From IMG/VR virus record IMGVR_UViG_3300034082_004296, positions 1-64,000 of that record: a stretch of DNA of 64,000 bases; one strand, 5' to 3'. The translations under genes were made by a program, and so were the position numbers. Under the pieces are notes generated by a model. That model did no database searches, was not told the origin of the DNA, and was given only the letters and a program-made list of their open reading frames with translations. The stretch is from a virus. Positions within the stretch are counted from its first letter, which is position 1; each line of letters opens with the position of its first letter. This document shows positions 1 through 64,000 of this stretch, in pieces.

Positions 1-2
1 CG

Positions 3-287
3 TTAGCAGCCATTAAATGACCGCCACAATTCGACAAACTCTTCCCTTTTCATTTGTCTTAATTCTCTATTGTCGGCATATTTTCTTTCGTGGTAAATTT
101 CAATTTCGCTCCCACCAGTGAAGTAAACGGAATATCTTAACCAAGAGCTATCGCCACCAACTTTACCAACTCTTTCAATTTTTCGTAAATCAATCGTATC
201 GCCTCCAATATCAACCAAAGGATTAACGGCTGCTAACACATTATTTGCGTCAGTGGGGGTTTCGTGCTTTTTAGAATCTGTCTGCAT
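3..287 (-). CDS. hypothetical protein in attC-bounded cassette
   Basis: 94-aa ORF; starts inside attC-like site and its TAA stop lies in GGCTGCTAAC at the window edge. Confidence 0.6.
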   Translation of the reverse strand: MQTDSKKHETPTDANNVLAAVNPLVDIGGDTIDLRKIERVGKVGGDSSWLRYSVYFTGGSEIEIYHERKYADNRELRQMKREEFVELWRSFNGC

Positions 288-365
288 ATTTTAAAGTTTT
301 GTGCTGTTAATAATCTTTAGTGGTGTAATGCCCCACCGAACGCAAATAATCGGAACGTTATAAGT
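229..365 (-). mobile_element. attC-like recombination site (long, ~133 bp)
   Basis: minus strand TTATAAC ... GTTAGCA ends; inner inverted repeat attatttgcgtcagtgggg (240-258) / ccccaccgaacgcaaataat (331-350) with an extra base. Confidence 0.65.
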
Positions 366-373
366 AATAAAAA

Positions 374-592
374 TTAAATACCAAGTGTATCTTTTAAATG
401 TTCATTTCCACCAGAAAGTAAATCATTTTTAATCACATAACATAATTGATATTTATGAATTCTACCTATATAATTTCCAGTCAAGCGATTTGAAAACACC
501 AAGAATTCATCACCCTGTGACCAAGGTTCATCATAAATATCAATTTCAAAATTATGATATATTACCTTACAAACATTTAAAAGATTTTCCAT
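374..592 (-). CDS. hypothetical protein in attC-bounded cassette
   Basis: 72-aa AT-rich ORF flanked by a ~24-bp inverted repeat (357-380 / 600-624). Confidence 0.55.
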   Translation of the reverse strand: MENLLNVCKVIYHNFEIDIYDEPWSQGDEFLVFSNRLTGNYIGRIHKYQLCYVIKNDLLSGGNEHLKDTLGI

Positions 593-615
593 ATTTTTTT
601 ATTTAATTTTTACAT

Positions 616-671
616 ACTTATAACAACAAATAAATCACATTAACACAATGGTTTACTTGCAACTGTTACAT
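616..671 (-). mobile_element. attC-like recombination site (short, ~55 bp)
   Basis: minus strand ATGTAAC-AGTTG-CAAGTAAA-C-CATT-gtgtt-AATG-TGA-TTTATTTG-TT-GTTATAA imperfect hairpin overlapping the 3' end of the HAD gene. Confidence 0.5.
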
Positions 672-1036
672 GTTTTTTTCCACTCAAAGTGATCAACGTT
701 CACTGGCCTACAAGGATCCTGCCCTTCAGATATCTTCATGAGTTCATCAACGTCATCATCAAGATGAAAGGCAAATCCTTGACTCTTTATCCAATGGATC
801 TTAGCAGCACCATTTGTAAACACGATCCTTTCCTTAGGGATACCGCACTCTTCTGCGACGCTAAACACTGTCAGATTCTGTTGCTCTATCCAGGGCCAAC
901 CCTTTTCCATACCGGCTTCCGCAGAGTATCTAGAGGTGATTATCCAGACTTCATGGCCAGATTCAACTAGGGACTTTGAATATTCCTGCACGTCGATGCG
1001 ATTTAGCGTACCATCAAAATCAAATGATACTTTCAT
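653..1036 (-). CDS. HAD-superfamily hydrolase
   Basis: DFDGT motif I, ITSR motif II, HLDDD motif IV. Confidence 0.8.
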   Translation of the reverse strand: MKVSFDFDGTLNRIDVQEYSKSLVESGHEVWIITSRYSAEAGMEKGWPWIEQQNLTVFSVAEECGIPKERIVFTNGAAKIHWIKSQGFAFHLDDDVDELMKISEGQDPCRPVNVDHFEWKKTCNSCK

Positions 1037-1405
1037 CTATTTTTTAGTTAGGTCTTCGTGAGAATAGTATGTGCTTTCTATCTGGCCGAGCTCGTAGTTA
1101 CCAGTTGGCTCCACTCGAACAACGTAAGCTTCCACTCTAGGTTTCTTGTCGTATTCAAATCGAGCATCCATTTCTCGCAAGACACGTATCTCCTGCCCAA
1201 TGGCTTCAGCAAGTTCCTTTAGCTTATCTAGACTTAAGGTAAGGTCAATATCACCATACCAGATCTTGGTAGGAGTCGGTTCCATCACAATAAGATTAGA
1301 GTTAAACACGGCTAGGTTCTTGGGATTACGATTACAGTATCCAGACTTAGAACCGGAAATCATTATACCAGCGAAACCAAGTAATTCAATAGCTTTTTCT
1401 TCCAT
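1037..1405 (-). CDS. hypothetical protein
   Basis: 122-aa ORF, promoter at 1420-1448 upstream. Confidence 0.7.
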   Translation of the reverse strand: MEEKAIELLGFAGIMISGSKSGYCNRNPKNLAVFNSNLIVMEPTPTKIWYGDIDLTLSLDKLKELAEAIGQEIRVLREMDARFEYDKKPRVEAYVVRVEPTGNYELGQIESTYYSHEDLTKK

Positions 1406-1419
1406 TTTATCTTTTTGAT

Positions 1420-1448
1420 ATTATACTAAGAAAAATGTAAAAGTTAAA
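1420..1448 (-). promoter_or_regulatory. putative early/middle promoter
   Basis: TTTAAC-N17-TATAAT on minus strand; similar motif recurs about 10 times. Confidence 0.55.
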
Positions 1449-1570
1449 ACTTTGCGACCTGTTTGAGTTAAATATAATTAGAGCCTGACACTCTAGTCGG
1501 CGTCGAGTTTATAACTCTTGAGCGGTGCATGCCGCAAAGGCGTCTGCTTAATAAAAATAACAGGTAAACT

Positions 1571-2332
1571 ATGTACTTTACACACACAGCGGGCACAATT
1601 AGCCCAACTGCAAACATTGCAGTAAACAGAAATCGCCTAAAACACTACGGCGAAACAGTCTATCTAAAGAGCGGAACTCATTTTGAGATCGAACTCTTTA
1701 ATCCCAAAACAACAAAGGTCCTTGCTAAGATCTACCTCGATGGAGTCTCAATCTCCGAATCAGGAATAGTGATCAAGCCAGGACAGAGAGTCTTCCTAGA
1801 GAGATGGATTGACGAACCTAAAAAGTTCTTATTTGAGACCTATGAAGTCGATAAACAATTTAGACTAGTCGCGGAAGCAATTAAACACAATGGCAGAGTA
1901 CGAGTCGAATTTTACGATCAAGTGATCTTATCCCCATCTAACATGGCGATTTTCCCAAGTACCTCAACGTGGACGTATGATCCTACGAGTCAGCCAGTTT
2001 ATGGTGGAACAACTCAAAACCAGATCTATTTCACGTCTTCTTTTGCTGGATCAAACGATGTGATCGGAACCCGCACATTGGGTAATTCAGAGCTAACCAT
2101 GAACTTCATGGAGACGGGTCGTGCAGAAAAAGGAGAAGCATCAGATCAAGCATTCACAAGTGATAATTCTTCTTACAATTCGTGGACATGTAATACGATT
2201 CATCTACAGATCCTACCTGAATCTCAAAAACCGGTAGAAGTGAAAGAGATTAGAAACTATTGCACAAATTGTGGAACTCGCCACAAAAAATCGAGTTGGA
2301 AATTCTGCCCTAATTGCGGAACAAAAATCTAA
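1571..2332 (+). CDS. hypothetical protein with C-terminal zinc ribbon
   Basis: C-terminal CTNCG...CPNCG; beta-rich N-terminal domain. Confidence 0.75.
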   Translation: MYFTHTAGTISPTANIAVNRNRLKHYGETVYLKSGTHFEIELFNPKTTKVLAKIYLDGVSISESGIVIKPGQRVFLERWIDEPKKFLFETYEVDKQFRLVAEAIKHNGRVRVEFYDQVILSPSNMAIFPSTSTWTYDPTSQPVYGGTTQNQIYFTSSFAGSNDVIGTRTLGNSELTMNFMETGRAEKGEASDQAFTSDNSSYNSWTCNTIHLQILPESQKPVEVKEIRNYCTNCGTRHKKSSWKFCPNCGTKI

Positions 2333-2353
2333 ATTTAAAGTCAGGCTCTAATG

Positions 2354-2380
2354 AAGGATCTTGAAAGGGATCCTTTTTTT
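2354..2380 (+). terminator. intrinsic terminator
   Basis: aaggatc-ttgaaagg-gatcctt followed by T-run. Confidence 0.75.
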
Positions 2381-2389
2381 GTTTTATAA

Positions 2390-2397
2390 GATAAATA
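2390..2397 (+). promoter_or_regulatory. T4-type late promoter
   Basis: GATAAATA just upstream of ATG 2415; motif recurs before >25 genes. Confidence 0.65.
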
Positions 2398-2414
2398 ATA
2401 AAAAAATTATTATA

Positions 2415-2741
2415 ATGTCAACATTTAATACTATTCACCTTTTTGGATTCGGTGATGCTCAAATCATCGGAAAAGAAAACAATGGTACTGTCGCATCAGA
2501 GGCTCTAACTAACCTTACTGCGTTTGTAGATCACATCAAGACATTTAAACCAGATGAAGTCACTCTTACTGATTATCATGTTATTCATATATTTAACGAA
2601 ACAGACGTTCGTTATTTGGGTAAAGGCACTGAAGTTAAAACAGATAAGACTAATTTTACTGTAAAAATTTCAGAAGTTGACCCTACTATTTTGGGTAACT
2701 TAGTTGATGAACTAGCGGCGGCCGTTATACCTAATACTTAA
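2415..2741 (+). CDS. hypothetical late protein
   Basis: start moved to ATG 2415 (MSTFNT) because the 2361 start overlaps a terminator and late promoter. Confidence 0.65.
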   Translation: MSTFNTIHLFGFGDAQIIGKENNGTVASEALTNLTAFVDHIKTFKPDEVTLTDYHVIHIFNETDVRYLGKGTEVKTDKTNFTVKISEVDPTILGNLVDELAAAVIPNT

Positions 2742-2776
2742 AAATAAACCAAAAATATGTCATTTATCAATTGGGG
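2739..2776 (+). repeat. 38-bp direct repeat, copy 1 (copy 2 at 3330-3367)
   Basis: taaaaataaaccaaaaatatgtcatttatcaattgggg identical in both copies; covers start region and MSFINWG codons. Confidence 0.9.
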
Positions 2777-3329
2777 ACATGAAAGTCCCGAGCAACGTAA
2801 AGCTCGTCAAGAGTGGGAAGATCAAATAATGTTTGAACAGATGTCCTACAGTGCCGCAGTTGTTGCTGCAGCTGCCACTGGTTCAGGTGGACTAAAAAAA
2901 CCTAGTGAATTTGTAGGAGAGGTCGACTGGTTAGTCGTTGCATCAACTGTGTTTACTCCTCCTGGAACCGACAACTATGAGGACTTCGACAACTGGGTCA
3001 CTGACACTTTTACACCTCTACTTGGTGTAAAGAGACTTGTGATAGTTGCTGATTCTGCGAATGCTCACACTCACGAAGAGCCATTTACCGATCTTACGAT
3101 CCAATTATTTAATAGTGTGACCTCTACCTGGACAACAGTATGGTCTTATAACCTCGTAAATCAAAACTATCCAGGCGGTGAAGGCGATGACTACTTTTTT
3201 AATGGTATCGACGTTACCTTTCCAGAGGTTGCATCGGTGACCAAGATCCGACTTACCTCTGATCCTGGCATAGGTCAGACATATCACGATTGGGGTCAGG
3301 ACTCTACACTGTTTAAATTCTATAAATAA
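2757..3329 (+). CDS. MSFINWG-leader family protein 1
   Basis: shared ~45-aa N-terminus ending in poly-Ala/GSGG; beta-rich unique body. Confidence 0.8.
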   Translation: MSFINWGHESPEQRKARQEWEDQIMFEQMSYSAAVVAAAATGSGGLKKPSEFVGEVDWLVVASTVFTPPGTDNYEDFDNWVTDTFTPLLGVKRLVIVADSANAHTHEEPFTDLTIQLFNSVTSTWTTVWSYNLVNQNYPGGEGDDYFFNGIDVTFPEVASVTKIRLTSDPGIGQTYHDWGQDSTLFKFYK

Positions 3330-3347
3330 TAAAAATAAACCAAAAAT

Positions 3348-4256
3348 ATGTCATTTATCAATTGGGGTAGTGAGAGCCCAGAACAATTAAAAGCTCGTCG
3401 AGAGATGGAAGAACGTATGATGTTTGAACAGATGTCATATAGTGCAGCAATAGCTGCGGCAGCCTCCGCTGGCGGAAGCCTAGATCCTTTACGAGGTTTA
3501 TTTGGAGTAGGAGCAGACGGTCTTATCTATAACCTAGGTAGAGGTGAGGCAAATTGGCCGTTTGATTCTGAGTCATTTCCTAGCTCGACAGTAATCACTC
3601 TAAACACGGATGATGATTGCTTATATGCGGCAGTCGATTTCGATGGGGAAGTATTTTTTATAAAGATCGACAAGACGACTAGGAAATGTTTGTTTTTTGA
3701 AAATGACATCAGCGATTATGTAACAAAGGGATCAAGCTCTCTGTATTATGAAGGTGATGGACGTTTTATCTACTTAGATAACTTTATCAAGAAGAGCGAT
3801 GTTTCTAGTATTATTCGAGTGACGCTAACCGAGTCGACAGCTGACGCTACTGAGGTTTCCGAAGTAGACTCGGTTGAAAAAGGATACTTGCTTAGAAACC
3901 TCTTCATATATGATGGAACTCCTTGGGCGATCGCGTACTCTGGACCAACCGTAATAATCGGGCCATTCGATATTGATGAGGGTGACTTTGTTTATTCTAA
4001 CCTTCTTCTTCCTTCTCCTAGCGATACTAGAGTGGAGGAAATACTTGCAGTATTCAGCACAGTCGAATATAATGGCACAGTATACTCAGCGATTGTTTTT
4101 GCAGATTCTGAACTGAGCGGTGATCCAAATATTGGACTCTTTAAAGTTGATACTGAGACTGGTGGTGCACTTGCTCCATACTATGTCTCATTCATCAAGG
4201 ATCTAAACCTTGCAGGTCATGGAGAAGTGCCAGTATTATCAATATTTAGTTACTAA
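3348..4256 (+). CDS. MSFINWG-leader family protein 2
   Basis: same leader; acidic beta-rich body, possibly propeller-like; TATAAATA at 3321-3328. Confidence 0.8.
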   Translation: MSFINWGSESPEQLKARREMEERMMFEQMSYSAAIAAAASAGGSLDPLRGLFGVGADGLIYNLGRGEANWPFDSESFPSSTVITLNTDDDCLYAAVDFDGEVFFIKIDKTTRKCLFFENDISDYVTKGSSSLYYEGDGRFIYLDNFIKKSDVSSIIRVTLTESTADATEVSEVDSVEKGYLLRNLFIYDGTPWAIAYSGPTVIIGPFDIDEGDFVYSNLLLPSPSDTRVEEILAVFSTVEYNGTVYSAIVFADSELSGDPNIGLFKVDTETGGALAPYYVSFIKDLNLAGHGEVPVLSIFSY

Positions 4257-4271
4257 AAAAATATAAAGTAT

Positions 4272-4601
4272 ATGAGACTATGCATACTATGTGAAAACGA
4301 AAATGTTGTTGATGCTAGACAAAGAGCAGCGATTGCCTTGCCTAAACATGAAGCCTTAATTGAAGCCATTGAATTAAAGAAGAAATTTAATCCTGATTTT
4401 TCAATAGATCACTTGACTATTCCTTTGTCTGAAACTGGTGAGCTTCCAGCAACACACTGGTTCTGCTTTATTAAGACTGATGAAGAGACTTATCAGAGGA
4501 TGCTTGCATCACAGATGTATACCATCATTGAAGAAGCAGTGCCTTCTGAATTTTTAGAAAAACATGGCCTAAAGAAGATAAAAAGTTTCGGGCCTAAATA
4601 G
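4272..4601 (+). CDS. hypothetical protein
   Basis: 109-aa ORF in operon. Confidence 0.65.
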   Translation: MRLCILCENENVVDARQRAAIALPKHEALIEAIELKKKFNPDFSIDHLTIPLSETGELPATHWFCFIKTDEETYQRMLASQMYTIIEEAVPSEFLEKHGLKKIKSFGPK

Positions 4602-4614
4602 GATACATTTAGAG

Positions 4615-5244
4615 ATGGAATCTTCTAATCATAAAGTAGTAAGGGGTTTCTTATCCCAATCAGAGAGAACACAAATACTTGATTTTGTGAATGAGATTAA
4701 CGCTCAAGTACTTCTTAACGATCATCATTTAAAATATTTAATTGGGAAGATTAATGGAAACTCTTACATGTACGATATATCTAGGACTGACCTTACTGGA
4801 AAGATAACTAGGTACCAATCTGGCGGAACGGTTATGGATCAGAAGCTTCCGGTGATTTTTGATAACTTAATCGATCGAATAGGTCAAACTATTAATATTC
4901 CGAAGGATCACTGTTTTTTACAGATTGTTGATATGGATAAGGGAGGAGTGATCGATAGACACTACGATACGGCTACTCAAGGTTTTATAAACTATAAGTG
5001 TAACGTGAGCGTGCTCTCAGAAAACTATGATTTTTGTGTAGACGGGGAGACAGTCAATGTCAATGAGGGAGACCTGTATTGTTTTGAGGCATCCTTATAT
5101 AAGCACTGGACTCCAAACCCGTTCCATTCAAGAAGAATACTTCTTAGCTTTGGTTTCATGATACCTTACGATAAACTCGGCAGAAAAGAGGACGATCCAA
5201 GAATCCGATTAAGTAATAGGATCGAAAGATACTTTCAGAGATAA
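4615..5244 (+). CDS. 2OG-Fe(II) oxygenase-like protein
   Basis: HYD...H...R pattern (RHYD, YKHW, SRRILLSF) of a DSBH dioxygenase. Confidence 0.65.
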   Translation: MESSNHKVVRGFLSQSERTQILDFVNEINAQVLLNDHHLKYLIGKINGNSYMYDISRTDLTGKITRYQSGGTVMDQKLPVIFDNLIDRIGQTINIPKDHCFLQIVDMDKGGVIDRHYDTATQGFINYKCNVSVLSENYDFCVDGETVNVNEGDLYCFEASLYKHWTPNPFHSRRILLSFGFMIPYDKLGRKEDDPRIRLSNRIERYFQR

Positions 5245-5266
5245 ATAACTTAAATCGATACCCATT

Positions 5267-6226
5267 ATGAGTAAAATTAGAATATTATCACTGGACGGAG
5301 GTGGACTCAGAGGAATCATACCGTTACTGATCCTAAAAGAGATCGAGAGAAACGAGGGTCGCCGAATCCATGAACTATTTGACGTGATTACTGGAACCTC
5401 GACTGGAGGAATAATTGCATGTGGTCTAACTTATACAAAAGACGGCAAGACACCGAGTTTGACGTTGGACCAACTAATCGAACTATATACGACTAGAGGC
5501 CATGAGATATTTCCATACAAGACTAATATTTTTTCAAAGGCGATCAGTGGAATCAATTCAATCTTTAATCCTAAGTTTTCTCCGACTGGACTAGACCGAC
5601 TTCTTGGTCAATACTTTGGTGAATCAACTCTTAGGGACACGTTAAAGCCAACTATCGTCACTTCATACGATATCAAGAATAACGAAGTTGTAATGTTCAA
5701 GAGCAGATTATCAAATGTGTCTAATGAATATAATGCTAGACTTAAGGATGTATGCAGAGGAACATCCGCTGCTCCGACATACTTGCCTTCTTATGAGATG
5801 AACTTTAAAGGTAAAGACCGACTCTTAGTTGACGGTGGAGTGTATATCAATAATCCAGCAATGGCAGCAGTCGCTGACGTATTGAAGAGCCGACCTGAAG
5901 TAGAGGTAAAGGATATCGAATGTCTTTCATTGGGCACCGGCATCTATGCCAAGAGTTTAGGCATAAAGACGACTGGTTGGGGAATGGCTGACTGGGTAAA
6001 ACCTATCACAACCCTAATGATGCAGGCATCAGCAAAGGTAGTTTCATATGAGTGTGATGAGATCTTATCAAATCACTTGAGATTACAGGTGAGTATTGAT
6101 GATGAAAAGAAGAGTGATATGGCAGATGCTCGACCAGAAACGACTAAATACTTAGTTGAACGTGTAAATTCTGAGATCATCAGTAACGATGAGACTATGG
6201 AGAAAATAAAAAACTTTTTTAATTAA
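5267..6226 (+). CDS. patatin-like phospholipase
   Basis: DGGGLRG, GTSTG nucleophile elbow, SAAPTY, DGG; late promoter GATAAATA 5240-5247. Confidence 0.9.
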   Translation: MSKIRILSLDGGGLRGIIPLLILKEIERNEGRRIHELFDVITGTSTGGIIACGLTYTKDGKTPSLTLDQLIELYTTRGHEIFPYKTNIFSKAISGINSIFNPKFSPTGLDRLLGQYFGESTLRDTLKPTIVTSYDIKNNEVVMFKSRLSNVSNEYNARLKDVCRGTSAAPTYLPSYEMNFKGKDRLLVDGGVYINNPAMAAVADVLKSRPEVEVKDIECLSLGTGIYAKSLGIKTTGWGMADWVKPITTLMMQASAKVVSYECDEILSNHLRLQVSIDDEKKSDMADARPETTKYLVERVNSEIISNDETMEKIKNFFN

Positions 6227-6561
6227 TGAAGACATACGTACAATTATTTGAGAGCTGGCACCGAGAGGAGGAGATTATTCTTACTTCTAGACAGGGACGA
6301 GAGATCGAAATTAAGGTCAAGCACGGTAAGATCGAGGAGATTGAAAATAGAAGCGGTGTGATCTTTCCATTCGTCACAGGCCAACCTCTTCAGATTCCAT
6401 TCATAAAGGGATGGGCATGTCGTAATGGCTTTAAATGGAACGGTGAAGACGCGTGTCAACCAGGCATGAAGCCTGAGAAAAAGATGTTTGGGATAAGACA
6501 TCGAGACATTCCTCAAGGTCACGAGTGGAGACGAATGTTTCCTGGAAAGTTTAGAGACTAG
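6226..6561 (+). CDS. hypothetical protein with capsid-targeting-like leader
   Basis: MKTYVQLFE N-terminus; coupled to patatin stop. Confidence 0.65.
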   Translation: MKTYVQLFESWHREEEIILTSRQGREIEIKVKHGKIEEIENRSGVIFPFVTGQPLQIPFIKGWACRNGFKWNGEDACQPGMKPEKKMFGIRHRDIPQGHEWRRMFPGKFRD

Positions 6562-6944
6562 AGAATTCCCGACTCTTCCATCAATTTCCTACACCCTTCC
6601 CAATCTACAAAAGGTCGATCTGATAATTCAGGATCCACTTTTAATGGGATTCCCAAGCAGATATCATCAATGATCAGTTGGCCATATGCTTTAGGCGAGG
6701 TTGTCCATGCTCTTTGTGTAGGATTCTCTTGGATTCCATACAAAGGGATATCGTGTTTCTCAAACCATTTTACGGCATCTTTTAAATAGTTGCCGCTTCG
6801 TGTATCGCTACGCATAGTAAAGAGAATTAGTCTATTTCCAGCCAAGACCAAGTCTCTTAATACTTCAGGTGCACCTATTTCCTTTCCAACATATGGAAAG
6901 TCATGGGTAGTACAGGTCCCATCAAAGTCTACTAATATGTCCAT
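6558..6944 (-). CDS. HAD-superfamily hydrolase
   Basis: VDFDGT, FTMR, IIDD motifs. Confidence 0.8.
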   Translation of the reverse strand: MDILVDFDGTCTTHDFPYVGKEIGAPEVLRDLVLAGNRLILFTMRSDTRSGNYLKDAVKWFEKHDIPLYGIQENPTQRAWTTSPKAYGQLIIDDICLGIPLKVDPELSDRPFVDWEGCRKLMEESGIL

Positions 6945-6954
6945 GTTTTAAAAT

Positions 6955-8367
6955 TTAAGCAAATTGTGCGAGTCCACTAAAGCTAGCATCCTTTGCTCCT
7001 TCTCGTTTTGCGTACTCGTCTGGAAATTTTTCTTGAGAAGGCAGATCTGCATATACTGGAACGAAGTACCTATGAAAATTAAGAATGCCTAAGGTCCATC
7101 CCTTTCCATAAGTAGAGGCATTTTTATAAGAAAGATAGAGCTTAATCTGTTCGTTTAACATGACTTCGACCACTGTCTTATCACCTATTTTCTGAATCGC
7201 ATCATTTAGCCCAGAGTATCCCATATCAGAGAGAGCGGATACAGTATTAGCAATCGTCTTTTCTCCATGTGTTATCGCTCCCCAAAAACCCGTTCCCATA
7301 CAGTGATTCACCATTGGGCTGATTGTTTCTCGTCCCTTGTCCTTGACCATTGGATTATAAAAAGTTAATTCATACACTCTTCTAGCATGCTCATCAGTCA
7401 TCTCAAAGAACCCTTTGGCTACCATTAGAGGATCAGTTATTCCCATTGCAGCAGCGGCAGTCTTCCAAGTAGGCCATATCACTCCTCTAGACGTATGCCA
7501 TCGATTGGAAGAACTTCCGCCATTGATCACACTAACACTATTTTGTAAATGAGGATTTATTTTTAACTGATGGACAGTTCCGTTATAATTTAATTTTCCG
7601 GTCTTTGCATCAAATTCATACGGACATGGATTGGCTGCTGGACCGGTATCTCGAGTATCATCAGCAAGGCCGCCTTCTTTGATGCTATTGAACTTATACA
7701 TGTCTTCTAATATGTTTCCAGTAAGAGCAAGATTATAATCAGTTGAACCTTTAGCTGACCATAATTTTTCATAATAAGGTCTTAATAGACCAGTATCAAT
7801 GTAAACCTTAAGTTCTGGTTTCTTTGCAGCAAGAGCAGCGTCTCTTTCAGATATTAATGCCTTATTAAAGTTCAAGTCAAGCACTTCAGGGCGATTTACC
7901 CAACTTTTAGCAAAAGTATTCATCAATTCCGCATTTGAGAAATCTAATTGATCTAATCCACATAACGTCTTAAGAGCAGTCTCAGTCTCTCCATTAAAAT
8001 AGCAGGTGACTCCGTCTCCTAATGGACCAGCATTAGACTTGAGAACTCCTAATTTCTTTAGGAAGACTTGTAGTTGAGTGTTGCCTTTAAGGTTTATAAC
8101 GTTCTTACCGAGAGTTTTACCACCGGCTGCCTCTTTAAGAATTGAAATTACTCGATTTGCTGTATTCAATTCATCCTGCTTCATTGCATTTTGAATAGTC
8201 TCTTGGCCTTTATCTCGTGCCCAGTTGGTGATTTGAGCCATATCCTTGTCGGCTTGAGTCATTTGATCAGTCGGTTTGGGTACAGCGGGCTGAACTGTCT
8301 CTACTCCAGGATCTGCATCTACTTCGTTCAATCTATTCCATTCATTGAATTTTAAAAGTCTTGACAT
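6955..8367 (-). CDS. putative GH108-like muramidase with capsid-targeting-like leader
   Basis: EGGLADDTRDTG...TSRGV resembles GH108 EGGYxxDxxDxG...TxxGI; C-terminal YGKGW; leader MSRLLKFNEWNRLNE; late promoter 8383-8390. Confidence 0.6.
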   Translation of the reverse strand: MSRLLKFNEWNRLNEVDADPGVETVQPAVPKPTDQMTQADKDMAQITNWARDKGQETIQNAMKQDELNTANRVISILKEAAGGKTLGKNVINLKGNTQLQVFLKKLGVLKSNAGPLGDGVTCYFNGETETALKTLCGLDQLDFSNAELMNTFAKSWVNRPEVLDLNFNKALISERDAALAAKKPELKVYIDTGLLRPYYEKLWSAKGSTDYNLALTGNILEDMYKFNSIKEGGLADDTRDTGPAANPCPYEFDAKTGKLNYNGTVHQLKINPHLQNSVSVINGGSSSNRWHTSRGVIWPTWKTAAAAMGITDPLMVAKGFFEMTDEHARRVYELTFYNPMVKDKGRETISPMVNHCMGTGFWGAITHGEKTIANTVSALSDMGYSGLNDAIQKIGDKTVVEVMLNEQIKLYLSYKNASTYGKGWTLGILNFHRYFVPVYADLPSQEKFPDEYAKREGAKDASFSGLAQFA

Positions 8368-8436
8368 AATATTTCTTTTTTTTATTTATTTTGGAGTTTT
8401 TGGTCAATCTGTAATAAATAACTAAAAGAAGATTAA

Positions 8437-8871
8437 GTGTTAAAACACGTGCTTGAAAGCGAGGAGTTTTTTAATCAAGAACTCAATTGGAAAGGGATCA
8501 AATTTGTAAGGCTAGAGTCTGAGGGAAACTTAATGAATCTGGGAGTCATCTTACCTGGAGAAAGTGTTCCTAATCCTGGAATAGTCCTAACCCTTCAGGT
8601 GATTCATGATTACTTGTACCAGCCACATATCGCACTGGATGAAGATCTTCGAGGTAAAGACTTGGCAGTCAAGATATATCGTGCACTGGTCGATAGGTTA
8701 GGCCATCTCTATTCAGGAAAGGGTCGTCGTCAGAATCCAATGGTGGACAGAGTATGGGCAAAACTAAAGATGGACCCTACTGTAGATTGTGCAAGTAGCT
8801 CAATTGGAGATGCATGCTGGACACTAGACAATCCTGATGGAGAGGATATCCGAGCATTTATCGAAGGTTAA
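8437..8871 (+). CDS. GNAT-like acetyltransferase
   Basis: IALDEDLRGKDLAVKIY acetyl-CoA motif A-like, NPMVDRVWAKL; late promoter 8413-8420. Confidence 0.55.
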   Translation: MLKHVLESEEFFNQELNWKGIKFVRLESEGNLMNLGVILPGESVPNPGIVLTLQVIHDYLYQPHIALDEDLRGKDLAVKIYRALVDRLGHLYSGKGRRQNPMVDRVWAKLKMDPTVDCASSSIGDACWTLDNPDGEDIRAFIEG

Positions 8872-10075
8872 ATCGGCTCCATTCTGAAAAACTTAAGACT
8901 TGATTTAAGCTCTCGCTAACCTGTCGAGAATCAACAAATATGTTTGCTGCGTCTTCTCTATTGATGATGAACGATGTGTCCCAGCCGCCAGTTCGTACGT
9001 ATGGAAACTCACTCGCTCTTGAATCAATCGCGATATCTGTCACGGTGCCTATGTTTACGAGCCAATCGCCGCTTCCCATCTCCTTGGCTAAAGTCACTTT
9101 ATCTCCCTTCTTGATCACTCTGTCAATCTGTATCGGAGTATTGAATACTGGCTTTTCCAACCAGTGCAACCATTTCTTACCGAGCTTGATCGCGATCTCG
9201 TTGCCAGTAGCTCCCTTTATTTGTCGTGATTGAACAATTGGCATGGCGCCCCAAGTATTAAACTTTTCGTTTCTTTCAAGCAACCAAACCTTGTCTGGAG
9301 TGACGTTCATCTGTCTTGGCACCGTCTCAAGACTAAATGAAGACTCTCGATTTGGATCAGGAATCAATTGAAAGGTCTCCTGTTGAGAGACTGTTGATTT
9401 ATTAATAAATTCATCCAACTGATCTCTAGAATCTCCTGAACTAATGTTTAGGTGGATAATCGAGATGCCTGCTGGAGTAAGGATTACTGAGTGACGTTTT
9501 TCTAGTTCTTCCTTTGAGTCAAGCTTAATTGAAAAGACTCTAGAGATCTTGGCAAGTTCGGCTTCCCTGTCCGCTAACATGTGTTCGATTGACTTATTGA
9601 TTAGGTATGCCTTTTCAGAAGGCTTATTACCATCCACATCATATAGTTTAATTGTAGAGACTTGTGAGCCTATCGTAAAGATCCAAAAACAGGTACCAGT
9701 ACGAAGCACTTCTTTTCCAGTAGATTTATCGGTCCTTTCGTATACTCTAAAGACTGGCAAAGCTTCTTTACCACTGGTCAGAGTCACCTTAGGTCGACCC
9801 AATCTAATGATACCAATGTAACCCGGCTTGATATCAGTATCGCTAAACACTTGACTCTTATCTGGATCAGCGATATTAGATAGTGCCTCTCTAAAAAACT
9901 GTTGGGTTTGTGAGATGTCAGAGCTAGTAGCTTCTACTTTTTCTCCCTTAGTATTAATAAAACCAATTACCTCCAGCTTAGCGAGCCTAGTGTTAGCTCT
10001 CTCTAAGTAGTGTTCTCCGCCCTCTCTCTTTAGAGTTATTGCCTCGTTTATGAAACTTTGAAAGTCCTTTATCAA
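8858..10075 (-). CDS. hypothetical virion cargo candidate
   Basis: MIKDFQSFINE leader and C-terminal VLSFSEW copy; late promoter 10095-10102. Confidence 0.7.
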   Translation of the reverse strand: MIKDFQSFINEAITLKREGGEHYLERANTRLAKLEVIGFINTKGEKVEATSSDISQTQQFFREALSNIADPDKSQVFSDTDIKPGYIGIIRLGRPKVTLTSGKEALPVFRVYERTDKSTGKEVLRTGTCFWIFTIGSQVSTIKLYDVDGNKPSEKAYLINKSIEHMLADREAELAKISRVFSIKLDSKEELEKRHSVILTPAGISIIHLNISSGDSRDQLDEFINKSTVSQQETFQLIPDPNRESSFSLETVPRQMNVTPDKVWLLERNEKFNTWGAMPIVQSRQIKGATGNEIAIKLGKKWLHWLEKPVFNTPIQIDRVIKKGDKVTLAKEMGSGDWLVNIGTVTDIAIDSRASEFPYVRTGGWDTSFIINREDAANIFVDSRQVSESLNQVLSFSEWSRFNLR

Positions 10076-10094
10076 AATAGAGAATAATTTTAAT

Positions 10095-10111
10095 TATTTA
10101 TCGAATAAATA
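10095..10111. promoter_or_regulatory. back-to-back divergent late promoters
   Basis: TATTTATC-G-AATAAATA between divergent ORFs 8858-10075 and 10129-11508. Confidence 0.65.
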
Positions 10112-10128
10112 ATAAAAAACTTCATACA

Positions 10129-11508
10129 ATGTCTAATCGAGATGTTTATTGTTCGCCTACATTTGAATCGTTTGCGATATTTGAAGACTCTAATCTAAGT
10201 CAATTAGGTCTTCCTAAAGATATGATCAGAAAGATCCACACTAAAGAGGAGCACTATACCGAAAAGTATCCTCAAATGGGTCATACATATAAGTCAAGGT
10301 CAGCTGTTCCGATGCCATATAAATATTTTATCCCATCTCCAGACATTGAGATTCCAGAACCAATTAAGTTAAGAGGTCGTAAGTCTAATCGCAGTCCATT
10401 CCAGGACAAGGAGGTTAGGAGTGAATATACTGATTTCGCATGGTATCTACAGTCCATTCCTTTTGGAGAGATCAGGATCTTTGTAGTAAATAAAGAGATT
10501 GATTTTTTTATGTTTCTATATCATAAACAAGCAAGTAAAGGTGCTACTGGAGAACAGTATGCAGTAATGGCTTGGGACCCAGAGAGAAAGAAGGTGGTTG
10601 ATTATGGATACTCTGAATTGACAACTAGTGGAGTTGATCGCGAGCAACTAAGAGGGGTTCACGATACTAAAGGAGGAAACACTAACGGTAAGATCCAAGA
10701 GTTTGTTAGAGCTATGACTCGACAAGGAGGAAAAAAATACGCTCCTTCTCTAGAGAAACCTCTATATGTTTATGCTCTACCGGTTTCTCCAAATTACGAA
10801 CCTCGAGTTACTAGAGAAGCTAGAACTGCAGCAAAAGGAGAGACGTTATCTACTGATTTCTTAAGGGTGTTTGCATCAAAATTTGCAAAGTTAGTATCAC
10901 GTGCAAATCCAAACATTCAAGAAAAACTTATAAATCAAATAGATGACATGACCTCTTCATATGGATCGAAGATTGAATTTGGTGAGGTCGCATCAGCATT
11001 AGGATCAAACCCAGGTAGTACTCAAACTTGGTTATATACAAAGTTTAGAGATTTTAGAAAAGAACTTTTTGAAGAGGGCCGAGGCCGAACTCAAGGAGCA
11101 CCTAGTGCATATACCAAGACTTCAGGATTTGAATTAGAAAAAGAATCAACTGAAGCAAACTCGATTGGGGTACCGACATATGGTACTAGATATCAGGTGA
11201 CCAAGAAAAAATTTAGTCCAGACGAAGAGTCAGTGGATGCTGAGACTGGTTACAGAGAGGCTCAGCCTGAAAAATACAAGAGAGAGTTACCAATAGCTGG
11301 TGAATACGCTTCTATTCCGAGTATTATTGCTGCTCACACACTAGACGGAGCGATCGATAAGTTCGCAGCATTCCTAGTGACTGGAAAGATTAAGACTCCA
11401 GAAATAAGCATTGCTGGAGCCCTAGGCATCACTATGGATGATACGGATGATGAGTTCAAAAGGACATCATCGGCTAAAGGAAAAGCTTCAGGAAACTGGT
11501 TATTTTAA
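10129..11508 (+). CDS. hypothetical late protein
   Basis: 459-aa ORF; PTFESFAIFE near N-terminus. Confidence 0.75.
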   Translation: MSNRDVYCSPTFESFAIFEDSNLSQLGLPKDMIRKIHTKEEHYTEKYPQMGHTYKSRSAVPMPYKYFIPSPDIEIPEPIKLRGRKSNRSPFQDKEVRSEYTDFAWYLQSIPFGEIRIFVVNKEIDFFMFLYHKQASKGATGEQYAVMAWDPERKKVVDYGYSELTTSGVDREQLRGVHDTKGGNTNGKIQEFVRAMTRQGGKKYAPSLEKPLYVYALPVSPNYEPRVTREARTAAKGETLSTDFLRVFASKFAKLVSRANPNIQEKLINQIDDMTSSYGSKIEFGEVASALGSNPGSTQTWLYTKFRDFRKELFEEGRGRTQGAPSAYTKTSGFELEKESTEANSIGVPTYGTRYQVTKKKFSPDEESVDAETGYREAQPEKYKRELPIAGEYASIPSIIAAHTLDGAIDKFAAFLVTGKIKTPEISIAGALGITMDDTDDEFKRTSSAKGKASGNWLF

Positions 11509-11510
11509 TC

Positions 11511-12128
11511 ATGAAACATATTCTTAACTTACAAAATTGGCGTAAACTTAATGAAGGAGTTGAGTCTACTGAGAGCATGACTGCTGCTGATATCACGGTA
11601 GATGAGCTTAAAAAAGCTAGTTCTGTCGTAAGTGGATTGGTACAGAGAGGATTTGCTAAAAATGAAGCAATTGCATTGGCCGGAAACATGTCAGTAGAAT
11701 CTAGATTTAAGACTGATGCGACTGATGGTCGGGCAGTTGGACTATGTCAATGGCAAGGAGATCGACTAAAGGCTCTAAAAGCATATGCCAAATCTAAAGG
11801 TTTAGATCATACCTCAATGTCAATACAATTAGACTTTATTAAGTATGAGATGAAAGATTACTACTTGCCGTATGTTCAGGGAGTTCCGAAAGATCTAGTA
11901 TACATTAATTCTGGGACAACATCTGCTCCGAAATATATTAAGACTAGAAAGGAACTTACTAAGACTAGTGCTGAATCTAGAAATTTTGAAAATGGAATAA
12001 AAGGAAAGACTACTGTATCTGATTTAACTGGATCATTGTGTGATAAAGTATTTAGACCAACTGCTTCCCTTTCTCATCGAGACAGAAGAATCGCAAATGC
12101 TTTGAAGATAAGTAAGACAGTCGGCTAG
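11511..12128 (+). CDS. phage tail lysozyme (Phage_lysozyme2-like) with capsid-targeting-like leader
   Basis: AGNMSVES...GLCQWQGDR...IQLDFIKYEM signature; MKHILNLQNWRKLNE leader. Confidence 0.8.
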   Translation: MKHILNLQNWRKLNEGVESTESMTAADITVDELKKASSVVSGLVQRGFAKNEAIALAGNMSVESRFKTDATDGRAVGLCQWQGDRLKALKAYAKSKGLDHTSMSIQLDFIKYEMKDYYLPYVQGVPKDLVYINSGTTSAPKYIKTRKELTKTSAESRNFENGIKGKTTVSDLTGSLCDKVFRPTASLSHRDRRIANALKISKTVG

Positions 12129-12616
12129 TCAACGTCTTCGATAAAGATTCCGTTTTGAGCTCTATAATCAAGTTCAGCAGAATACATCTTATTTGAAAAG
12201 CTGTCTCCCATGTTTCTCTCGGCATTGTATGTGATACATGCTTTTAACCAGGCATCACTCATCTTAGACATCGGTACCCAAGTCAACGGCTGACGTCCAT
12301 CTTTACCTCGACCTCCTCTGTGAAAATGCTCACGAATCACCTCAAACGGAGCGTCCTCATATACAGTAAGCTCAGTGTAGGCTAATGGATCCTTCCATGT
12401 TTTACCAATCAGTCCTAATAAGAACTTCTTTACTTTTATCATGGGTGACAGTTCAGTTGAGTGAACGTTTCTTCTTAAATACTCGTGACCGCCATCAACC
12501 ATGTATTCAAGACCGTTCTTGTCAACATATGTCACGTAATCGTGACGATGCATTGATTTAAGTATTGTGCCGTCTGGCGTCATGATTCTATTCAAGATTA
12601 TTCTAGGGTCTTCCAT
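12125..12616 (-). CDS. hypothetical phage protein
   Basis: 163-aa ORF, SMHRHDY...MVDGGHEYLRR. Confidence 0.7.
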   Translation of the reverse strand: MEDPRIILNRIMTPDGTILKSMHRHDYVTYVDKNGLEYMVDGGHEYLRRNVHSTELSPMIKVKKFLLGLIGKTWKDPLAYTELTVYEDAPFEVIREHFHRGGRGKDGRQPLTWVPMSKMSDAWLKACITYNAERNMGDSFSNKMYSAELDYRAQNGIFIEDVD

Positions 12617-12617
12617 T

Positions 12618-12818
12618 TTAATTTATTTTTATTTTATATCTTATCTCAACATCCTGCTTAGTACCTATCTCCACCTTACCTAGTGAAAACTCATAAGCAT
12701 CTTCATGTAACACCATGTACATGTCTTTAAATCCTGTCTTGATCACGTGGATCAATTCGGGTTCATCGACTAACTGAAAGCACTGAGCTGTGCTCTTGAT
12801 CTCTTTCCAATCCATCAT
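12618..12818 (-). CDS. hypothetical protein
   Basis: 66-aa ORF in minus-strand operon. Confidence 0.6.
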   Translation of the reverse strand: MMDWKEIKSTAQCFQLVDEPELIHVIKTGFKDMYMVLHEDAYEFSLGKVEIGTKQDVEIRYKIKIN

Positions 12819-13207
12819 TTTTCTATTATAGTTGCATGTAAAACATATTCTGAATTCTTGGTCTTAAAGTGCACTTTGCGATGACCTTTAGTCTTCTTGT
12901 CCTCCAAGATCTCAACGATCTCAGTGGTCATCCATCGATAACTTGAAACAGATTCCTCCATAGCTTTGATCGTGTGTGGATCTAAGCACAAGCTAAATCC
13001 TACTTGCGGGTCCTGATGAACCGCCTTGCCGAAGCCTTCTTCAGTCCATTCGATCCATACTATCTTATTACCAACATTGCTTCGCCCATCGCCTATCCTC
13101 TTAAGGAATATTGGATAGTTACAAATATCACACTTATTACAGACAGTATCGTGTAACTTTTGGCGATGTTCTGTTACCTTTTCACAAGACGTACAGTATA
13201 TTTTCAT
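12815..13207 (-). CDS. hypothetical protein with N-terminal zinc finger
   Basis: CTSC...CNKC. Confidence 0.65.
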   Translation of the reverse strand: MKIYCTSCEKVTEHRQKLHDTVCNKCDICNYPIFLKRIGDGRSNVGNKIVWIEWTEEGFGKAVHQDPQVGFSLCLDPHTIKAMEESVSSYRWMTTEIVEILEDKKTKGHRKVHFKTKNSEYVLHATIIEK

Positions 13208-13228
13208 AGTTATCAGTTATTAATGTGA

Positions 13229-13310
13229 TCCTCGCTTTGCCCGAAAAAGAGCTTGCGATTAACAAGCTCTCGTCGGTATATTGGCGACTGTCAAGGCAGT
13301 CGGAGGTTGC
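13229..13310 (-). ncRNA. candidate small structured RNA / attenuator leader
   Basis: GC-rich intergenic; hairpins CGACUG/CAGUCG and AGAGCUUG/CAAGCUCU+U-run; TATAAT at 13317-13322. Confidence 0.4.
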
Positions 13311-13325
13311 TTAGTTATTATACTA

Positions 13326-13694
13326 TTATTCTCTAAAAGATAAAATCTTTTTTGTATATTCTATCAAGTCTGACCAGATTCCTCTGAACGTGACTGCTCG
13401 AACCTTTCGATTATCGATCCAAATATATTCTTCCCCGTCCTTGATCCTGGGCTTGTCCATTACTAGCGAATGATATTGAAAACCTTCACGACGAAGCCAT
13501 AATTCAGTAACTGCACGATCCTTAGACTCTCGAGCAGTAAAGAAGTGAACTTGTGCGCCAGCTTCATACCAAGCATTGCATCTTTCAAGAGCACCTTCAA
13601 TAGGGTTAGCTAAAAAATATAGGTGAGAGTCCTCGTTCTTGATATCTTCGCATATCGTACCATCGATATCAATTAGCAGTATGTACTTCTTCAT
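13326..13694 (-). CDS. HAD-superfamily phosphatase
   Basis: IDIDGT, FTAR, MDKP, WIDN motifs. Confidence 0.8.
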   Translation of the reverse strand: MKKYILLIDIDGTICEDIKNEDSHLYFLANPIEGALERCNAWYEAGAQVHFFTARESKDRAVTELWLRREGFQYHSLVMDKPRIKDGEEYIWIDNRKVRAVTFRGIWSDLIEYTKKILSFRE

Positions 13695-13947
13695 TAGTTA
13701 AGTGTATTGGGCTTTTGCAGTCACCTTTATGGGATCCCCAGCGATTACCTCCAATTCCTACTACTATATACTCACAGCCGTCTAGTGTATAGATCTCATA
13801 TTGTCGAGTATAGTCGTGAGAAGATTTTTCTAGGGTCTTAATAGGCAGGCGTCGGTGAGCATCTTTTTCTTTTTTAGAATCACATGAATGGACTCCAAAA
13901 AGGACTGCACTAAATATGATTATCCTCTTCATACTGGTCTTATACAA
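13669..13947 (-). CDS. putative lipoprotein
   Basis: hydrophobic N-terminus ending VHSC. Confidence 0.5.
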   Translation of the reverse strand: MYKTSMKRIIIFSAVLFGVHSCDSKKEKDAHRRLPIKTLEKSSHDYTRQYEIYTLDGCEYIVVGIGGNRWGSHKGDCKSPIHLTNEEVHTAN

Positions 13948-14238
13948 TCAGTTAGAACTAAGGTTTTTATAAAAGTCCTTGCCTGAGCCCTCAATATAGT
14001 GTACTGCCATTCCAGTAGGAGTATGTAGCTCAATAAACATTGGCTTGCCAGTATAGGTACAAAACTCAGTAATGTTGTCAAGATTAGTAAGTTCAATCAA
14101 GAAGTTTCGGTTTTCTCCGAGTATCTTGATTGAGGCATCAGTAAGATCAAGCTCGTCCGATATCGTGATCTTAATGCAGCCGATGTCAGTGACAATCGCC
14201 TTAAAATCATTGAGTTCGGGTTTGGTGTGTTTTTCCAC
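13948..14238 (-). CDS. hypothetical protein
   Basis: 96-aa ORF, GTG start. Confidence 0.55.
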   Translation of the reverse strand: MEKHTKPELNDFKAIVTDIGCIKITISDELDLTDASIKILGENRNFLIELTNLDNITEFCTYTGKPMFIELHTPTGMAVHYIEGSGKDFYKNLSSN

Positions 14239-14268
14239 TCTAAGGTAGATTTTTTATTATTTATGCTA

Positions 14269-14306
14269 AATATACTCTAAAAGTAAAGAGTATTAAAAGA
14301 TAAATA
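14269..14306. promoter_or_regulatory. divergent early (minus) and late (plus) promoters
   Basis: TTTAAT-N17-TATATT on minus (14269-14297) abutting GATAAATA (14299-14306). Confidence 0.5.
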
Positions 14307-14326
14307 ACTAAAAATAACTAAATAGT

Positions 14327-15148
14327 ATGTCGTTTATCAATTGGGGTCATGAAAGCCCAGAACAGAAGAAGATACGCAGGAGGTTTGAGGAAGAACAGGC
14401 GATCTTTGAACAGAGAGCCGCTGCTGTTTCTGCGGCCGCTGCAGCTGCCGCTGGAAGTTCAATTAAACCTGGAATAAGCGTGCCAGCATACTGTGGAGGA
14501 GAAAAAATAGTACTTGACTTTGTAGCTATTGATTTTGATCTCTTAACAAGTAAAAAGTTTAAATTAACTGATTCTGACCTTGATAACTATGATAACTTAC
14601 AAGAGGACTTAGATACTCAGTTTAGGGCGGACCGTAATCAATACCTTAAGCGGCAGAATGCAAATAGATTCTTCCAAGAGGTAGGGCGAGTAAGCTCGAT
14701 CCAGCCAGAACTCCCATTGCCTACTCCAACTATCTATCATAAAGGTTTGACAATGACTTCTCCTTTTACTCGACGTCTTCCGGTGACAGAGTATCCGGAA
14801 TGGACCGAACTCAAAGGGGATCCTGAATCAAGCGCTTCTCAAAAGATGCCCAACGTAGAGTACATAAATTACCTAGAAGAGGTTGAACTGATCTTGGATC
14901 TGCCTTCTAGTGGATCACCGGGTGATGCGGTTTGGTGTATCGAAGATTCGACTTTTTATGCATGGGATCAGGGGGCTGGAGAGTTTTCAGCAGAGTTTCA
15001 TGAGCTGTGGCTCGAGCCGATTCGTCAGGCACAAAACTCTACTCGTGACTCGGCAGCGAAAAGCAAATTTGAGTTGATTCTCGCGTCTCGACCTTTCATG
15101 GCTGCCGCCAAGTATCTATTGGATTATAAACTAAAAAATAAATTTTAA
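14327..15148 (+). CDS. MSFINWG-leader family protein 3
   Basis: same leader; body contains DLPSSGSPGDAVW...FYAWD, a motif type seen in fibre proteins. Confidence 0.8.
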   Translation: MSFINWGHESPEQKKIRRRFEEEQAIFEQRAAAVSAAAAAAAGSSIKPGISVPAYCGGEKIVLDFVAIDFDLLTSKKFKLTDSDLDNYDNLQEDLDTQFRADRNQYLKRQNANRFFQEVGRVSSIQPELPLPTPTIYHKGLTMTSPFTRRLPVTEYPEWTELKGDPESSASQKMPNVEYINYLEEVELILDLPSSGSPGDAVWCIEDSTFYAWDQGAGEFSAEFHELWLEPIRQAQNSTRDSAAKSKFELILASRPFMAAAKYLLDYKLKNKF

Positions 15149-15152
15149 ACTT

Positions 15153-15536
15153 ATGTTATTTGACATGCAAGACTACGTTAACTCGGGAATTATCGGACCT
15201 AATCAGACTCCAATGACTTCTCAAGATTGGGAGGACATGATGGTCACAGCCGAAGCGACTCTAGGCGCATTCAATAAGTCAGTTTTTGGTTATATTACGT
15301 ACGCAAATATCGCTAGCTCTCCTTGTAGTGACCAACTAGCTGAATTATTGCAGCAACGACTTGACACATACAATGAATATTACGCACAGTTACAAAGTTT
15401 TAAGCAAGCGCTGATGGACGACACTGCAACAAAGGATCAGTACAAAGCCTATTCTACTGCCTTTGATACTTATGTAGAATCAGTAAGATCGATCGTTGCC
15501 ATTCTAGATGGAGACAAGTTTAAGATCACTAACTAG
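15153..15536 (+). CDS. hypothetical helical protein
   Basis: 127-aa ORF following MSFINWG gene. Confidence 0.65.
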   Translation: MLFDMQDYVNSGIIGPNQTPMTSQDWEDMMVTAEATLGAFNKSVFGYITYANIASSPCSDQLAELLQQRLDTYNEYYAQLQSFKQALMDDTATKDQYKAYSTAFDTYVESVRSIVAILDGDKFKITN

Positions 15537-16077
15537 ACAGACTGACCTGAGCCAGTTTAGAAGTCTCATACGATCAGTTAGACCAGATATCTCAGAAAGC
15601 GTCTTAATTAGCCTTGAAAAAATCATTGACTCGTCAGACTGTAAGAACATTAGGTTTGAGAAGATGTCTAGTCGTGCGGCAGGAATCTCCAAGACTGATG
15701 AATGTGTGATCAGCACCAACGTATTGACTCTACCTATAGAGTATCTAGTCTACATCATCCTACATGAAGTATCACACCAACATCAGTATCATAAGTACGG
15801 AAAGGATTATGTGCTAGATGTATACGATGGGACCCTATCACTAGACGAGGCTACTCTTAAGCTTTTACGTGTTGAACAGATCGCAGATAGATTAGCTATC
15901 TGGAGAATGAGAGGAATGGGACTAAATAGAGTAAAACCTCGATATTTGGGATTGACTGATACTAATCAGATTAAGAATCATCTAAGTAAAATTAGAAAAG
16001 ATGTTATGATGATGGGTCTCACATCTATAGAAGAGATAAACGATCACATTCATCGATCAATCAACAGAGAAACTTAG
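15508..16077 (+). CDS. putative zinc metallopeptidase-like protein
   Basis: IILHEVSH (HExxH) and downstream EQIAD. Confidence 0.55.
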   Translation: METSLRSLTRQTDLSQFRSLIRSVRPDISESVLISLEKIIDSSDCKNIRFEKMSSRAAGISKTDECVISTNVLTLPIEYLVYIILHEVSHQHQYHKYGKDYVLDVYDGTLSLDEATLKLLRVEQIADRLAIWRMRGMGLNRVKPRYLGLTDTNQIKNHLSKIRKDVMMMGLTSIEEINDHIHRSINRET

Positions 16078-16121
16078 ATTTTTTTACTAAATTTAGATAA
16101 ATAACTAAAAAGAAAAAGATT

Positions 16122-16709
16122 ATGTCAAATATTTTAAATTTTAAGAATTGGCTTAATGAGTCTAGGCTGATTAATGAAGCAACTGACGATGCTACTACTG
16201 AGATCAATGGATGGTTTAGAAAAGTAGTAAAAGATGAATATGGAGGATTAGATATTTATCCAACATTAGCTTTCTGTTCATATGTGTCTGACGGACAAGC
16301 AAAAATTAACGCAGGATACTATGCTAATTGGATAAAGGCTGGAGCCACTGAAAAAGCAGCAGAACCATATGATATCTTAGCTATTTTTAGATCAGCTATC
16401 CGAATTTCAAATATTCCAAAATTACAAACTAAAGATGCTAACTCACTGCACGCAGCGATTCAAGGACAAATAGACAAAAAAATAAGTGATATAATTAATT
16501 ATGCACCAATGGGGACAGGCATGCCACTGGGAAAAGATGCACAAGCAATAAAATTATTATCTGGTAAAAAATCTACATATCCATATTACAATTACAAATT
16601 GAAAAAGCAGGTACAGGGAGGAGTTCCATGCACTGATGCTACATATACTGGGCCTGGAAAAGGAACTTTATATCAATTAGCATTAGAAGTAGCAGCTCCT
16701 TATTTTTAA
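16122..16709 (+). CDS. capsid-targeting-like leader protein A1
   Basis: MSNILNFKNWLNE; late promoter 16096-16103. Confidence 0.75.
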   Translation: MSNILNFKNWLNESRLINEATDDATTEINGWFRKVVKDEYGGLDIYPTLAFCSYVSDGQAKINAGYYANWIKAGATEKAAEPYDILAIFRSAIRISNIPKLQTKDANSLHAAIQGQIDKKISDIINYAPMGTGMPLGKDAQAIKLLSGKKSTYPYYNYKLKKQVQGGVPCTDATYTGPGKGTLYQLALEVAAPYF

Positions 16710-16727
16710 TTAAATCTTAAATCAAAT

Positions 16728-16758
16728 AAAAAAGCCCTAATTTCTCAGGGCTTTTTTT
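16728..16758. terminator. bidirectional intrinsic terminator
   Basis: A-run-agccct-aatttctc-agggct-T-run between convergent genes. Confidence 0.75.
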
Positions 16759-16775
16759 GCATTATAAATATTTAA

Positions 16776-17219
16776 TTATTTTGAATAATTAATAGCATAA
16801 ATACTATGAATAAAATTAGGTTCAATCTTCGTTTCAATATTAAAAAAGATGATCTTATTAGATTCTGGGTAAATATTACAGAAATTCCAGAAATCTCCAT
16901 CACCTAATGTCAATTTAATCATATCATCTACTCTTTCGATATTCGATATTTTTACATCCTTAATAAAATTAAACTTATTATCTGAAAAGTGAAATTCATT
17001 TACTTGTAAATTATTTTTATCAAGATCAAAGACTAAGTTAACATCCCAAGGAATAATTGCAGGCTCAGATAATTCAGAAGGTTCAACTAATGATGAAGAT
17101 TTAATATCAGCAGGTTCGTCAAATTGGACTTGGTAAAATAAATCTGACTTGATTTCGATCTTTTGTGCATTACCAAAAGTTCCGATCAATAATGCTAAAG
17201 CTAAAACTAATTTTTTCAT
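16776..17219 (-). CDS. secreted protein B1 (signal peptide)
   Basis: MKKLVLALALLIGTFGNA|Q; paralog of 17878-18297. Confidence 0.75.
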   Translation of the reverse strand: MKKLVLALALLIGTFGNAQKIEIKSDLFYQVQFDEPADIKSSSLVEPSELSEPAIIPWDVNLVFDLDKNNLQVNEFHFSDNKFNFIKDVKISNIERVDDMIKLTLGDGDFWNFCNIYPESNKIIFFNIETKIEPNFIHSIYAINYSK

Positions 17220-17250
17220 GACTCTTTATTTTAATTGGTTATATAGCTAT
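17203..17250. repeat. 48-bp direct repeat, copy 1 (copy 2 at 18281-18328)
   Basis: aaaactaattttttcatgactctttattttaattggttatatagctat identical; covers 5' UTR and start of B genes. Confidence 0.9.
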
Positions 17251-17286
17251 TATACTTAAAAAAAAAGTAGTTTTAAAAGATAAATA
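17249..17286. promoter_or_regulatory. divergent early (minus) and late (plus) promoters
   Basis: TTTAAA-N17-TATAAT on minus (17249-17277) abutting GATAAATA (17279-17286). Confidence 0.6.
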
Positions 17287-17303
17287 ACTAAAAATAAAAG
17301 ACT

Positions 17304-17870
17304 ATGTCAAATATTTTAAATTTTAAGAATTGGCTCCGAGTTAATGAGGATACTACTACTACAACAAATACTAAACCGGGAAATGAAGCTCCAAATTATT
17401 GGTTTTCTAAATTAGAAAAAATAGTTAGTTCTAGTGAAATTTGTTTTAAATTTAGTTATGCTGAAAAAGATAAAGTATATAATAGCTTAGAAATGTCCAC
17501 TGGTCAAGCAAATAGAGAAAGGCAACTATTAGAGATTGCAATACCTTTGAAAGGAGTTGATAACTACTATACATTAAATAGATATTTACTTGATGGAACA
17601 TGTGGATATCCTAGGACTGACTTTGATACGACGAAAACTACTGAACAATTAATGAATCCTGTGACCTTTGGGATCAGAAATGGAGCAGGTCCATTAGCTA
17701 AAAAGACACCGGCTCAAGTAATAGATCATCTCTCAAAAATACCAGCTTATGGAAAAACTCAGAGTGGAAAGCCTTGGGGAACACAATATGGAGATGCAAA
17801 ATACGTATGGAACTTAATGTTATATATGATGGTTAAAGCAGGTCTAGGTAAGTCTCCAAGCGAAGCATAA
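17304..17870 (+). CDS. capsid-targeting-like leader protein A2
   Basis: MSNILNFKNWLRVNE; 33 nt identical to A1 start (16121-16153 vs 17303-17335). Confidence 0.75.
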   Translation: MSNILNFKNWLRVNEDTTTTTNTKPGNEAPNYWFSKLEKIVSSSEICFKFSYAEKDKVYNSLEMSTGQANRERQLLEIAIPLKGVDNYYTLNRYLLDGTCGYPRTDFDTTKTTEQLMNPVTFGIRNGAGPLAKKTPAQVIDHLSKIPAYGKTQSGKPWGTQYGDAKYVWNLMLYMMVKAGLGKSPSEA

Positions 17871-17877
17871 TTAATTT

Positions 17878-18297
17878 TTAATAGAATTTTTTAACATCAT
17901 AACGAGTAATATAAGTTCCTTCTAATTTATTATCAATGATATTATAAAAGATGATCTTTTTAGATTTTTTAAATATTCTACAGTATTTATAGAAAGGAAA
18001 ATCATATGCGATTTCCAAATCAATGTAATTTTTATTTTTAGTAACGTTAGCTATATTACCATGAAACGATGAGTTTATTAATAGAACACTATTATTAAGA
18101 TCAAAACAAATACTCACATTAATCATGTCTAGAGTAGAATCCTCAAAACTAATATCAATCGGCATTAGCTTTTTTTCGATTTGATCCTTATCTAAACTTA
18201 ATGATATTAAATTAGAGTATTGATTATTTGCTACAATCTCTTGACAATTACTAAAAGTCCCGATTAATAACGCGAATGCAAAAACTAATTTTTTCAT
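17878..18297 (-). CDS. secreted protein B2 (signal peptide)
   Basis: MKKLVFAFALLIGTFSNC|Q; shares FDL..N and KIIFxNI with B1. Confidence 0.75.
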   Translation of the reverse strand: MKKLVFAFALLIGTFSNCQEIVANNQYSNLISLSLDKDQIEKKLMPIDISFEDSTLDMINVSICFDLNNSVLLINSSFHGNIANVTKNKNYIDLEIAYDFPFYKYCRIFKKSKKIIFYNIIDNKLEGTYITRYDVKKFY

Positions 18298-18361
18298 GAC
18301 TCTTTATTTTAATTGGTTATATAGCTATAATACTAAAAAAAGAGTAGCTTTAAAACAGTCT

Positions 18362-18559
18362 CTATTCTTCTTCCATTTTTAATTTTTGATTACCGTCCGC
18401 GTCACAGTGTGGTGGAGGGTACCCATGTTTGCTAATCGTTCTGTGTCTCCAAAATGAGGCCCAGTTCTTGATAATAATGTTGGCGACTGCTGAGACTAAG
18501 ATCAAGACTCCGATAAAGTGCCAAAATGATCTAAACGTAAATTCTAAAAATGTCATCAT
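18362..18559 (-). CDS. small membrane protein
   Basis: likely start MMTFLEF; one TM segment; HGYPPPHCDADG tail. Confidence 0.6.
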   Translation of the reverse strand: MMTFLEFTFRSFWHFIGVLILVSAVANIIIKNWASFWRHRTISKHGYPPPHCDADGNQKLKMEEE

Positions 18560-18560
18560 G

Positions 18561-18965
18561 TTAAGTTGTTTTATTTTTATTTCTTTCCTCTTTCTTCTGT
18601 TGATGGTGGGCATCACATAGGGTAAAATACCAGCCTAAATCCTTTCGTAGTTCTCCAGGCTCTCCGCAATCCTCACAGATAGTGTAACTTTCATGTTCAG
18701 CCTCAATAATCCTTTTATGAACCTCATCTGAACCTGTATTGATATAGAATCTAAGACCGCCGAACTTTTCCTTGACCTGAATGATCTGCTTATCCCAGCC
18801 AAGTTCAATTAGGTCCTCGATAAGCCTTTGAATTAAGGGATACCATCCCTCATTACAGTCAAAACTGCAAGAGTCCTTTATTTGAGGTCGATCTGGTCGC
18901 CAGCCGTTCTCAAGACCGCCAATCGATTCTAAATAAGCATCTAATTTTTCCTTAGGTGATTCCAT
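18561..18965 (-). CDS. hypothetical phage protein (QVKEKFGGLRFY type, Zn-binding)
   Basis: QVKEKFGGLRFY, CEDCG...TLCDAH; promoter TTTAAC-N17-TATAAT 18984-19012. Confidence 0.75.
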   Translation of the reverse strand: MESPKEKLDAYLESIGGLENGWRPDRPQIKDSCSFDCNEGWYPLIQRLIEDLIELGWDKQIIQVKEKFGGLRFYINTGSDEVHKRIIEAEHESYTICEDCGEPGELRKDLGWYFTLCDAHHQQKKEERNKNKTT

Positions 18966-19007
18966 TGAGTACCTTTTTTAGTTATTATACTCAATAATCT
19001 GATTAGG

Positions 19008-19901
19008 TTAAATAAATTTTACGTGCTTCTTTTCAACTAGTGACTCTAGGTCATAGTCTTCCATCTCTGAAACTATTGAACTGACTCCAAAGTCTTCTTC
19101 AAAATCGGTAGTTGCTGAGCCGACTAATTGAATGCTAGTGATTTGAGTCTCAATTGATGTGATCTCAATATCCTCGTCTGGTGGACTGTCGTATGAGCCT
19201 GAATAATACTTTCGAGTAAATTCAATCGCTGACGTAAAGTAGATTGCGATTTCAAATCGGCGAAGCTCTTTTTCTTTAAGTTGTTCATCTAGTTCAGGTC
19301 GACCGACATGGACACATTCAAAGGTTGCGTCCCACTCTACCTCTTCAGTATCGTAACTTTCACCATTGATTGCATCCATTAGCGAGTCATTAGGTATTTT
19401 CCAATCAAGTAGGATAACGTTAGATCCATCTTTAAATATAGCATCCAAGGCATCCTGAACTACTGTGTTCTCAATTGGCTGGTTTAGATCAGCTGATTCA
19501 AATAGGTAATCGTCTCCAAATATGTCCTTTTCAACTGAATTGAGAGCATCTGATATGTTAGTGTGTTTTAGAGTCTTCCAGTGGAATGGAGTCTTATTGT
19601 TGTTACGAACAATACTCAGTTTTCCAGGAGACTTGGAATTGATTGCAGCCTTTAAGGAGTCTTCGTCCTTCCAATTGATCCTTACTCCTTTTAGCTTCTT
19701 ATCGTCCTTGCGAATTCGATAAAAAGTGTCAGATAGAAACATCATCATTGCCCCAGGTCTGACTTCAGCACAACTGTTGACGTGAGCAGCATAGAGCATC
19801 TGCTCTCGACCCTTACCCTTAGGCTTACCCTTGATCAGGACTATTCCATTCTGTTTAACTGATTCGTTGATTGACCCAAAAGGTCTAATGTATTCCTTCA
19901 T
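19008..19901 (-). CDS. hypothetical virion cargo candidate
   Basis: MKEYIRPFGSINE leader; late promoter 19907-19914. Confidence 0.7.
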   Translation of the reverse strand: MKEYIRPFGSINESVKQNGIVLIKGKPKGKGREQMLYAAHVNSCAEVRPGAMMMFLSDTFYRIRKDDKKLKGVRINWKDEDSLKAAINSKSPGKLSIVRNNNKTPFHWKTLKHTNISDALNSVEKDIFGDDYLFESADLNQPIENTVVQDALDAIFKDGSNVILLDWKIPNDSLMDAINGESYDTEEVEWDATFECVHVGRPELDEQLKEKELRRFEIAIYFTSAIEFTRKYYSGSYDSPPDEDIEITSIETQITSIQLVGSATTDFEEDFGVSSIVSEMEDYDLESLVEKKHVKFI

Positions 19902-19963
19902 ATAAATATTTATCTCAGCTCTAATACTAATTTTAAAACCTATTTTAAGATAAATAAACTAAA

Positions 19964-20719
19964 TTGTCTAAAATTACATTGAAACATAAAGCGAATACTT
20001 TTAATCGGTGGATTAACGAAAAAGTTCAATATAATCGAGACCTTTGTCCTAAGTTTTGGGAAGAAGGTAAAATGGACCAGGCGATACGAGCAAAATTACT
20101 TGCAATTGCAGAAGATTTTTGGTCTTCATTAAAATTGGAGGTTCCGATCATGGATATTCAATTGACAGGTTCACTTGCTAATTTTAATTGGAACTCAGGA
20201 TCAGACTTAGACGTACACATAATAATTGACTTTTCCCAGATCGATGAAAACCTAGAGCTCGTTAGAAAAGCATTAGATGGCCAACGATTTATGTGGAACA
20301 TGCGTCATCCTGTAATTCTTAGAGGACATGACGTTGAATGTTATGTGCAACATAAGGATGAACAACACGTCGCGTCAGGCCTCTTCTCTATCCTTAGGGA
20401 CAAGTGGATAATCGTTCCTTCGTGGAATGAGCCCAACATTGATCAAAGGGATATCGATGAAAAGATTAGGGTCATTAAGTCTGAAGTTAAGATGATAAAG
20501 AAAAAATCAAAGTTTACTGAGGGCGAATCGGCTGAAGTATTATATGACTATTTAGAGAGATTTAAAAGAAAGATAATGAGCGACCGTCGAGAGGGATTGG
20601 CCAAGGGAGGAGAATTTGCAGTAGAAAACCTAGTCTTTAAAGAGCTACGCCGTGACGGAACGATTGAAGAAATAATTGAATTGCTTTCAGAAATATATTC
20701 TAAGATCTATTCTGAATGA
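19964..20719 (+). CDS. Pol-beta superfamily nucleotidyltransferase
   Basis: LTGSLANFNW...SDLDVH and DVECY; NTFNRWINE near N-terminus; late promoter 19949-19956. Confidence 0.75.
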   Translation: MSKITLKHKANTFNRWINEKVQYNRDLCPKFWEEGKMDQAIRAKLLAIAEDFWSSLKLEVPIMDIQLTGSLANFNWNSGSDLDVHIIIDFSQIDENLELVRKALDGQRFMWNMRHPVILRGHDVECYVQHKDEQHVASGLFSILRDKWIIVPSWNEPNIDQRDIDEKIRVIKSEVKMIKKKSKFTEGESAEVLYDYLERFKRKIMSDRREGLAKGGEFAVENLVFKELRRDGTIEEIIELLSEIYSKIYSE

Positions 20720-20745
20720 TAAATAATAAAAAATAAAAAGCGATC

Positions 20746-21516
20746 ATGCATAAGTATTTTAATTTTACAAAAATATTCGAAGCCGAGCAAATGGGCATGC
20801 CCCTTAGCCCAGAAGAAATGGGAACACCGGAAGCACCAATTGGATCTGTGCCTGATGAAAAGATCGAAGACTTTGCTCTATTAGCAAAAGAAAACCTTCT
20901 AGAGATCACAGTTACTAAAGACGACTTTGATAAGTTAAAGATGGGACAGTCTGTCCAAAAAACGGATGCTCAGTGGAAGAACAAAGAGAATGAGACTGAG
21001 ATAAAAGGAGTCAAGTTAGTAATCATAAATACTAAGAACGATACTTCTAAGAATGAACCAGACTCGTTAGTTTTCAATCTAGACGATACTTCTACTACTG
21101 ACATTATAGAAGGAATCAAGCTAGGAAACGTCACACAGGTTCTAAAGGGATTTGGACAGGACGGGACTGAGATTCCAGACATAACCGTTAGGTTTATCAA
21201 ATCAGTAGATATAGACACTTCACCTGACTTGGACACGGTTCCTGCAACACCTGAACAAGTGGAAAGCGGTGCGGTTTTACCAGAACCAGTCGAGGATGAT
21301 ATGCCTAACGAATCTAGAGGAATCATGAGTTTTAATCAATTTGTGAATGAGGGTAAGAAAAACCTAAAAGATGTATTGGATAAGAAGGGCAAGAAAAAAG
21401 AGGACTTAGACAAAACAAAAAAGGCAAAATCTGGTAAAAAATTCCCAGACATGAGCGGAGACGGTAAAGTCACTAAAAAAGACATCCTAATTGCTAAGGG
21501 AGTAATTAAAAAATAA
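20746..21516 (+). CDS. hypothetical virion cargo candidate
   Basis: YFNFTKIFE and IMSFNQFVNE motifs; C-terminal DMSGDGKVTKKD. Confidence 0.7.
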   Translation: MHKYFNFTKIFEAEQMGMPLSPEEMGTPEAPIGSVPDEKIEDFALLAKENLLEITVTKDDFDKLKMGQSVQKTDAQWKNKENETEIKGVKLVIINTKNDTSKNEPDSLVFNLDDTSTTDIIEGIKLGNVTQVLKGFGQDGTEIPDITVRFIKSVDIDTSPDLDTVPATPEQVESGAVLPEPVEDDMPNESRGIMSFNQFVNEGKKNLKDVLDKKGKKKEDLDKTKKAKSGKKFPDMSGDGKVTKKDILIAKGVIKK

Positions 21517-21523
21517 ATTAGAT

Positions 21524-22330
21524 ATGCGAATCAATGAATGTTCTTGTGGATGCGGAGGAAGCTCAGATAGCTGCAATATGAATAATAAAAAGGAATTAAA
21601 TTACATGTTCTTTGGAAACCTAGAGTCGATCAAGAGAATGATTGATGAAATGGTACAAATGGATGCCCATGAAGTAGATGAGATCTTAAATGATGGACAC
21701 GAATGGGCAGTAGATCATATAGCTTCTTCACTAGATGACGTACAGGAAGTATATAGTTTCATAAAGAATCGTGTATCTGTTCCACTAAAAAGAGAACGTG
21801 ATGTATTTTCAGAAGATGAGATATTTGTCAAGACTTTTGAAAGCTATGTAAATGAGGTATCGACTAAAAAATGGAGAGAGATTGAATCTGATGTTCGAGG
21901 AAGAGGATTAGGTGCATTTGCAGACAGAGTAGCGACTCACAGTAAGCAGCACGGAACGAGTCCTATTACTGAGATCAAGATGGTTTGTCGAAAATCTAAG
22001 GAAGAAGAAGTAAATCTTTCAGTAACTGGATTGGAAATTAAAAGCAGTTCAGAAAGTTCACCGCATTCAATTGTTAGTACTAGAAAAGACTTTAAAATGG
22101 TCGGTCGAGATTCTGATTGGGGATCAGTTTCAATTTATGCTTCTATCTATGGTGACGGTTCAATTGAAATGTACGAAAGCGGAAGAATACCTGTTCTTGT
22201 TGCTGATCGAAAAAACGCAAAAGATCTTATTGAGTTTCTAATATACGAGGGAATCATAGAAGACCCAAATAGTTTAGACTGGCGAAAGTTTACCATTGGA
22301 TATACTTCATTTGAAGAAGCATATCGATAA
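21524..22330 (+). CDS. hypothetical virion cargo candidate
   Basis: MRINE start, internal VKTFESYVNE. Confidence 0.7.
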   Translation: MRINECSCGCGGSSDSCNMNNKKELNYMFFGNLESIKRMIDEMVQMDAHEVDEILNDGHEWAVDHIASSLDDVQEVYSFIKNRVSVPLKRERDVFSEDEIFVKTFESYVNEVSTKKWREIESDVRGRGLGAFADRVATHSKQHGTSPITEIKMVCRKSKEEEVNLSVTGLEIKSSSESSPHSIVSTRKDFKMVGRDSDWGSVSIYASIYGDGSIEMYESGRIPVLVADRKNAKDLIEFLIYEGIIEDPNSLDWRKFTIGYTSFEEAYR

Positions 22331-22340
22331 TAAAAGATTT

Positions 22341-22367
22341 AAAAGCCGAGTTTAACTCGGCTTTTTT
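22341..22367. terminator. bidirectional intrinsic terminator
   Basis: aaaagccgag-tttaa-ctcggctttttt. Confidence 0.8.
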
Positions 22368-22370
22368 ATT

Positions 22371-22637
22371 TTATAGTAAATCAAACTTTGTTCCAAGTCT
22401 TTGCTCAAGCTCCTCAAGTGTGTACTTGTTTATAGCTAAATTCATAAGAGTTAGTTTTTCCTCTCTGATAAAGGATCCATCTAAGCCATTGTCTATTGAG
22501 TTGGGTTCAGATATCGAAACTTCTTCACGAATCTCATCAAGTTCGGATTTAGTAGCATAGTCTGTGATATAGTCCATCACATCTTCAAATTCGATATCGA
22601 CTCCAACCTCTTTATAAACTGTCAGTGATCTTCCCAT
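22371..22637 (-). CDS. hypothetical protein
   Basis: 88-aa ORF in operon. Confidence 0.6.
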   Translation of the reverse strand: MGRSLTVYKEVGVDIEFEDVMDYITDYATKSELDEIREEVSISEPNSIDNGLDGSFIREEKLTLMNLAINKYTLEELEQRLGTKFDLL

Positions 22638-22640
22638 CCC

Positions 22641-23030
22641 CTAGCTTTTAAATATTTGAGTTAATCGATCGAGTCCTGAAGAAGCAGTGTCTGAGAATCT
22701 TTGAAACTTTATCTTATATACATGAAACTCTTTTCCAGGAATCTTGATTCGCAATCGATCAAAAATATCTCTAAACTCTTCAGTGTGAGATTTTACATAC
22801 TGCCAAAAGATTCGTTCGTTCATTGGTGAAGTAAATTCCCAACGTGCATCGAAATATGTGCCGAGCTCGATAGTGGTCTCAGTCTCAAGATCTTCTAGGG
22901 ATACCCTAACCGCTCTTCGATAAGTACAATTATGATTGGGAATTCGCTTGAAATTAAGCAGTCGCCCATCAGGTAGCTCAATCGAATCCTCATAATAGAT
23001 ATCGATTAGTTTTTCCATTTCATCTGTCAT
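22641..23030 (-). CDS. hypothetical protein
   Basis: 129-aa ORF in operon. Confidence 0.6.
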   Translation of the reverse strand: MTDEMEKLIDIYYEDSIELPDGRLLNFKRIPNHNCTYRRAVRVSLEDLETETTIELGTYFDARWEFTSPMNERIFWQYVKSHTEEFRDIFDRLRIKIPGKEFHVYKIKFQRFSDTASSGLDRLTQIFKS

Positions 23031-23042
23031 ATTTATGGTGTG

Positions 23043-23252
23043 TTATTGATTACGTTTCCAATATAGTTCACCGTCTACATATATCTCCAAAACTTTGGAG
23101 TTTAAAGTAAGACGGCTACAATAGCCCTTAACATACTTGACCTTATCATAGATCAGTTTCTTACCGTTGTTCATCACCGCCATTACCTCAGATCCTCCAG
23201 GAGTAAGGCTAAGATCGTGTAATCGGTGTTCATCTTTTACTCTAATTGACAT
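23043..23252 (-). CDS. hypothetical protein
   Basis: 69-aa ORF. Confidence 0.6.
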   Translation of the reverse strand: MSIRVKDEHRLHDLSLTPGGSEVMAVMNNGKKLIYDKVKYVKGYCSRLTLNSKVLEIYVDGELYWKRNQ

Positions 23253-23329
23253 AATTCTAATATTTTTTTAAAACCATTCATCTAAACTGGGGAACAGCTT
23301 AAGATAAATAACTAAAATAATTATACACA

Positions 23330-23920
23330 ATGCCAGGTAGAGTTTTAAATTTTTTAGAATTTTCTGATAAATATTCTAACGCAAGCAGCGAACCGACTAG
23401 CATAGACGACTTAACAGGAGCAGCCGCAAATTTCGAAGAAGGCTTCGATGACGAAACATATGACCAACCACAAATAGGACCGAACAGACCTGTTTCTGGA
23501 AGCTATGAAGCAACTCCGTCTAAACCTGGAGAAGAAGGATCTCCTGCATTCTCAGCAAGCAACACTGAAGAGATGAATGCTCCAAAAGAGGAGGAAGAAG
23601 ATGAGACTGAGGAATCAGAAGAATCTGAAGAAGAAGAATCTGAAGAATCTGAAGAAGTAGAGGAAGGAAATCCTGAAGCTGGTGCAAATCCTAAAAAGAA
23701 AGTTGAAGAAGGATTTTCTTTATTAAAAGGATTTTCAAAGTTTATAAATGAAGAATATGAAGATCATGGTGACTATCCAAGTCTTTTTGATGAATATGCT
23801 GAGGAAGAAGAAGAAGAAGAGGAATACTACGATGAAGAAGAAGATGATGATGCTTGTCCGACATGTGGAGAAGCTCCAATCTCAAACGAGTACGGATACT
23901 CTTGTGGATGCAACATGTAA
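23330..23920 (+). CDS. highly acidic putative prohead core / cargo protein
   Basis: Glu-rich tracts, VLNFLEF and KGFSKFINE motifs, C-terminal CPTC..CGC; late promoter 23303-23310. Confidence 0.7.
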   Translation: MPGRVLNFLEFSDKYSNASSEPTSIDDLTGAAANFEEGFDDETYDQPQIGPNRPVSGSYEATPSKPGEEGSPAFSASNTEEMNAPKEEEEDETEESEESEEEESEESEEVEEGNPEAGANPKKKVEEGFSLLKGFSKFINEEYEDHGDYPSLFDEYAEEEEEEEEYYDEEEDDDACPTCGEAPISNEYGYSCGCNM

Positions 23921-23940
23921 AAAATCTTTAAGTTTTAGAA

Positions 23941-24543
23941 ATGGAACAGTTTACCCCAATCGTCATTGCTTTCATAACTGGAGTATTAGGCCCGGTCTTG
24001 ATTATACTAATTAAAAATCGACTAGATAAAATAGCTAAACCGGACATGTTAACTGATGCTCTTAAGACTGGTGAACTAGTTACTGCACGTATTGATCACA
24101 TAAGAGAAGATTTTAAAGCTGATCGAGTATGGATCTCTCAGTTCCATAACGGAGGGCACTTTTATCCAACTGGCAAGTCAATCGCTAAATTTAGCGTGAT
24201 TTATGAAACTGTTTCTGCAAATACACAATCAATTCAAAGCAATTTTCAAAACATTCCAGTAAATCTATTTACTAAATCAATGAATAGGTTATTAGAGGAA
24301 GATACGATTGAGATACCTGACTATAAAGATGAGACTATTCCTACATATGGCCTTAAGTATATTGCAGAAGAGTCTAATTGTAAATCTAGTTATCTTTTTT
24401 CGATAAAAACAATAGATGATAAATTTATAGGAGTCTTAGGCGTAGACTTTACTAAAAGAAAGACTAGACTTGATCAAGAAGATATTAATCACCTAATCGT
24501 TCACTCTTCCTCTTTGGGCGGAGCCTTAATGAGCACACACTAA
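23941..24543 (+). CDS. N-terminal TM plus GAF-like domain protein (possible holin)
   Basis: single TM then RVWISQFHNGG...FIGVLGVDF; architecture like T4 holin T. Confidence 0.5.
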   Translation: MEQFTPIVIAFITGVLGPVLIILIKNRLDKIAKPDMLTDALKTGELVTARIDHIREDFKADRVWISQFHNGGHFYPTGKSIAKFSVIYETVSANTQSIQSNFQNIPVNLFTKSMNRLLEEDTIEIPDYKDETIPTYGLKYIAEESNCKSSYLFSIKTIDDKFIGVLGVDFTKRKTRLDQEDINHLIVHSSSLGGALMSTH

Positions 24544-24546
24544 GAT

Positions 24547-24741
24547 ATGAAGAGACTCGTAGAAAACTTTAGAGAGTTTCTAGATCTAGCTAAGATCAAT
24601 CAAGGACCGGATGGATGGACAATCTATGGAGCCAATCCCAAAAAGAAAAAGCGAAAGCTTAAAACTCGTCGTCCTCATCGTCTAGGTCGAATTGATCTTG
24701 AAAAGAGAGACGAGGATTTATCGGAGAATACTCCCAATTAA
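24547..24741 (+). CDS. small basic protein
   Basis: MKRLVENFREF leader-like start; overlaps convergent ORF by 83 nt. Confidence 0.45.
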   Translation: MKRLVENFREFLDLAKINQGPDGWTIYGANPKKKKRKLKTRRPHRLGRIDLEKRDEDLSENTPN

Positions 24742-24916
24742 GTAGAACATCATCTAGTTCTTCATCGATAGAGATTAGAGTTTGAAAATAGGAAGAATCA
24801 TCTGACCCTTTTCCAATAATAATATTTTCTCTAATCATATCTATTTTCTTAATAATAGAATCAGTTAGTTCCTTTTTTAGAGCAGCCGATGCTGCCATAA
24901 CATCTTTTTCTTTCAT
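24659..24916 (-). CDS. hypothetical acidic protein
   Basis: TAAAAC-N18-TATAAT promoter (24922-24951) ends 5 nt before ATG. Confidence 0.6.
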   Translation of the reverse strand: MKEKDVMAASAALKKELTDSIIKKIDMIRENIIIGKGSDDSSYFQTLISIDEELDDVLLNWEYSPINPRLSFQDQFDLDDEDDEF

Positions 24917-24985
24917 GGTTTATTATATCTCAAAACGGTAGATAAGTTTTAGAATAAATAACATTATAAAATAAACCTTTGAAAT

Positions 24986-25450
24986 ATGCGAATTAAGAGA
25001 CTTTATGAGGCTGATGATATTCAACAGATGCCTATGAACGGACAAGCACCAGCTGCAATGCCTCAAGCTGCACCACAAATGCCAGACATGGCTCCACCAA
25101 CTCCAGTACAATCACCGGCGGAGATGATGCCAGATTTTAGCTTTGAGGAAGAGCCACATGGAAAAAAAGAAGACCCGCAAGAGGCTTTACCTCAGCCTGA
25201 TGTGATGAACTTGACTATTCAAGAACTAATGGATCGTTGCCAAAGCATCAATCCTTTGGTATGCATGGGATTGGAGCAATTTATCAACTCAAATAAGGAT
25301 GCAATCATGAGCCAAACTACAGGAGATTCTCCTGAAGAGGATGTATTAGATACTGAGACTGATCTTAACTTTTCAAAACAAATGGAACCACAAGCTCCTG
25401 AATTTTCACTAGATCAGCCGGCTGCAGAGTTAGACTTTCCACAAGAATAA
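24986..25450 (+). CDS. acidic Pro/Gln-rich late protein
   Basis: MRIKRLYE start; late promoter 24953-24960. Confidence 0.7.
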   Translation: MRIKRLYEADDIQQMPMNGQAPAAMPQAAPQMPDMAPPTPVQSPAEMMPDFSFEEEPHGKKEDPQEALPQPDVMNLTIQELMDRCQSINPLVCMGLEQFINSNKDAIMSQTTGDSPEEDVLDTETDLNFSKQMEPQAPEFSLDQPAAELDFPQE

Positions 25451-25453
25451 TCA

Positions 25454-26191
25454 GTGAAGATAGAATCGATTAAGATAATCGATGGTAAGAATCGATGGAG
25501 TGAGTCTAGGAAAAAGTTAGTTCATATAGTATTGGATTTAGGCAAATATGAAGAATTGCCTTCAAATAAAATACCTGGATTCTATGAAAGACTTAAGAAA
25601 TACATTCCGACTCTACAGAAACATCGATGCTCAGTAGGAAGAGCTGGAGGATTCTTTAAAAGGGTAAAAGAGGGTACATGGATGGGTCATATTATTGAAC
25701 ACATAGCCCTAGAACTTCAGACTCTTGCTGAAATGGAAACTGGATGGGGTAGAACAAGAGGAGTAAAAGGAAAGATTGGGATATACAATGTTGTTTTTGA
25801 ATATGTGGATGCAGACTGCGGAAAGACTGCGGCAAATGAAGCGATTCGGGTGGTTAAGGAAATAATCGCTGATCGTGATCCAAAGATAGATGGAATAGTC
25901 TCAAAATTAAAAAAGATGAAGAAAAAAAGATTAGACGAAGGTTTTGGTGCTATTTCAATGGAACCAGATACGGCAAAACGAATACTTGAACCTGATACCT
26001 CACGTGCAAGCGCTATGATGTTTTATTCGGGATCATCTGGGACCGTTCCAACTCACTGGAATAATTCTCCGTTCCTTGCGGGAAGAAGTGGGGGCAGCGC
26101 ATTCGGATCTAATCCTAGAGCAGACAAAAAGACTAGAGTAATGTCATACCAAGAATTTGTGGAGGCTCATAAGAAGTTTACGAATAAATAA
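25454..26191 (+). CDS. stand-alone cyanophycin synthetase N-domain protein
   Basis: residues 1-145 match CphA1 N domain: HRC59...EGTWMGH79IIE82H83IALELQ...GRTR; no ATP-grasp or Mur domains. Confidence 0.85.
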   Translation: MKIESIKIIDGKNRWSESRKKLVHIVLDLGKYEELPSNKIPGFYERLKKYIPTLQKHRCSVGRAGGFFKRVKEGTWMGHIIEHIALELQTLAEMETGWGRTRGVKGKIGIYNVVFEYVDADCGKTAANEAIRVVKEIIADRDPKIDGIVSKLKKMKKKRLDEGFGAISMEPDTAKRILEPDTSRASAMMFYSGSSGTVPTHWNNSPFLAGRSGGSAFGSNPRADKKTRVMSYQEFVEAHKKFTNK

Positions 26192-26209
26192 TAAAAAAGA
26201 GAGAATTAA

Positions 26210-26512
26210 ATGGCTTACGTAAAGAGTTTTAAGAGCTTTCAAAATGCTGAAGAAAAGGCATCCAAAGAGGTCGAAGCTGGTGCAAATCCTCAAATGATTA
26301 AGGAGGAGGACGTAATGCTGACCGACCCTACATTAAAGGACTTAAGCGCAAAGATATTACAATACAAGACTCAAATAAACCTTTGGGAAAAAGCAATCGA
26401 GGAACGTAAAAAAGTATTGGGCGATACTCTTGCCAAAAACGCAGCAGCCGCTCAAAACGCAGCTGCAAACCAGCCACAGGCACCAACTCCAACACCAGCA
26501 CCCACTGCATAA
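26210..26512 (+). CDS. hypothetical virion cargo candidate
   Basis: MAYVKSFKSFQNAE; late promoter 26183-26190. Confidence 0.65.
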   Translation: MAYVKSFKSFQNAEEKASKEVEAGANPQMIKEEDVMLTDPTLKDLSAKILQYKTQINLWEKAIEERKKVLGDTLAKNAAAAQNAAANQPQAPTPTPAPTA

Positions 26513-26955
26513 TGGAAAGAAAGATAAAAACATATCATCAATACATAAATGAATCGACTAAAGAAGTTGTATACCCAACTAATTTTAAAGGCATGGTACA
26601 GGGCGCACTTGGTGGACTATATACTTCGATTATGGCTATAGCTAGGGAGCTAGCAAATGAGAAGGCTGCCCGAAATCCAAGCAGATATGATGGTAATGTT
26701 CAGGAAGTTGACATCACCAGAGCAATGAACATGATCTTTCATAGTGATTGGAAAAAGAAGATGAAATCACAAGCGTTGGATCAAGTAATGAAGAGTTCAA
26801 TGGAAAGAGCCGGCAAGCAGGACACAGTAATAGCGAAAAAGAACCAACGAGCTATGGGTAGAATGATGGGGGACAAAGAATTTAACTTGAATGTTGATAA
26901 ATCGAGCGTTAGATTTAGTGACGAAAAAGGAAATGGTACTGGTAAAAATCAATAA
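26512..26955 (+). CDS. hypothetical virion cargo candidate
   Basis: KIKTYHQYINE leader. Confidence 0.7.
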   Translation: MERKIKTYHQYINESTKEVVYPTNFKGMVQGALGGLYTSIMAIARELANEKAARNPSRYDGNVQEVDITRAMNMIFHSDWKKKMKSQALDQVMKSSMERAGKQDTVIAKKNQRAMGRMMGDKEFNLNVDKSSVRFSDEKGNGTGKNQ

Positions 26956-26961
26956 TATAAG

Positions 26962-27696
26962 ATGACGGAACTACAGTTAATCACCGATATAAATGATGAG
27001 ATCACCTTCTCGGGTGCTTTACCTTACGGTCTTCCAGAAAAGGAAATCAAACGTATCATTGAAAACGATTCAAGATACTTTTGGGATAACTGGAGACATG
27101 CTGTTGAGAGCAGATATCTGCTTCTACCTTTAGAGCTATTTCAAAATGCTACGTTTAAGAAGTTTAGACAAATCCAATTACCTGACTGTGTACAGTTCGT
27201 TGTCGATTTTAAGGAGGCAAAGGGAGGATCCATCTTTGGGACAATTGATAGAGACTTTGCCGAACAGAAATTTATAGGTTCGGAGCTATTTTTAACTCCC
27301 TTCATTGGGGAGAGCATCATGTATAGGACAGTAATGTTCTCGTTTCTAGACATAACTAAAGCAATGGTTCTAGATACGATTGCGTATGATTATAATAAGA
27401 ACAGTAAACTTTTAGGTGTGGTAGGTAGAACTCCTAAAACAAATGCAGTAATTAAAGTATTTAAAAAACTGGACCAGGACAAGTTATTTGAAGACGAGAT
27501 GTTTCAACGATATGTTCGTGCTCATGCAAAGGTAAGACTTGCACATATGCTCCAGTCATTTGACTACACTTTACCTGGAGGAGTCAAGGTAAATTATCAA
27601 AATATCGTTACCGTTGCTGAAAAAGAAATGGAAGACGTTAAGGCGATGATGAAGGGCGAAAATACGCCCGATTGGTTTTATCTTACTAGACAATAA
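26962..27696 (+). CDS. neck protein (T4 gp13-like)
   Basis: C-terminal LPGGVKVNYQNIVTVAEKEMEDV resembles gp13 LPGGVTLNG motif. Confidence 0.6.
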   Translation: MTELQLITDINDEITFSGALPYGLPEKEIKRIIENDSRYFWDNWRHAVESRYLLLPLELFQNATFKKFRQIQLPDCVQFVVDFKEAKGGSIFGTIDRDFAEQKFIGSELFLTPFIGESIMYRTVMFSFLDITKAMVLDTIAYDYNKNSKLLGVVGRTPKTNAVIKVFKKLDQDKLFEDEMFQRYVRAHAKVRLAHMLQSFDYTLPGGVKVNYQNIVTVAEKEMEDVKAMMKGENTPDWFYLTRQ

Positions 27697-27705
27697 TTAT
27701 TTAAT

Positions 27706-28083
27706 ATGGCAAGCCTTAGAGACTTTTATACCCGAACTGATGAGGATCCTAAATACTTAGGCGATCGTTTAGAGATTAGTGATGAATTAGAGTCTGCGAT
27801 ACAGCAAGTAAAGATGACTCTATTTACCCGAAAGGGAGAGGTTCTAGGAGAACCCGACTTTGGAATAGAATTAGATAATTATCTTTTTGAATATTCGATC
27901 GATCCTAGTCGATTGGGTAAAGATGCAACTGGTCAAATCAATAAGTATGTAGCAGAAGCACGAAAAAGAAAGATAACTGTTTCTCCTTCACTATATCCGG
28001 ATGACAAGGCCAATCGTGACATTTTCGTACTTCTTATCGACATACCTGAGACAAAGAACTCCTTTGCTCTATTCTACGACTAA
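27706..28083 (+). CDS. baseplate wedge protein (gp25-like)
   Basis: LFTRKGEVLGEPDFG...YLFE signature. Confidence 0.8.
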   Translation: MASLRDFYTRTDEDPKYLGDRLEISDELESAIQQVKMTLFTRKGEVLGEPDFGIELDNYLFEYSIDPSRLGKDATGQINKYVAEARKRKITVSPSLYPDDKANRDIFVLLIDIPETKNSFALFYD

Positions 28084-28460
28084 TCTTCCAATAAATTAAT
28101 CACAGATAGGATAGATCTTATATTTCTCTGTTCGTTTGAGTGGCTCTCAATTGAGATTCTGATAAGATCTAACTTGTGAGAATGTTCAGACTTCTCACTA
28201 TATAAAGCAGATAGTGTTAAGTCATCCTTAGAATCAGTCAAGAAAGCAATTTTCCTAGCTTCATCATTAGAATAGATCTTTTTACCATTTTCATCCAATG
28301 CTGAATTGATCTCAGATTTAATTTCAGATTCTCTCTGAACGATCTTTTCTGAGATGAGTTGGATTCCATCATTAGTAACCAAAGCCTTAAGCTGTAGGTC
28401 TGAGATTTCAACAGGAAGGACAGTTAGCCTGTTGATTAAGTCATTTAATTTTTCTTTCAT
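28080..28460 (-). CDS. hypothetical coiled-coil protein
   Basis: promoter TTTAAT-N17-TATAAT at 28478-28506. Confidence 0.65.
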   Translation of the reverse strand: MKEKLNDLINRLTVLPVEISDLQLKALVTNDGIQLISEKIVQRESEIKSEINSALDENGKKIYSNDEARKIAFLTDSKDDLTLSALYSEKSEHSHKLDLIRISIESHSNEQRNIRSILSVINLLED

Positions 28461-28501
28461 AAGTATAATTTTTAACTATTATACTTAATTAAATGGTTAG
28501 A

Positions 28502-30226
28502 TTAAAGTTGACCTTCGCCAGAAGTCTCGCCTCCGTCTTTTACCTCACTACCTCCGCCTTCAGCGGCAGCTGCAGCTGGAGCAGCGGCTGCACCTCCTCC
28601 ACCTGGAGCAGCACCACCTGGAGCAGCACCACCTGGAGGTGGCGGCATCTCTTCAGACTCTTCCGCATCCGGTTTCTGATCGAACCATGCAAGGTTTGAC
28701 TTGATTTCGGAATCTGTCATTTTTAATTCTTCTCTGATCAAGTATTCGGTAGAGAAATATGGAGTACCGTCGTCTTTCATGACTCCTTTTTTGGCTTGGA
28801 ACGAAGCTATTCGTTTGGCTTCTATCTCGTTCTTCTTCATTTCCTCAAACACGTTATCGTTGTAATACTTGATCCCAATAGCGTTATTAAACTTATAGTC
28901 TTCTGCAAGTTCTGGAAAGTCTAGACACATTTGCAAATACCAAGGTTTTACCATCATCTCTGAAAAAGCAGTTCGTAACCTATTAATAAATTTTTGATAA
29001 CGAACTTCCTCCCTAGTGATACCCTCAGCGTTTAGAGTAAATGCACCCATTCCAGATTGGCCTTCCCATCTTGAATAAGGAATCTTGGAGTCCATCTTTA
29101 ATTTTTTATAGAAATAGTTTAGGAGCTCTGATCCTGAAAGGTTTGGACCTGGCGTCTGTAGGGCTTCTATTTTTACCTGCTGATTCTGATCGTTTACTGG
29201 CAGGATGTAGTTTTTATAGAATAAGATATTTGGTTTACCATCAACATTAAGCTCTCCGGAATCTCCGTTAAAGTAGATGTCTTCCTTAAACATGTTTAGG
29301 AATTCACGAACATCTTCTTGACCCTTTTGAAAACTTTTACTTCCAATCGGTACAGTTGTTGTTAATCGAATTGGAGCATTCATAACATGCCAAATAACTT
29401 TACTATGTTCGATTATTCGAAGTAGGTTAAAGGATCTGATTAGACGCTCAACAAAACTTACTCGTTTTGTTCTAAAATGATTGGCATATGAAATATAGAT
29501 TACTTGAGAGTCATTAAGAACCCTGGTTGAACCAGTCTGCTGGTCGTATTGTAACCATTGTAAAAATATCTTGCCCTTAGCATCTTTCTGTAACTGAGGA
29601 GCTATGCTGGCGGGATCCAATTCCTTAAATCCTATTATCTCTTTAGGTTTATCTAAGTTATCATAGATGATCTCAAAAGAAAGGTGGCCTTCGACTAAGA
29701 ATTGGAAAGCATACTGCCAGGCTGATATTCCTTCTCCAAAGCTCCATGCATTATAGATACGTTCAAAGTTATCATGATACTTTTTAAGTACCTTTTCCTG
29801 AAAGTTTAGACGTTCCTCTTTGGTGTCTCCTCGATAGAGAATCTTTCCAGTAAGGTCCTTTGCATACACAAACCTTTGCTCTTCATCATATACGATCATG
29901 TCATCAACAATGGTCTCAAGAATAAACTCAATCTCACCATTTGCCGCAACGTCTCTTAGTCTCTCTCTTTTTACCACATAGTCTAACTGAAAAAATGCAA
30001 TGGCTTTAGTTCTTAATTGTGATGTAGTATCTGAGATTGCCATCGAAAACTTAAGTAGCTCATCGTTTGCATTGAGTCTAGAAGTCCTAGACTGTAGCTG
30101 ACCCTCAATAAAACCAATTGCCTGTGAGTTTCTAAGCAAAAGGTCCTCGTGTCGAGTACCAAACTTACTGAGGCTCGATAAGGTACCGTTTGTTTTTCTT
30201 CCTGATGTGTCTAAGAATCCACTCAT
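28502..30226 (-). CDS. portal protein (T4 gp20-like)
   Basis: 574 aa; LRIIEHSKVIW, IPYSRW, ITREEVRYQKFINRLR resemble gp20 conserved blocks. Confidence 0.85.
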   Translation of the reverse strand: MSGFLDTSGRKTNGTLSSLSKFGTRHEDLLLRNSQAIGFIEGQLQSRTSRLNANDELLKFSMAISDTTSQLRTKAIAFFQLDYVVKRERLRDVAANGEIEFILETIVDDMIVYDEEQRFVYAKDLTGKILYRGDTKEERLNFQEKVLKKYHDNFERIYNAWSFGEGISAWQYAFQFLVEGHLSFEIIYDNLDKPKEIIGFKELDPASIAPQLQKDAKGKIFLQWLQYDQQTGSTRVLNDSQVIYISYANHFRTKRVSFVERLIRSFNLLRIIEHSKVIWHVMNAPIRLTTTVPIGSKSFQKGQEDVREFLNMFKEDIYFNGDSGELNVDGKPNILFYKNYILPVNDQNQQVKIEALQTPGPNLSGSELLNYFYKKLKMDSKIPYSRWEGQSGMGAFTLNAEGITREEVRYQKFINRLRTAFSEMMVKPWYLQMCLDFPELAEDYKFNNAIGIKYYNDNVFEEMKKNEIEAKRIASFQAKKGVMKDDGTPYFSTEYLIREELKMTDSEIKSNLAWFDQKPDAEESEEMPPPPGGAAPGGAAPGGGGAAAAPAAAAAEGGGSEVKDGGETSGEGQL

Positions 30227-30227
30227 A

Positions 30228-30848
30228 TTATGTTAAAGTATTTGTTAAAAAGTCTTCGTAGACCTTTGTCAGATCAATTGGATCTGGATAGAGACCGTCC
30301 ACTGTAAGCGTAGGGTTGACTAGCATACCAAATCGGTCCCAGTCAATCAGCTTTGCCTCTAGCACCTGATCCATATCATATTTATTTATTGCGTAATTTA
30401 GGTTGTTTACTCCAAGTATGGTGCTTAATGCAGTTGGAGTGATTAGGTAGAATCGTTGATCAATCAATCGACGCTCCTCAATAGGTCGTAAGTTTCCGTC
30501 CTTGTCAAAAAGGTTGTTTAGCCCATTGAGCTGTGAAAACTTCCAATATGCCTCAAGGATCTTTGCGCTGGCTCGAGGAGGCATGACTTTTAGATTTAAG
30601 ATAAGAGCAGTCTCCTTCCAGTTATCATGAAAAAGAAGCAAACCGACTGGATTTAGATCTAGGTAGTTCTTACCTGTTAGTGCATGGACATATTCCTCAT
30701 TTAATGAGGGAACCATTACCTGTGTCTTAAAGTAATAAAACCTACCTGGAATAACTTCGCCTCTTTTTTGAGGGATGCCGAAATCTTTAGCTACAACATT
30801 AAGAGGTAGTGTTCCGTTATTCTTAGGTATGTTATTAAAATCCTTCAC
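30228..30848 (-). CDS. DNA end protector-like protein (T4 gp2-like)
   Basis: PGRFYYF...LNLKVMPP resembles gp2; adjacent to gp4 as in T4. Confidence 0.45.
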   Translation of the reverse strand: MKDFNNIPKNNGTLPLNVVAKDFGIPQKRGEVIPGRFYYFKTQVMVPSLNEEYVHALTGKNYLDLNPVGLLLFHDNWKETALILNLKVMPPRASAKILEAYWKFSQLNGLNNLFDKDGNLRPIEERRLIDQRFYLITPTALSTILGVNNLNYAINKYDMDQVLEAKLIDWDRFGMLVNPTLTVDGLYPDPIDLTKVYEDFLTNTLT

Positions 30849-30856
30849 CTAATATT

Positions 30857-31357
30857 TTACACCTTATTAAAGAGAAAGTTTTCTGTAATTATACCGAATC
30901 GCATATTATTCTGTTTAGCATAGACCCTAGCTGCTCTAAACTTTGCATCATTGATGATATATGCTTTAGCATGGCGAGCATAATTAAGAGTCGCTTTTTC
31001 AGTAAGTCTAGTTGGAGCCTCAGGTGGAGACAAGTATTTTTGAGGTTTGACTTCAATCAACCACTTAGTGATTTCACCTTCAGGTGATTTAGTGGCCATG
31101 TAACAGTCGACCCAATAAGTAGACTCCTGCTTTAGGATTGGATTCCAATATTTTATGGGCATGGGTTCTGACGCATACTCAACAACGGCTTCGGTGTTAT
31201 CACAGTAACTTAAGAACTTAAGTTCCCAGCTCGAACGATAGATTATCTTAGTAATATCTCCACTGTATTTTTCAGGATTCATTGGAGTAAAATATCCCTG
31301 TTTGACCCTGCCTCGTTGAGGTTTAAGAAAATCATGTATATCCCGTTCTTTTGCCAT
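30857..31357 (-). CDS. head completion nuclease (T4 gp4-like, TnsA-type)
   Basis: PMNPEKYSGD...YRSSWE...YWVD...IEVKP...ITE. Confidence 0.9.
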   Translation of the reverse strand: MAKERDIHDFLKPQRGRVKQGYFTPMNPEKYSGDITKIIYRSSWELKFLSYCDNTEAVVEYASEPMPIKYWNPILKQESTYWVDCYMATKSPEGEITKWLIEVKPQKYLSPPEAPTRLTEKATLNYARHAKAYIINDAKFRAARVYAKQNNMRFGIITENFLFNKV

Positions 31358-31373
31358 ATTGATTATTTATTCC

Positions 31374-31409
31374 AAAAAAAGACCTCACCCTTGAGTAAAA
31401 GGTGAGGTC
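31374..31409 (-). terminator. intrinsic terminator
   Basis: gacctcacc/ggtgaggtc stem with A-run on plus strand. Confidence 0.65.
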
Positions 31410-31435
31410 ACTAAATCCAATGGGTTAAGATTAAA

Positions 31436-31744
31436 TTACCCTAAGTATTTTTCAATAAGTCCATCTGCATCATCTGGGCCAAGTTTTCCCTTTTCAACAA
31501 GCTTAACTAGCAGTGCAGCAATTACAAGTTTTTCAGGCATGTCATCATCCATTACCTCAATTTCTCCATTTTCAGCAGCTTCTGCAAGATCCCCATAAGC
31601 ATCCTCAGCAGCCTCTTCAACGTCTTCCTCAGACCCTACTAATTCTATTAGTTCATCAAGTAAGGATTCGTCAATTTCAAATGGCATTTCTGGCTCCTCC
31701 ATCTCGTTTACTCGATACTCTCTTAAATTCATGATTCTTCTCAT
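31436..31744 (-). CDS. acidic virion cargo / core candidate
   Basis: MRRIMNLREYRVNE; late promoter 31763-31770. Confidence 0.7.
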   Translation of the reverse strand: MRRIMNLREYRVNEMEEPEMPFEIDESLLDELIELVGSEEDVEEAAEDAYGDLAEAAENGEIEVMDDDMPEKLVIAALLVKLVEKGKLGPDDADGLIEKYLG

Positions 31745-31769
31745 GATTATTAATTTTTTTATTATTTAT

Positions 31770-32903
31770 TTAGACGTAGAGCAAATCTAGCGGAGATTCT
31801 GAAAAGTATTGCAGAACAAACTCATTAAAGGAATCAAAGGTAAGGGATGAATCGTGTTTTGACATAAACGAATAAAGGTCATTGACGTCTTTGATTAATC
31901 GAACATTTCGATAGTCCACATTGTATTTTTTACGAAGATCAGCCATTACCTTATTCCATAGGAACACTCGATAGCCTTTCTTAATTAGATCAATTGACTG
32001 GTTCTTACCTGCCATATCACTATCGAATAGGATTAAGGTATTTGATTTGCTTAATAGGTTTTCTAACAAGAGTTTGCTTTTAGAAATACCAGTAGTTGCA
32101 ATAGAATTATTTAGGAACATTGAATCTATTTGACCTTCAGTCACTAGAATAGGTTTTGAAAAGTCAACATTCAATACATTAAAATAATTATTGATCGAGT
32201 CAATATCAGCAATAATGTCATCTTCGACATTTCGAACAAGTCCGTTCTTTTTTAACTCAGAATAGTTTTTAATTAGATATTTTGGTCCACTGATTCCTTC
32301 TCCAATTCGACGTATTGCAAAGCCTAGGATCTTACCAGTTCGTTGGTCTAGATTAAAAAGATAGATTTTATCCTCTCTTGAATCAAAATAACTGCACCTT
32401 TGAAATGCAGGAAGAGTGTCAAGGGCTCGATTCTTTATGAATAGTCCAAGTTCAGTGTCTGGATCAATCTCACTACATGGAGTCAATGAAAATCGAAGAG
32501 CTACCTCTTCTATTTTTAAGAGATGATCGCTTGCGCTTTTATTGATTAGAAGTTCAATTAACGATCCTCTCTTCTTTTTAGAAGTTTGGGGTGTCCACTT
32601 GACTTGGGCCTTGACATCAGGTAAACCTAATGAATATTTGAGCGCAAACTTAGAGATAAACTTAGGAATATCTGATTTTACTCCACATCCATCATTATAA
32701 CATTTATAGAAACCTCGATCTGGATATATGTTACCTCTCTTTTTTCTGGAATCTGTTTTAGAATCACCACAATATGGGCAGGCAAAATTGATCTTATCGC
32801 CAGATTCATATACCTCCTGTTTAAATCGATCTTCTGGAAATCTTTTCTTTAGGACATCCTTTATAAAGCTATATATGTTATAACCCGTCAATAGATCAAG
32901 CAT
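31770..32903 (-). CDS. DNA primase (T4 gp61-like)
   Basis: CPYCGDS...CYNDGC zinc finger; TEGQIDSMF and FDSD TOPRIM motifs. Confidence 0.9.
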   Translation of the reverse strand: MLDLLTGYNIYSFIKDVLKKRFPEDRFKQEVYESGDKINFACPYCGDSKTDSRKKRGNIYPDRGFYKCYNDGCGVKSDIPKFISKFALKYSLGLPDVKAQVKWTPQTSKKKRGSLIELLINKSASDHLLKIEEVALRFSLTPCSEIDPDTELGLFIKNRALDTLPAFQRCSYFDSREDKIYLFNLDQRTGKILGFAIRRIGEGISGPKYLIKNYSELKKNGLVRNVEDDIIADIDSINNYFNVLNVDFSKPILVTEGQIDSMFLNNSIATTGISKSKLLLENLLSKSNTLILFDSDMAGKNQSIDLIKKGYRVFLWNKVMADLRKKYNVDYRNVRLIKDVNDLYSFMSKHDSSLTFDSFNEFVLQYFSESPLDLLYV

Positions 32904-34332
32904 TTTCCTCCTCTTCTAATTCAAGAACAGGGTTTGCTTTTTCCTTCTTCTTCGTCATTCTTTTCAAATACTTATCGAGTTCAGGTTTTGGAACTATTGT
33001 AGTATTTAGGCCATATCGAGTAATGACTCCCAAGTATTCCTGAAAATCTTCCTCAGCTACATCAACATCAGCATTGCCGATTACCTTCCAGAATTTTTCT
33101 GGAACTTCAATGTATTCTAGTGTTTCTTGATCCACTATGTATAGAGGGTAGATATCAGCATCAGTCAATACTTTTTTACTCTTGACGGTTACTACTTCAA
33201 CTGCACGTTTTAAATTAGTATCAAGCGAGCTCATCTTCATTGCAGTAAGTAATCGATTTATTGGTTCAATTATTAGGGAAAAGAACTGTGAATCGATATC
33301 CATTAATAGAGCGATCTCGTCAGGATAGGTTCCAGGTGAGTATGCAAATACATCATGTCCGCCTTCATTTGTTTCAGGATTACAGTAGTAAAACTTGATC
33401 TTGTCCTTTTCTCTAATCTTAGGATATTTCTCAATAAGTCCAGTCTTAATTAGGATATGATTATAGATGGCGGCAGCTCGAGGAAAGATCGAGATTCCTT
33501 TCTTAAGTTCAAGTCTCTCTTCACTCGTGATATACTTATTATAGACTCGAATATTGAAATTAAATGCTAATTCATCTGGATGAAGAGAACGGGCTTCATT
33601 TTTAAGAACAGTTAGTCGAGGAATAATATCTTTTTCAATATCGAGTCGCTTACCTCGATCCATAATAAAGGAGGTAAGTTCAGTTAGTTTGTCTCGAGCC
33701 CAAATCGGATAAGAACCCTTAACTGGTTCAAGACCTTTGATTATCAAGTATCTCTTTTCTTGTGGTTCTAATTCATAATTTGGATTAGGTTCGTATGCCA
33801 CTCGAATAGCATAGTTTTTCTTTTTAAGCCAAATGCCAGTCTCTGACAAGTTTTCTAATTTAAACTTAAGTCGGTTTTTAGTATTAAATACTTTTCCATA
33901 TTTCTCAAAGCACATATCAAAATAATTGGAAAGTCGATGTCGGTCAATATTGATACAGATATTTAGTGCTTCATCTTTTGAAAAATCTGCACCAATGATT
34001 GAATCTAGGGCAGAGTCAAACTGTACATAGATTGAATCAGTATCGGTGTAAATAGCAGCTTCATCCTCAATCTTATTAATAGTATACCCATCGATTCCTA
34101 ATAATTTATGGAGTTCAGTGTCAAGATGCCACTTTTCTAGAAAATAGTGATTTACTGCCTTAATTGAAAACTTGATTAGATCTTGGCCCTGTAGAGTGAT
34201 TGACTGTGCGATATCTGGATTGTAGAAATAGAACCACTTATTCCCAAATGCTCCATAAATAGAGTTAATTAAGATCTTTATCGCGTTTTGCTTTAGATCA
34301 AGTTTTTTAATATGTTTTTCTTTATCTTCCAT
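32896..34332 (-). CDS. family B DNA polymerase, C-terminal half only
   Basis: KILINSIYGAFG (motif B), YTDTDS (motif C), KKKNYA; lacks exonuclease and motif A. Confidence 0.85.
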   Translation of the reverse strand: MEDKEKHIKKLDLKQNAIKILINSIYGAFGNKWFYFYNPDIAQSITLQGQDLIKFSIKAVNHYFLEKWHLDTELHKLLGIDGYTINKIEDEAAIYTDTDSIYVQFDSALDSIIGADFSKDEALNICINIDRHRLSNYFDMCFEKYGKVFNTKNRLKFKLENLSETGIWLKKKNYAIRVAYEPNPNYELEPQEKRYLIIKGLEPVKGSYPIWARDKLTELTSFIMDRGKRLDIEKDIIPRLTVLKNEARSLHPDELAFNFNIRVYNKYITSEERLELKKGISIFPRAAAIYNHILIKTGLIEKYPKIREKDKIKFYYCNPETNEGGHDVFAYSPGTYPDEIALLMDIDSQFFSLIIEPINRLLTAMKMSSLDTNLKRAVEVVTVKSKKVLTDADIYPLYIVDQETLEYIEVPEKFWKVIGNADVDVAEEDFQEYLGVITRYGLNTTIVPKPELDKYLKRMTKKKEKANPVLELEEEENA

Positions 34333-34448
34333 GTAATGTTATACTTATTAGACTCGATACAGTTTCGGAAACTAAAATACTAAACGTTTCATAAACATTA
34401 AATCTTCGAAGGGTTTCTTGGAAATAAATAACAAAAAGAAGTTTAGGT

Positions 34449-35075
34449 ATGGATGACCGTGGCCAAGATGGGACAGTTGATAAGACTTCAGAATTAAAGA
34501 CGGTTCTTCCATTCATGACAGAGTTTCCTTTTGGAGATTACGACATATCAATGGTTGAGCGAGGAGACGACCTTATAAAGCTGGGAGTCTCGCCAATTTT
34601 AGTGAAGGAGTTTGGAGATAATGGAACAATACGAAGCCTTAACTTCTACTATATTGAAGATGGATCAGACATTTCAATTTCTCTCTATGCGGGCGACGTT
34701 GAATGGATCGCAGAAGAGGCGATTCATATCAAAAAGATGGATGATTTACGTAAGACACTAGACGATTCACTAGAGAGCGATGACCTTCTATTAAAGACAA
34801 AGACGATCAAGAAGGGCAGAAAGTTCCTAAAGTTGCTAAACTGTGATAACGTTACTGGAATAGACTTCAACGAACTAATCATAGACTTTACTAATATTTA
34901 TGAGACCGCCCTAAATTCAAAGATTAGATTGGGTTTACAAAAATTGAGCGAGGCGACACTAAGATCCACTGAGTTTTCAGAAAAACAATTTAAAGCGGTG
35001 CGAGCCTTCCTTAATTTTCAAATCCATTACATAAAGATCCTACTTGGGATCGTGATTGCAGCTAAAATATACTAA
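34449..35075 (+). CDS. hypothetical late protein
   Basis: 208-aa ORF; late promoter 34423-34430. Confidence 0.65.
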   Translation: MDDRGQDGTVDKTSELKTVLPFMTEFPFGDYDISMVERGDDLIKLGVSPILVKEFGDNGTIRSLNFYYIEDGSDISISLYAGDVEWIAEEAIHIKKMDDLRKTLDDSLESDDLLLKTKTIKKGRKFLKLLNCDNVTGIDFNELIIDFTNIYETALNSKIRLGLQKLSEATLRSTEFSEKQFKAVRAFLNFQIHYIKILLGIVIAAKIY

Positions 35076-35078
35076 CTT

Positions 35079-35837
35079 ATGGCAAAACGAAGATTAAGCA
35101 AAGACGAATTAGAGGATATTGAAACTTGGCAACGGGAACGTGAAGCACTGACTGCCGCCAAGATGTTCACCAATAAAATAGAGATAAAGTGCAAGTCAAA
35201 GGCTCAAAAGGATGCCCTGACCGCTATTGAGGAGCATGATATCTCAATTATAACTGGACCTCCAGGAACAGGCAAGACTTACTTATCCTGTGCAAGAGCA
35301 TTAAAGTATCTAAAAGAGGATCCTGGTACGTATAAAAAGATTATCTTAATAAAATCAGTTAACGTACCTAAGGATGAGGAGATAGGTTACTTAAAGGGCA
35401 CATTAGAGGAGAAGATGGAGATGTACATGTATCCATTCATCTCTAACTTCCATAAAGTGATTGGTAAACAGGCGACTGAAGCACTAAAAGCATATGGAAA
35501 CATTGAGATACTACCTATCAAGTTTGCATTGGGTGTGACTCTAGATAACGCAGTCATCTTAATTGATGAAGCTCAACAGATAGCTAAGGATCACCTACAT
35601 ACACTATTGACCAGGATCGGTAGTAATTCCAAGATGGTATTCTTGGGAGATATTAAACAAAAATCGGTAAATAAGGGACAAAAGAGTGCTCTTGAGATCT
35701 TGATTGAACATTTTGTAGAGATTGAGGAGATAGGGATTGCTCAGCTTTCCAAAGAGGATATTGTACGTCACCCAATTATTATGAAACTAGAAGAGGTGTT
35801 TGAAAAGATAGAAAATTCTGAAAAACTAAATAAATAA
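35079..35837 (+). CDS. phoH: PhoH-family ATPase
   Basis: GPPGTGKT, IGYLKGTLEEK, DEAQ, TRIG, GDIKQ, DIVRHP. Confidence 0.9.
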   Translation: MAKRRLSKDELEDIETWQREREALTAAKMFTNKIEIKCKSKAQKDALTAIEEHDISIITGPPGTGKTYLSCARALKYLKEDPGTYKKIILIKSVNVPKDEEIGYLKGTLEEKMEMYMYPFISNFHKVIGKQATEALKAYGNIEILPIKFALGVTLDNAVILIDEAQQIAKDHLHTLLTRIGSNSKMVFLGDIKQKSVNKGQKSALEILIEHFVEIEEIGIAQLSKEDIVRHPIIMKLEEVFEKIENSEKLNK

Positions 35838-35852
35838 AAATAAAAGATTAAA

Positions 35853-36176
35853 ATGAAAAATCATGTAAAGAAATTTGGTTCATTTGTCAATGAACATTTT
35901 CACTATCCGAGCACAAAAAAACTTAGGTCTCAATTAGTAGGAGGAAAAGGGCAAAAGGCTCAATATGATGAACTTGGAGGAGGAGATCAAGTTGAGTTGG
36001 AAAGTCAGTTTGCAGAATTAAGCGGCGACCCTGAACTAGCCAAAGCATTTGTTAGAAAGCTATCTAAATATAACTCGATTGAGGATATAAAGGCAGGCTT
36101 AGAACAAATGTTGGATGTTTTAAGAAATCCTAGGACTGAAGATAATGAACCTGATTGGGACATGCGTAACTATTAA
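35853..36176 (+). CDS. hypothetical virion cargo candidate
   Basis: MKNHVKKFGSFVNE; late promoter 35829-35836. Confidence 0.7.
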   Translation: MKNHVKKFGSFVNEHFHYPSTKKLRSQLVGGKGQKAQYDELGGGDQVELESQFAELSGDPELAKAFVRKLSKYNSIEDIKAGLEQMLDVLRNPRTEDNEPDWDMRNY

Positions 36177-36235
36177 TCTTTAACTTTTAAATGATTTGAA
36201 AACTCTGAAAAAATAAATAAAAATAAACTAGTATT

Positions 36236-36529
36236 ATGAATACAAATCATATAAAAACGTTTGGTCAATTTGTGAATGAATCTACTGAAGCGGGTTGGGA
36301 TCCAACTACTATTTCTTCTGTACAGGGAAAACTGGCGGTTACTAAAACTGGTAAACTGGACACAGCTACAATTCAAGCCCTTAAGGGTTATCAAGAAGGA
36401 CACTCAATATCAGTAACTGGGAAGATAGATAAAGCAACTCTAGCAAGTATGGGAATAAAAGGAAAATGGGTAGATGCAGGACATACATCGGCTGAACGAA
36501 AAGCAGGAATGAATTCAGCGATTCGATAA
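36236..36529 (+). CDS. peptidoglycan-binding domain protein with capsid-targeting-like leader
   Basis: HIKTFGQFVNE then VQ..L...TGKLDTATIQALKGYQ....VTGKIDKATL (PG_binding_1-like). Confidence 0.7.
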   Translation: MNTNHIKTFGQFVNESTEAGWDPTTISSVQGKLAVTKTGKLDTATIQALKGYQEGHSISVTGKIDKATLASMGIKGKWVDAGHTSAERKAGMNSAIR

Positions 36530-36550
36530 AAATAAAATTTCCTAGATATC

Positions 36551-36580
36551 AAAAAAGCGACTTACTCAGGTCGCTTTTTT
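36551..36580. terminator. bidirectional intrinsic terminator
   Basis: aaaaaagcgac-ttactcag-gtcgctttttt. Confidence 0.75.
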
Positions 36581-38136
36581 GATAAATCTACTATCTTATC
36601 TGATGTCTCAAATTTTTGTTCTCGATAGATCTCCTTTCTTACTTTTGCATGTCGAATCGAATAGCCATCGAGCTGATCGACTAGGTCCCAAACAAGGACT
36701 TTTGTCTTTTCGGCTAATTTTCTCATCCCTCGACCTATCGCTTGACGTAGGGTGACTTCAGCTTTTATTGATTCTGCTAAGATAATGTGGTGCAGATTCT
36801 TAGAGTCGATTCCAGTAGCAAAAGTACCGAAAGATGCGACCAAGATCACATCATCTTGTGATTCCAATATATCTTTAAATCGATCACGCTCTTTAGAGTC
36901 GACTTCGCCATCTATATAGAAGGTATTAGGGTTCCATTCCAATAATTTAGACTGGATTGCCTTTCCATAACCATTTTTGACGTCTGAAAAGAGGATCAGT
37001 GAGTTTTTTCCAAATTTTCGAGCAAGATCGCTAATAAAATCAAGTCTCTCCTTACTATCAAAGATAATTCCCTTTTCAATGGCTAACATGTCCCTCCCAA
37101 AGTCCTTGGGGTTGTTATACATCTCTTTTCCAGTCTCCTTGAGGTGCCAGTATTTTTGAATCATTGGATCCGATTCGTCATACTTTAGTTTGACAATCTT
37201 AATCTTAATATTTGGTGAATATCCATTATCAATTAGGTGTTTTGCTGAAAGAACCATCACCAATGGGCCAACATTTTCCTGCACTTTAAAGAAATCTGAA
37301 AACTGTTCATCTAGTTTAACGGTACCCGATAAACCAAGACGATATTCCCAATTGACGCAACATAGAAGGATCTCTCGAATGGAATTACCCTTAGACTTGT
37401 GTACCTCATCCACTTGAACTATTGAAAACTGTCGAAAGATTTCAACTGGGAGGTTTATTAGGCTCTGATAGGTTGAGATTACTATTTCAGCCGCATTGAA
37501 CCTCTCTTGAGTGAATTTGTCTTTACCTCCAATCGTACATACGTTCCATTCTTTACCAGGTCGAGCATACATTTCAAACTTTTCAGCGGTCTGGCCTACT
37601 AGTGAAATATTCGGGACTATAATTAGGGACTTCTTTTCTTTAGTAATCTTTCCTCCGTCTCTTAAGAATGAATTATAGATGAAAAAGATAAGGGTCTTAC
37701 CGGCAGAAGTCGCTAATTCTTGAGTACAAAACTTGTATTTAATTGCTCTAAATGCACCTTCTACTTGATAGTCCCTTGGCACGATTGGAAGGCCTCTCTC
37801 ATCAATAATTCCGTCCAGTAATTTCTCTACGTATTTTAGATACTGATCGCGACTTATTTTATTATTAACGAAAGTTTCTGCACCTTCAATCTCACAATCA
37901 TATCCAGACTTATCGGCAAAATTATAGATTTCCTTCCATAATCCAATGGCAATATTACCGTCCTTTGTAATAAATGAATCTAATCCGTCCCATACTCCAC
38001 GATCGACTAGGACATTAAACGCTGCTTTTTTAGATTTGCGCTTAAAAAACCTGAATAGACTAGTCTTTTCACTGTTTAAGGTGGAGTCAACTAGTTTGAT
38101 AAATTTCTTGTCTTGTGATACTTTGAATTTTAGCAC
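36562..38136 (-). CDS. uvsW: SF2 DNA helicase (T4 UvsW-like)
   Basis: PRDYQ, ATSAGKT, DEVH, GLSGT, QAIGRGMR. Confidence 0.88.
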   Translation of the reverse strand: MLKFKVSQDKKFIKLVDSTLNSEKTSLFRFFKRKSKKAAFNVLVDRGVWDGLDSFITKDGNIAIGLWKEIYNFADKSGYDCEIEGAETFVNNKISRDQYLKYVEKLLDGIIDERGLPIVPRDYQVEGAFRAIKYKFCTQELATSAGKTLIFFIYNSFLRDGGKITKEKKSLIIVPNISLVGQTAEKFEMYARPGKEWNVCTIGGKDKFTQERFNAAEIVISTYQSLINLPVEIFRQFSIVQVDEVHKSKGNSIREILLCCVNWEYRLGLSGTVKLDEQFSDFFKVQENVGPLVMVLSAKHLIDNGYSPNIKIKIVKLKYDESDPMIQKYWHLKETGKEMYNNPKDFGRDMLAIEKGIIFDSKERLDFISDLARKFGKNSLILFSDVKNGYGKAIQSKLLEWNPNTFYIDGEVDSKERDRFKDILESQDDVILVASFGTFATGIDSKNLHHIILAESIKAEVTLRQAIGRGMRKLAEKTKVLVWDLVDQLDGYSIRHAKVRKEIYREQKFETSDKIVDLSKKRPE

Positions 38137-38151
38137 GAGAGTGCATTATTT

Positions 38152-38586
38152 TTATAGACCCAGTGTCTTTTCTATATCGAGTCGAGTTTTGATACCAAAG
38201 ATGATATTATCGATGGTCTTGATGGATTCATTGAAAAAGGTGATCTGGTTCTCGAATATCTCTAGAGATTCTTTAGTTGCTGATGTCCTACCCTCGATTA
38301 CCATGTTTTTTTCGTTGGCTTGATATCGGATCTGAAGATTCCTTGAGATATTTTCCATCTCCAAAGAACGCTCATCCCTGTATTTTTTTCTAAGTAGAGT
38401 CACGTGTTCCAATAGAGTATGATTGTCTTCTAACAATCTTTGACGAAGGGAGAGCATGTTTACTTGTGCCTCCTTAAGAGTTTTAAGGTTGGAAAGCTTT
38501 TCAATATTTTCATAGATCTCTTTAGAGACTTCAGCACGTCTGTCCTGAAATTTTTTAGAAATCTTGGATTTTGTCTCCTCGTTCAT
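38152..38586 (-). CDS. UvsY-like recombination mediator
   Basis: 144-aa helical protein adjacent to UvsW; C-terminal IKTIDNIIFGIKT resembles UvsY end. Confidence 0.5.
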   Translation of the reverse strand: MNEETKSKISKKFQDRRAEVSKEIYENIEKLSNLKTLKEAQVNMLSLRQRLLEDNHTLLEHVTLLRKKYRDERSLEMENISRNLQIRYQANEKNMVIEGRTSATKESLEIFENQITFFNESIKTIDNIIFGIKTRLDIEKTLGL

Positions 38587-38629
38587 GCTAGAATAGTTTT
38601 ACTCTTTATACTCAAAAAAGAGGAAGGGT

Positions 38630-39121
38630 TTAACTCACAAAATCGATAAACTTATAATAGGTCGAGCCTATCTTAAAGTGTTCGTCGTTTACCATTTCGT
38701 CCTTACTTATCGATGAGACTACCTCGTTTCCTGCAGGAGAAGTCGAGCCGTCCTCAAAATAGTAATCAACAAATTCTTCACCTTTTTTACCAAGAATTAG
38801 GTTCTTGATCTTATATTTTTCAAAAATTTGTGGTATCTTATCTTTAAATGATACATCATCGTCAAGAACCATAAAGATGGATGGATAATCTATTAACTTA
38901 CCATCTTGACTAATAGCAGCAGACTGTTTTACATAATCGTCCTCAAGAAGATCAGAATCAAGAGCAGAGGTATAGGTCTCTTTGTCCTTGAATGTGATTA
39001 TCACAAAGGGAATCTTTGTTTGGATCGCATCCCTAACTTGGGTCCAAGTATGACTAGTCTCTTCAGTAGTAGACTTTATGTCCTGCTGATAGTCTTCGTA
39101 TAGTTTGATATATTTAGTCAT
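38630..39121 (-). CDS. hypothetical virion cargo candidate
   Basis: MTKYIKLYEDY; late promoter 39144-39151. Confidence 0.65.
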   Translation of the reverse strand: MTKYIKLYEDYQQDIKSTTEETSHTWTQVRDAIQTKIPFVIITFKDKETYTSALDSDLLEDDYVKQSAAISQDGKLIDYPSIFMVLDDDVSFKDKIPQIFEKYKIKNLILGKKGEEFVDYYFEDGSTSPAGNEVVSSISKDEMVNDEHFKIGSTYYKFIDFVS

Positions 39122-39164
39122 CCTTTAAGATAAAACTTTTTATTATTTATCAATAAAATATAAT

Positions 39165-39752
39165 ATGAATGAAATAACTAGAATTTTAGTCTTTGACTTT
39201 GACGAGACACTATTTAGAATGCCCGGATATACTGATAGATTTTCAGTAGAGAGAATCCGACCGGAACTTAACTTTCCAGACCCTTACTCTTTTTACGATC
39301 ACCCAAGCTCAATGGATCCTGAGATACACAATATCCAACTGATAGGCCCAGTGTATGAAGATTGGAAAGCTGCAAGCGAAGATCCTAATGCAAGAGTGAT
39401 CTTAATAACTCATAGGACTGAGGAACTTCGACCTTGTGCCCAAAGACTATTGGACCAGCATAAAATTAAGTTTGACGAAACTTATTTCCTAGGTAGACTG
39501 AGTGAAAAGATCACGATTCTTGATGAGGAATTAAGCTATTTGCCCAATATCAAGGAGATCGCGATCTATGAGGATTCGCTAGAACAGTTAAGAAAGTATC
39601 AGGATTTCTTCTATGAAAAAGTAACTCGACTAAAAACCGTAAAGAGCCTAGATGATATGATAATATTAAACATGCAGTTTGTAGATAAGTCTAAAGTAAT
39701 CTCACTATACGACTTTAGTTCAGGCGAATCAAGAAGAATTGAATTGATATGA
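39165..39752 (+). CDS. HAD-superfamily phosphatase (RNA-repair HAD-like)
   Basis: VFDFDETLF, ITHR, IYEDS motifs. Confidence 0.75.
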   Translation: MNEITRILVFDFDETLFRMPGYTDRFSVERIRPELNFPDPYSFYDHPSSMDPEIHNIQLIGPVYEDWKAASEDPNARVILITHRTEELRPCAQRLLDQHKIKFDETYFLGRLSEKITILDEELSYLPNIKEIAIYEDSLEQLRKYQDFFYEKVTRLKTVKSLDDMIILNMQFVDKSKVISLYDFSSGESRRIELI

Positions 39753-40345
39753 TAATAATGATAGAAGGTGCTCGGCACTCCGGTAAAACTTTTTTAATTG
39801 ATAAGTTTTTTGAACAAAATACAAATCCTGATGTTCACTACTACAAGTTTCAATTTGCAAAATACATTGATGATCTTGAGATGAGGGACCAAGAAACCGG
39901 TCCAGGTGTACACTATTTTAGTATCGCGAATGTCCTAACTATTCTTGAACTCAATAAGACTCTACTAAAGGATAAGATTCTAGTCTTTGATCGATGTATT
40001 TTTTCAGCATATGTGTGGTCGATCTATCGAGAAAGAATGGGACCATTTAGATTATTAGAAGAGTTTAGAAGAATACTAGTTAGTGATCTCTATCAAGACG
40101 TTAAACTATTGTATGTTGAACGTGATGAAAGCATTGAAATTATAAAGAGGGAAAAGGATTACTTTGGTAATTTTGAAAATTCAAATCGTGAAAGGGAACT
40201 CTTTGAGAGGATCTTCTCTGAATTCAATCCTCGAATAACAAATTCAGCTAGAAATAACGAATTTAGTCGCACAACCAATCATTTTGATGAGGCGAGTTCT
40301 ATTCAATTTAATCGAATGCTAAATGATCTAATAAATAGAGGTTGA
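39749..40345 (+). CDS. P-loop nucleotide kinase (thymidylate-kinase-like)
   Basis: IEGARHSGKT and LVFDR. Confidence 0.75.
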   Translation: MIIMIEGARHSGKTFLIDKFFEQNTNPDVHYYKFQFAKYIDDLEMRDQETGPGVHYFSIANVLTILELNKTLLKDKILVFDRCIFSAYVWSIYRERMGPFRLLEEFRRILVSDLYQDVKLLYVERDESIEIIKREKDYFGNFENSNRERELFERIFSEFNPRITNSARNNEFSRTTNHFDEASSIQFNRMLNDLINRG

Positions 40346-40377
40346 TAGCCATAATAAATAATAAAAAATATTTTAGG

Positions 40378-40935
40378 ATGGCTAGCAAATACATACCAAG
40401 CTATTTACAATACATTAAGGAAGCAGAAGAAGCGGCTTCTCCTCTAAAAGGTTACCCAGCAGATCAGCTGATTACCCGAATCGGTGAACTAATGGAGGTG
40501 TTATCAGATCAAGTAAGATTTGGAGTACCTTCAGATAACTTAGGTAGAGCAACTACTTATCGGGATGCAAATGGTGCTATTCAAAGAATCAAGGATATTG
40601 TACACTATTATACTAGCAAAAATGAGCAGGTCAGATTCTACTGCTGGTCGTTAAGCTATGGTGGAACCTGGAAAGCAGCTAAAAATCTTAGAAAAAAGAT
40701 AGAGGACGCTGGTGGATTTGGTGAAGAAATGAATAATGTCAACTTAAAAAAAGTAGTTGAGTATTTTGAGAACAACCCAGAGGATTCAGATAACCTTCGT
40801 AGTATCTCAATAAGTATTGACTCAGACAGTATCAGAAAAGCGATGGCTACACCAAAACCGGAAGAGAAACCGGAGGCGTCACCTGCCTCGACTGAAAAAC
40901 AGGCAGAGCAAAAACCAGCTGAACCAGAAATCTAA
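40378..40935 (+). CDS. hypothetical virion cargo candidate
   Basis: start moved to MASKYIPSYLQYIKE after late promoter 40353-40360. Confidence 0.65.
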   Translation: MASKYIPSYLQYIKEAEEAASPLKGYPADQLITRIGELMEVLSDQVRFGVPSDNLGRATTYRDANGAIQRIKDIVHYYTSKNEQVRFYCWSLSYGGTWKAAKNLRKKIEDAGGFGEEMNNVNLKKVVEYFENNPEDSDNLRSISISIDSDSIRKAMATPKPEEKPEASPASTEKQAEQKPAEPEI

Positions 40936-40946
40936 AAGATAAATCC

Positions 40947-42821
40947 ATGGCAGGAATAAACAATTTAAAGGAAGTCTATGAAAAGAAGGGCGAGTCCTTC
41001 TTAAATGGACTACTTAACCAATACGTCATCATTAATGAAAAAGTAGACGGTGCGTTCTTTGGAGTAAAAAAGACCCAGGACGACACGTTCAAGTATTTCA
41101 AAAAATCGGGTGAGATCACATATGTTGACCAGGTACTAATGAAGTACTACAATCCTGCAATAAAACACTTTCATGATCTCCCTATTGAAAAGAGACAGCG
41201 AATTCCAGCAAATTTCTTTTTTGGGTTTGAATACTTTACTAAGAGTGACAGTAGATCGAGCAAGAGAAAAGAAATGCCTAAAAATAACCTGGTTCTTTCG
41301 TATATCCATCGATTGGATGAGACTGGTAAGATCGCCGAGACCCTACAGTCTAAGGAGCAGCTTACACGATGGGCTAATTACTTGGAAGTAGAGGCACCAC
41401 CAATAGTATTTGAAGGTAAACTAGACGATGAACAAAAGAGCAAGATACTAGAGTTCGTATATACTGAACAACGAGGTCTTGAAGAAAAGTTTAAGACTAC
41501 TTCATTTACTAAATACATCGTTTCAGTACTTTGTCCAGATGAAAAGTCAGAGTTTTCGGACAGGGACCTAGAGACTCTTGTATTTAGGTTCTATGGAGAG
41601 GATTCCGAAAACGAGGCATTTTTAGCAAAACTAGTGGATCCTATTTTTCAACAAAGATCACAGGATGTCCAGCCCAAGCAGTCAAACTCACAGGATTATA
41701 TTTGGTTAATTGTTATTGACCTAATGAATCACTTTGAGATGTATGATATCGACGATCTTCGTAAGATGGTAGCAGATACTGATCAGTATGAACAAAAATA
41801 CATAGGTCTTATCAATTGCATATTTAAGGACTTTATACAGGACTATTCTCAAAAGTATGAAGGTCTTGAATTGGACGTGCCTGAATACTTAAAGAGACCT
41901 GAATTTGAACTTGATGTAAACTTGGTGGGTGATCCAGAAGTGGTGAATATTATTAACCTAAATGCTACTAATCTTGAGATCTATAAAGTTTTACTTAATT
42001 TTTTTAGAAAGGTAAGAAAACGTTCAAGCTCAGGATTCTTTACCCCAGAAATGGTCTCACAGCTTAACCTAATCGTGCAAAAGATCAAGAACATTATTAT
42101 GGGAGACGCCGTGTATGAGGGACTCTTTCCAAGCTTTAGCGAGTTCATAGGATCACCTAGCGATTGGATGACGTTGAGCGAGATTGAGCACGCAAAAACA
42201 ATAGGTGAGACACTAGAGCCACAAAAGATAAACATTTTAATCGGAGGATTTCAACCTGTAACACTGGGTCATATCAAGGCAGCAACTGCAATGAAGGAAA
42301 AGAACGGAAATAAGACAATATTTGTAGCAATAAAGGGCGAGACACCTACTAAAAAGTCTCCGTTTTCCCTTACTACTACCAAGCTTATGCTAAACAAGGT
42401 ACAGCAAGAATATCCAGAAATGATAGCAGACGTCATGATCGTCCCTAGCGGGCAGATCACCGATATTATAAGAGAACTTAGACCTAAATACGAACCCATT
42501 CTATGGGGAACGACTGATCGCCGAGTAAAGGACTATGCTCTACAGTTTGACTATATCAAGAAGAGGGACATACCGTTAAGAATATCTAAGGATTTTAGAC
42601 TTGTTGAGCTTCCTAGCTTTGTAAAGTCAGAAGAGATTATAGAGCTAATTAAGGACTCTAACTTTGAAGGCTTTAAAAAAGAGACACCTGCATCAGTATC
42701 GGCTGAGTTTTTTAACTTACAGAAAGAGATAGGACAAAGAATTAAAGTAAACGAGGCTAGCCAGGACTCACGATTTAGTGAGCCTGATCAAAAGGATGAT
42801 GATTCTGAAGAAATAGTCTAA
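40947..42821 (+). CDS. ligase-like adenylation domain fused to HxGH-type nucleotidyltransferase domain
   Basis: N-terminal NEKVDG and FGFEY; C-terminal GGFQPVTLGH and KKSPFS. Confidence 0.6.
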   Translation: MAGINNLKEVYEKKGESFLNGLLNQYVIINEKVDGAFFGVKKTQDDTFKYFKKSGEITYVDQVLMKYYNPAIKHFHDLPIEKRQRIPANFFFGFEYFTKSDSRSSKRKEMPKNNLVLSYIHRLDETGKIAETLQSKEQLTRWANYLEVEAPPIVFEGKLDDEQKSKILEFVYTEQRGLEEKFKTTSFTKYIVSVLCPDEKSEFSDRDLETLVFRFYGEDSENEAFLAKLVDPIFQQRSQDVQPKQSNSQDYIWLIVIDLMNHFEMYDIDDLRKMVADTDQYEQKYIGLINCIFKDFIQDYSQKYEGLELDVPEYLKRPEFELDVNLVGDPEVVNIINLNATNLEIYKVLLNFFRKVRKRSSSGFFTPEMVSQLNLIVQKIKNIIMGDAVYEGLFPSFSEFIGSPSDWMTLSEIEHAKTIGETLEPQKINILIGGFQPVTLGHIKAATAMKEKNGNKTIFVAIKGETPTKKSPFSLTTTKLMLNKVQQEYPEMIADVMIVPSGQITDIIRELRPKYEPILWGTTDRRVKDYALQFDYIKKRDIPLRISKDFRLVELPSFVKSEEIIELIKDSNFEGFKKETPASVSAEFFNLQKEIGQRIKVNEASQDSRFSEPDQKDDDSEEIV

Positions 42822-42848
42822 AACTTTAGTCTACTTTGCAAATATAAT
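42819..42848 (+). promoter_or_regulatory. putative early/middle promoter
   Basis: TAAAAC-N18-TATAAT upstream of 42868. Confidence 0.5.
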
Positions 42849-42867
42849 ATACAAAACTTTTCTTAAA

Positions 42868-44427
42868 ATGAAGTTTAATGAACTAGACGAATCTGATAAA
42901 CTTTACATCTGTGAGACATACTACAATCGAGATCTTTCTTGGGACGAACGCATTGCTGGACTCTCTGAAAAATTTGAGTGCTCCACTAGAACGATCGCTA
43001 ATTGGATCACAAAGCTTAACCTTAACGCAAAGACGGTTGAAGAATCCCCACAGTTAAAGCTGGCACAGTCCAGAGAATACAATAAAAAGACCAAGCGATT
43101 TATCATAACTTGGGCACAAAATAACACACCAGTACACACAGACTTTTTAAATAATATTAAGGCATATGCCGAATTTATTAATGCTGACCTACATGTGATC
43201 GCTGGTCGATACAAAAATCCAACTAGTATTTGGTCCACAAGTCAAGAATATGAGGAGGTTTGGGCTGAGGAGGTATTAGGCTATCTTGATGCAAATCGAC
43301 ACGATATCCACAAGTACTTATCTATTATGTCTGACGTAAAGATACAACCGACTGCTGTCAATCCAATGACTGGTATGGAAGGACTAAGCGGAATCAATTC
43401 TTGTGTGTTTGGTTCGCCGAAGGTACAGATGGAGATGATTCCAGTATTAGAAGGCAATGTTCCTAAGATGATGGTCACCACTGGAGCATGTACCACTAAA
43501 AACTATACTGATTCTAAATCGGGTAAAAAGGGAGAGTTTCACCACACTCTGGGTTTTGTGATCGTTGAGATCAAGAACGGAGAGATCTTTTTTATGAGAC
43601 AGGTGACTGCCACTGACAAAGGAAGCTTTACGGATCTATTCTATAGAGTAGATAAGGAGGAGGTGACTAGAATCAATAAAGTCTCTGCAATAGTTTGGGG
43701 AGACCTGCACTATGGCAGCCATGATACTAGAGTGGTCAGTAAGACTCTTGACCTAATGGAAGAACTTAATCCTGACCATGTAATACTACATGATGTTTTT
43801 GATGGAAAGTCTATTAGTCACCATGAGGAAAAGGATCCTTTCCTACAGTATCAAAAGGAGATGGATGGTACAAATTCTCTAAAAAAGGAGATCGAGGATC
43901 TCTTGGAAGGACTTGCCGATTTTGAAGAATATAATACGGTAATCGTTAGGAGCAATCACGATGATTTTGTGGATAGGTGGTTAAAAAACACCGACTGGCG
44001 CAAGAGCGTCACTCCTAAAAACTCTTTAGAGTACATGCAATACTCATCTGCAATACTTAGCGGTGAGGCACCAAATGGTGTGATTCCATGGGTGATAAAT
44101 GACAAGTATCCACACTTTATAACCCTAGGTAGAAGTGACAGCTATATAGTTAATGGATGGGAATTAGGTCAGCACGGAGACATAGGTTCAAATGGCAGTA
44201 GAGGTTCACTACAACAGTTTAGAAGACTTAATAATAAGATTGTAGTAGGCCATTACCACTCTCCAGGAAGAAAGGATGGAGCACTTGCAGTAGGAACATC
44301 AACCCAATTAAGAGTAGGTTACAACATAGGAGCTAGCGCATGGTTACAGTCTCATGTAATCATTCATGAAGATTCAAAAGCACAACACATTAACTTTATA
44401 AACGGAGAATATACTACTTTGAAATAA
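42868..44427 (+). CDS. HTH plus calcineurin-like metallophosphoesterase (possibly T5 A1-like nuclease)
   Basis: N-terminal HTH; GDLH, HDVFDG, SNHD, QHGD, GHYH motifs. Confidence 0.75.
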   Translation: MKFNELDESDKLYICETYYNRDLSWDERIAGLSEKFECSTRTIANWITKLNLNAKTVEESPQLKLAQSREYNKKTKRFIITWAQNNTPVHTDFLNNIKAYAEFINADLHVIAGRYKNPTSIWSTSQEYEEVWAEEVLGYLDANRHDIHKYLSIMSDVKIQPTAVNPMTGMEGLSGINSCVFGSPKVQMEMIPVLEGNVPKMMVTTGACTTKNYTDSKSGKKGEFHHTLGFVIVEIKNGEIFFMRQVTATDKGSFTDLFYRVDKEEVTRINKVSAIVWGDLHYGSHDTRVVSKTLDLMEELNPDHVILHDVFDGKSISHHEEKDPFLQYQKEMDGTNSLKKEIEDLLEGLADFEEYNTVIVRSNHDDFVDRWLKNTDWRKSVTPKNSLEYMQYSSAILSGEAPNGVIPWVINDKYPHFITLGRSDSYIVNGWELGQHGDIGSNGSRGSLQQFRRLNNKIVVGHYHSPGRKDGALAVGTSTQLRVGYNIGASAWLQSHVIIHEDSKAQHINFINGEYTTLK

Positions 44428-44451
44428 ATAACTTAGAAATAGGTAATTTGC

Positions 44452-44571
44452 ATGAAGTATATTTTAAACCACATTAAGTACATACTTGAAAAGGTAACTA
44501 ATACTCGTATCATATGTGATAAGTGTGGATGGAATTGGGCAATTATAATAATGAGCAAGCCGACGCTTTAA
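44452..44571 (+). pseudogene. 39-aa leader-bearing ORF, possibly a truncated zinc-finger remnant
   Basis: MKYILNHIKYILEKVTNTRIICDKCGWNW...; single CxxC; late promoter 44423-44430. Confidence 0.35.
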
Positions 44572-44585
44572 AATAATCAATTAGC

Positions 44586-44777
44586 ATGGCCAAGAAAAAC
44601 GACAGTCAGCAAAATTTTGAAGATTACCGAAAAGGTAAAGCCAAATTACAAAATGCAGTTCTTCAGCACCCAGAAGAGAGTAAAGGAGGAAAATCAGTTT
44701 ATGATTTTATGAAAGGCTCAGTCAAACGAAACATGTGGGTGATTCCATATGAGCAGTTTAAAAAGCGAGATAAATAA
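44586..44777 (+). CDS. small basic protein
   Basis: 63-aa ORF, C-terminal VIPYEQF. Confidence 0.55.
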   Translation: MAKKNDSQQNFEDYRKGKAKLQNAVLQHPEESKGGKSVYDFMKGSVKRNMWVIPYEQFKKRDK

Positions 44778-44796
44778 CTAAAATCTTACAGGTAAT

Positions 44797-46755
44797 ATGA
44801 GTTTTGAAGCATACCTAAGAAACTGGCTACGTCTTAATGAAGCCAAGGACGACGACACAGCAGAAAAGAAAGAACCTAGTGATCAGCCTTCTGGAATGGA
44901 TGAACTCAGTACCATCATTGAGTCTGGAATAGGCGGCGAGACTAGCGATAAGATTGCTAGGACTACTTCATTTGAATCTATTGAACAGGTATTACAAAAA
45001 CTTGACATATTACTATTAGAAAAAATACAGTCTAATCCAGAACTACAGAAGATCCTAATGGCAATGGTAGTTCCTGGCAAGGTTGAGTGGTTGGGCGAAT
45101 ACTTGACCAAATCAAAAAAGAGCTTGAGTGCGCTATCTACTGATAAAAAGAAGGTGGACCCAAACCAAAACTTTGATGGCTATAAGAGGTTCCTGATTAG
45201 GGAGGCAGACGTAAAGAGTAGGATCTATAAGATGCACCTCATATTTAAGTATGTGACTGAGGCACCTGACCTGGATAAAGACACAAATATCCTACTTGCA
45301 CTAAAACAAATCGGGGCGCCTTTAACTGTATCGACTGAAGAGGGAGCACCGACTGTGAAGATTGGTAAGATTGGGAGAATCGACAATAAAGTAGAATCCA
45401 ATGAGTTTGAAATGATCGGCTCTAACGGAGAGAATAAGATAGTGAAGAAGGAGGAACTTAAGTCCATTCTTGAAAAAAATCCTGAATTGGCTGAACGTGC
45501 AAAATCGATGGCTACCGAGTCTCACAAGAAAAAGCTGAATAAGTTATTACAGAGAACAGAGGAAGCTATTAGAAAGGAGATTATGAACTCCCTAAATGAC
45601 ACTAAAAACATCATCTCAGATCTACCCAATGACGAGACTAGTAGAGAAAAGTTAGAGGTGGATTGGAAGCCTCTGATCGACGCCCTAGGTTATTCAAAGT
45701 TCTTTGCTGCACCAATCAAGGAGAAGGAGAAGGAAATCACCAAGACCGAGAGACCAAGTCTTAGAAAAAAGAACAGAATCAAGGAGAAACTAATGAATGC
45801 TCTTAACTCAGCATTGCTTCCTCCAATGACTAATGGCGAGATCTCTGAACCTGGTGGAGATTACTATAAACTATTTAAAAAGCTAGAGGAGCAAAATGCG
45901 GCCTGGCTTGAAGCTTCCATTAAGGAGTCATTGACTGATGTTGGTCGAATCGCACAGTTTAATACAGCAGCCAGAAATGAGGAGAGCTCGCTAGAAGAAA
46001 ATCAGTTAGCCTACCTATATGCATGTAGCGCATGGATAACTAAATATGTTGAGAGCGAGGTTGACGGAGAACTATCAAAGAGGGACACGGATAATGCATT
46101 AGCAAAGATTAAGTCGATCACCCAAGCCAAAGAGCGCGAGATCAAGAACTATTATCTCTCTAAGGACTTTAATATGAAGAACTTTAAAGGTATACAATTA
46201 AAGCCCGATCTTAGGTTACCTCTTTATCAAAAGGTTAGACTTGCAGTTAGCGAAGCAGACCGAATAGCTGAGAGCCCATTAAAGAACCTACTTAAGGGGC
46301 TAGGTCAAATCATAGTAGGACTCTTTTCAACGGTACCTGACAGAGGAAATGCAGAACTCGCTAGAAAGAATGCTGCCCAAAATCAAGCGATATTCAATGG
46401 AATATTTAGCATCATTAAAGGAGGAGTATACGCAGTAAGCAAGCAGGCTGGGCGAGACCTTGAAAAAGGAGTGAGCAAAGTCACTAATAAGCTAAGACTA
46501 GACGCAGTAGGCTTGACACCTTATGAAAAAGGAGAAGGTCCTAAATTCTATAAGTCAGCTGAAAAGAAGACAAATGAGGATGCTGGGATAGGTACCTCTC
46601 CAGGAACGGCGATGCAAACTCCAGGGAGCCTACCAGACAATACAATGGATACACTATCTCTAGCAGGGCCAGGAAGAAGAAAGAAAAAGAAAACGGGCTC
46701 TCAAATGGTAAAAAGAGTGTCAAGCTTTAAGGATTTCTTGAAAGGAGACGATTAA
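44797..46755 (+). CDS. large helical virion cargo candidate
   Basis: YLRNWLRLNE leader and C-terminal VSSFKDFL; late promoter 44769-44776. Confidence 0.75.
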   Translation: MSFEAYLRNWLRLNEAKDDDTAEKKEPSDQPSGMDELSTIIESGIGGETSDKIARTTSFESIEQVLQKLDILLLEKIQSNPELQKILMAMVVPGKVEWLGEYLTKSKKSLSALSTDKKKVDPNQNFDGYKRFLIREADVKSRIYKMHLIFKYVTEAPDLDKDTNILLALKQIGAPLTVSTEEGAPTVKIGKIGRIDNKVESNEFEMIGSNGENKIVKKEELKSILEKNPELAERAKSMATESHKKKLNKLLQRTEEAIRKEIMNSLNDTKNIISDLPNDETSREKLEVDWKPLIDALGYSKFFAAPIKEKEKEITKTERPSLRKKNRIKEKLMNALNSALLPPMTNGEISEPGGDYYKLFKKLEEQNAAWLEASIKESLTDVGRIAQFNTAARNEESSLEENQLAYLYACSAWITKYVESEVDGELSKRDTDNALAKIKSITQAKEREIKNYYLSKDFNMKNFKGIQLKPDLRLPLYQKVRLAVSEADRIAESPLKNLLKGLGQIIVGLFSTVPDRGNAELARKNAAQNQAIFNGIFSIIKGGVYAVSKQAGRDLEKGVSKVTNKLRLDAVGLTPYEKGEGPKFYKSAEKKTNEDAGIGTSPGTAMQTPGSLPDNTMDTLSLAGPGRRKKKKTGSQMVKRVSSFKDFLKGDD

Positions 46756-46800
46756 TCTCAGACTTAGATAAGCATAATAAATAATAAAAACTAAAATACG

Positions 46801-48702
46801 ATGGGATTTATTGATTTAGGACTCAATGGAGTGGCTGGAGACGGCCTTATAAACCTTTCAAGACCTGCCGGCATTAATCAAAACACGACAGGTAGCGGAA
46901 CTGATGAAAAGACAGCAAAGGTCGAAGGTGAATCTGGAAACCAGATACCCTTGATCGGTACAAGCTCTTCGTTTAACCCGTTCTATATCTTTAGATATTC
47001 AAATTTTGCAGCTGGAGCCAGTGCAAATACTACTGGTAATTATGACTTGGCAGGACACCGTTTGCTCTATGATACTGCAAGGTACCTTGGAGACTCGGCT
47101 GCAAGATTAAGAAATGCGGCTAGGGAAGAAGTTCAGGATCCAACTGCAACTAAGATAGTTAAGTGGGCAAACGATCAAGCCGTAAAAGGAGCGAATCATA
47201 AAGGGCCACTGTATCCATATCCGTACTCTCTTTCGGATTTTTATCACTGTAAATGGTACGGTCAGATACCTAACAATCGATTACTGACTCTTAGACGATA
47301 TCCTATCCCGGTTGAGGATAACTTAGCGGTAGCTGCTGAGAAGCTTCCATTGGTACCTATTGCACAAGCTGTTACTTGGTGGGGCGAAGGGACTGGCAAT
47401 ACACTAGGTAAGATCTTGGCAATGACTTGGGGGTTTAACTGGACAACGTATCCAAAAAAGGGAGAGGAGATTCAAGATGTACAGGGAAACGAAATACAGC
47501 TTGAACAAATATTCGATGTGCTTGGTATAAAAACGGAAAATGAGCCGGCTAGACAATTATTAATTACTGCATTTGCTAACCAGTCAGGAACAAATCCATA
47601 TGCCTTATCTGGATTCGATAAAGTCCTACAGGAAAACATAAAAAAACAATATGAGGACGGTGCGTATGCTAATCGAATAAGAGGACCACTTAATGTAATA
47701 ACGGAGACACAACAGAGAGATAGAGGATATACATTTTCTTCAGGTACTGGCGGTATCGTGTTAACTTTTGAATATAAGTTAAGGACTCTTGGAACTCCAA
47801 GACTTAATCCAAAGATAGTGATGTTAGACTTAATTAGTAATTTTCTAAGTTTAACATATAATAGAGCTAGCTTTTGGGGAGGAGGATATCGTTATTTTCA
47901 ACAGACTGGTCCATTATTGCCTGGGTTTAATACAGACAGTATGGAGAAAGGCGATTATGCTAATGCATCTAAGGATCTACTTTCAATGTTGACTCAAATG
48001 GTAGCTGGCGGTGGATCAGATCTTAAAGATTTTATAAATAAAGCGATTTCGGCTGCGGGAAGCAGTGTCACTGATACCCAAGGTATAGAAGACATATTTA
48101 AGACTGCTGTTGAGAGTAGAGTCGGACAAAATTTACTTGCATCTAGACTGGGCGCACTTCACCAGACCCCACTAGTGATGAGGGCACTGGCTGACGGTAG
48201 AGCAGTTGGCGAGTGGCACCTAATGGTAGGAAATCCAATGGATCCAGCTGCCGTGATAGGTAACTTAATCCTAAAGAGTACCTCCATTGATTTTGGAGAA
48301 GAGTTAGGAGCAGATGACTTTCCAACTGAAGTAAAATTTACAGTCACATTGGACCACGGTAGACCTAGAGCAAAGCAAGATATCGAATCAATTTTTAATC
48401 ATGGAGGAGGAGACATGTTCTTTACTGCATTAGAACCGCCAGCAAGTACTAGAAATTCATTTGGAGAATATAATAGTCAGAGGGCACTGGACACTAATGG
48501 AACATTGCCTACTGCAACAAATGGAGCAGCCGCTGCCCAGCGATCACAATCAACTGCTACATTATCAGATAATGGAGCGACAGCTAACGCGGAAAACTTA
48601 GCAAACTATTTTAAAAAAGATGTTGAAAGAAGATACGGAGACGGATTCGCCAAGTCACCTATACTTACAGACTATTTCTTAAAACTATATACAAACGATT
48701 AA
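46801..48702 (+). CDS. putative baseplate/tail structural protein
   Basis: first gene of a late operon (promoter 46776-46783) containing gp53- and gp5-like genes. Confidence 0.55.
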   Translation: MGFIDLGLNGVAGDGLINLSRPAGINQNTTGSGTDEKTAKVEGESGNQIPLIGTSSSFNPFYIFRYSNFAAGASANTTGNYDLAGHRLLYDTARYLGDSAARLRNAAREEVQDPTATKIVKWANDQAVKGANHKGPLYPYPYSLSDFYHCKWYGQIPNNRLLTLRRYPIPVEDNLAVAAEKLPLVPIAQAVTWWGEGTGNTLGKILAMTWGFNWTTYPKKGEEIQDVQGNEIQLEQIFDVLGIKTENEPARQLLITAFANQSGTNPYALSGFDKVLQENIKKQYEDGAYANRIRGPLNVITETQQRDRGYTFSSGTGGIVLTFEYKLRTLGTPRLNPKIVMLDLISNFLSLTYNRASFWGGGYRYFQQTGPLLPGFNTDSMEKGDYANASKDLLSMLTQMVAGGGSDLKDFINKAISAAGSSVTDTQGIEDIFKTAVESRVGQNLLASRLGALHQTPLVMRALADGRAVGEWHLMVGNPMDPAAVIGNLILKSTSIDFGEELGADDFPTEVKFTVTLDHGRPRAKQDIESIFNHGGGDMFFTALEPPASTRNSFGEYNSQRALDTNGTLPTATNGAAAAQRSQSTATLSDNGATANAENLANYFKKDVERRYGDGFAKSPILTDYFLKLYTND

Positions 48703-48704
48703 TC

Positions 48705-49289
48705 ATGTTAACTACTAAGCTATTAAGAGTAAAAAAGTTTTTTACAAATGCATTTGGAGAGTCAGTAATAGACTTGACAAGCTCTACATTTAGTTTTGGA
48801 GAGGCAACTGGTCCAGCTGGACCAGTCGTAATTTCAGAATTTGAAAACATGCGACCTGACCTAGTGTCTGATCGTGTTCTTGGATCACAGGAATATTGGG
48901 AAGCGTTACTTAAATTTAATGGAATATCTAATCCGTTTTCGATTGAACAAGGTGAAATAATACTTGTTCCAGGAATCAGTGAGATCTCAAAACTGATAGT
49001 CCCTCCAAAGAGTATTTTAGAAAAGGGGACTGAGCCTACTAAAAAGAACGAAGATGCGGTGATTAGACCCAAGACTGCAAAAGACCAACAAAGATTACAG
49101 TCAATTAGGAGCAAGGTGCCCGAAGTAGTACCGCCTAATGTTAACCTGAGTGGTGTAAAAAACGTTAAGGTCGTAGAAGGAAGAGTAATCTTAGGAGGAG
49201 ACATGACGCAGACCAGTGCAACAAATACTAATCAAGCAGCGGCTAGAAGTAGGATACAGGATCAGTTAAAAAACGGGAATAATTTTTAA
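48705..49289 (+). CDS. baseplate wedge protein (gp53/LysM-like)
   Basis: MRPDLVSDRVLGSQEYWEALLKFNGISNPFSIEQGEIILVP. Confidence 0.75.
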   Translation: MLTTKLLRVKKFFTNAFGESVIDLTSSTFSFGEATGPAGPVVISEFENMRPDLVSDRVLGSQEYWEALLKFNGISNPFSIEQGEIILVPGISEISKLIVPPKSILEKGTEPTKKNEDAVIRPKTAKDQQRLQSIRSKVPEVVPPNVNLSGVKNVKVVEGRVILGGDMTQTSATNTNQAAARSRIQDQLKNGNNF

Positions 49290-49291
49290 AG

Positions 49292-50806
49292 ATGGGATTT
49301 AATCAAGTCATAAAGACTCATATTCAGCCGTCAATTAAACTAATAACACTTGACGATTTTGACAATTCTGCTGAGAGTACAACTGGGTCGATCACTAGAA
49401 AAAACAAGGGCAGAGCAGACTTTAGTCAGCTCGCAGGTTCGATTAAACCGTTTGTTAAGTTGGCTGGACAGGTAATCACTGATATTGAGTATTTAACTAT
49501 CGACGAGTCTAGCTTTATTCCAAAGCTTGATCTAACATTTACGGACCCTTCTGGAGAATTTTCAGGTAATTATTTTCCAAAAAGAAATTTGATGGTGAGT
49601 GTATTTATAAACAGTGGAAATGACAAGCTTAAACCAGTAAAATCGGACTACTTAATCACTAAAGTAAAATCTATTCCTATTACTAACAGAGGAACAGGTA
49701 TTAATATTAGTCAGGGAACAATTTACATGATTAGGGCTGAGTTGTTTGTGCCTCGACTCTACAATAATGTCTCCAAAAGCTATCCTAATATAACATCAGT
49801 AGATGCAATAAAAGCGATATGTTCTGAATTAGGACTGGGTTACGCCCAAAACGAATTCACGCCAGCTGACTCTATGACCTGGATAAATTATAATACAAGT
49901 CCACTAAACTTCCTAAGAGAAATAACTAACTATGTGTATCAGGACGATGAGTCATTTTTTACAGGGTTTATCAGCAAGGAACTGATCTTTAACTTAATTA
50001 ACGTAAATGAACAATTGATAAAAAACGAGGTAGATGACACTTTTTCAAGTAATTCTAATCCACTTTCGTTAGGCGTAACCCAAACTCAAAAAAACGATCC
50101 AGCAAATGCAGCATTTGCAGAAGAGGTAGTGGTTAATTTTTTGACTAATCTAAGAAAAAACATTAATAAACCCAATTACATATATGAAGCTAACTTAATA
50201 TCTGATCAAGGTGCAGTACTTAAACAGGACGGATATAAGAAAAAGATTTATTATTACGATCATTTTGAGCCAGTTGAAACGGATGACAATGGACAGCCAA
50301 ATAAGTTTAAACAGTTCTTTGTTGCGCCAAATAATGCACCAGACCTACCCGAATCAACTATGTTGATTCCAGACGATGAGGGAATGGATGAGATCGGTAA
50401 TAAAAAATGGATGAATATTAATTACGGCAACACTCACGAACACTGGAATGCAGCTCGGGTGTTTAACTCACACAACTTAAAGGAACTAGAAAAGATAAAA
50501 CTTAGAGTCTTACTTAAGGGAGTAAACTTTCAGGTGATACGAGGAATGGTTATACCTGTCCTAATGACTCTTTCGCTTGGAGAAAAGATTCGTAAAGAGA
50601 GCGATCCAAATGGAGATACGCCGATCGACCTATCAAGTAATACATTTGAGGGAGAAACACTCGATTCTGAACTTACTGGCTGGTACTATGTAAAAGAGGC
50701 AAAGTACACATTTGATCCGACTGATCCTCACATATTCTATACTGAACTTATTCTAGCTAGAAGAGAATGGGTGCCTAATAAAATAATCTTTACCGCAAAT
50801 GCATAA
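49292..50806 (+). CDS. putative baseplate hub protein
   Basis: position; C-terminal LTGWYYVKEAKYTF...TELILARRE typical of hub proteins. Confidence 0.5.
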   Translation: MGFNQVIKTHIQPSIKLITLDDFDNSAESTTGSITRKNKGRADFSQLAGSIKPFVKLAGQVITDIEYLTIDESSFIPKLDLTFTDPSGEFSGNYFPKRNLMVSVFINSGNDKLKPVKSDYLITKVKSIPITNRGTGINISQGTIYMIRAELFVPRLYNNVSKSYPNITSVDAIKAICSELGLGYAQNEFTPADSMTWINYNTSPLNFLREITNYVYQDDESFFTGFISKELIFNLINVNEQLIKNEVDDTFSSNSNPLSLGVTQTQKNDPANAAFAEEVVVNFLTNLRKNINKPNYIYEANLISDQGAVLKQDGYKKKIYYYDHFEPVETDDNGQPNKFKQFFVAPNNAPDLPESTMLIPDDEGMDEIGNKKWMNINYGNTHEHWNAARVFNSHNLKELEKIKLRVLLKGVNFQVIRGMVIPVLMTLSLGEKIRKESDPNGDTPIDLSSNTFEGETLDSELTGWYYVKEAKYTFDPTDPHIFYTELILARREWVPNKIIFTANA

Positions 50807-52079
50807 TTTCTATGGAGTACGAAATAAAGTTGATAACTTTAGAAAAGGTCTATTTTTAGACCCATATGATCAGCCGACCTACTTGACCTTTGCAATAGAT
50901 TTTAAGTTTGAGAGCATCCCTGAAGATGGTATAACTGGAACAAACACGACGATTGACCCATTATGGAAAAGCCCGCTCTTTGAAAAGGGATCAGAAGAAA
51001 ATTATAATAGTGCCCAAACATATTTAGGTTCGATCGGTTATAAGGACCGAGAGGAACGAATCGCAAAATTCAAGTCTATACTTGAGTACCTGACCTTTAA
51101 TGCGCCATGGTATTTTCAGTCAATCTCAGGCCTGGACAAGATGTGGGAGGTAGCGACTAACATGAGCGATGCACGTAAGAGCAAATCGGCAACTATTACT
51201 ATTGATACGATGGAAGCGATTGACTTAAGAATAACACAATTAGCAAATCTATATAGATCATCAATATACGATACTGTATACATGAGAGAGCTAGTACCAG
51301 ACAACTTGAGATGGTTCTGCATGGACGTGTATATAGCAGAGGCCAGAAATATTAGGTATAATCCAGCAGGACAATTTAGTAATGTTGCCAGTGCAATAGG
51401 CATAGACACAAGCGGAATAAATCGATTCTTGACTAATGCTGGTTCTGCTGCTAGTTCACTATTAGGCAATCGTGAGCTGGACCAGAGCAGCCCGTTAAAG
51501 CAGTTTGGTTTCGTAAAGTTTAAGTGTAGGCAGTGCGAGTTTGACTTTTCAGGCAGCTTTCCAGGAGGTCAAAAGCTTGATGTTTCGATGGAGACGACTG
51601 CTAAACCTACCGCAAATAGCTTCAAGATCAATGTCGGTTATTTTGAGGAGGAGAGTGAGTATAATGACTCTACTAAAATAACTGAAGATCCAGCGACTAG
51701 TTCAATTCGTAATCCATGGAACGCTCGAAACACGGCAGCTAATCTTCAGACTAGAATAGAAGGAGCATCTGATTTGCCTTTTGTTGGAGGATTCGTGGAT
51801 AATGCAAGACAGTATTCTCAAGACCGACTTCAAACGATTGGAGGACTTGTGAATCCCGCGCTTCGTGCTGCATTTAACTCATCCGGAATTAGGAGCATTG
51901 GGGATCTATATGCTGGTAACAATCCATTTACTGACGGCGAAGGAAAGACAATCAGCGGCAATTTTCCAAGAAACGACAGTTCAATCGCGAGCAGGGCTCA
52001 AGCATTATTAAATAACTCAATTTACCCAGATAAGTTTCCAAATAATGATGGTGACCGAAACCTGGGCAGAATCTACTAA
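50799..52079 (+). CDS. putative tail tube initiator / baseplate protein
   Basis: context in baseplate operon; tube-like beta pattern. Confidence 0.4.
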   Translation: MHNFYGVRNKVDNFRKGLFLDPYDQPTYLTFAIDFKFESIPEDGITGTNTTIDPLWKSPLFEKGSEENYNSAQTYLGSIGYKDREERIAKFKSILEYLTFNAPWYFQSISGLDKMWEVATNMSDARKSKSATITIDTMEAIDLRITQLANLYRSSIYDTVYMRELVPDNLRWFCMDVYIAEARNIRYNPAGQFSNVASAIGIDTSGINRFLTNAGSAASSLLGNRELDQSSPLKQFGFVKFKCRQCEFDFSGSFPGGQKLDVSMETTAKPTANSFKINVGYFEEESEYNDSTKITEDPATSSIRNPWNARNTAANLQTRIEGASDLPFVGGFVDNARQYSQDRLQTIGGLVNPALRAAFNSSGIRSIGDLYAGNNPFTDGEGKTISGNFPRNDSSIASRAQALLNNSIYPDKFPNNDGDRNLGRIY

Positions 52080-52090
52080 TATAATACTAT

Positions 52091-52771
52091 ATGATGTTAG
52101 ACCGTAATCACGACATATCAAACAGGGACATAAACGACCTATTGGATAAGCAATTCTTAGGAGTTGTCGAGCTCATAGACGACCCTAGAAAGGAAGGTCG
52201 AGCCAGGGTTAGAGTATATAGCATCCATGACGATCTGCCCGCTGAGGATATACCATGGGCATATCCTAAAAACAAGAGTCTGTTCTTTGGACAAGGAGGC
52301 AAGGCCGGTTCAATCTCTATACCTAAAGTAGGAAGTATTGTTGCCGTTAGATTTGACAATGGTAATCCATACTCACCAGAATATTTTGCAATCCACGAAT
52401 TAGCACAAGATATCAAGGATGAGTTGAATACTGAGTATGATGGAAGCCATATCATTCTATTCGATGGAGACCAGGAGTTAAAGCTGTGGTTTACCGTAGG
52501 CAAAGGGCTAACTATCTCAGTAAAGGGCGCAAGTATTAACTTAGCACCGGATAACCTAATAACAATCAAGACTGATAATAAGGTGGTAGTTGATTCACCT
52601 AATATCGAATTAGGGTCACCAGACATTCCAAGCATATCAGAATATCTATTAAAGGGGGAGACTTTTCTTAACATGTTTAATACTCATGTACACCCATCAT
52701 CTGGCACTCCACCGCTAACTCCGATACTTCCAGACAGTGGAGTAATAAGCGGAACCACAAAAACTAAATAA
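52091..52771 (+). CDS. baseplate central spike protein (gp5/VgrG OB-fold)
   Basis: GVVELIDDPRKEGRARVRV...IPWA...IPKVGSIVAVRF; C-terminal NTHVH. Confidence 0.85.
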   Translation: MMLDRNHDISNRDINDLLDKQFLGVVELIDDPRKEGRARVRVYSIHDDLPAEDIPWAYPKNKSLFFGQGGKAGSISIPKVGSIVAVRFDNGNPYSPEYFAIHELAQDIKDELNTEYDGSHIILFDGDQELKLWFTVGKGLTISVKGASINLAPDNLITIKTDNKVVVDSPNIELGSPDIPSISEYLLKGETFLNMFNTHVHPSSGTPPLTPILPDSGVISGTTKTK

Positions 52772-52773
52772 AG

Positions 52774-53355
52774 ATGGCACTAGAAGATCAAGCAAAAGCA
52801 GTAACTAAATTAGGATCACTAGGAACAGATATTCCTGGATTAGACGCAGATAGCGTGATTGAAAACCTGATCAAAAGGGACGAGAATCTTGGTAAATACT
52901 TAACAATGATTGATAATGCAAAAGCAGAAAAGGTATATCGCGGAATGTCTGAAGAAGAGGCAGAGGTGTCAGCTGAAGAGTCAAAGAAAAAAGTACTTGA
53001 AGAGATAAAAAAGAATCTTAAACCTGCAGTCGAGGAAGATATTATTAAGATGAAACAGGAATACAAGACAGCAAAGGAAGCACTTGACTCGATTCCGACT
53101 GAGACTCAAGCAACTGTCGCGACTGCTGCGTTACCTGCTGCACTTCATCCAGCAGTACCAAATCCAGCATATACTCTAGGCATTGCATTACAGACAAAAA
53201 AGAATCTACTTAAGACTCTTAATATAGTCCTGTCATCTCTAACCACTGTAATAACACTGGCTAATAAATTAAAGTTTGAGTTGCCACCAGTTGTGTTAAC
53301 CCTAGTTAGCACCCTAACGATTGTGACAACAGGCCTCTCACTTATTCCAGGTTAA
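52774..53355 (+). CDS. hypothetical structural protein
   Basis: 193-aa ORF after gp5. Confidence 0.6.
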   Translation: MALEDQAKAVTKLGSLGTDIPGLDADSVIENLIKRDENLGKYLTMIDNAKAEKVYRGMSEEEAEVSAEESKKKVLEEIKKNLKPAVEEDIIKMKQEYKTAKEALDSIPTETQATVATAALPAALHPAVPNPAYTLGIALQTKKNLLKTLNIVLSSLTTVITLANKLKFELPPVVLTLVSTLTIVTTGLSLIPG

Positions 53356-53629
53356 TCCCATTATCAAACTTATATTTTTCCCAATCTTGCTTATTCATTA
53401 GGTCAGGAAAGCGCTCTCCTCCATTACAGGATTCTTTGACATATAGCTTGCCTGGTATATCACAGCCGCAATATACACAATATTCTAGCCTTACGCACTC
53501 GTCTTTACAAATCATTGCACGATAGGCGACCTGTTCCTTTTCGTGTTCAGGCAGAAGATACATCTTGTCCCCAAGCATCTTGAGGTTACCTTCAATGTAG
53601 TGCTTAATATTTTTTAGAGTTATTTTCAT
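53342..53629 (-). CDS. Cys-rich hypothetical protein
   Basis: CKDEC...CVYCGC...SC. Confidence 0.65.
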   Translation of the reverse strand: MKITLKNIKHYIEGNLKMLGDKMYLLPEHEKEQVAYRAMICKDECVRLEYCVYCGCDIPGKLYVKESCNGGERFPDLMNKQDWEKYKFDNGINLE

Positions 53630-54390
53630 TGTTTCATCATTTTTTTTTCGACTTTAGTTATCTTACGTGCTTCATATCCTCCTCTAGCAGCATTAATTAA
53701 TTTTATGTGATTTACTACATCGATTAGCTGATCAAAGCGCCAAGCATCCTCTAATAGGTGGGTTTCGTTGAATTCATTGATGCTAAAAGTGGACTCTAGA
53801 AAGGTTGCGCCAAGCATCGAAGCACCTAATAAGAGTATGTCCGGCGTCATGAAGGAGTTATTCTTAAAACCTATTGAGTACTTTTTTTCAAATTCGATTG
53901 AGATAGCTTGAAGGTATTTTATGTAGTCAAGTCGAGGTTCCCCAAAAGAGTGATGGACTACCATATCTGGCTGAGATGCCTCGATCGCTCGGTCGATCTC
54001 ACGTTGAGAGTTGCCGCCAGTATAGAGAACAAGATAATCTGAACAGTCCCGAGCATGTGCAAGAAGGGTAAAATCCTTTAATCGAGCTTCAGAAATTCCC
54101 AACATAAAGCCTGTACCTCCGTTTGGAAGCTTAGAATAGTATGGACGAGCTAAGTCTACATCACGAATAGAGGAGACTACTGGAAACCATGAAATTTCTC
54201 GTTCTCTACACTCTAAATCAATTTCATCGTATTCTAAAGGCGAAGTGATGCTGCTCTTAGCCGGATCGAGCGCCAAATAATTGATTATGCCAGGATTAAA
54301 TGATCGGATCACATTTTTTATCCTGATCAAATTATTTGCGGTGTCCTGATTAGTCCAATCTATTGATAAACATATTTTTGCTTTTTCCAT
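53626..54390 (-). CDS. degenerate NeuB/SpsE-like TIM-barrel protein
   Basis: VLYTGGNSQREIDRAIE and ASMLGATFLESTFS echo NeuB ILSTGMATLEEI and AVALGAxxIEKHFT. Confidence 0.5.
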   Translation of the reverse strand: MEKAKICLSIDWTNQDTANNLIRIKNVIRSFNPGIINYLALDPAKSSITSPLEYDEIDLECREREISWFPVVSSIRDVDLARPYYSKLPNGGTGFMLGISEARLKDFTLLAHARDCSDYLVLYTGGNSQREIDRAIEASQPDMVVHHSFGEPRLDYIKYLQAISIEFEKKYSIGFKNNSFMTPDILLLGASMLGATFLESTFSINEFNETHLLEDAWRFDQLIDVVNHIKLINAARGGYEARKITKVEKKMMKQ

Positions 54391-54454
54391 TAGAACCTTT
54401 TCTTTTTTTCTTATACAATATAGATTAGATCTAGTTTAGAAAAAATCCCAATTA

Positions 54455-55462
54455 ATGGATCACTATGCAAATTTAGGAGTTCCCAAGACTGCTACCCAAG
54501 AAGAGATAAAAAAAGCATATCGAAAGCTTGCAGTAAAGTATCACCCAGACAAGACTAATGGTAACAAGGAGTCGGAAGAGCTTTTTAAAAAGATTTCAGA
54601 CTCATATACTGTGCTCTCAGATGAAAGGAAGAGGGAAGAGTATGATAAAAAATCTAGAGTAAATTCTAACTGGTCTTCAGGATATGAGAGCACGGGTTTT
54701 GGATTTGACGATTTTGTGAGAAATTTTGCGGATGCCGACTTTAGAAGAAGATCGAGTGATCGCGCAAGAAAGACACAGGGACGCACTCATCCAACTCCAC
54801 CTAAAACCGAACATCTTAATATTTATGTACACGATAAAATAGATTTAAAGGACGCGATTTTAGGTAAAAAGATCGAGATAAGTTTTAGTAGAGAAAAAAT
54901 AAATTATACTGGCAAGGCAGGTAACACGTTAACCTTTGATAAGATCGATGAGGAGAAAGAGATTAACATTAGTATCGACCTTAGAAAAAAATACATTGCG
55001 ATTAAACGTGATACTGGAGCATACATAATATCTGCTAGGGTACCTGGTCTAGGAAATGAGGATGTAATCACACAGTTAAACATATGGGGAGAGATTGAAC
55101 AGGTTCCTCTGATGGGAGACTTGCATGTGACACTGGAACTAATTATGCCTGAAAACATTAGGATCGAGGATAACTGCGTGATACAAACAGTCGATATATC
55201 TTTATCAAAATTACTCTTTAATGAGACCAAGATCAAGATAGAGACGATTGTCGACAAAAAATACGAAGTTGACTTTAATGGTCCGAAATCTGCATCTAAT
55301 CTTAAGTTTTCAATACCTAATGAAGGACTGGTTGATGGCCAAGGTAAGATCGGAGAATACCTAGTAAAATTTAACGTGACCTTGCCTCAGGTTGAAGAGT
55401 TACCAAATAAGGATTTAGTAAAATTAAAGTCGATATTATTAAATTGCGAAAATAAAACTTAA
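54455..55462 (+). CDS. DnaJ-family co-chaperone without zinc finger
   Basis: J-domain with KYHPDK; DnaJ C-terminal-like domain. Confidence 0.9.
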
Positions 55463-55508
55463 AAAGTTTAAAGAAGCCCTTAATAAATAATAAAAAATAT
55501 TTTGGGCT

Positions 55509-57485
55509 TTGTCAAATCTAAAATCAGCACAAACTAACACTAACGATTGGGTACTAATCGTTGAAAATGTAGGTGAAAAACTTCAAGTAAGGGATTCATC
55601 TACGACTGGCACAGTCCTCGAAGGAGTATGTGCGGTATTCGGTCAGATGAATAACAATCGCCGAGTATACGAAAAAACGGAATACTTACCTCACCTTACC
55701 TATCTTCAAGAAAAGATTAATAAGCGTCAGTTAGTAGGAACGGTTGACCACCCTCAACATTTCGAACCAAAATTAAGCGAAGCTTCACACATTATTGAAG
55801 GCTTAACATATGACGGTGGAGATAAAGTATACATTAAAGTAAGACTCCTAGAAAACACTCCACATGGTAAATTAGCGAAAGCATTACTTGACGGAGGAGT
55901 TCAGTTATCAGTTTCTTCAAGAGCAGCTGGACAGGTAAGTGAGAGTGGTTATGTAAAATTACAGCGAATCTTTACCTATGACTTAGTAGGAGAACCTGGA
56001 TTTACTGATGCAATTCTACGTAAAACAGTTAGTGAATCACTAAAGAATGACTTTTCAATGATTACTGAGAGTTATAACTCGATGAAGGAAAACTCTTTTA
56101 TTCATAAGTCTGGACTAATGGATATTTCAGAAAATTTAAACTTTGCAGATAATTTTAAAGTCTATAAGATAAATAAATTAGAAAATGGTTCAGGAACACA
56201 GTTCCGAGGAACTTTGCAAGAACAAAAAAATAACAACACAATGGCCGAGTTTGTAACAAAAGAACAAATGGACAAATATTCAGAAGTTCTTAAAACACAA
56301 TTCAATGGAATTAAAAAAGAACTTAAAAATCACAAGTCTGTTTTGGAGTCTGCTCAATCAGGTAATGGATCAACTAATTCAGAATTAGTTGGATTCGTAA
56401 ATTATTTAGCAGAATCTCTAGAAGGAGTGATTAATTTCGCTGATTATCTTTCTCACAAACTAAACGAGTCAGTTAAATATACTGAGCACGTTTCTGAGAC
56501 AGTTAACAACTCTATCGATTATTCTTCTTATTTAGGAGAAAAATTGAACCAGTCAGTTAACTATCAAGATTACCTTTCAACTAAGGTGAACGAGTCAATC
56601 AACTACGCAGAGTATATTAAAGAAAATGTAAACAATTCTATTAAGTACCAAAATTATTTGGCTGAAGAACTAGATAAAGGATTACAGTATGTTGAATACG
56701 TTGCTGAAGGAACTAATCGTTCTATTGAGTTCGGAGAATATCTTTCAGAAAATATTAACTTAAACAGAGATTACTCTCAATATGTTGCTGAAAAATTAGG
56801 ACAGTCTATTGGATACTCTGAATATTTAGCTGAATCTCTAGGAGACGGAAACCATGTAGGTACTCGAAATGTTTTAGGTAAAGTTTCTAAATTAAATGAA
56901 TCTAATTCAATTGACAATCTAATCTCTAAGGTTGATCAAGTGATTACTGAAGTAAACGATAAGTCATCTAAAGCAGTTCTTGAGAGCAAGTATCCTTTCT
57001 TAAAGGTTATGGGAGAAGCAAACAAGAAAGTTTTCTTTAACTTACAATCAGACACTAAACAAGCTATCGTTGAAGCTCTTAACGGATCAGTTTGGTTTAA
57101 CGAAAACGACATCGTTGGTATCATGGAAGCTGTTGTAAATCACAAAGAACAAAATATTCCTACCTATATCAGATTCATGCCAGTAGAATACAAAGCTACT
57201 TGGAACGAAATGAATGAAAACGAAAAAAGTAAAGTTCACGCAAAAGCACAGCTTTATACAGTAAACACTCCATACCAAGTTAAAGCATTTTGGGATGATA
57301 TTGATATGAGAGGAATCAATGAAAGAATTGAAACACAAAAATATAACACAAAAATAACGCAACAACTCAACGAGAGCCAAAGTACAGAAGGCTTAATACC
57401 TGTAAATCAGGTTGTTGAGATGCAGAGAGGTTACTCTCAAGGTTACTTAGAAACAATGTTGAGAAACGCTGGTTCTAGATTGTAA
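55509..57485 (+). CDS. prohead protease (gp21-like) fused to repeat scaffold
   Basis: NNNRRVY, GTVDHP, VSSRAAG, TYDLVGEPGF; TTG start; late promoter 55482-55489. Confidence 0.85.
   Translation: MSNLKSAQTNTNDWVLIVENVGEKLQVRDSSTTGTVLEGVCAVFGQMNNNRRVYEKTEYLPHLTYLQEKINKRQLVGTVDHPQHFEPKLSEASHIIEGLTYDGGDKVYIKVRLLENTPHGKLAKALLDGGVQLSVSSRAAGQVSESGYVKLQRIFTYDLVGEPGFTDAILRKTVSESLKNDFSMITESYNSMKENSFIHKSGLMDISENLNFADNFKVYKINKLENGSGTQFRGTLQEQKNNNTMAEFVTKEQMDKYSEVLKTQFNGIKKELKNHKSVLESAQSGNGSTNSELVGFVNYLAESLEGVINFADYLSHKLNESVKYTEHVSETVNNSIDYSSYLGEKLNQSVNYQDYLSTKVNESINYAEYIKENVNNSIKYQNYLAEELDKGLQYVEYVAEGTNRSIEFGEYLSENINLNRDYSQYVAEKLGQSIGYSEYLAESLGDGNHVGTRNVLGKVSKLNESNSIDNLISKVDQVITEVNDKSSKAVLESKYPFLKVMGEANKKVFFNLQSDTKQAIVEALNGSVWFNENDIVGIMEAVVNHKEQNIPTYIRFMPVEYKATWNEMNENEKSKVHAKAQLYTVNTPYQVKAFWDDIDMRGINERIETQKYNTKITQQLNESQSTEGLIPVNQVVEMQRGYSQGYLETMLRNAGSRL
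56168..56175 (+). promoter_or_regulatory. internal late promoter for nested scaffold
   Basis: GATAAATA inside protease gene, upstream of in-frame ATG 56241 with A-rich leader. Confidence 0.5.
56394..56843 (+). repeat. about 11 tandem 14-aa (42-nt) repeats in scaffold
   Basis: units such as YSSYLGEKLNQSVN, YQDYLSTKVNESIN, YAEYIKENVNNSIK. Confidence 0.85.
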
Positions 57486-57513
57486 CAAAAAACTAAAAAA
57501 ATCATTTTAACAA

Positions 57514-59172
57514 ATGGCACGTACTAAAATTTTCAAACGTTCAAGCGACAATCGCTTAGCGAACACATGGCAGCCGATTTTAGAAGGTTACGGTGCTGAT
57601 GTTGCTAAGACTCCATGGTTAGCTGAGTATGCTCACAACCACGCGATCTTTGATAACACTACACCTATCTTCGAGCAAACGACTCCAGGTGTATTTTTCC
57701 AAACTCCAGGTTCTCTTGGTGGTTTTATGGGGAACCCATCAGCTCCAACATCAGCAATGACTCCGTTCACTGCAGGTGCTAAGAATTCTTTCTCAGCTGA
57801 TGCTAACGGTTCAGGTGATAAATTTCCATCACTTTTACCAGTTGCTATTCAAGTAGCAGCAAAAACTATTGGTTTTGACCTAGTTCCAGTTATCCCTATG
57901 GATTCTCCAGTTGGATTCCTTCCTTACTTGGATTATCTATATGCTGGCGGTAGAACTTCTACTGGTAACTTCGATCCTTATTTGGTTAAGTTAGAAGGTT
58001 TAACATCAGATAGCTTCGCTGTTGCTCTTACTCCTGGTGATGCAGTAGCTATTGTTCCTGCTGGTGATTTCACAGCAGAGTTCGTTGGTTATTCACGTGT
58101 AGACGGTACAATAATCATCAAGATCACAGACGACGGTTCAGTTGACGGCGCTACTACTGCTGCTGCAGAGTATGTTGGTGCAGCGATTACTATCGATGGT
58201 AACGCCCTTGTTGTTGGTGCTGCATGTACTGGAGTTTCTCTAGTTTCTGCATTAGAAAACCACATCTCTGGTTTCACTTCAGTATCTGATGCAGATTACG
58301 CAACTACTCCATTCAATGGTTCTTACCTTCCTTCTACAGGATCTGTACCTGGATCAATGAAGAGAGAAGCTGGTGAAAACTCTAAATTCCGTCAAATGGG
58401 ATTAAGAATGTTCACTAAGTTTGTTGAGGCTGAGACTGACCAAGTTTCTATCTCTGCAACTGTTGAGCAGATCCAAGACTTGAACAGAGTTTGGAACTAT
58501 GACGTTATCTCTATGTTAGAGAACGTAGCGGTTAATGACTTGGCTCAATCAATCAACAAAAGATTAGTTGACCGTGTATTACAATTAGCTGATGTTCACT
58601 CTACAGAAGTTAACTTAGTTGAAGGTGGTGGTGGTGTTATTACTGACCTTGACTTGACTGCTGGTGGATTTGATAACACTTCTACATTACAAAGAAGATT
58701 AGTTACTAAAGTTCTTGAAATGGCAAACTTGATTTACCATAGAGGACGTTTCGGAGCTGGTACTTTCTTAGTAACTAATGGACGTGTTGCTTCTGCAATG
58801 GCTGATGTTGCTGGTTACTCAATCGCGCAAGTTCCAACTGATATGGGTGGAGTTGCAGGTAACCTTTACCCAGCTGGTAAAGTTTATGGAGTACAAGTTT
58901 ACGTTGATCCTAACATGGCTTGGGGAGACTCAAGAATCATGATTGGTCGTAAAGGTGCTGACGAAGAGCCAGGTGTTAAATTCATGCCATATATCATGGC
59001 TGAATCTCTTCAGACTATTTCTGAAGGTACATTCTCTCCAAAAATCGGTATGAAATCAAGATACGCGATTACTGAAGCTGGATGGCATCCTGAAACTCAG
59101 TACATTAATATTAATGTTACTGGAGCTGCTCTTGGAGTTCTTACAGGTTCAAATGTACTAGTAGGTATCTAA
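57514..59172 (+). CDS. major capsid protein (T4 gp23-like)
   Basis: DLVPVIPMDSPVG, EQIQDL, PYI...TFSPKIGMKSRYA; follows protease; strong codon bias. Confidence 0.92.
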   Translation: MARTKIFKRSSDNRLANTWQPILEGYGADVAKTPWLAEYAHNHAIFDNTTPIFEQTTPGVFFQTPGSLGGFMGNPSAPTSAMTPFTAGAKNSFSADANGSGDKFPSLLPVAIQVAAKTIGFDLVPVIPMDSPVGFLPYLDYLYAGGRTSTGNFDPYLVKLEGLTSDSFAVALTPGDAVAIVPAGDFTAEFVGYSRVDGTIIIKITDDGSVDGATTAAAEYVGAAITIDGNALVVGAACTGVSLVSALENHISGFTSVSDADYATTPFNGSYLPSTGSVPGSMKREAGENSKFRQMGLRMFTKFVEAETDQVSISATVEQIQDLNRVWNYDVISMLENVAVNDLAQSINKRLVDRVLQLADVHSTEVNLVEGGGGVITDLDLTAGGFDNTSTLQRRLVTKVLEMANLIYHRGRFGAGTFLVTNGRVASAMADVAGYSIAQVPTDMGGVAGNLYPAGKVYGVQVYVDPNMAWGDSRIMIGRKGADEEPGVKFMPYIMAESLQTISEGTFSPKIGMKSRYAITEAGWHPETQYININVTGAALGVLTGSNVLVGI

Positions 59173-59194
59173 TCTTAATAGACAGATATAAATT

Positions 59195-59223
59195 AAAGAG
59201 GATTCGAAAGAGTCCTCTTTTTT
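59195..59223 (+). terminator. intrinsic terminator after capsid gene
   Basis: aaagaggattc-gaaa-gagtcctcttt followed by T-run. Confidence 0.8.
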
Positions 59224-59260
59224 GTTTATGGAGATAAATAATAAAAAACTTATAGAAATT

Positions 59261-59629
59261 ATGACAAGTTTAATGTCAACATTCTTAGGAATACAATCTC
59301 AATTTAAAGTGTTTCATTGGCAGACACAATCTTATGCTAAACATCAAGCATATGGTGGAATATATGATACACTTAGTGAATTATCTGACGATTTTATGGA
59401 AATATACATGGGAAAATACGGTCGAGTAGCCCTAGAGGGAGATACTGATTCTATCTTATTAGGTAATATTGGAGAAGTAAACATAGAGGAATTCCTGGAC
59501 ACTATTGTAGAATTCTTATTAAGTTTTAATCATAAGCTAGATGGTAACAAGGACAGTGATCTCTTAAATCTTAGAGATGAGATGCTAGCTGCAATTAATA
59601 AGCTTAAATACTTATTAACTCTAAAATAA
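59261..59629 (+). CDS. ferritin/Dps-like four-helix protein
   Basis: FHWQTQSYAKHQAY...DDFMEIYMG...LRDEM...KYLLTL; start moved to ATG 59261 after late promoter 59233-59240. Confidence 0.7.
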   Translation: MTSLMSTFLGIQSQFKVFHWQTQSYAKHQAYGGIYDTLSELSDDFMEIYMGKYGRVALEGDTDSILLGNIGEVNIEEFLDTIVEFLLSFNHKLDGNKDSDLLNLRDEMLAAINKLKYLLTLK

Positions 59630-59640
59630 TTTTAAGAAAG

Positions 59641-60246
59641 ATGTCATTTATAAATTGGGGACACGAGACACCTGAACAATTACAGGCTCGTAAAAAAATG
59701 GAAGATACTCTTCTTTTTGAACAGGCAGCATATAGTGCGGCAATGGCGGCAGCTGCCGCTGCGGGATCAAGCGCACCACTTAGTACATACATTGTGACTA
59801 TCGATACTGCATGGCTATATCCAATAGCTGATATTGACTATGTTCTTGAAACTACTGAGATTAACTTTGTACAGGAAGGAAATGATCTTATTTTTAATAC
59901 ACTAGGCGATCTTACTGATTTTTACGATGAGGTATTTATTAAAACATCTGAGAGTCAGCCAGTAGGGAATGTTGGATATTCACTTGGAGTAGGTACACTA
60001 TTGTTAGAAAAGAGAAAATCTCTTAATTTAAAACTTAGTACTGGAGAAAAGGTTGTTACGTGGAGATTATTTGAACAATTAACAAATCAAGAGGACGTAC
60101 TTAGTCCAGGAAATTCGCCAGATGGCACCATTGGATATGGTTCTATCTACAACGATTATGATCTAAATGGAATACAAGATCCAACTAATGCAAGCCCGCC
60201 TCCTGCATATTCAGATCCACTCAGAATTATTAAGTATATTGATTAA
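59641..60246 (+). CDS. MSFINWG-leader family protein 4
   Basis: MSFINWGHETPEQ...AAAAAGSS leader; unique body. Confidence 0.8.
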   Translation: MSFINWGHETPEQLQARKKMEDTLLFEQAAYSAAMAAAAAAGSSAPLSTYIVTIDTAWLYPIADIDYVLETTEINFVQEGNDLIFNTLGDLTDFYDEVFIKTSESQPVGNVGYSLGVGTLLLEKRKSLNLKLSTGEKVVTWRLFEQLTNQEDVLSPGNSPDGTIGYGSIYNDYDLNGIQDPTNASPPPAYSDPLRIIKYID

Positions 60247-60251
60247 ACAAC

Positions 60252-60279
60252 AAAAGAGGACTTATGTGTCCTCTTTTTT
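60252..60279. terminator. bidirectional intrinsic terminator
   Basis: aaaagaggac-ttatgt-gtcctcttttt. Confidence 0.8.
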
Positions 60280-60282
60280 AGT

Positions 60283-60471
60283 ATGGCGGGCTCTCTTAAC
60301 CGAGAGAATAAACTAGTTCAAATGAAATTTGAGTTTATGATGGCATCCTTTTGAGCTCGTGAATCTTGAATTTTGAATATTCATCGCAATCAAACATCGG
60401 TTCTAGATAGTGTGTAGGGCATTGCTGCTCTTATAAACTTGCATACTCTTGCTCAGGTTAAGATCGCCCAT
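60283..60471 (-). ncRNA. candidate structured RNA downstream of DIP1984-like gene
   Basis: long closing helix with tandem GA/GA loop and G-U pair on minus strand; internal 7-nt TCA repeats. Confidence 0.55.
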
Positions 60472-60900
60472 TTAGATCTCAGTAGTATGATTAAATTTAT
60501 CTAGTTTTTCCTGTATCAATTCGATCTTGTTTTCGATCTCATCAATCTTGGCATCTTGCCATAGGATATCAAGCTCAGCATTCATCACAGTTGTGACGTT
60601 TTCGTATCTTTCTCTCCAAGTACCATTAGCAGTACTTACGGATCTTACTCTTTGTACCAGAGCTTTTAATTCAGAAAGCTCAAAAACTAGTGATCTAATT
60701 GGTTCAGAAGCAGTGTGGATTCGGGTCTTTAATTCGACTAAGTTAGCCAATTCGTTCTCAGCTTGTAAATAGAGATCTTTAGTACTATATGGTCTCTCTG
60801 CTCCCTCTTGAACAGAGTTATAACGATGGATCTTTTCCCAAATCTTCTGGATTCCAGCGATCTTTTTATTCTTTTCCTTTAGAGCTTGTGCGATTGTCAT
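60472..60900 (-). CDS. DIP1984-like coiled-coil protein
   Basis: MTIAQALKEKNK...NSVQEG.ERPY...LKTRIHTA...IQEKLDKFNHTTEI pattern. Confidence 0.65.
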   Translation of the reverse strand: MTIAQALKEKNKKIAGIQKIWEKIHRYNSVQEGAERPYSTKDLYLQAENELANLVELKTRIHTASEPIRSLVFELSELKALVQRVRSVSTANGTWRERYENVTTVMNAELDILWQDAKIDEIENKIELIQEKLDKFNHTTEI

Positions 60901-61159
60901 AATTATTATTTTTTTGTTTTTTAGTTACTCGTCGTCGATACTTCCTTAAATCATTAACTAGAATAACTTTAGGTGCAGTACCATTATAGATAGGATCATT
61001 TTGCCAAGTAGTATAGATTAGTCTACCCATTTGATCGTTAATGATATAAATAGTAGAACGATCAGCTGTTGCAACAACATACTCATTAGAAATAGGCTCT
61101 TGTAAAAAGCTTAAGTTAACACAGGCTGTCAGAAAAAGGATTAATATAATTGTTTTCAT
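60866..61159 (-). CDS. putative secreted/lipoprotein
   Basis: MKTIILILFLTAC signal-like N-terminus. Confidence 0.55.
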   Translation of the reverse strand: MKTIILILFLTACVNLSFLQEPISNEYVVATADRSTIYIINDQMGRLIYTTWQNDPIYNGTAPKVILVNDLRKYRRRVTKKQKNNNYDNRTSSKGKE

Positions 61160-61165
61160 GATTAA

Positions 61166-61396
61166 TTATACTATTACTTCAGGGTAAGGTTTCCATTCTA
61201 CCTCTTCTTCGTTCCTTCTGAAGGCAAGAAGTATCTCGCCAGACTCATCTTTACCGATAGCCACAAATCCATACCCTTCACAGATATGTGGAAGATAGAA
61301 ACCATTTTCAATCTTGGAGGCTATTTCTAAGATATCAAAGTCCCATCCAAACTCAGGATCTTTGTGTTCACAATATTGTTTTGAAAACTCTGCCAT
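61166..61396 (-). CDS. hypothetical protein
   Basis: MAEFSKQYC...ICEGYG. Confidence 0.65.
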   Translation of the reverse strand: MAEFSKQYCEHKDPEFGWDFDILEIASKIENGFYLPHICEGYGFVAIGKDESGEILLAFRRNEEEVEWKPYPEVIV

Positions 61397-61420
61397 TCTA
61401 TTTAGATTTAATTAATAATC

Positions 61421-61460
61421 ATTAATAGTTAGTAATAATTATTAATAGTTAGTAATAATT
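61421..61460. repeat. perfect 20-bp tandem duplication
   Basis: attaatagttagtaataatt x2. Confidence 0.9.
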
Positions 61461-61587
61461 ATTCTTTTGTATCAAGAAATTCCTCAAACCACAAAAAAAG
61501 AAGAATACCAGGTATAGTTAAAATAATTCCTGGAAGTATAAACAAAGCAATTATGGATCTGCCAACCACCGTCAAGTATTTTTTCAT
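61459..61587 (-). CDS. 42-aa membrane protein (not in ORF track)
   Basis: MKKYLTVVGRSIIALFILPGIILTIPGILLFLWFEEFLDTKE; ATGA overlap with upstream ORF. Confidence 0.5.
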   Translation of the reverse strand: MKKYLTVVGRSIIALFILPGIILTIPGILLFLWFEEFLDTKE

Positions 61588-61826
61588 TTTATTAGTTTTA
61601 CTCTTGTTACTTCACCCTTTCTATTTACTCGATACTTTATTTTAAACGTATCTACCATTATTGTATACTGTTCATTTAGATGAAGACAATTCCACTCACA
61701 GTTATCGTGGTGATATAGGTGAACGTGTATCTCGTCTAGTTTTTTACACTTTAGATATTGTACTCTTTGATGATTCCAATTAGAACAACTAGTTAGCAAT
61801 AAAAGTAATATTAATAGTCTCTTCAT
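61584..61826 (-). CDS. putative lipoprotein
   Basis: MKRLLILLLLLTSC lipobox. Confidence 0.6.
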   Translation of the reverse strand: MKRLLILLLLLTSCSNWNHQRVQYLKCKKLDEIHVHLYHHDNCEWNCLHLNEQYTIMVDTFKIKYRVNRKGEVTRVKLIK

Positions 61827-61836
61827 AATATAGATC

Positions 61837-63204
61837 TTAGCTATTATACTCTTTTTGAAGTGCTTTTTTCAATTCTTGTAAATCTTCTCGATACATGTTC
61901 AGAGGCTCCTTCTTCTTAATCTCTTCAAGTTCCCTCTCTTTTTGAAACTCAGCACTTATTAAGTCTTCATATGTTTCCTTAGTAAGTGAATGAATCGGCA
62001 TCCCTAATAGGTATTGATATGATCCATTTATCTCATCAAAGTTATCTGTCTCCAAGTAGAGAATTATCTCTTTTCTAGGAACATTATTGATCTTTAACTT
62101 ACCCTCAATTATGGCTTTTACGAAACGTGCTCTATTTGAGAGTAGAGCGAGTTCTTGATTTAGAGTATCAATAATAAATTGCTTTCTCTTTTCATAAAAA
62201 GTGAGCCTAAATTGAACGAAATATTCAATAATCTCACTGGCTGAATTAAAGATTTTTAATTTACCGTGTTCGTCCAATACTGTAAAGTTCTCAGTCTGGC
62301 GTTCTTCCATCTTTAGGAGTCTCTTTAATCTTACTGAGTCACCTAACATCTTAAGATCTTCTCGTCTAAACTTAAGAACATAATTGATGTTAGACTTGCA
62401 GTTATTTTCGTAACTTGCAATTCTTCGGGAATCTTCAAGATCGATTAAGTGCTGGTCGAATTTTTCATAAGTAACAGAAGGAGGAAGCTCTGTAATATTC
62501 ACAGTCGTGGTATTTTTTACTTCATACTTTCCACTAAATATCCATGAAAACTTTTCGGGGTCTATTAGTTCGCAACCTCCAATAAACTCTCTGTTCCATG
62601 GAGTAGGTTCAGCATATTTTTTACCCTCTAGAGATTTTAAACAGGCATCGATTAGGCTAATTGGATTGCGATTTAATATATTTGTTGCGAAGCCTACTGC
62701 AATCCCGCTACCGCCATTCAGGAGGACAGTTGGGATAATAGGTAAGAAATATTTAGGTTCGATCTCATTGCCTTCCTCGTATCGAGATTCTAATAATTCA
62801 AAATCTTTATATAGGAGTCTAAAGTTCTTATGTAACTTGGTTGCTATATAACGAGGAGCGGCTGCTTCTGGCGAACGTAAGGATCCAAACTGACCAATAT
62901 CTTCTAATACTGGCATTGAGTTCTTAAACCTTTGTGCCATGCCAATAATTGCTGAATTAAGAGAGCCGTCTCCATGGTGATAAAAAGCGTCTGCCGCCAC
63001 CCGACCGGCTAATTGAAAGATCTTCATTGGTTTTTCTGAACCGTTCTTCCATACTTTATTTGCAACAAAGATTACTTTGCGTTGAGTTGGCTTGAATCCA
63101 TCGATCACTGATGGAATTGCCCGCTCTTCAACGACATATACTGCATACTCCTTATAGTCGTTATCTAAATAGTCGGTTACTGTCTTTATTTCTGGCTTTC
63201 GCAT
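61837..63204 (-). CDS. type II DNA topoisomerase, GyrA-like subunit (T4 gp52-like)
   Basis: DGFKPTQRK, YHHGD, AAAPRY catalytic Tyr, NGGSGIAVGFAT. Confidence 0.92.
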   Translation of the reverse strand: MRKPEIKTVTDYLDNDYKEYAVYVVEERAIPSVIDGFKPTQRKVIFVANKVWKNGSEKPMKIFQLAGRVAADAFYHHGDGSLNSAIIGMAQRFKNSMPVLEDIGQFGSLRSPEAAAPRYIATKLHKNFRLLYKDFELLESRYEEGNEIEPKYFLPIIPTVLLNGGSGIAVGFATNILNRNPISLIDACLKSLEGKKYAEPTPWNREFIGGCELIDPEKFSWIFSGKYEVKNTTTVNITELPPSVTYEKFDQHLIDLEDSRRIASYENNCKSNINYVLKFRREDLKMLGDSVRLKRLLKMEERQTENFTVLDEHGKLKIFNSASEIIEYFVQFRLTFYEKRKQFIIDTLNQELALLSNRARFVKAIIEGKLKINNVPRKEIILYLETDNFDEINGSYQYLLGMPIHSLTKETYEDLISAEFQKERELEEIKKKEPLNMYREDLQELKKALQKEYNS

Positions 63205-63527
63205 TTAAAATAATTGTTTTCTATAAGATACTCATAAAGACCTTCAAGATCTTTACATATTTCCACTTGTTCACCATCATTGATCTTAGAATATGCATTC
63301 ATTTCTGGATTTCCTACACCGTCTTGTAAATAGTTTTTCTCATACATAAACCAATTAAACCAGTCTAATCCTTCAGCTGTTAAGATTTCTCCCCAAAGAT
63401 ACTCGATTACGACATGGTAGCCTTCAGTAAACTCTATTAAATCGACTCCCTGTTCATAGGATTTATCAATCCGTGATGAGTTTTGGACCATCTGGTCAGT
63501 GATAAATTTAAAGTGTTCAAATGTCAT
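63186..63527 (-). CDS. hypothetical protein
   Basis: 113-aa ORF between topoisomerase subunits. Confidence 0.65.
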   Translation of the reverse strand: MTFEHFKFITDQMVQNSSRIDKSYEQGVDLIEFTEGYHVVIEYLWGEILTAEGLDWFNWFMYEKNYLQDGVGNPEMNAYSKINDGEQVEICKDLEGLYEYLIENNYFKCESQK

Positions 63528-63558
63528 AAGTTGGGATTTTCTTATCTTTTACTTGGGC

Positions 63559-63669
63559 CTAAACTAAAGTTTTGATTGCCCATGAAATGAGACCTATTAT
63601 GGATCCCATTATAATCATCCAAATAAAGACAAACTTAGGCCTTCTTTCAAACTCGTTGTAGTATTTCAT
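63559..63669 (-). CDS. 36-aa membrane protein (not in ORF track)
   Basis: MKYYNEFERRPKFVFIWMIIMGSIIGLISWAIKTLV. Confidence 0.4.
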   Translation of the reverse strand: MKYYNEFERRPKFVFIWMIIMGSIIGLISWAIKTLV

Positions 63670-63675
63670 TAGTTA

Positions 63676-64000
63676 TTAGTTATTTCCAAGGATTCTGTCC
63701 TTTCGTGGTTGAGAATCCTTACCAAACCATGACTCAAGTGAGTCTCGATAGTCTTTATCGTTCTTGATTTGCACAAGATAAGGATTTTTGATTATTTCTT
63801 CGTATTCGGCGTCCTCGAGGGCTCCCAATCCCTTTTTGTATTCGATTTCCCAAGAAGAGGTCTTATTCTTCCTCAGCCAGGCATCAAACTCTTCATTTGT
63901 GTAAAAATTAAGTGAGTCTTTGCCTTTTTTAGCGACAACTAGTGGAGTCATTACCTTGTATACCCTACCTTGGTCAAAAAGTTCGGGCCAAAAGCGATTA
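63676..64000 (-). CDS. type II DNA topoisomerase, GyrB-like subunit C-terminus (partial)
   Basis: frame open to window edge; WPELF...TPLV...YKKGLGAL...WFGKDSQPRK. Confidence 0.85.
   Translation of the reverse strand, partial: NRFWPELFDQGRVYKVMTPLVVAKKGKDSLNFYTNEEFDAWLRKNKTSSWEIEYKKGLGALEDAEYEEIIKNPYLVQIKNDKDYRDSLESWFGKDSQPRKDRILGNN

Follow-up and report, generated by a model that had tools for sequence, protein, structure and literature searches.

The question raised by the end of this phage contig is whether the hairpins that alternate there with small genes are the recombination sites of a cassette system. The window, i.e. the whole stretch of DNA analysed, comprises 64,000 nucleotides (positions 1 to 64,000 of the IMG/VR virus record IMGVR_UViG_3300034082_004296), and a preliminary description, made from its letters alone, had assigned positions 1-671 to an integron-like array of attC-bounded cassettes, served by a tyrosine recombinase, in a jumbo phage. 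The present analysis supports a similar reading, in which positions 1-668 belong to an integron-like cassette array and form the end far from its recombinase, with a probability of roughly 0.8. The jumbo phage is likely but not demonstrated: the contig holding the window measures 176 kb at an estimated completeness of 70%, and relatives measure 210-219 kb. A self-search of this contig revealed no further copy of anything in positions 1-700, megablast of positions 1-3000 against cultured phages gave no match, and Rfam (positions 1-1600, E up to 10) returned only a chance psbNH match.

On the minus strand, the order is a HAD-family hydrolase gene (653-1036; 127 aa), which is conserved and flanks the array on the left, a short, slightly decayed 48-nt hairpin site (site A, 621-668; TAAC...GTTA), a first cassette body (357-624; GTTA...TAAC), which is a 268-nt imperfect palindrome with self-complementary ends, a 127-nt hairpin site (site B, 234-360), a second body (2-237; GTTAGCAGCC...GGCTGCTAAC) and only the opening bases, TAAC-G, of a third site (site C, 1-5), truncated by the contig end. 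All inverted repeats previously reported in 1-671 are present, and both hairpin sites are real, their limits being refined from 671-616 to 668-621 and from 365-229 to 360-234. The repeat 2-16/223-237 (15 nt), complementary as had been described, is paired at 14/15 positions, the odd pair being a G.T on the minus strand; positions 223-237 are coding sequence, because ORF 287-3 starts within the loop of site B. The repeats 240-259/331-350 (20 nt) and 357-378/603-624 (22 nt) are 80% and 77% complementary, respectively, and body 1 contains exact nested arms (368-380/600-612; 389-402/572-585; 444-458/531-545). Region 350-630 is predicted to fold, as DNA, into a single long hairpin (z = -6.5, 0/200 shuffles); the sites alone fold more weakly and on the minus strand only (229-365, z = -2.0; 616-671, z = -2.1).

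The stem of site A consists of nine Watson-Crick pairs, one G.T pair and one mismatch, with a fold z-score of -2.1 on the minus strand and 0.0 on the plus strand. Its loop reads TGTGTTAATG, similar to the small-site consensus (TCGTTTTAATG), and the site is 88% identical to an intact site with a 12-bp stem elsewhere in the G001 array and similar to a small-type site of locus L267. The final four codons (NSCK) and the stop codon of the HAD gene lie inside site A. HAD homologues were identified by tblastn in 76 phage records, annotated as HAD hydrolase and covered over residues 1-125, and 93 relatives are present in IMG/VR; the C-terminal tail is variable after WKxxC. In the window, TAAC directly follows the codon that ends the conserved ...WKxxC, where homologues have 6-17 other residues, and in a second phage the array begins 5 nt past the HAD stop codon. 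That the array landed in the 3' end of the HAD gene, as had been suggested, is plausible only: site A encodes NSCK, and the tails of the homologues differ there. No empty site was recognised among HAD-bearing relatives, since 24 of the 26 closest HAD loci, although lacking an array downstream, are too distant to be counted as such.

Site B is laid out as TAAC-G-TTCC-G, 5' arm, loop, 3' arm and GTG-TTA, and its loop carries a start codon (287-285) and ten leader codons. Sought by its 3' arm, it was found in 45 IMG/VR stretches, and its conservation ends exactly at TAAC-G and at GTTA in more than 40 contigs, the sequences on both flanks being unrelated. In every copy listed, the ATG opens an ORF of 29-145 aa, and the 43 distinct ORFs share a leader and have unrelated bodies. 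The possibility that this leader is a capsid-targeting or export signal was set aside because the conservation is at the DNA level, covers the non-coding 5' arm and stops at GTTA. ORF 287-3 (94 aa, function unknown) is composed of the site B leader and body 2, for which 46 protein relatives were found, with close copies of the body in other array contexts (L001-L004). Body 1 encodes ORF 592-374 (72 aa, function unknown), which has its own start codon and four protein relatives in a large protein set (65-93% identity); no match was found in IMG/VR with its peptide patterns. For both small ORFs, tblastn against cultured phages gave no match and Pfam gave nothing except a sub-threshold DUF3850 match.

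The ends of each cassette had been described as complementary to each other (237-223 with 16-2; 624-600 with 380-357). This complementarity is borne out and covaries between homologues, e.g. GTTAGCGGC/GCCGCTAAC, GTTACCTGC/GCAGGTAAC and GTTATCGCC/GGCGATAAC; body 1 and its homologue in L260 differ by compensatory changes, which affect end boxes and inner arms alike. Over 264 bodies from loci fetched by the recombinase alone, cognate ends are matched at 8.2/12 positions beyond the core, versus 4.3/12 for non-cognate ends and 4.2/12 for the flanks across one site in situ.

The sites were searched with a descriptor composed of TAAC, a spacer of 2-9 nt, a stem of at least 9 bp, a spacer of 0-5 nt and GTTA. 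It matches once in the 176-kb contig, both strands together, namely at site B, and 218 times in related loci versus 13 in shuffled copies. A collection of 322 unique sites yields the consensus TAAC-G-N4-stem...stem-N-T-GTTA with an inner GTT/AAT box at a fixed place, and sites A and B of the window conform to this pattern. TAAC-G-N4 leads into a stem of some 12 bp; then come a fixed G.T pair (the GTT/AAT second box), a second helix and a loop, after which the stems return and close in N-T-GTTA. Sequence varies and structure is kept, with 93 distinct arms in 136 sites, and the second helix, which is not demanded by the descriptor, is paired at 4.7/8 positions versus 2.3/8 in controls.

In agreement with the preliminary description, no integrase is encoded in the window, and no tyrosine recombinase was found in the whole 176-kb contig either, so the link with a recombinase is drawn from relatives and from a near-identical contig, L004. 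This contig, whose orientation is odd, is 100% identical to positions 127..1 and extends past position 1, where more cassettes and an IntI-like recombinase had been thought possible. There it carries a site of about 229 nt enclosing a 58-aa ORF, an empty hairpin, TAAC followed by TATTATATATA, and a gene for a tyrosine recombinase of 240-267 aa, starting about 0.4-0.5 kb past the window edge. A tyrosine recombinase therefore accompanies the cassettes as had been inferred, but it is not of the IntI type and lies downstream in the same orientation. G001, G002 and G009 likewise have the recombinase gene at the end of their arrays. Loci fetched by the recombinase alone (n=80) contain 371 co-oriented sites upstream of the gene (466 kb) versus 28 downstream (659 kb). 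Of the 52 recombinase loci in which the upstream sequence reaches 2 kb or more, 51 have at least one site, and the recombinase is the last array gene, on the same strand as the cassettes, in 51 of 52. A conserved motif, TAAC followed by TATWATATATA, precedes the gene. In the Flavobacterium chromosomes the recombinase is convergent with the array, and more distant chromosomal relatives (38-50% identity) have no co-oriented sites upstream, several of their arrays being on the other strand.

The array-linked gene encodes a PF00589 recombinase of 240-270 aa. All catalytic-type residues (RVSE, HxxRH, GHS, EIYTH) are present and do not vary among four phage copies. Of the solved structures, XerA and VchIntIA are the closest: the alignment with XerA (4a8e) runs end to end (E = 2.5e-37), whereas that with VchIntIA (2a3v) is interrupted between residues 171 and 209, the phage enzyme lacking about 48 residues that include the IntI-specific insert. 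In integrons, this insert contacts the extrahelical bases of the folded site. The recombinases of L004, L085 and L086 score 162-170 bits with TIGR02249, under its cut-off of 265, and their best model is NF040815 (186-190 versus a cut-off of 220). The enzyme is an Xer-like member of the Xer/IntI clade without the IntI insert, and the system is not a canonical integron.

The content of the arrays differs between loci, and the differences and junctions fall at the core (L117 versus L130, L072 versus L167, window versus L267). L117 and L130 are 100% identical over 1828 nt, the same block standing at different positions; their junctions read TAAC followed by GTCCG... in one case and TAAC followed by TATTTTATATA... 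in the other, and the sequences beyond the core at the break have no homology (e.g. TATTTT versus GTCCG after TAAC). L267 has three left-flank genes in common with the window (60-72% amino acid identity; HAD, 61%) and a recombinase 82% identical, and it contains 10 sites in about 3.45 kb, versus about 1.05 kb for the array of the window, without a common body. The preliminary description had named three findings that would refute it, and none was made: L004 runs into a third site instead of ending the series at position 1, L267 has the same flanks and different cassettes instead of a fixed gene order, and hairpins and cassette ends do covary. Both sides of a site act as recombination points, which a single integron-type crossover does not predict. 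A test of whether bodies are linked to the site before them or to the one after them had too few informative pairs, and palindromic sites flipped some loci, so only single cases are used here. Some rearrangement junctions lie within near-identical sites of 48-114 nt, for which homologous recombination would also work.

This last point bears on the alternative that the hairpins function as RNA within the cassette transcripts, where a stem closes every intergenic region and every ORF and acts in processing, stability or translation control, that the genes turn over because similar intergenic modules undergo ordinary homologous recombination, as in PeSL cassettes, and that the neighbouring recombinase serves lysogeny or dimer resolution. 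The wobble pairs show a strong bias towards the transcribed strand (327 G.T versus 33 A.C in site stems, 121 versus 4 in body stems), which is also compatible with RNA structure (G.U); in addition, the stems surround the ribosome-binding region and the start codon, the body-closing stems could form in situ on one transcript, the L117/L130 junctions fall in repeated sites, a chimeric site in L001 joins the 5' half of one type to the 3' half of site B, and related integrases are taken by Bartlau et al. as markers of a temperate lifestyle. Nevertheless, conservation and breakpoints end at AAC/GTT even without homology beyond, an RNA role is not obvious for either the invariant AAC/GTT core or the fixed GTT/AAT box, no T runs follow the stems when the sequences are read directly, and a recombinase family 63-100% identical over the 80 loci kept (contigs of 4 to 362 kb) stands at the array end in nearly all of them, always in the same orientation. 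The RNA explanation is thus considered unlikely.

The possibility that the sites of the window are fossils of a once-active array, kept only as promoters, leaders and gene ends, seems quite improbable. Site A is decayed, with an A replacing the G after TAAC and a mismatch in the stem, the array is short here (3-4 units), and arrays persist without any tyrosine recombinase in G007 and G008, whose genomes are estimated complete. Against this stand the intact recombinase gene after the array in L004, the intact site B and body-end stems, the maintenance of the body 1 stems by compensatory change, and the wholly different content of the same-flank relative L267. Finally, a transposase of the IS200/IS605 (Y1 HUH) or REP/RAYT type, working on single strands by 'peel and paste', cutting beside hairpins and inserting 3' of a fixed tetranucleotide, here TAAC, would account for the strand bias of the hairpins and for insertion always after TAAC into units that end in TAAC, which makes tandem insertion possible, but it is hardly tenable, given that no Y1 transposase (PF01797) match was found in the contig of the window, that the array-associated gene is a classical tyrosine recombinase and that the sites of tyrosine recombinases have this four-box layout, AAC...GTT...AAT...GTT.

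In the cassette reading, a full unit, in cassette orientation, consists of a conserved flank (here HAD), sites alternating with one-gene bodies, the TAAC-TATWATATATA motif and the recombinase gene. The recombinase is inferred to recognise the folded, single-stranded site and to catalyse strand exchange at the AAC/GTT core. Units may then leave as circles, reinsert and be reordered; such circles are inferred, and neither a circle nor a recombination event has been seen directly. The complementary body ends (GTTA-a ... a'-TAAC) would lengthen the outer helix of the site in the circle, and new units would probably enter at the TAAC-TAT... motif adjoining the recombinase gene, an entry point that is likewise inferred. 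The sites stand upstream of their genes, which often receive from them the start codon and a short leader; ORF 287-3, with its leader from site B, is an example. The wobble bias points to the coding strand as the strand that putatively folds. It is possible, although this is held only tentatively, that the system is a mirror-image integron with an Xer-type recombinase, in which the coding strand folds and is exchanged, entry takes place beside the recombinase and a cassette pool is shared by phages and hosts. Folding of the coding strand would explain why the sites lie at the 5' end of the cassettes and supply the translation start. The folded site could be recognised through the AAC/GTT box and the GTT/AAT (G.T) box, making the IntI insert unnecessary, and phages of Bacteroidota and host chromosomes would trade counter-defence and other small genes through one pool.

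The likeness to integrons, especially sedentary chromosomal ones, is extensive: tandem one-gene cassettes in a single orientation, imperfect-palindrome sites with only AAC...GTT as fixed letters, a four-box layout (AAC, GTT, AAY, GTT), complementarity between the ends of each cassette itself and not with its neighbour, differing content between conserved flanks, an Xer/IntI-clade tyrosine recombinase at one array end beside a distinct terminal site, and one site type on many unrelated genes, comparable to Vibrio VCRs. However, the phage-array recombinase is short (240-270 aa, without the IntI insert), and its gene closes the array at the 3' end in the cassette orientation, whereas intI is upstream and divergent, with attI and a Pc promoter next to it; the sites are 5' of their gene, often holding its start codon. 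They also differ from attC, which has R and L boxes of 7 bp and spacers of 5 nt, in having a 5-nt instead of a 1-2-nt internal loop, a 12-bp stem and, on the coding strand, a G.T pair replacing the extrahelical bases; the coding strand is the better paired one, whereas the bottom strand of attC is recombinogenic; and recombinant junctions occur at both sides of the sites. Xer systems (XerC/D, archaeal XerA) resemble this one in their enzyme, which aligns end to end in the case of XerA, but no dif-like site is present here and the enzyme accompanies arrays of many hairpin sites. Xer enzymes are able to act on folded single-stranded phage DNA (e.g. CTX-phage attP).

PeSL cassettes of T4-type phages are likewise small repeated intergenic stem-loop modules that flank non-essential genes and mediate their gain, loss and swapping, and mini-circles have been reported for them (Arbiol et al. 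2010, PMC2839356; Comeau et al. 2014, PMC4122927). They differ in carrying promoter-terminator motifs, which combine a strong sigma-70-like early promoter with a terminator stem-loop, in being thought to act via homologous recombination and in lacking a dedicated recombinase, an AAC/GTT core and complementary cassette ends, whereas the phage-array junctions stack at AAC/GTT. The only trace of the system found in the literature is the predicted 'CALIN' attC sites of Polaribacter phage P12002L, in which HattCI/Infernal reportedly flagged two sites, one predicted site being reported to be recombined by IntI1, a hint of function (Qi et al. 2023, PMC9892861). In that study, CALINs in phages were treated as stray integron parts without integrase, and a dedicated Xer-type recombinase, long arrays and a wide spread over Bacteroidota phages and chromosomes do not appear. 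Sites of the same design as those described here adjoin DNA methyltransferase genes in P12002L, but the IntI1-recombined site could not be mapped onto them.

The cassette system is common in phages of Bacteroidota. Polaribacter phage Freya, in its variable block, and Cellulophaga phage Ingeline were not counted as members because few or no strict hairpin sites were found in them. Integrons are held to be a bacterial, and lately archaeal, invention depending on a special IntI domain; the same cassette logic is found here in virulent-type and giant phages with a shorter Xer-like enzyme in the opposite orientation and, if confirmed, would mean that cassette recombination at folded sites arose without the IntI insert, or persists without it. 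It also offers a concrete mechanism for 'hyperplastic' phage genome regions and indicates a gene pool shared between Bacteroidota phages and Flavobacterium chromosomes. For annotation, an 'integrase' in an array-bearing phage is no proof of lysogeny. The cargo of the arrays consists mostly of small unknown proteins, and those that can be identified are of counter-defence types, including DNA methyltransferases, the Thoeris inhibitor Tad6 and an RNA ligase; the unknown cassettes are therefore a promising source of new counter-defence proteins.

At the start of the window, the minus strand is an alternating series of TAAC...GTTA and GTTA...TAAC units. It carries an ORF (1405-1037), a HAD-family hydrolase ORF (1036-653; homologues span residues 1-125), a 72-aa ORF (592-374) and a 94-aa ORF (287-3), all co-oriented, together with a TAAC...GTTA hairpin, site A (668-621), a GTTA...TAAC one-gene cassette unit, body 1 (624-357), which contains the 72-aa ORF, a second hairpin of 127 nt, site B (360-234), a second unit, body 2 (237-2), and a TAAC-G (5-1), the start of a third site truncated by the contig end. 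Every inverted repeat listed in the preliminary description is present. Body 1 is an imperfect palindrome of 268 nt (fold z = -6.5), and the 94-aa ORF has its start codon in the loop of site B, so that the 3' arm of this site is coding. The contig holding the window (176,210 bp, viral, 36.7% G+C, estimated 70% complete) has no terminal repeat, and as the window is its first 64 kb, the array lies at a contig end. The region has no match in Rfam, and a self-search found no copies of its sequence elsewhere in the 176-kb contig. We read this region as part of an integron-like cassette array with a Xer-type tyrosine recombinase gene at its 3' end, with a probability of about 0.8; catalysis, a folded single-stranded substrate, circles and the entry point are inferred.

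The preliminary description had inferred a tyrosine-recombinase system, and such a gene was found past the window edge in a near-identical contig. This contig (L004), 100% identical to window positions 127 to 1, extends beyond position 1 and carries in order (i) a site of ~229 nt with a 58-aa ORF in its loop, (ii) an 'empty' hairpin (GTTATGTTC, 11-nt loop, GAACATAAC), (iii) the motif TAAC|TATTATATATA and (iv) a recombinase gene (240-267 aa). The window's phage has a 210-kb relative (G001) in which ~25 sites lead directly into a co-oriented gene for a tyrosine recombinase of 266 aa, and the arrangement is the same in two other genomes (G002, 89.7 kb; G009, 68 kb, complete). The family has domains PF00589 and PF13495; its top NCBIfam models are XerA/integron-integrase and integron-integrase, each under cut-off. 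It aligns end to end with XerA, and in two pieces with VchIntIA, with ~48 residues missing at the position of the insert of integron integrases (IntI). Four copies from very different phages share 61-75% identity, with invariant catalytic residues. L004, which bridges the window start, also matches the final 147 nt of the window's contig (176064-176210) at 99.3% identity (L004:4359-4505), in an orientation opposite to simple circular closure; this could reflect gene paralogy (MNKEQII... family), a strain-level inversion or a misjoin.

Linkage was assessed in IMG/VR loci fetched by the recombinase alone (133 relatives, of which 80, 63-100% identical, were kept). Co-oriented sites numbered 371 in 466 kb upstream of the recombinase, on the array side, versus 28 in 659 kb downstream, and opposite-strand-only sites 10 and 13, respectively. 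Among the loci whose contigs extend 2 kb or more upstream, 51 of 52 had a site and 48 had two or more. Many of these contigs end within or beside the array, like that of the window. Every array in one set of loci (L100-L179) ends with TAAC|TAT(T/A)ATATATA, 60-70 nt 5' of the recombinase start codon, frequently with an 'empty' hairpin, GTTAnnnnn-TCGTTTTAATG-nnnnnTAAC, ahead of it; the motif is a candidate attI-like entry site or recombinase gene promoter. Two genomes estimated as 100% complete by CheckV (G007, 36.6 kb, and G008, 41.1 kb with terminal repeats; loci L057 and L072) have multi-site arrays but no tyrosine recombinase, and here a recombinase would be needed in trans, from the host chromosome or a co-infecting phage.

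The sites were searched with a descriptor (TAAC, a spacer of 2-9 nt, a stem of at least 9 bp with at most one mismatch, a spacer of 0-5 nt, GTTA). On the window's contig, both strands together, its one match is site B. The loci related to this region gave 218 matches versus 13 in shuffles; the matches line up in tandem on one strand, with a single small ORF in each interval, and 28 control loci fetched by an unrelated gene were scarcely matched. From loci fetched by the recombinase alone, 322 sites and 264 bodies were compiled. The site consensus is TAAC-G-N4, stem, ..., stem, N-T-GTTA, with G following TAAC in 90% of sites and lengths grouped around the 120s, 80s and 40s of nucleotides; among 136 sites, 93 arms are distinct. 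At nearly all site B loci, GTTA is followed by 8-15 nt that are reverse-complementary to a TAAC-ending sequence at or just past the stop codon, and these end pairs vary by locus (GTTAGCGGC/GCCGCTAAC, GTTACCTGC/GCAGGTAAC, GTTATCGCC/GGCGATAAC, GTTATGTGAG/CTCACATAAC). The body-terminal TAAC is followed by G and, as a rule, by another hairpin of different sequence and the same build. Beyond the AAC/GTT core, body ends match at 8.2/12 positions in cognate pairs, versus 4.3/12 in non-cognate pairs and 4.2/12 for the flanks of a single site in situ.

Isolated non-Watson-Crick pairs are nearly all G (5' arm) against T (3' arm), with 327 G.T versus 33 A.C in sites and 121 versus 4 in body stems. Most G.T pairs occupy one fixed position, giving a GTT/AAT box that lies one to two helical turns away from the AAC/GTT box, and the helix beyond, which the descriptor does not require, is paired at 4.7/8 positions versus 2.3/8 in controls. 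This strand bias is also compatible with RNA structure.

Site B recurs widely as a module. A query with the 94-aa protein retrieved full-length relatives and nine contigs matching only residues 1 to 20-32; aligned as DNA, the nine have the entire 127-nt site B in common, conserved from TAAC|G to GTTA between unrelated flanks. A 24-nt pattern of its 3' arm occurs in 45 IMG/VR stretches (contigs of 2 to 219 kb). At each listed copy the loop ATG opens an ORF of 29-145 aa, and the 43 distinct ORFs share a leader (...TPTDANNVL...) followed by wholly different bodies.

Arrays L117 and L130, with 100% identity over 1828 nt and 99.9% over 960 nt, differ in where they carry one shared block, which in L130 is the unit next to the recombinase, at the array's end. 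Its junctions lie exactly 3' of TAAC, even where the continuation is unrelated (TAAC|GTCCG... versus TAAC|TATTTTATATA...). A body in L072 and L167 is 97% identical while the bordering sites are only about half identical. Recombination at both sides of a site is not predicted by a single integron-type crossover. Site A has 88% identity with an undecayed site that occupies another position in the G001 array, and a homologue of body 1 (L260) keeps both end boxes and inner arms through compensatory changes. The HAD gene is the conserved left flank of the array, and the preliminary description had inferred that the array landed in its 3' end. In the window, the conserved Cys codon of ...HFEWKxxC is immediately followed by TAAC, and the gene ends with four codons supplied by the site; after this Cys, homologues have 6-17 different residues. 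In a related locus (L267) the array begins 5 nt past the HAD stop codon. Three genes of this flank, including HAD, share 60-72% amino acid identity with those of the window, and the recombinase 82%; between them are 10 sites in ~3.45 kb, versus ~1.05 kb for the window's array, and no body is common to both arrays. From these comparisons the array units appear to move; neither catalysis nor a circular intermediate was observed.

Relatives of the recombinase in bacterial assemblies are almost all from Bacteroidota, and several Flavobacterium chromosomes have the same sites in arrays convergent with the recombinase gene. Clusters of attC sites lacking an integrase (CALINs) were predicted in 17 phages, including Polaribacter phage P12002L, for which IntI1 was shown to recombine one predicted attC site (Qi et al., PMC9892861). 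Sites of the same design as in the window's arrays adjoin methyltransferase genes in P12002L. The related integrases in the phages Freya, Leef and Ingeline were taken as signs of a temperate lifestyle (Bartlau et al., PMC8776804). A 4.9-kb block distinguishes the cultured Polaribacter phages Freya_10 (MT732472.1) and Freya_1 (MT732463.1), whose two aligned flanks are 100% and 99.9% identical. It consists of 12 small ORFs immediately upstream of an integrase with 36% identity (loci L095-L098) and has a 20-nt direct repeat ending in ACAAC at its borders; strict hairpin sites are few. Among phage analogues without a recombinase, the PeSL cassettes are the closest (PMC2839356), and no published account of the recombinase-array system was found in the literature.

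Both window ORFs are real genes, with four relatives for the 72-aa ORF and 46 for the 94-aa ORF; Pfam indicated no known function for either. In the set fetched by the recombinase, ~88 of the 100 longest cassette ORFs had no Pfam match, and the remainder include four DNA methyltransferases, Tad6, an RNA ligase, an exoribonuclease, an Arr-like ADP-ribosyltransferase and GNAT acetyltransferases. In L260-L263, a tRNA-like sequence (GGTGGCGGAATGGTAGACGC...GGTTCGAGTCCTGTCCTGAC) follows the array about 60-200 nt past the query gene (e.g. L260:3340-3480); ARAGORN called no tRNA in L260, and the central part varies among contigs.

Furthermore, the plus-strand gene at 1571-2332, divergent from the HAD block, encodes a protein of 253 aa whose C-terminal part is a zinc ribbon (PF13248/PF13240), and this gene is also kept beside HAD in L267. 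Two adjacent plus-strand genes (2757-3329 and 3348-4256) encode a nearly identical N-terminus of ~45 residues (MSFINWG.ESPEQ.KAR...MFEQMSYSAA) and diverge afterwards, suggestive of duplication or shuffling of an N-terminal module.

Follow-up and report, generated by a model that had tools for sequence, protein, structure and literature searches.

Four late genes of the virus in IMG/VR record IMGVR_UViG_3300034082_004296 encode proteins that start with one common N-terminal leader and continue into unrelated bodies, and the leader, by its sequence, defines an undescribed family. The window that was analysed is 64,000 nucleotides long (positions 1 to 64,000 of the record) and belongs to a 176-kb contig; all four genes are on its plus strand. 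Leader protein 1 (190 aa, 2757..3329), in which the leader is residues 1-45, is followed by leader protein 2 (302 aa, 3348..4256), leader protein 3 (273 aa, 14327..15148) and leader protein 4 (201 aa, 59641..60246), and a leader HMM matches them with E values of 2.4e-32, 5.5e-31, 2.2e-28 and 8.3e-31 respectively. Among the 2273 stop-to-stop frames of the whole contig these are its four matches (E 2e-28 to 2e-32, the next being E=1.8), and a motif scan in all six frames gives no further occurrence of the leader, so that the first-pass annotation had the ORFs, their coordinates and their strand right.

That annotation described 45 conserved residues. The leader is real, but its conserved core is ~30 residues long and consists of an MSFINWG hook, an S/T-P-E-Q helix cap and a helix that carries R17, E21 and L-F/Y-E-Q; the Ala/Gly stretch that had been counted with it is a variable, low-complexity tether of 10-25 Ala, Gly and Ser residues. 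The four proteins have 20 invariant leader positions. Among 109 leaders that align in register the core is nearly invariant at 13 positions, and the near-invariance of residues 1-13 together with R17 and E21 fits a lock-and-key interface. In AF2 models, which cover two of the four proteins (those of genes 14327 and 59641), the leader is a lone helix of low confidence (residues 11-40) and the tether after it is disordered. Beyond the tether the claimed lack of relationship holds: the best BLASTP match between bodies has E 0.72, and HHalign of the four body families gives probabilities of 0.4-12%.

Range of the leader and nature of the bodies

A leader HMM and a count of distinct C-terminal bodies had been proposed as a check, and a profile search among 1.84 billion proteins retrieved 97 true cluster representatives. 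The match starts within residues 1-6 in 97 of the 99 profile matches, with bodies that are otherwise unrelated, the remaining two being internal low-complexity false positives. A comparison of 129 bodies gave 46 similarity groups, of which 15 are recurrent. This survey bears out the idea that a portable module at the N-terminus is linked through a flexible tether to bodies that are unrelated and can be exchanged. The leader occurs in a single clade only, that of uncultured ~250-kb phages whose capsid is of T4 type, and three near-complete sister genomes lack it; there are four leader genes on this contig and 2-4 on each of five related fragments. That it belongs to no described family also stands, since a Pfam cutoff of E<=1 and a PHROG cutoff of E<=0.01 yield nothing for the four proteins, and a collection of GenBank phages, which may lack records close to this genome, has neither a blastn match to 2300-6300 nor a tblastn match to the 273-aa protein. 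When the leader region and the 14327 body were searched against large databases (the body search being word-index limited and restricted to lengths of 150-478 aa), unnamed metagenomic 'hypothetical proteins' were all that came back, and the leader motif was not found in the literature. The leader profile, which retrieves about 100 cluster representatives with about 15 body families, all of them unannotated proteins, serves as a marker of the clade.

Where bodies can be recognized they are binding modules. Of 63 representatives scanned, 61 bear the leader, and the eight of these with a Pfam match all have Laminin_G_3, LRR, DUF285 or PKD domains; among the 61 there is no Pfam-matched enzyme and no beta-helix, tailspike or depolymerase family. 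The body families of the four genes have 5 members for 2757, 13 for 3348, 11 for 14327 and 5 for 59641. The 2757 body resembles discoidin or F5-8-type-C domains (Atlas feature score 0.89-0.91, structure TM ~0.5) and the 3348 body a beta-propeller (Atlas clusters of Kelch/RCC1/lactonase type, 0.80-0.88), both likenesses being leads only. In the AF2 models the 14327 body is alpha+beta, with a conserved P..G.PG...W hairpin (mean pLDDT 68.5, residues 100-240 mostly above 80), and the 59641 body is alpha/beta (mean pLDDT 71, residues 50-170 at ~85); neither has an assigned fold. Foldseek against the PDB gave no match for these two bodies at E<=0.001, which does not make their folds new. With VIA-align wide the best Z for 59641 was 5.1, to SH3b-type wall-binding domains, and for 14327 it was 4.4, for the leader helix only, both under the tool's stated noise level. 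A DLPSSGSPGD..W motif that had been called fibre-type is conserved in its body family, but neither library nor fold searches back the fibre-type label.

The bodies are acidic and poor in lysine (median Lys 2.7%, median pI 4.2, with pI below 5.5 in 85 of 87), like the capsid, sheath and fibres of this phage and unlike its lysine-rich proteins with short tags resembling the T4 capsid-targeting sequence (CTS). The external virion proteins (n=12, Lys 3.9%) do not differ from the bodies (p=0.07), and the fibre-like genes, with 1-2% Lys, are closest in composition, whereas the CTS-like tagged proteins (n=26, Lys 9.7%, pI 8.3) are clearly distinct (p=6e-13). The 2757 body (pI 4.3, Lys 4.1%) and the 3348 body (pI 4.1, Lys 3.5%) follow the trend; the 14327 body is less Lys-poor than the other three. 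Of the further claim that exchangeable domains are shown on a surface, display is favoured both by the body types (lectin, LRR, PKD) and by the acidic, Lys-poor composition. Of 122 distinct leader proteins, 28 are no longer than 80 aa, among them recurrent mini-proteins of 66-72 aa that consist of the leader and an acidic-aromatic YVENDYIDNYFE-type tail, while the longest bodies reach ~1100 aa.

Promoters and gene neighbourhood

The starts of genes 2757 and 3348 had been said to share 38 identical base pairs, and the identity is exact. The block, at 2739..2776 and again at 3330..3367 on the plus strand, joins an upstream TAAAAATAA element to the first 20 nt of the coding sequence and is the longest in-register run, from -18 to +20 around the ATG. 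As to the claim that all four genes lie in late-promoter units, the window has 8 copies of the strict T4 late promoter TATAAATA versus 6.7 expected, which is no enrichment, and this sequence was rejected for that role. The late-type element is instead ATAAATA at about -24 to -27; it is present at -55..-11 of 40 of 203 genes versus ~1.4% expected, including the protease/scaffold gene, a tagged 633-aa gene at 46801 and fibre-like genes, and is missing at the PolA, helicase and topoisomerase genes. Genes 3348 and 14327 have their own copies, at 3322..3328 (-26) and 14300..14306 (-27), both on the plus strand. A further core on that strand, at 2391..2397, is ahead of gene 2415-2741, which directly precedes 2757, and the gene at 55509, upstream of 59641, has one at -26; we infer that 2757 is in the transcription unit of 2415, and 59641 in that of 55509.

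The proposed late unit headed by 55509 and ending with 59641 contains the capsid gene, all on the plus strand. It starts with a prohead protease (Peptidase_S77, gp21-like; 55509..57485, Pfam E=1.4e-10, PHROG head maturation protease E=3.9e-34) fused to a scaffold whose repeats have the form YL..LNE↓S (arrow, putative cut). Next are the Gp23-type major capsid protein (57514..59172, Pfam E=3e-35) and a DUF5856 gene (59222..59629, E=2.6e-17), which stands between the capsid and leader genes; 59641 is, as had been noted, the second gene downstream of the capsid gene, and the order capsid, DUF5856, leader recurs in L012. At 16 of 79 related capsid loci the gene that directly follows the capsid gene is a leader gene, with a body that varies between phages. 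This slot is the sole recurrent position, and most leader genes are away from the head genes, scattered, often alone and oppositely oriented; they are not in tail or fibre modules, and they turn over as accessory cassettes. In a phylogenetic profile that sought partner genes, 57 of 203 proteins of genome G000 are present in at least one of three leader-positive genomes and in neither of two leader-negative ones, too many to indicate any single partner gene. The best-looking candidate, 2415-2741, was set aside, since in G001-G003 no leader gene lies beside it. Chaperones resembling DnaJ and GroEL are encoded by the phage, and in G001 the 3348-type gene is accompanied by a cupin/hydroxylase-like gene.

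Proposed docking outside the virion or possible cleavage within the prohead

The reading that we favour, tentatively and at somewhat less than an even chance, is that the leader is an uncleaved docking plug of the Hoc or pb10 kind, which would attach, most likely on the capsid surface, and be retained there. The aromatic hook, M-S-F-I-N-W-G, would form the N-terminal part of the docking module, the helix that starts at the S/T-P-E-Q cap would present R17 and E21 on one face, and the 10-25 residues of Ala, Gly and Ser would be its third part, the tether. Late in infection all leader-bearing proteins would bind one and the same conserved site on the virion exterior, most probably on the capsid shell, as T4 Hoc and T5 pb10 do. 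With a docking site common to every leader protein, each particle would carry an assortment of small heads, acidic and poor in lysine: lectin, LRR, PKD, discoidin-like, propeller-like and others whose folds are not assigned. The conserved promoter and leader DNA may be where recombination brings in new heads. In favour are the use of one module on many bodies, with 2-4 leader genes per related fragment; recognizable bodies that are binding modules only; a composition like that of external virion proteins, the Hoc fibre being likewise acidic; late-type promoters common to leader and structural genes; the capsid-adjoining slot with its differing bodies at 16 of 79 loci; and the lack of any known PHROG Hoc/Soc-type decoration family among 175 scanned proteins of the contig. 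Against it are the one body of four (14327) that is less Lys-poor, the location of most leader genes away from the head genes, and a protease-type motif that gives the leader the look of a cleavable propeptide. A further point against it is that a leader fixed at residue 1, promoter and leader DNA that are conserved, and genes that turn over as cassettes fit T-even internal-protein genes as well. A docking run with capsid residues 57-552, scaffold residues 240-480 and a 60-residue leader, using their own alignments, scored 0.00 and is used neither way.

The protease-type motif, [LIMV][FY]E↓[QA], follows the same grammar as the putative protease site of the capsid protein, and this keeps cleavage of the leader as a prohead propeptide a serious rival, possible even if on balance unlikely. 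The leader would then be a long extension of the T4 capsid-targeting sequence; its bodies would enter the scaffold core, a gp21-like protease would cut at L-F/Y-E↓Q and perhaps at G-x-E9↓S, and the bodies, inside the head, would leave with the DNA. In the broader form [LIMVFA][FYLMI]E[QA] the motif is in 115 of 120 distinct leaders versus 0.015 expected per 45 aa, mid-leader and 10-25 residues ahead of the body, and in 10 leaders in which the usual site is degenerate it is not lost but relocated ~8 residues downstream. The putative maturation site of the capsid protein is P-I-F-E↓Q at residues 51-55, and across 55 distinct capsid N-termini of the clade P-[ILV]-F-E↓[QNSA] is conserved in position; a low-complexity stretch follows both this site and the leader motif, and it is this very motif that gives the best local profile match between leader and capsid N-terminus. 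That the leader is homologous to the N-terminal propeptide of the capsid protein was rejected (HHalign probability 1%, the 6-residue motif alone aligned). The presence of a Peptidase_S77 protease, of a Gp23 capsid and of short N-terminal tags ending in L/I-x-E, used widely in this genome, also suits cleavage, as do the invariable start of the leader at residue 1, the conservation of promoter and leader DNA, and the T4 rules, by which cleavage is after L/I-X-E in propeptides of 7-65 residues, those of giant phages having redundant sites (PMC9026906, in part).

Several observations weigh against cleavage. The bodies lack the composition of tagged proteins (Lys 2.7% versus 9.7%, pI 4.2 versus 8.3, p=6e-13), their domains are lectin, LRR or PKD and include no enzyme, and cut motifs within them are not significantly depleted (O/E 0.90, z=-1.25). 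Conservation peaks at residues 1-13 and not at the putative cut site, G-x-E9 is at odds with the hydrophobic P3 seen in the phage's own tags, and the leader is 2-3 times longer and far more conserved than those loose tags of 10-19 residues. Sister-clade phages have the short tags and no leader, which makes the leader an addition to the tags, not a replacement. The first-pass annotation had held the leader to be distinct from capsid targeting: in sequence it is, as its HMM matches none of the genome's CTS-like tagged proteins (next best E=1.8), but distinctness of function does not follow, given the capsid-type protease motif. Docking on the tail, neck or baseplate, with the leader as the 'conserved peptide' by which secondary receptor-binding proteins (RBPs) plug into a branching protein of a multi-headed adsorption apparatus, is improbable. 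The occurrence of a common N-terminal peptide on several proteins per genome, a trait of branched RBP systems too, a body composition closest to that of fibre-like genes (Lys 1-2%), bodies that are binding modules and genes that turn over as cassettes would accord with it; yet the genes are outside tail and fibre modules, their recurrent position adjoins the capsid gene, the bodies have no beta-helix, tailspike or depolymerase domain, and many are small (28 of 122 proteins of <=80 aa). There is but a slight chance that the leader has no virion role and is a handle for an intracellular chaperone, modifying enzyme or regulated protease, or an unconventional export signal. The DnaJ- and GroEL-like chaperones and the cupin/hydroxylase-like gene beside the 3348-type gene in G001 could be taken that way, but the late-type promoters common with structural genes, the composition like that of external virion proteins and the recurrent slot next to the capsid gene speak against it, and in most members the leader is too weakly hydrophobic for Sec/Tat, with a linker that is often polar, for instance RARAGQAPG. 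Sec/Tat-signal, transmembrane and double-glycine RiPP-leader readings were dropped by eye because of the polar linker of most members and bodies of up to ~1100 aa.

If the docking plug is indeed a universal surface anchor, it would be the first multi-paralog system of capsid decoration; the adhesin list of a lineage could be read from sequence, with a bearing on sticking to particles, mucus and non-host surfaces, and the plug would be a compact natural tag of 30 residues for protein display on T4-type capsids. A bolder version, which we regard as doubtful, has one 30-residue plug hanging at least 15 head families on the same repeated capsid sites, giving each virion a combinatorial adhesin mosaic that is re-dealt between phages through recombination in the conserved DNA of promoter and leader, and in which the mini-proteins of 66-72 aa might be space-fillers or staples for unoccupied sites. 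Should the leader instead be a long propeptide, T4-type heads would have a second address, unlike the classical capsid-targeting sequence, for the loading of large lectin and LRR proteins.

Likeness to known anchors, propeptides and receptor-binding proteins

T4 Hoc and T5 pb10 each join a small capsid-binding module to exposed binding domains (PMC10385173 and PMC5292684, in the parts drawn on here). The leader proteins share with them, as far as those parts go, a small, conserved, helix-rich anchor followed by a linker and a variable binding domain, dispensable accessory genes, and one gene position near the capsid gene; the exposed part is acidic in both, the Hoc fibre having a pI of ~4-5 and the bodies here a median of 4.2. 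There is no sequence or family match to either. The Hoc anchor is C-terminal, whereas that proposed here is N-terminal and ~30 residues long; Hoc and pb10 are single genes, in marked contrast to at least 2-4 paralogs per fragment and about 15 body families on one anchor; and in place of their strings of Ig-like domains the bodies here are lectin, LRR, PKD and others, with capsid binding that is putative.

With T4 CTS tags and propeptides, as treated in the portion of PMC9026906 relied on, the leader has in common a strictly N-terminal place on unrelated proteins in a phage with a gp21-type protease and a Gp23 capsid, an L/I-x-E-type motif that is the same as the capsid's putative site, and conserved leader-coding DNA ahead of bodies that are exchanged. 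It measures 27-36 residues to the motif and ~45 to the body as against 10-19 for the CTS, and it hardly varies, in contrast to the loose CTS consensus. It also has no sequence relation to the genome's own tags, and its bodies are acidic while the tagged proteins are basic. In branched RBP systems the N-terminal peptides are group-specific and may be as short as 7 residues, 'conserved peptide' examples being KP32, KP34, Menlow, PhiK64-1, K1-5/SP6 and G7C (PMC6872550, in part). There too several proteins per phage begin with one short group-specific peptide and have divergent bodies; but those of the leader proteins are no trimeric beta-helix depolymerases, their genes lie scattered outside any RBP cluster, and the leader adds to such a peptide a capped helix and a long flexible tether.

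The leader and its bodies

Four genes on the plus strand, at 2757-3329 (190 aa), 3348-4256 (302 aa), 14327-15148 (273 aa) and 59641-60246 (201 aa) and named here by their starts, begin with the MSFINWG-type leader, as the first-pass annotation had claimed and as ORF calls, a six-frame motif scan and an HMM bear out. The six-frame scan confines the leader to these four gene starts in the 64-kb window, and among 2273 stop-to-stop frames of the entire contig the HMM gives four matches with E values of 2e-28 to 2e-32, the next best having E=1.8. Alignment of the four proteins has 20 invariant leader positions, and the 38-bp identical start region ascribed to two of the genes is an exact block from -18 to +20 common to 2757 and 3348. 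The bodies were said to diverge completely, and they do: no similarity between them is detectable (best BLASTP E 0.72), with profile-profile probabilities of 0.4-12% among their four families.

The suggestion that the leader is not a described family also holds. None of the four proteins has a match in Pfam or PHROGs, GenBank phages have none for the 273-aa protein of 14327 or for the DNA of 2300-6300, and the MSFINWG string was not found in a text search of about 8.4 million papers and preprints. The leader profile, proposed earlier together with a count of distinct bodies, matches 99 cluster representatives among 1.84 billion proteins, and does so within the first six residues in 97; the other two, internal low-complexity matches on unrelated proteins, were discarded. 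Clustering places 129 bodies in 46 groups, 15 of which have at least two members, with 2757, 3348, 14327 and 59641 in groups of 5, 13, 11 and 5 respectively. Leader proteins range from 42 to about 1100 aa. IMG/VR has 35 leader loci on 20 large contigs, and five related fragments (32-51% complete) have 4, 4, 3, 2 and 3 copies. No leader was found in three sister-clade genomes at least 93% complete (capsid 62-65% identical), nor in two less complete ones, with a query that recovered it in 5/5 positive controls. Since short tags are still present there, the leader is a clade-specific addition. The family is real and undescribed, and is a variant of a known principle.

Among 109 in-register leaders M1, F3, I4, N5, W6, G7, E9, P11, E12, Q13, R17 and E21 are nearly invariant, while L25, F/Y26, E27, Q28 and A29 are less conserved. 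S/T10-P-E-Q can be read as a helix N-cap. In AF2 models of two members, 59641 and 14327, residues 1-10 are coil and one long low-confidence helix follows over about residues 11-40, with a disordered tether (pLDDT under 50) between helix and body. The tether is rich in Ala, Gly and Ser, is often polar, and varies in both length and sequence.

Of leader-bearing representatives of at least 150 aa, 8 of 61 have a Pfam match (E<=1e-3), all to binding modules: the concanavalin-like lectin domain Laminin_G_3, PKD, and LRRs of several types, BspA and DUF285 among them. Pfam matches are lacking for the remaining 53, and no enzyme family was found in the 61, with 19 relatives also checked. ESM Atlas provides leads for a discoidin/F5-8-type-C-like body in 2757 and a beta-propeller-like one in 3348. 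The confident AF2 cores of 59641 (alpha/beta) and 14327 (alpha+beta with long helices) differ in architecture, and neither model has a convincing PDB match. Proteins of 80 aa or fewer make up 28 of 122 distinct leader proteins, and 10 of the 28 have nothing beyond leader and tether but a YVENDYIDNYFE-type acidic-aromatic tail at the C-terminus.

The phage and the setting of its leader genes

The window covers the opening 64 kb of a viral contig of 176 kb, with an estimated completeness of 70%. The contig encodes portal, head-closure protein, baseplate hub, PolA-type polymerase pieces, primase, helicases, topoisomerase II, PhoH, DnaJ and a patatin-like protein, and, farther along, terminase, GroEL, a gp55-like late sigma factor (contig 109555-109953) and a 1063-aa sheath (contig 88660-91851). 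Sheath homology is limited to the last ~350 residues of the latter, leaving a large N-terminal extension. A single frame of 658 aa (55509-57485), starting at TTG, joins a Peptidase_S77 (gp21-like) protease to a scaffold of 14-residue YL..KLNES-type repeats; for many relatives the first ATG is 47 codons in, so that the true start is uncertain. The Gp23-family capsid protein (57514-59172) is no more than 31-37% identical to its nearest GenBank relatives, which are from Prevotella Lak phages and uncultured huge phages. Compared with one relative it is 87% identical overall and almost identical outside an ~80-residue hypervariable stretch with indels (residues ~160-240), which probably forms an insertion domain at the surface that is subject to diversifying selection.

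The placing of all leader genes in late-promoter units stands in part. The strict T4 late promoter TATAAATA is not enriched, but ATAAATA lies at about -24 to -27 ahead of 40 of 203 genes, where about 1.4% would be expected to have it. The 40 include 3348, 14327 and gene 2415, the presumed head of the unit containing 2757. It also precedes the protease/scaffold gene, a 633-aa gene at 46801, fibre-like genes and tagged genes, and is absent ahead of the polymerase, helicase and topoisomerase genes checked. The core, ATAAATA(A), is seen at 3322, 14300 and 55483, for example, and frequently has (C)TAAAA(A)TAA after it.

Protease, capsid, DUF5856 and 59641 genes follow one another in the same direction, so that one leader gene is, as noted earlier, two genes after the capsid gene. 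The intervening DUF5856 gene (59222-59629; PHROG name 'starvation-inducible transcriptional regulator') is conserved at that place in relatives. Of 79 related capsid loci (65 with 2.5 kb or more of sequence downstream), 16 have a leader gene at +87 or about +460 nt from the capsid gene, and its body differs by phage (68, 71, 133, 171, 200, 298-312 or 936 aa). Other leader genes are solitary and often oppositely oriented amid small genes. They come and go: 2757 and 3348 are missing from the related genome G002, where their flanking genes are present.

A 3348-type leader gene, a 109-aa gene and a cupin/Asp-Arg-hydroxylase-like gene form a travelling block (window 4272-5244; 36936-38811 in the relative G001, at a different genomic place). 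The hydroxylase-like Pfam match is weak (E=0.003), and the product may be an enzyme modifying the neighbouring protein. In another relative, G004, an in-frame fusion joins residues 1-26 of the leader to the C-terminal ~45 residues of the cupin/hydroxylase-like protein (locus L038, 3001-3216; protein P0059), whose window counterpart, 4615-5244, is two genes downstream of 3348. The fusion looks like a deletion remnant, and because G004's other copy (L034) is a 45-aa stump, leader genes appear to be decaying there. In the sister-clade genome G006, a ~9-kb stretch at ~43-52 kb (L122) has multiple open frames on each strand, and their translations are repetitive, which suggests a long low-complexity repeat gene.

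A protease-site-like motif and the destination of the leader proteins

The motif [LIMVFA][FYLMI]E[QA] is present in 115 of 120 distinct leaders, where 0.015 per 45 aa is expected by chance. It is at residue 27 or 28 in 93, and its Glu is at residue 35 or 36 in 10; a degenerate usual site (LFQQ, for instance) is followed by a new K-L-F-E-A-R. Short T4-style N-terminal tags ending [LIVF]-x-E|[SAGQ] are in use in this genome, and the scaffold repeats the same motif. At a conserved position the capsid protein carries a site that reads P-[ILV]-F-E|[QNSA] in the leader clade and [SA]-[IL]-N-E|[SA] in the sister clade, with a low-complexity stretch after it. The site conforms to the L/I-X-E grammar of T4 prohead cleavage set out in PMC9026906, and we infer that it is the maturation site. 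Profile-profile comparison of leader and capsid N-terminus matches the six-residue motif only (probability 1%), so the two share site grammar and not ancestry.

By that grammar the T4 capsid-targeting/propeptide system described in PMC9026906 is closest to the leader, and N-terminal 'conserved peptides' docking secondary receptor-binding proteins are also close; the leader has no sequence membership in these or in decoration systems. No Hoc/Soc-type PHROG was found among 175 contig proteins scanned, short proteins and five others being left out.

We tentatively propose that the leader is a capsid-surface docking plug, which would stay, uncleaved, on the exposed protein. That a short linear motif is kept and relocated argues instead for a protease site, and so for a cleavable prohead propeptide, a reading we regard as somewhat doubtful. 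Weighed against it is composition. The bodies (n=87) have a median Lys of 2.7% and pI of 4.2 (below 5.5 in 85 of 87), in contrast to 26 CTS-like tagged proteins of this genome, picked by a loose tag regex, with Lys 9.7% and pI 8.3 (Mann-Whitney p=6e-13 and 3e-10), and to other proteins, with Lys 7.6% (p=5e-31). They are indistinguishable (p=0.07) from an external virion set with Lys 3.9%, hand-picked by us (n=12: capsid protein, portal, baseplate proteins, the 633-aa late protein at 46801 and fibre-like proteins). Of the four window bodies, that of 14327 is the least Lys-poor.

The recognisable body domains, all adhesin-type, likewise speak against cleavage inside a prohead. A retained plug is further favoured because the leader is long and near-invariant, with the N-terminal 13 residues most constrained, and because it was added in a clade already having short tags. 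Docking on tail, neck or baseplate is an unlikely alternative destination, and a role outside the virion is less probable still.

A second N-terminal word, MSNRD(V/I), opens proteins of 459 and 1813 aa (window 10129-11508; contig 119791-125232), and ISNRDIN is found near the start of a baseplate-hub-like protein (window 52091-52771).

Follow-up and report, generated by a model that had tools for sequence, protein, structure and literature searches.

A phage gene that joins a cyanophycin synthetase N-domain, without its synthetase domains, to a conserved small phage protein

The window analysed here is the first 64 kb (64,000 nucleotides) of the 176,210-bp IMG/VR record IMGVR_UViG_3300034082_004296, which is about 70% complete. 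The gene under study encodes a protein of 245 residues, hereafter P0001, whose GTG start codon lies 3 nt past the stop codon of the upstream gene; a related strain has ATG at the same position, 25454. The gene and its closest surroundings are composed of the following features.

24954 to 24960, plus strand: ATAAATA, similar to a late promoter, at the head of the transcription unit and 26 nt upstream of the gene start at 24986
24986 to 25450, plus strand: acidic gene, 154 residues, N-terminus MRIKRLYE, coupled to the CphA-N gene and syntenic in loci L007 and L010
25454 to 26191, plus strand: the whole open reading frame of P0001, a CphA-N domain fused to a small phage protein
25454 to 25915, plus strand: CphA1-type N-domain, residues 1-154 (PF18921, 7lg5 alignment, AF2, Foldseek)
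25628 to 25702, plus strand: Cx19HxxEH metal/catalytic motif, C59 to H83, with H57, S60, F67, R70 and E87 nearby
25916 to 26188, plus strand: partner module, residues 155-245, a conserved small phage protein (alignment, synteny)
26512 to 26955, plus strand: neighbouring gene, 147 residues, with the N-terminal T4-CTS-like tag KTYHQYINES (KSYQEFINEA in L010)

The first-pass annotation had assigned the N-terminal part of the protein to the N-domain of CphA1 with a Cx19HxxEH site, and this assignment is borne out. The Pfam family PF18921 (Cyanophycin_syn) matches residues 25-138 with an E value of 8.4e-44 and 148.7 bits (150.6 bits in a second search), compared with a curated cut-off of 27 bits. 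A phmmer search of the PDB pairs residues 7-144 with the identically numbered stretch of Synechocystis CphA1 (7lg5; E 4e-39), without gaps to about residue 103, and the identity to the SuCphA1 N-domain is ~58%. The AF2 model has pLDDT values of 97-98 over residues 1-160. When this model is used in Foldseek, CphA1 and CphA2 chains are ranked first: the best seven matches are CphA1 chains at an E value of 8e-16, headed by 7lgj, 7lg5 and 7txv, and seven of the 20 best ranks are held by unrelated chains with E values of 0.03-0.1.

Counted on the translation, C59, H79, E82 and H83 carry the same numbers as their counterparts in SuCphA1, and the second-shell residues H57, F67 and E87 are kept. The side chains in contact with the polymer are also kept at S60, R70 and Y110 (Y111 in P0001), and E90 of SuCphA1 is replaced by T90, at a position that is variable in cellular CphA1 too and where threonine is the commonest residue. 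The Cx19HxxEH motif is retained in 240/240 homologues fetched, and H57, C59, S60, F67, R70, H79, E82, H83, E87 and Y111 are 100% conserved across the 37 aligned rows of the phage clade. The hydrolase role that had been stated for this motif in CphA1 agrees with the literature, in which the site binds zinc and cleaves cyanophycin internally, that is, as an endo-cyanophycinase (Sharon et al. 2022, PMC9262961). With the catalytic residues and most of the substrate-contact residues intact, the further proposal that the phage captured the hydrolytic domain alone holds as well.

The absence of both synthetase domains, claimed from the reading frame, is likewise confirmed, since tblastn with full CphA1 found the N-domain only. 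Pfam detects neither the ATP-grasp G domain nor the Mur-ligase-like M domain in P0001, PF18921 being the sole match, and two full-length Flavobacteriaceae CphA1 queries recovered no remnant of G or M anywhere in the 176,210-bp record. All synthetase domains were detected in a cellular CphA1 comparator. A split cphA, with G and M encoded elsewhere in the phage, is thus rejected for the 176 kb of the record, about 30% of the genome being possibly missing from it.

The truncated architecture, and nothing else, would favour reading P0001 as the decaying remains of a full-length cphA that had been captured, an outcome that the first-pass annotation had itself raised, or as a mis-assembled chimera. 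Relative to a 79%-identical homologue (L001), the domain has a dN/dS of 0.16 and the remainder of the protein one of 0.13, with a range of 0.13-0.22 for the partner module. Both halves of P0001 are under purifying selection; therefore, the gene is not a decaying cphA fragment. The same 245-residue form recurs in independent samples and in many lake runs, the sequence downstream of the domain is a conserved phage gene rather than a trace of G or M, and the relatives form a monophyletic clade with hundreds of members. We regard the remnant or chimera as extremely improbable, and the dN/dS values together with the lack of G/M remnants rule it out for practical purposes.

A search of 5.8 billion proteins returned 342 relatives of similar length. 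All relatives of P0001 are metagenomic, and many consist of the N-domain alone (169-194 residues) or of the N-domain followed by unrelated C-terminal extensions; these lie on contigs of up to hundreds of kb. Among longer proteins, the solo forms score 206-249 bits at 65-73% identity, and the best true synthetases reach at most 181 bits at 55-61% identity, all of them from Flavobacteriaceae or other Bacteroidota. In a maximum-likelihood tree, 24 phage solo rows form one clade with a support of 100/97, nested inside a 96/93 group with Bacteroidota-type CphA1, and a FastTree analysis of 157 rows agrees with it. Looking for solo CphA-N elsewhere, as had been suggested, thus yields by sequence a monophyletic phage clade. 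Neither P0001 (tblastn) nor 12 kb of the region (megablast) has a match among GenBank phages, and PHROGs hold no family for P0001 or for most of its neighbours. The statement that no such domain had been described in phages also stands, as our full-text literature search found no paper on a phage-encoded or stand-alone CphA N-domain.

The phage clade differs from the cellular proteins at two positions of interest. On its own, the SuCphA1 N-domain is active in trans only after it has been made soluble by the substitutions Y14S and I17T (PMC9262961). Position 14 is K or R in 31/37 phage-clade rows and Y in 14/19 cellular CphA1 rows, and position 17 is mostly E, D or K in the phage clade and V or I in the cellular CphA1 rows aligned there. 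These hydrophilic residues provide independent evidence of adaptation to a stand-alone life. The best explanation of the trees and alignments is that the domain was captured once from a Bacteroidota cyanophycin synthetase and has since become adapted to the lack of synthetase domains.

The same experiments in trans bear on whether P0001 could modulate the host synthetase, either by supplying primers that boost cyanophycin synthesis or as a decoy that binds CphA1 or the polymer. The isolated SuCphA1 N-domain does make a primer-dependent CphA1 primer-independent (PMC9262961), which is the point in favour of such a role. However, the motif is already present in the Bacteroidota CphA1 proteins nearest to the phage clade, more locked-away nitrogen offers no evident gain for a lytic phage, and a mere binding role is hard to square with catalytic residues that are fully conserved. 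We consider modulation quite improbable.

The C-terminal part of P0001 had been described as a flexible linker plus a tag, and this description does not survive comparison with related loci: residues 155-245 are a pre-existing conserved phage protein of 91 residues. IMG/VR loci L004-L010 match residues 155-245 of P0001 only. In L007 and L010 the homologues are stand-alone frames of 91-93 residues at the syntenic place, between an acidic gene of ~155 residues and the next conserved gene. Since the C-terminal part stands alone in relatives, the P0001 gene is a cassette fusion, with the following internal features.

25452 to 25923, plus strand: cassette of 472 nt, missing from a near-identical relative (contig from run X20)
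25916 to 25939, plus strand: M155 to L160-D161-E162, with a candidate [LI]-x-E site for the prohead protease where the two modules meet (homologue alignment)
26144 to 26182, plus strand: C-terminal amphipathic helix with SYQEFVEA (AF2 helix 232-243, block mean pLDDT 87)

In the alignment, the stand-alone homologues begin exactly at M155 of P0001, which we accordingly read as the old start codon of the partner gene. M155 is kept in 4/4 fused forms and is preceded by an A-rich stretch, and E162 is invariant in 10/10 aligned sequences. The RLDE noted before is located at residues 159-162, and the C-terminus reads RVMSYQEFVEA as reported, followed by HKKFTNK; the helix bearing SYQEFVEA is conserved in the partner homologues. 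The fusion stays in frame in homologues down to 73% identity. For the partner protein, we found no Pfam or PHROG family, including none of the PHROG virion-protein families, and no usable ESM Atlas match for residues 155-245.

The boundaries of the insertion are given by one assembled contig from metatranscriptome run X20. It joins 25451 to 25924 with eight letters, ATGAGATT, between them, and it encodes a stand-alone gene that starts M-R-L-K-R-L-D-E. Its flanks differ from the window at 1/103 and 5/170 bases; near-identical strains thus exist with and without the 472-nt cassette. On this comparison, the domain is placed exactly in front of the start codon of the partner. Run X20 covers only a small share of the region, DNA carry-over is possible, and its one informative contig is the cassette-free allele, so that no transcription is shown for the CphA-N gene.

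The surrounding genome is of the T4 type. The first-pass annotation had placed the gene among late head genes, and the neighbours form such a late-type head and neck block (adaptor-like, gp25-like, portal and head-closure genes), with the protease and the capsid protein further along the window.

26962 to 28083, plus strand: adaptor-like and gp25-like baseplate genes, tightly packed with the reading frame (phrog_211, E 1.5e-8; phrog_43 and PF04965, weak)
28502 to 30226, minus strand: portal protein (phrog_213, E 8e-60)
55509 to 57485, plus strand: gp21-type prohead protease (Peptidase_S77) fused to a scaffold-like region (PF03420, E 1.4e-10)
57514 to 59172, plus strand: T4 gp23-type major capsid protein (PF07068, E 3e-35)

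The record encodes portal, head-closure, adaptor-like and gp25-like proteins, and also DNA polymerase, primase, helicase and topoisomerase II. The T4-type genes, among them those of the gp23-type capsid protein and the gp21-type protease, place the phage in the T4 superfamily as a distant member, and the portals most similar to its own are those of uncultured huge phages. No tRNA genes were found in the record. The ATAAATA motif occurs 51 times in the window against 26 expected, and 45/107 copies in the whole record precede a gene start by 10-40 nt, most often by 17-23 nt, with another copy 20 nt before the protease gene. In its letters, the motif resembles the core of the T4 late promoter.

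In T4, the CTS has the sequence MKTYQEFIAE, where residues 4 and 7 serve targeting and residues 8 and 10 serve processing by gp21; foreign proteins fused to the CTS are packaged and ejected, and proteins delivered in the capsid act in host take-over and counter-defence (PMC8442874, PMC9026906). The Y-Q-E-F-V near the C-terminus of P0001 matches residues 4-8 of this sequence, and a Glu equivalent to position 10 is absent from the P0001 motif. The claim of a packaging-like tag therefore stands in part: the CTS-like SYQEFVEA is present, but it comprises the targeting half only, it is C-terminal, and it belongs to the partner and not to the captured domain. At its N-terminus P0001 has no CTS-like tag, the N-domain beginning directly. 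We know of no C-terminal CTS.

Tags of this kind are enriched in the phage itself. The pattern [FY]xx[FY][LIVM]x[ED] occurs within the first 20 residues of 11 genes, compared with 3.1 expected. Most of the N-terminal tags have the form K-S/T-F-x-Q-F-I-N-E-S, the neighbour at 26512 included. The same pattern appears eight times in the protease-scaffold protein, inside the strict 14-residue repeat of the scaffold-like region, which carries [FY]xx[FY][LIV]xE. A complex prediction between the scaffold repeats (285-455) and the 91-residue tail gave a score of 0.00, which speaks neither for nor against binding. A NUDIX hydrolase and a peptidoglycan-binding protein are among the products of the other tagged genes, none of which has a function that proves capsid delivery. 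A second N-terminal motif, [KR]L-x-E, is found in six frames genome-wide, too few for statistics; two of them are located just upstream of the CphA-N gene, at 24547 (two genes away) and 24986 (adjacent).

Across the relatives, the N-domain occurs in three architectures. In class A, a tag of the form M-K-Y-[LI]-x-x-Y-x-[LIV]-F-E-[SA] precedes the N-domain. In class B, the N-domain is followed by LQESIRRILREE (L-Q-E-S-I-R-R-I-L-R-E-E) and by variable C-terminal domains, and the same linker peptide also begins many neighbouring small genes. Class C, that of the window phage, has the N-domain followed by the M-x-x-K-R-L-x-E of the partner. An [LIV]-x-E sequence is present at the junction in all three, and several records of classes A and B, those for which enough sequence is available, also encode the Gp23 and S77 families. 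The window phage has, at 132-135 kb, a block that is syntenic with the class-A locus, the flanking proteins being 45-70% identical, and its slot holds a similar tag, MKHLLTYQQLFE, on an unrelated protein of 202 residues; the class-A cargo itself matches P0001 at 60%. The same slot with a similar tag and unrelated cargo implies that the CphA-N domain behaves as an exchangeable cargo behind address-like tags.

Taken with the late-type surroundings, these observations lead us to a reading to which we give about an even chance of being correct: P0001 would be an endo-cyanophycinase that is made late, probably loaded into the capsid and released by the protease, and its targets would be freshwater Flavobacteriia or other Bacteroidota that store cyanophycin. 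The chimeric protein would be made late and enter the prohead through the partner or a tag, the candidate elements being the C-terminal helix with Y-Q-E-F-V and the KRL-x-E motif shared at N-termini. A gp21-type head protease might then cut after L160-D161-E162 and free an 18-kDa peptidase inside the capsid, which would pass into the next host along with the DNA. There, it would cut cyanophycin chains internally and yield soluble (beta-Asp-Arg)n together with more chain ends for the cyanophycinase and isoaspartyl dipeptidase of the host. As we propose, the additional chain ends would render the stored arginine and aspartate available early in infection. In this scheme, we infer catalysis, the cyanophycin substrate, packaging, cleavage at E162, ejection and the benefit to the phage. 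Against the scheme, it is not obvious why a metabolic enzyme would have to be injected. Its broader form, in which widespread T4-related freshwater phages load a stand-alone endo-cyanophycinase by means of exchangeable tags and inject it to open the nitrogen store, is possible, and we put it forward tentatively.

The same enzyme might act on the same substrate without being packaged, as a late cytoplasmic auxiliary enzyme that fragments cyanophycin or stops nitrogen from being locked in. The fusion would then be an accident of inserting a cassette without a stop codon, and the small protein may also be made from M155, whose retention in the fused forms behind the A-rich stretch is compatible with such a start. 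The missing N-terminal tag, the lack of a known virion function for the partner and the gain or loss of the cassette among near-identical strains point in the same direction. Against it, the in-frame fusion has been retained in diverged homologues, and the [LIV]-x-E tag adjoins the domain in every architecture, which is hard to explain as an accident; moreover, late timing poorly fits the feeding of replication in the same cell. We therefore think this version rather unlikely, though worth keeping in mind.

The habitat and the nearest cellular relatives are consistent with the proposed host group. DNA of the phage is present in lake-water metagenomes of many studies, and the nearest cellular N-domain, at 57% identity, comes from a Flavobacteriia MAG from Lake Erken, whose cphA has a Peptidase_S51 cyanophycinase gene as its partner. 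A Flavobacterium MAG has, in addition, an Asparaginase_2 isoaspartyl peptidase beside cphA. Checking hosts for cphA, as the first-pass annotation had advised, thus shows through these relatives that the likely host group carries cphA-cphB(-iaaA). On the phage side, Peptidase_S51 (PF03575) has no match in P0001 or in the record, and neither cphB nor iaaA is encoded in the record (~70% complete).

The identity of the substrate deserves separate consideration. Hydrolysis by the N-domain within CphA1 is slow, taking hours, cyanophycin granules are largely resistant to it, and S603 and E607 of the M-domain help to hold the polymer (PMC9262961). Both of these M-domain contacts are absent from P0001. 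The slow rate and the lost contacts are weak points of the endo-cyanophycinase reading, and the missing M-domain part of the cyanophycin groove leaves room for a repurposed metallopeptidase directed at another substrate, such as a host protein, for instance a defence or stress factor hit on entry, another isopeptide or another Arg/Asp-rich polymer. In line with such a change, S37, R58, I80, R100 and A127 are invariant in the phage clade and variable in cells, and the capsid-delivered proteins of the T4 IPI/Alt type serve host take-over and counter-defence. On the other hand, S60, R70, Y111 and the whole active-site shell are invariant, no new protein-binding surface or domain was identified, and the nearest cellular relatives come from cyanophycin-cycling Bacteroidota. 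A different substrate consequently seems to us improbable, to much the same degree as cytoplasmic action.

To our knowledge, the hydrolase site of the CphA1 N-domain was recognised only in 2022 and is known only within the synthetase. What is new here is that a catalytic domain already known occurs by itself, in a virus and coupled to tags. If the broader form of the reading is true, with loading through tags and injection, these phages would provide the first viral enzyme directed against a storage polymer of bacteria, and also the first case in nature of the cryptic third active site of cyanophycin synthetase standing alone. A domain that occurs naturally by itself, seemingly soluble by design and with hundreds of phage variants under selection, can be said to have an independent life, and the phage solo domains are ready-made candidate enzymes for cutting cyanophycin into defined oligomers. 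The finding also points to cyanophycin, the nitrogen store of many aquatic Bacteroidota, as a resource targeted by phages. It offers a clear case from nature of a cargo domain that moves between tagged slots (N-terminal tag, linker tag and fusion to a head-module protein), and T4-like capsid addressing in uncultured large phages becomes testable with an easily assayed cargo.

Comparison with known systems delimits the proposal. With the SuCphA1 N-domain (PDB 7LG5/7TXV; PMC9262961), the domain of P0001 shares the fold and the Cx19HxxEH numbering in addition to the sequence identity given above. It differs in being phage-encoded, devoid of the G and M domains, fused to a phage protein and hydrophilic at positions 14 and 17, and it would be expected to act on the polymer of the host instead of priming its own synthesis. 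With the internal proteins IPI-III and Alt of T4 (PMC8442874, PMC9026906), the likeness lies in the S77 protease and Gp23 capsid of the window phage, in its [FY]xx[FY][LIV]xE-tagged genes, in an exchangeable cargo behind a conserved tag and in the [LI]-x-E at the junction. In contrast to these proteins, P0001 has its putative cargo ahead of the junction motif and the CTS-like piece at the C-terminal end, and this cargo is a peptidase from a family that is not known to occur among them.

Among the enzymes of cyanophycin degradation, CphB and CphE (Peptidase_S51) act on what is presumably the same polymer as the phage domain; however, they are unrelated serine exopeptidases that release beta-Asp-Arg dipeptides, whereas the phage domain is a predicted metallo-endopeptidase. 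M16 inverzincins such as pitrilysin and insulin-degrading enzyme, none of which is among the Foldseek matches listed for the P0001 model, share with the N-domain the HxxEH on an active-site helix. The third metal ligand of the N-domain is an upstream Cys, M16 enzymes can reach 1000 residues compared with ~160 in the N-domain, and the two resemble each other in structure only locally (PMC9262961).

The head protease gene of this phage (55509-57485, +) encodes a scaffold-like region and an S77 prohead protease joined in one protein.

56394-56856: scaffold-like repeat region, residues 296-449 of that protein

As found in this region, a strict 14-residue repeat recurs in about 11 copies, every one of which contains [FY]xx[FY][LIV], with x-E following in eight. 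The same pattern, including x-E, characterizes the N-terminal tags on about ten other genes of the phage. Because the repeat copies and the tags share this pattern, their sequences suggest that the tags may be mimics of the scaffold repeat unit. The genes for the head protease and the capsid are immediately preceded, on their upstream side, by a full DnaJ gene (J domain and C-terminal domain; 54455-55462).

Two proteins of the phage carry N-terminal tags resembling the T4 capsid-targeting sequence, MKTYQEFIAE.

168117-168611 of the record (L038): NUDIX hydrolase, tag MLRFKDFLNE
36236-36529: peptidoglycan-binding-domain protein, tag ...KTFGQFVNES

The phage also contains a block syntenic with the class-A CphA-N locus, in which a tag precedes the N-domain.

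G000:C1:132140-135321 (L119, L036), in the phage's own record: syntenic block

The flanking genes, including DUF5824, are 45-70% identical between the two loci, and the slot is occupied not by the N-domain but by a protein of 202 aa that bears a tag and belongs to no known family.

In the class-B phages, M-N-L-Q-E-[SN]-I-R-R-I-L-R-E-E constitutes the start of all small genes in the arrays of two loci.

L002, 3718-8390: small-gene array
L003, 7568-11815: small-gene array

The same peptide forms the link between the class-B CphA-N domain and a variety of C-terminal domains. It is also repeated within long ORFs in the manner of a punctuated polyprotein.

Two genes immediately upstream of the CphA-N unit are conserved in the syntenic relatives L007 and L010.

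23941-24543: 200-aa protein, weakly matching GAF, that has a hydrophobic helix at its N-terminus
24659-24916 (-): 85-aa ORF, overlapping the end of a 64-aa gene (24547-24741)

At the end of the CphA-N fusion gene, a late-promoter-like motif overlaps the final sense codons and the stop.

26184-26190: ATAAATA, a candidate promoter motif for the next gene, which starts 20 nt away at 26210

The strong conservation of the C-terminal T-N-K in homologues of the fusion protein may be explained by this overlap with the promoter-like motif.

The DNA polymerase appears to be split, since its ORF covers only the C-terminal part of family-B profiles.

32896-34332 (-): polymerase ORF, aligning to positions 502-841 of 856 in phrog_262
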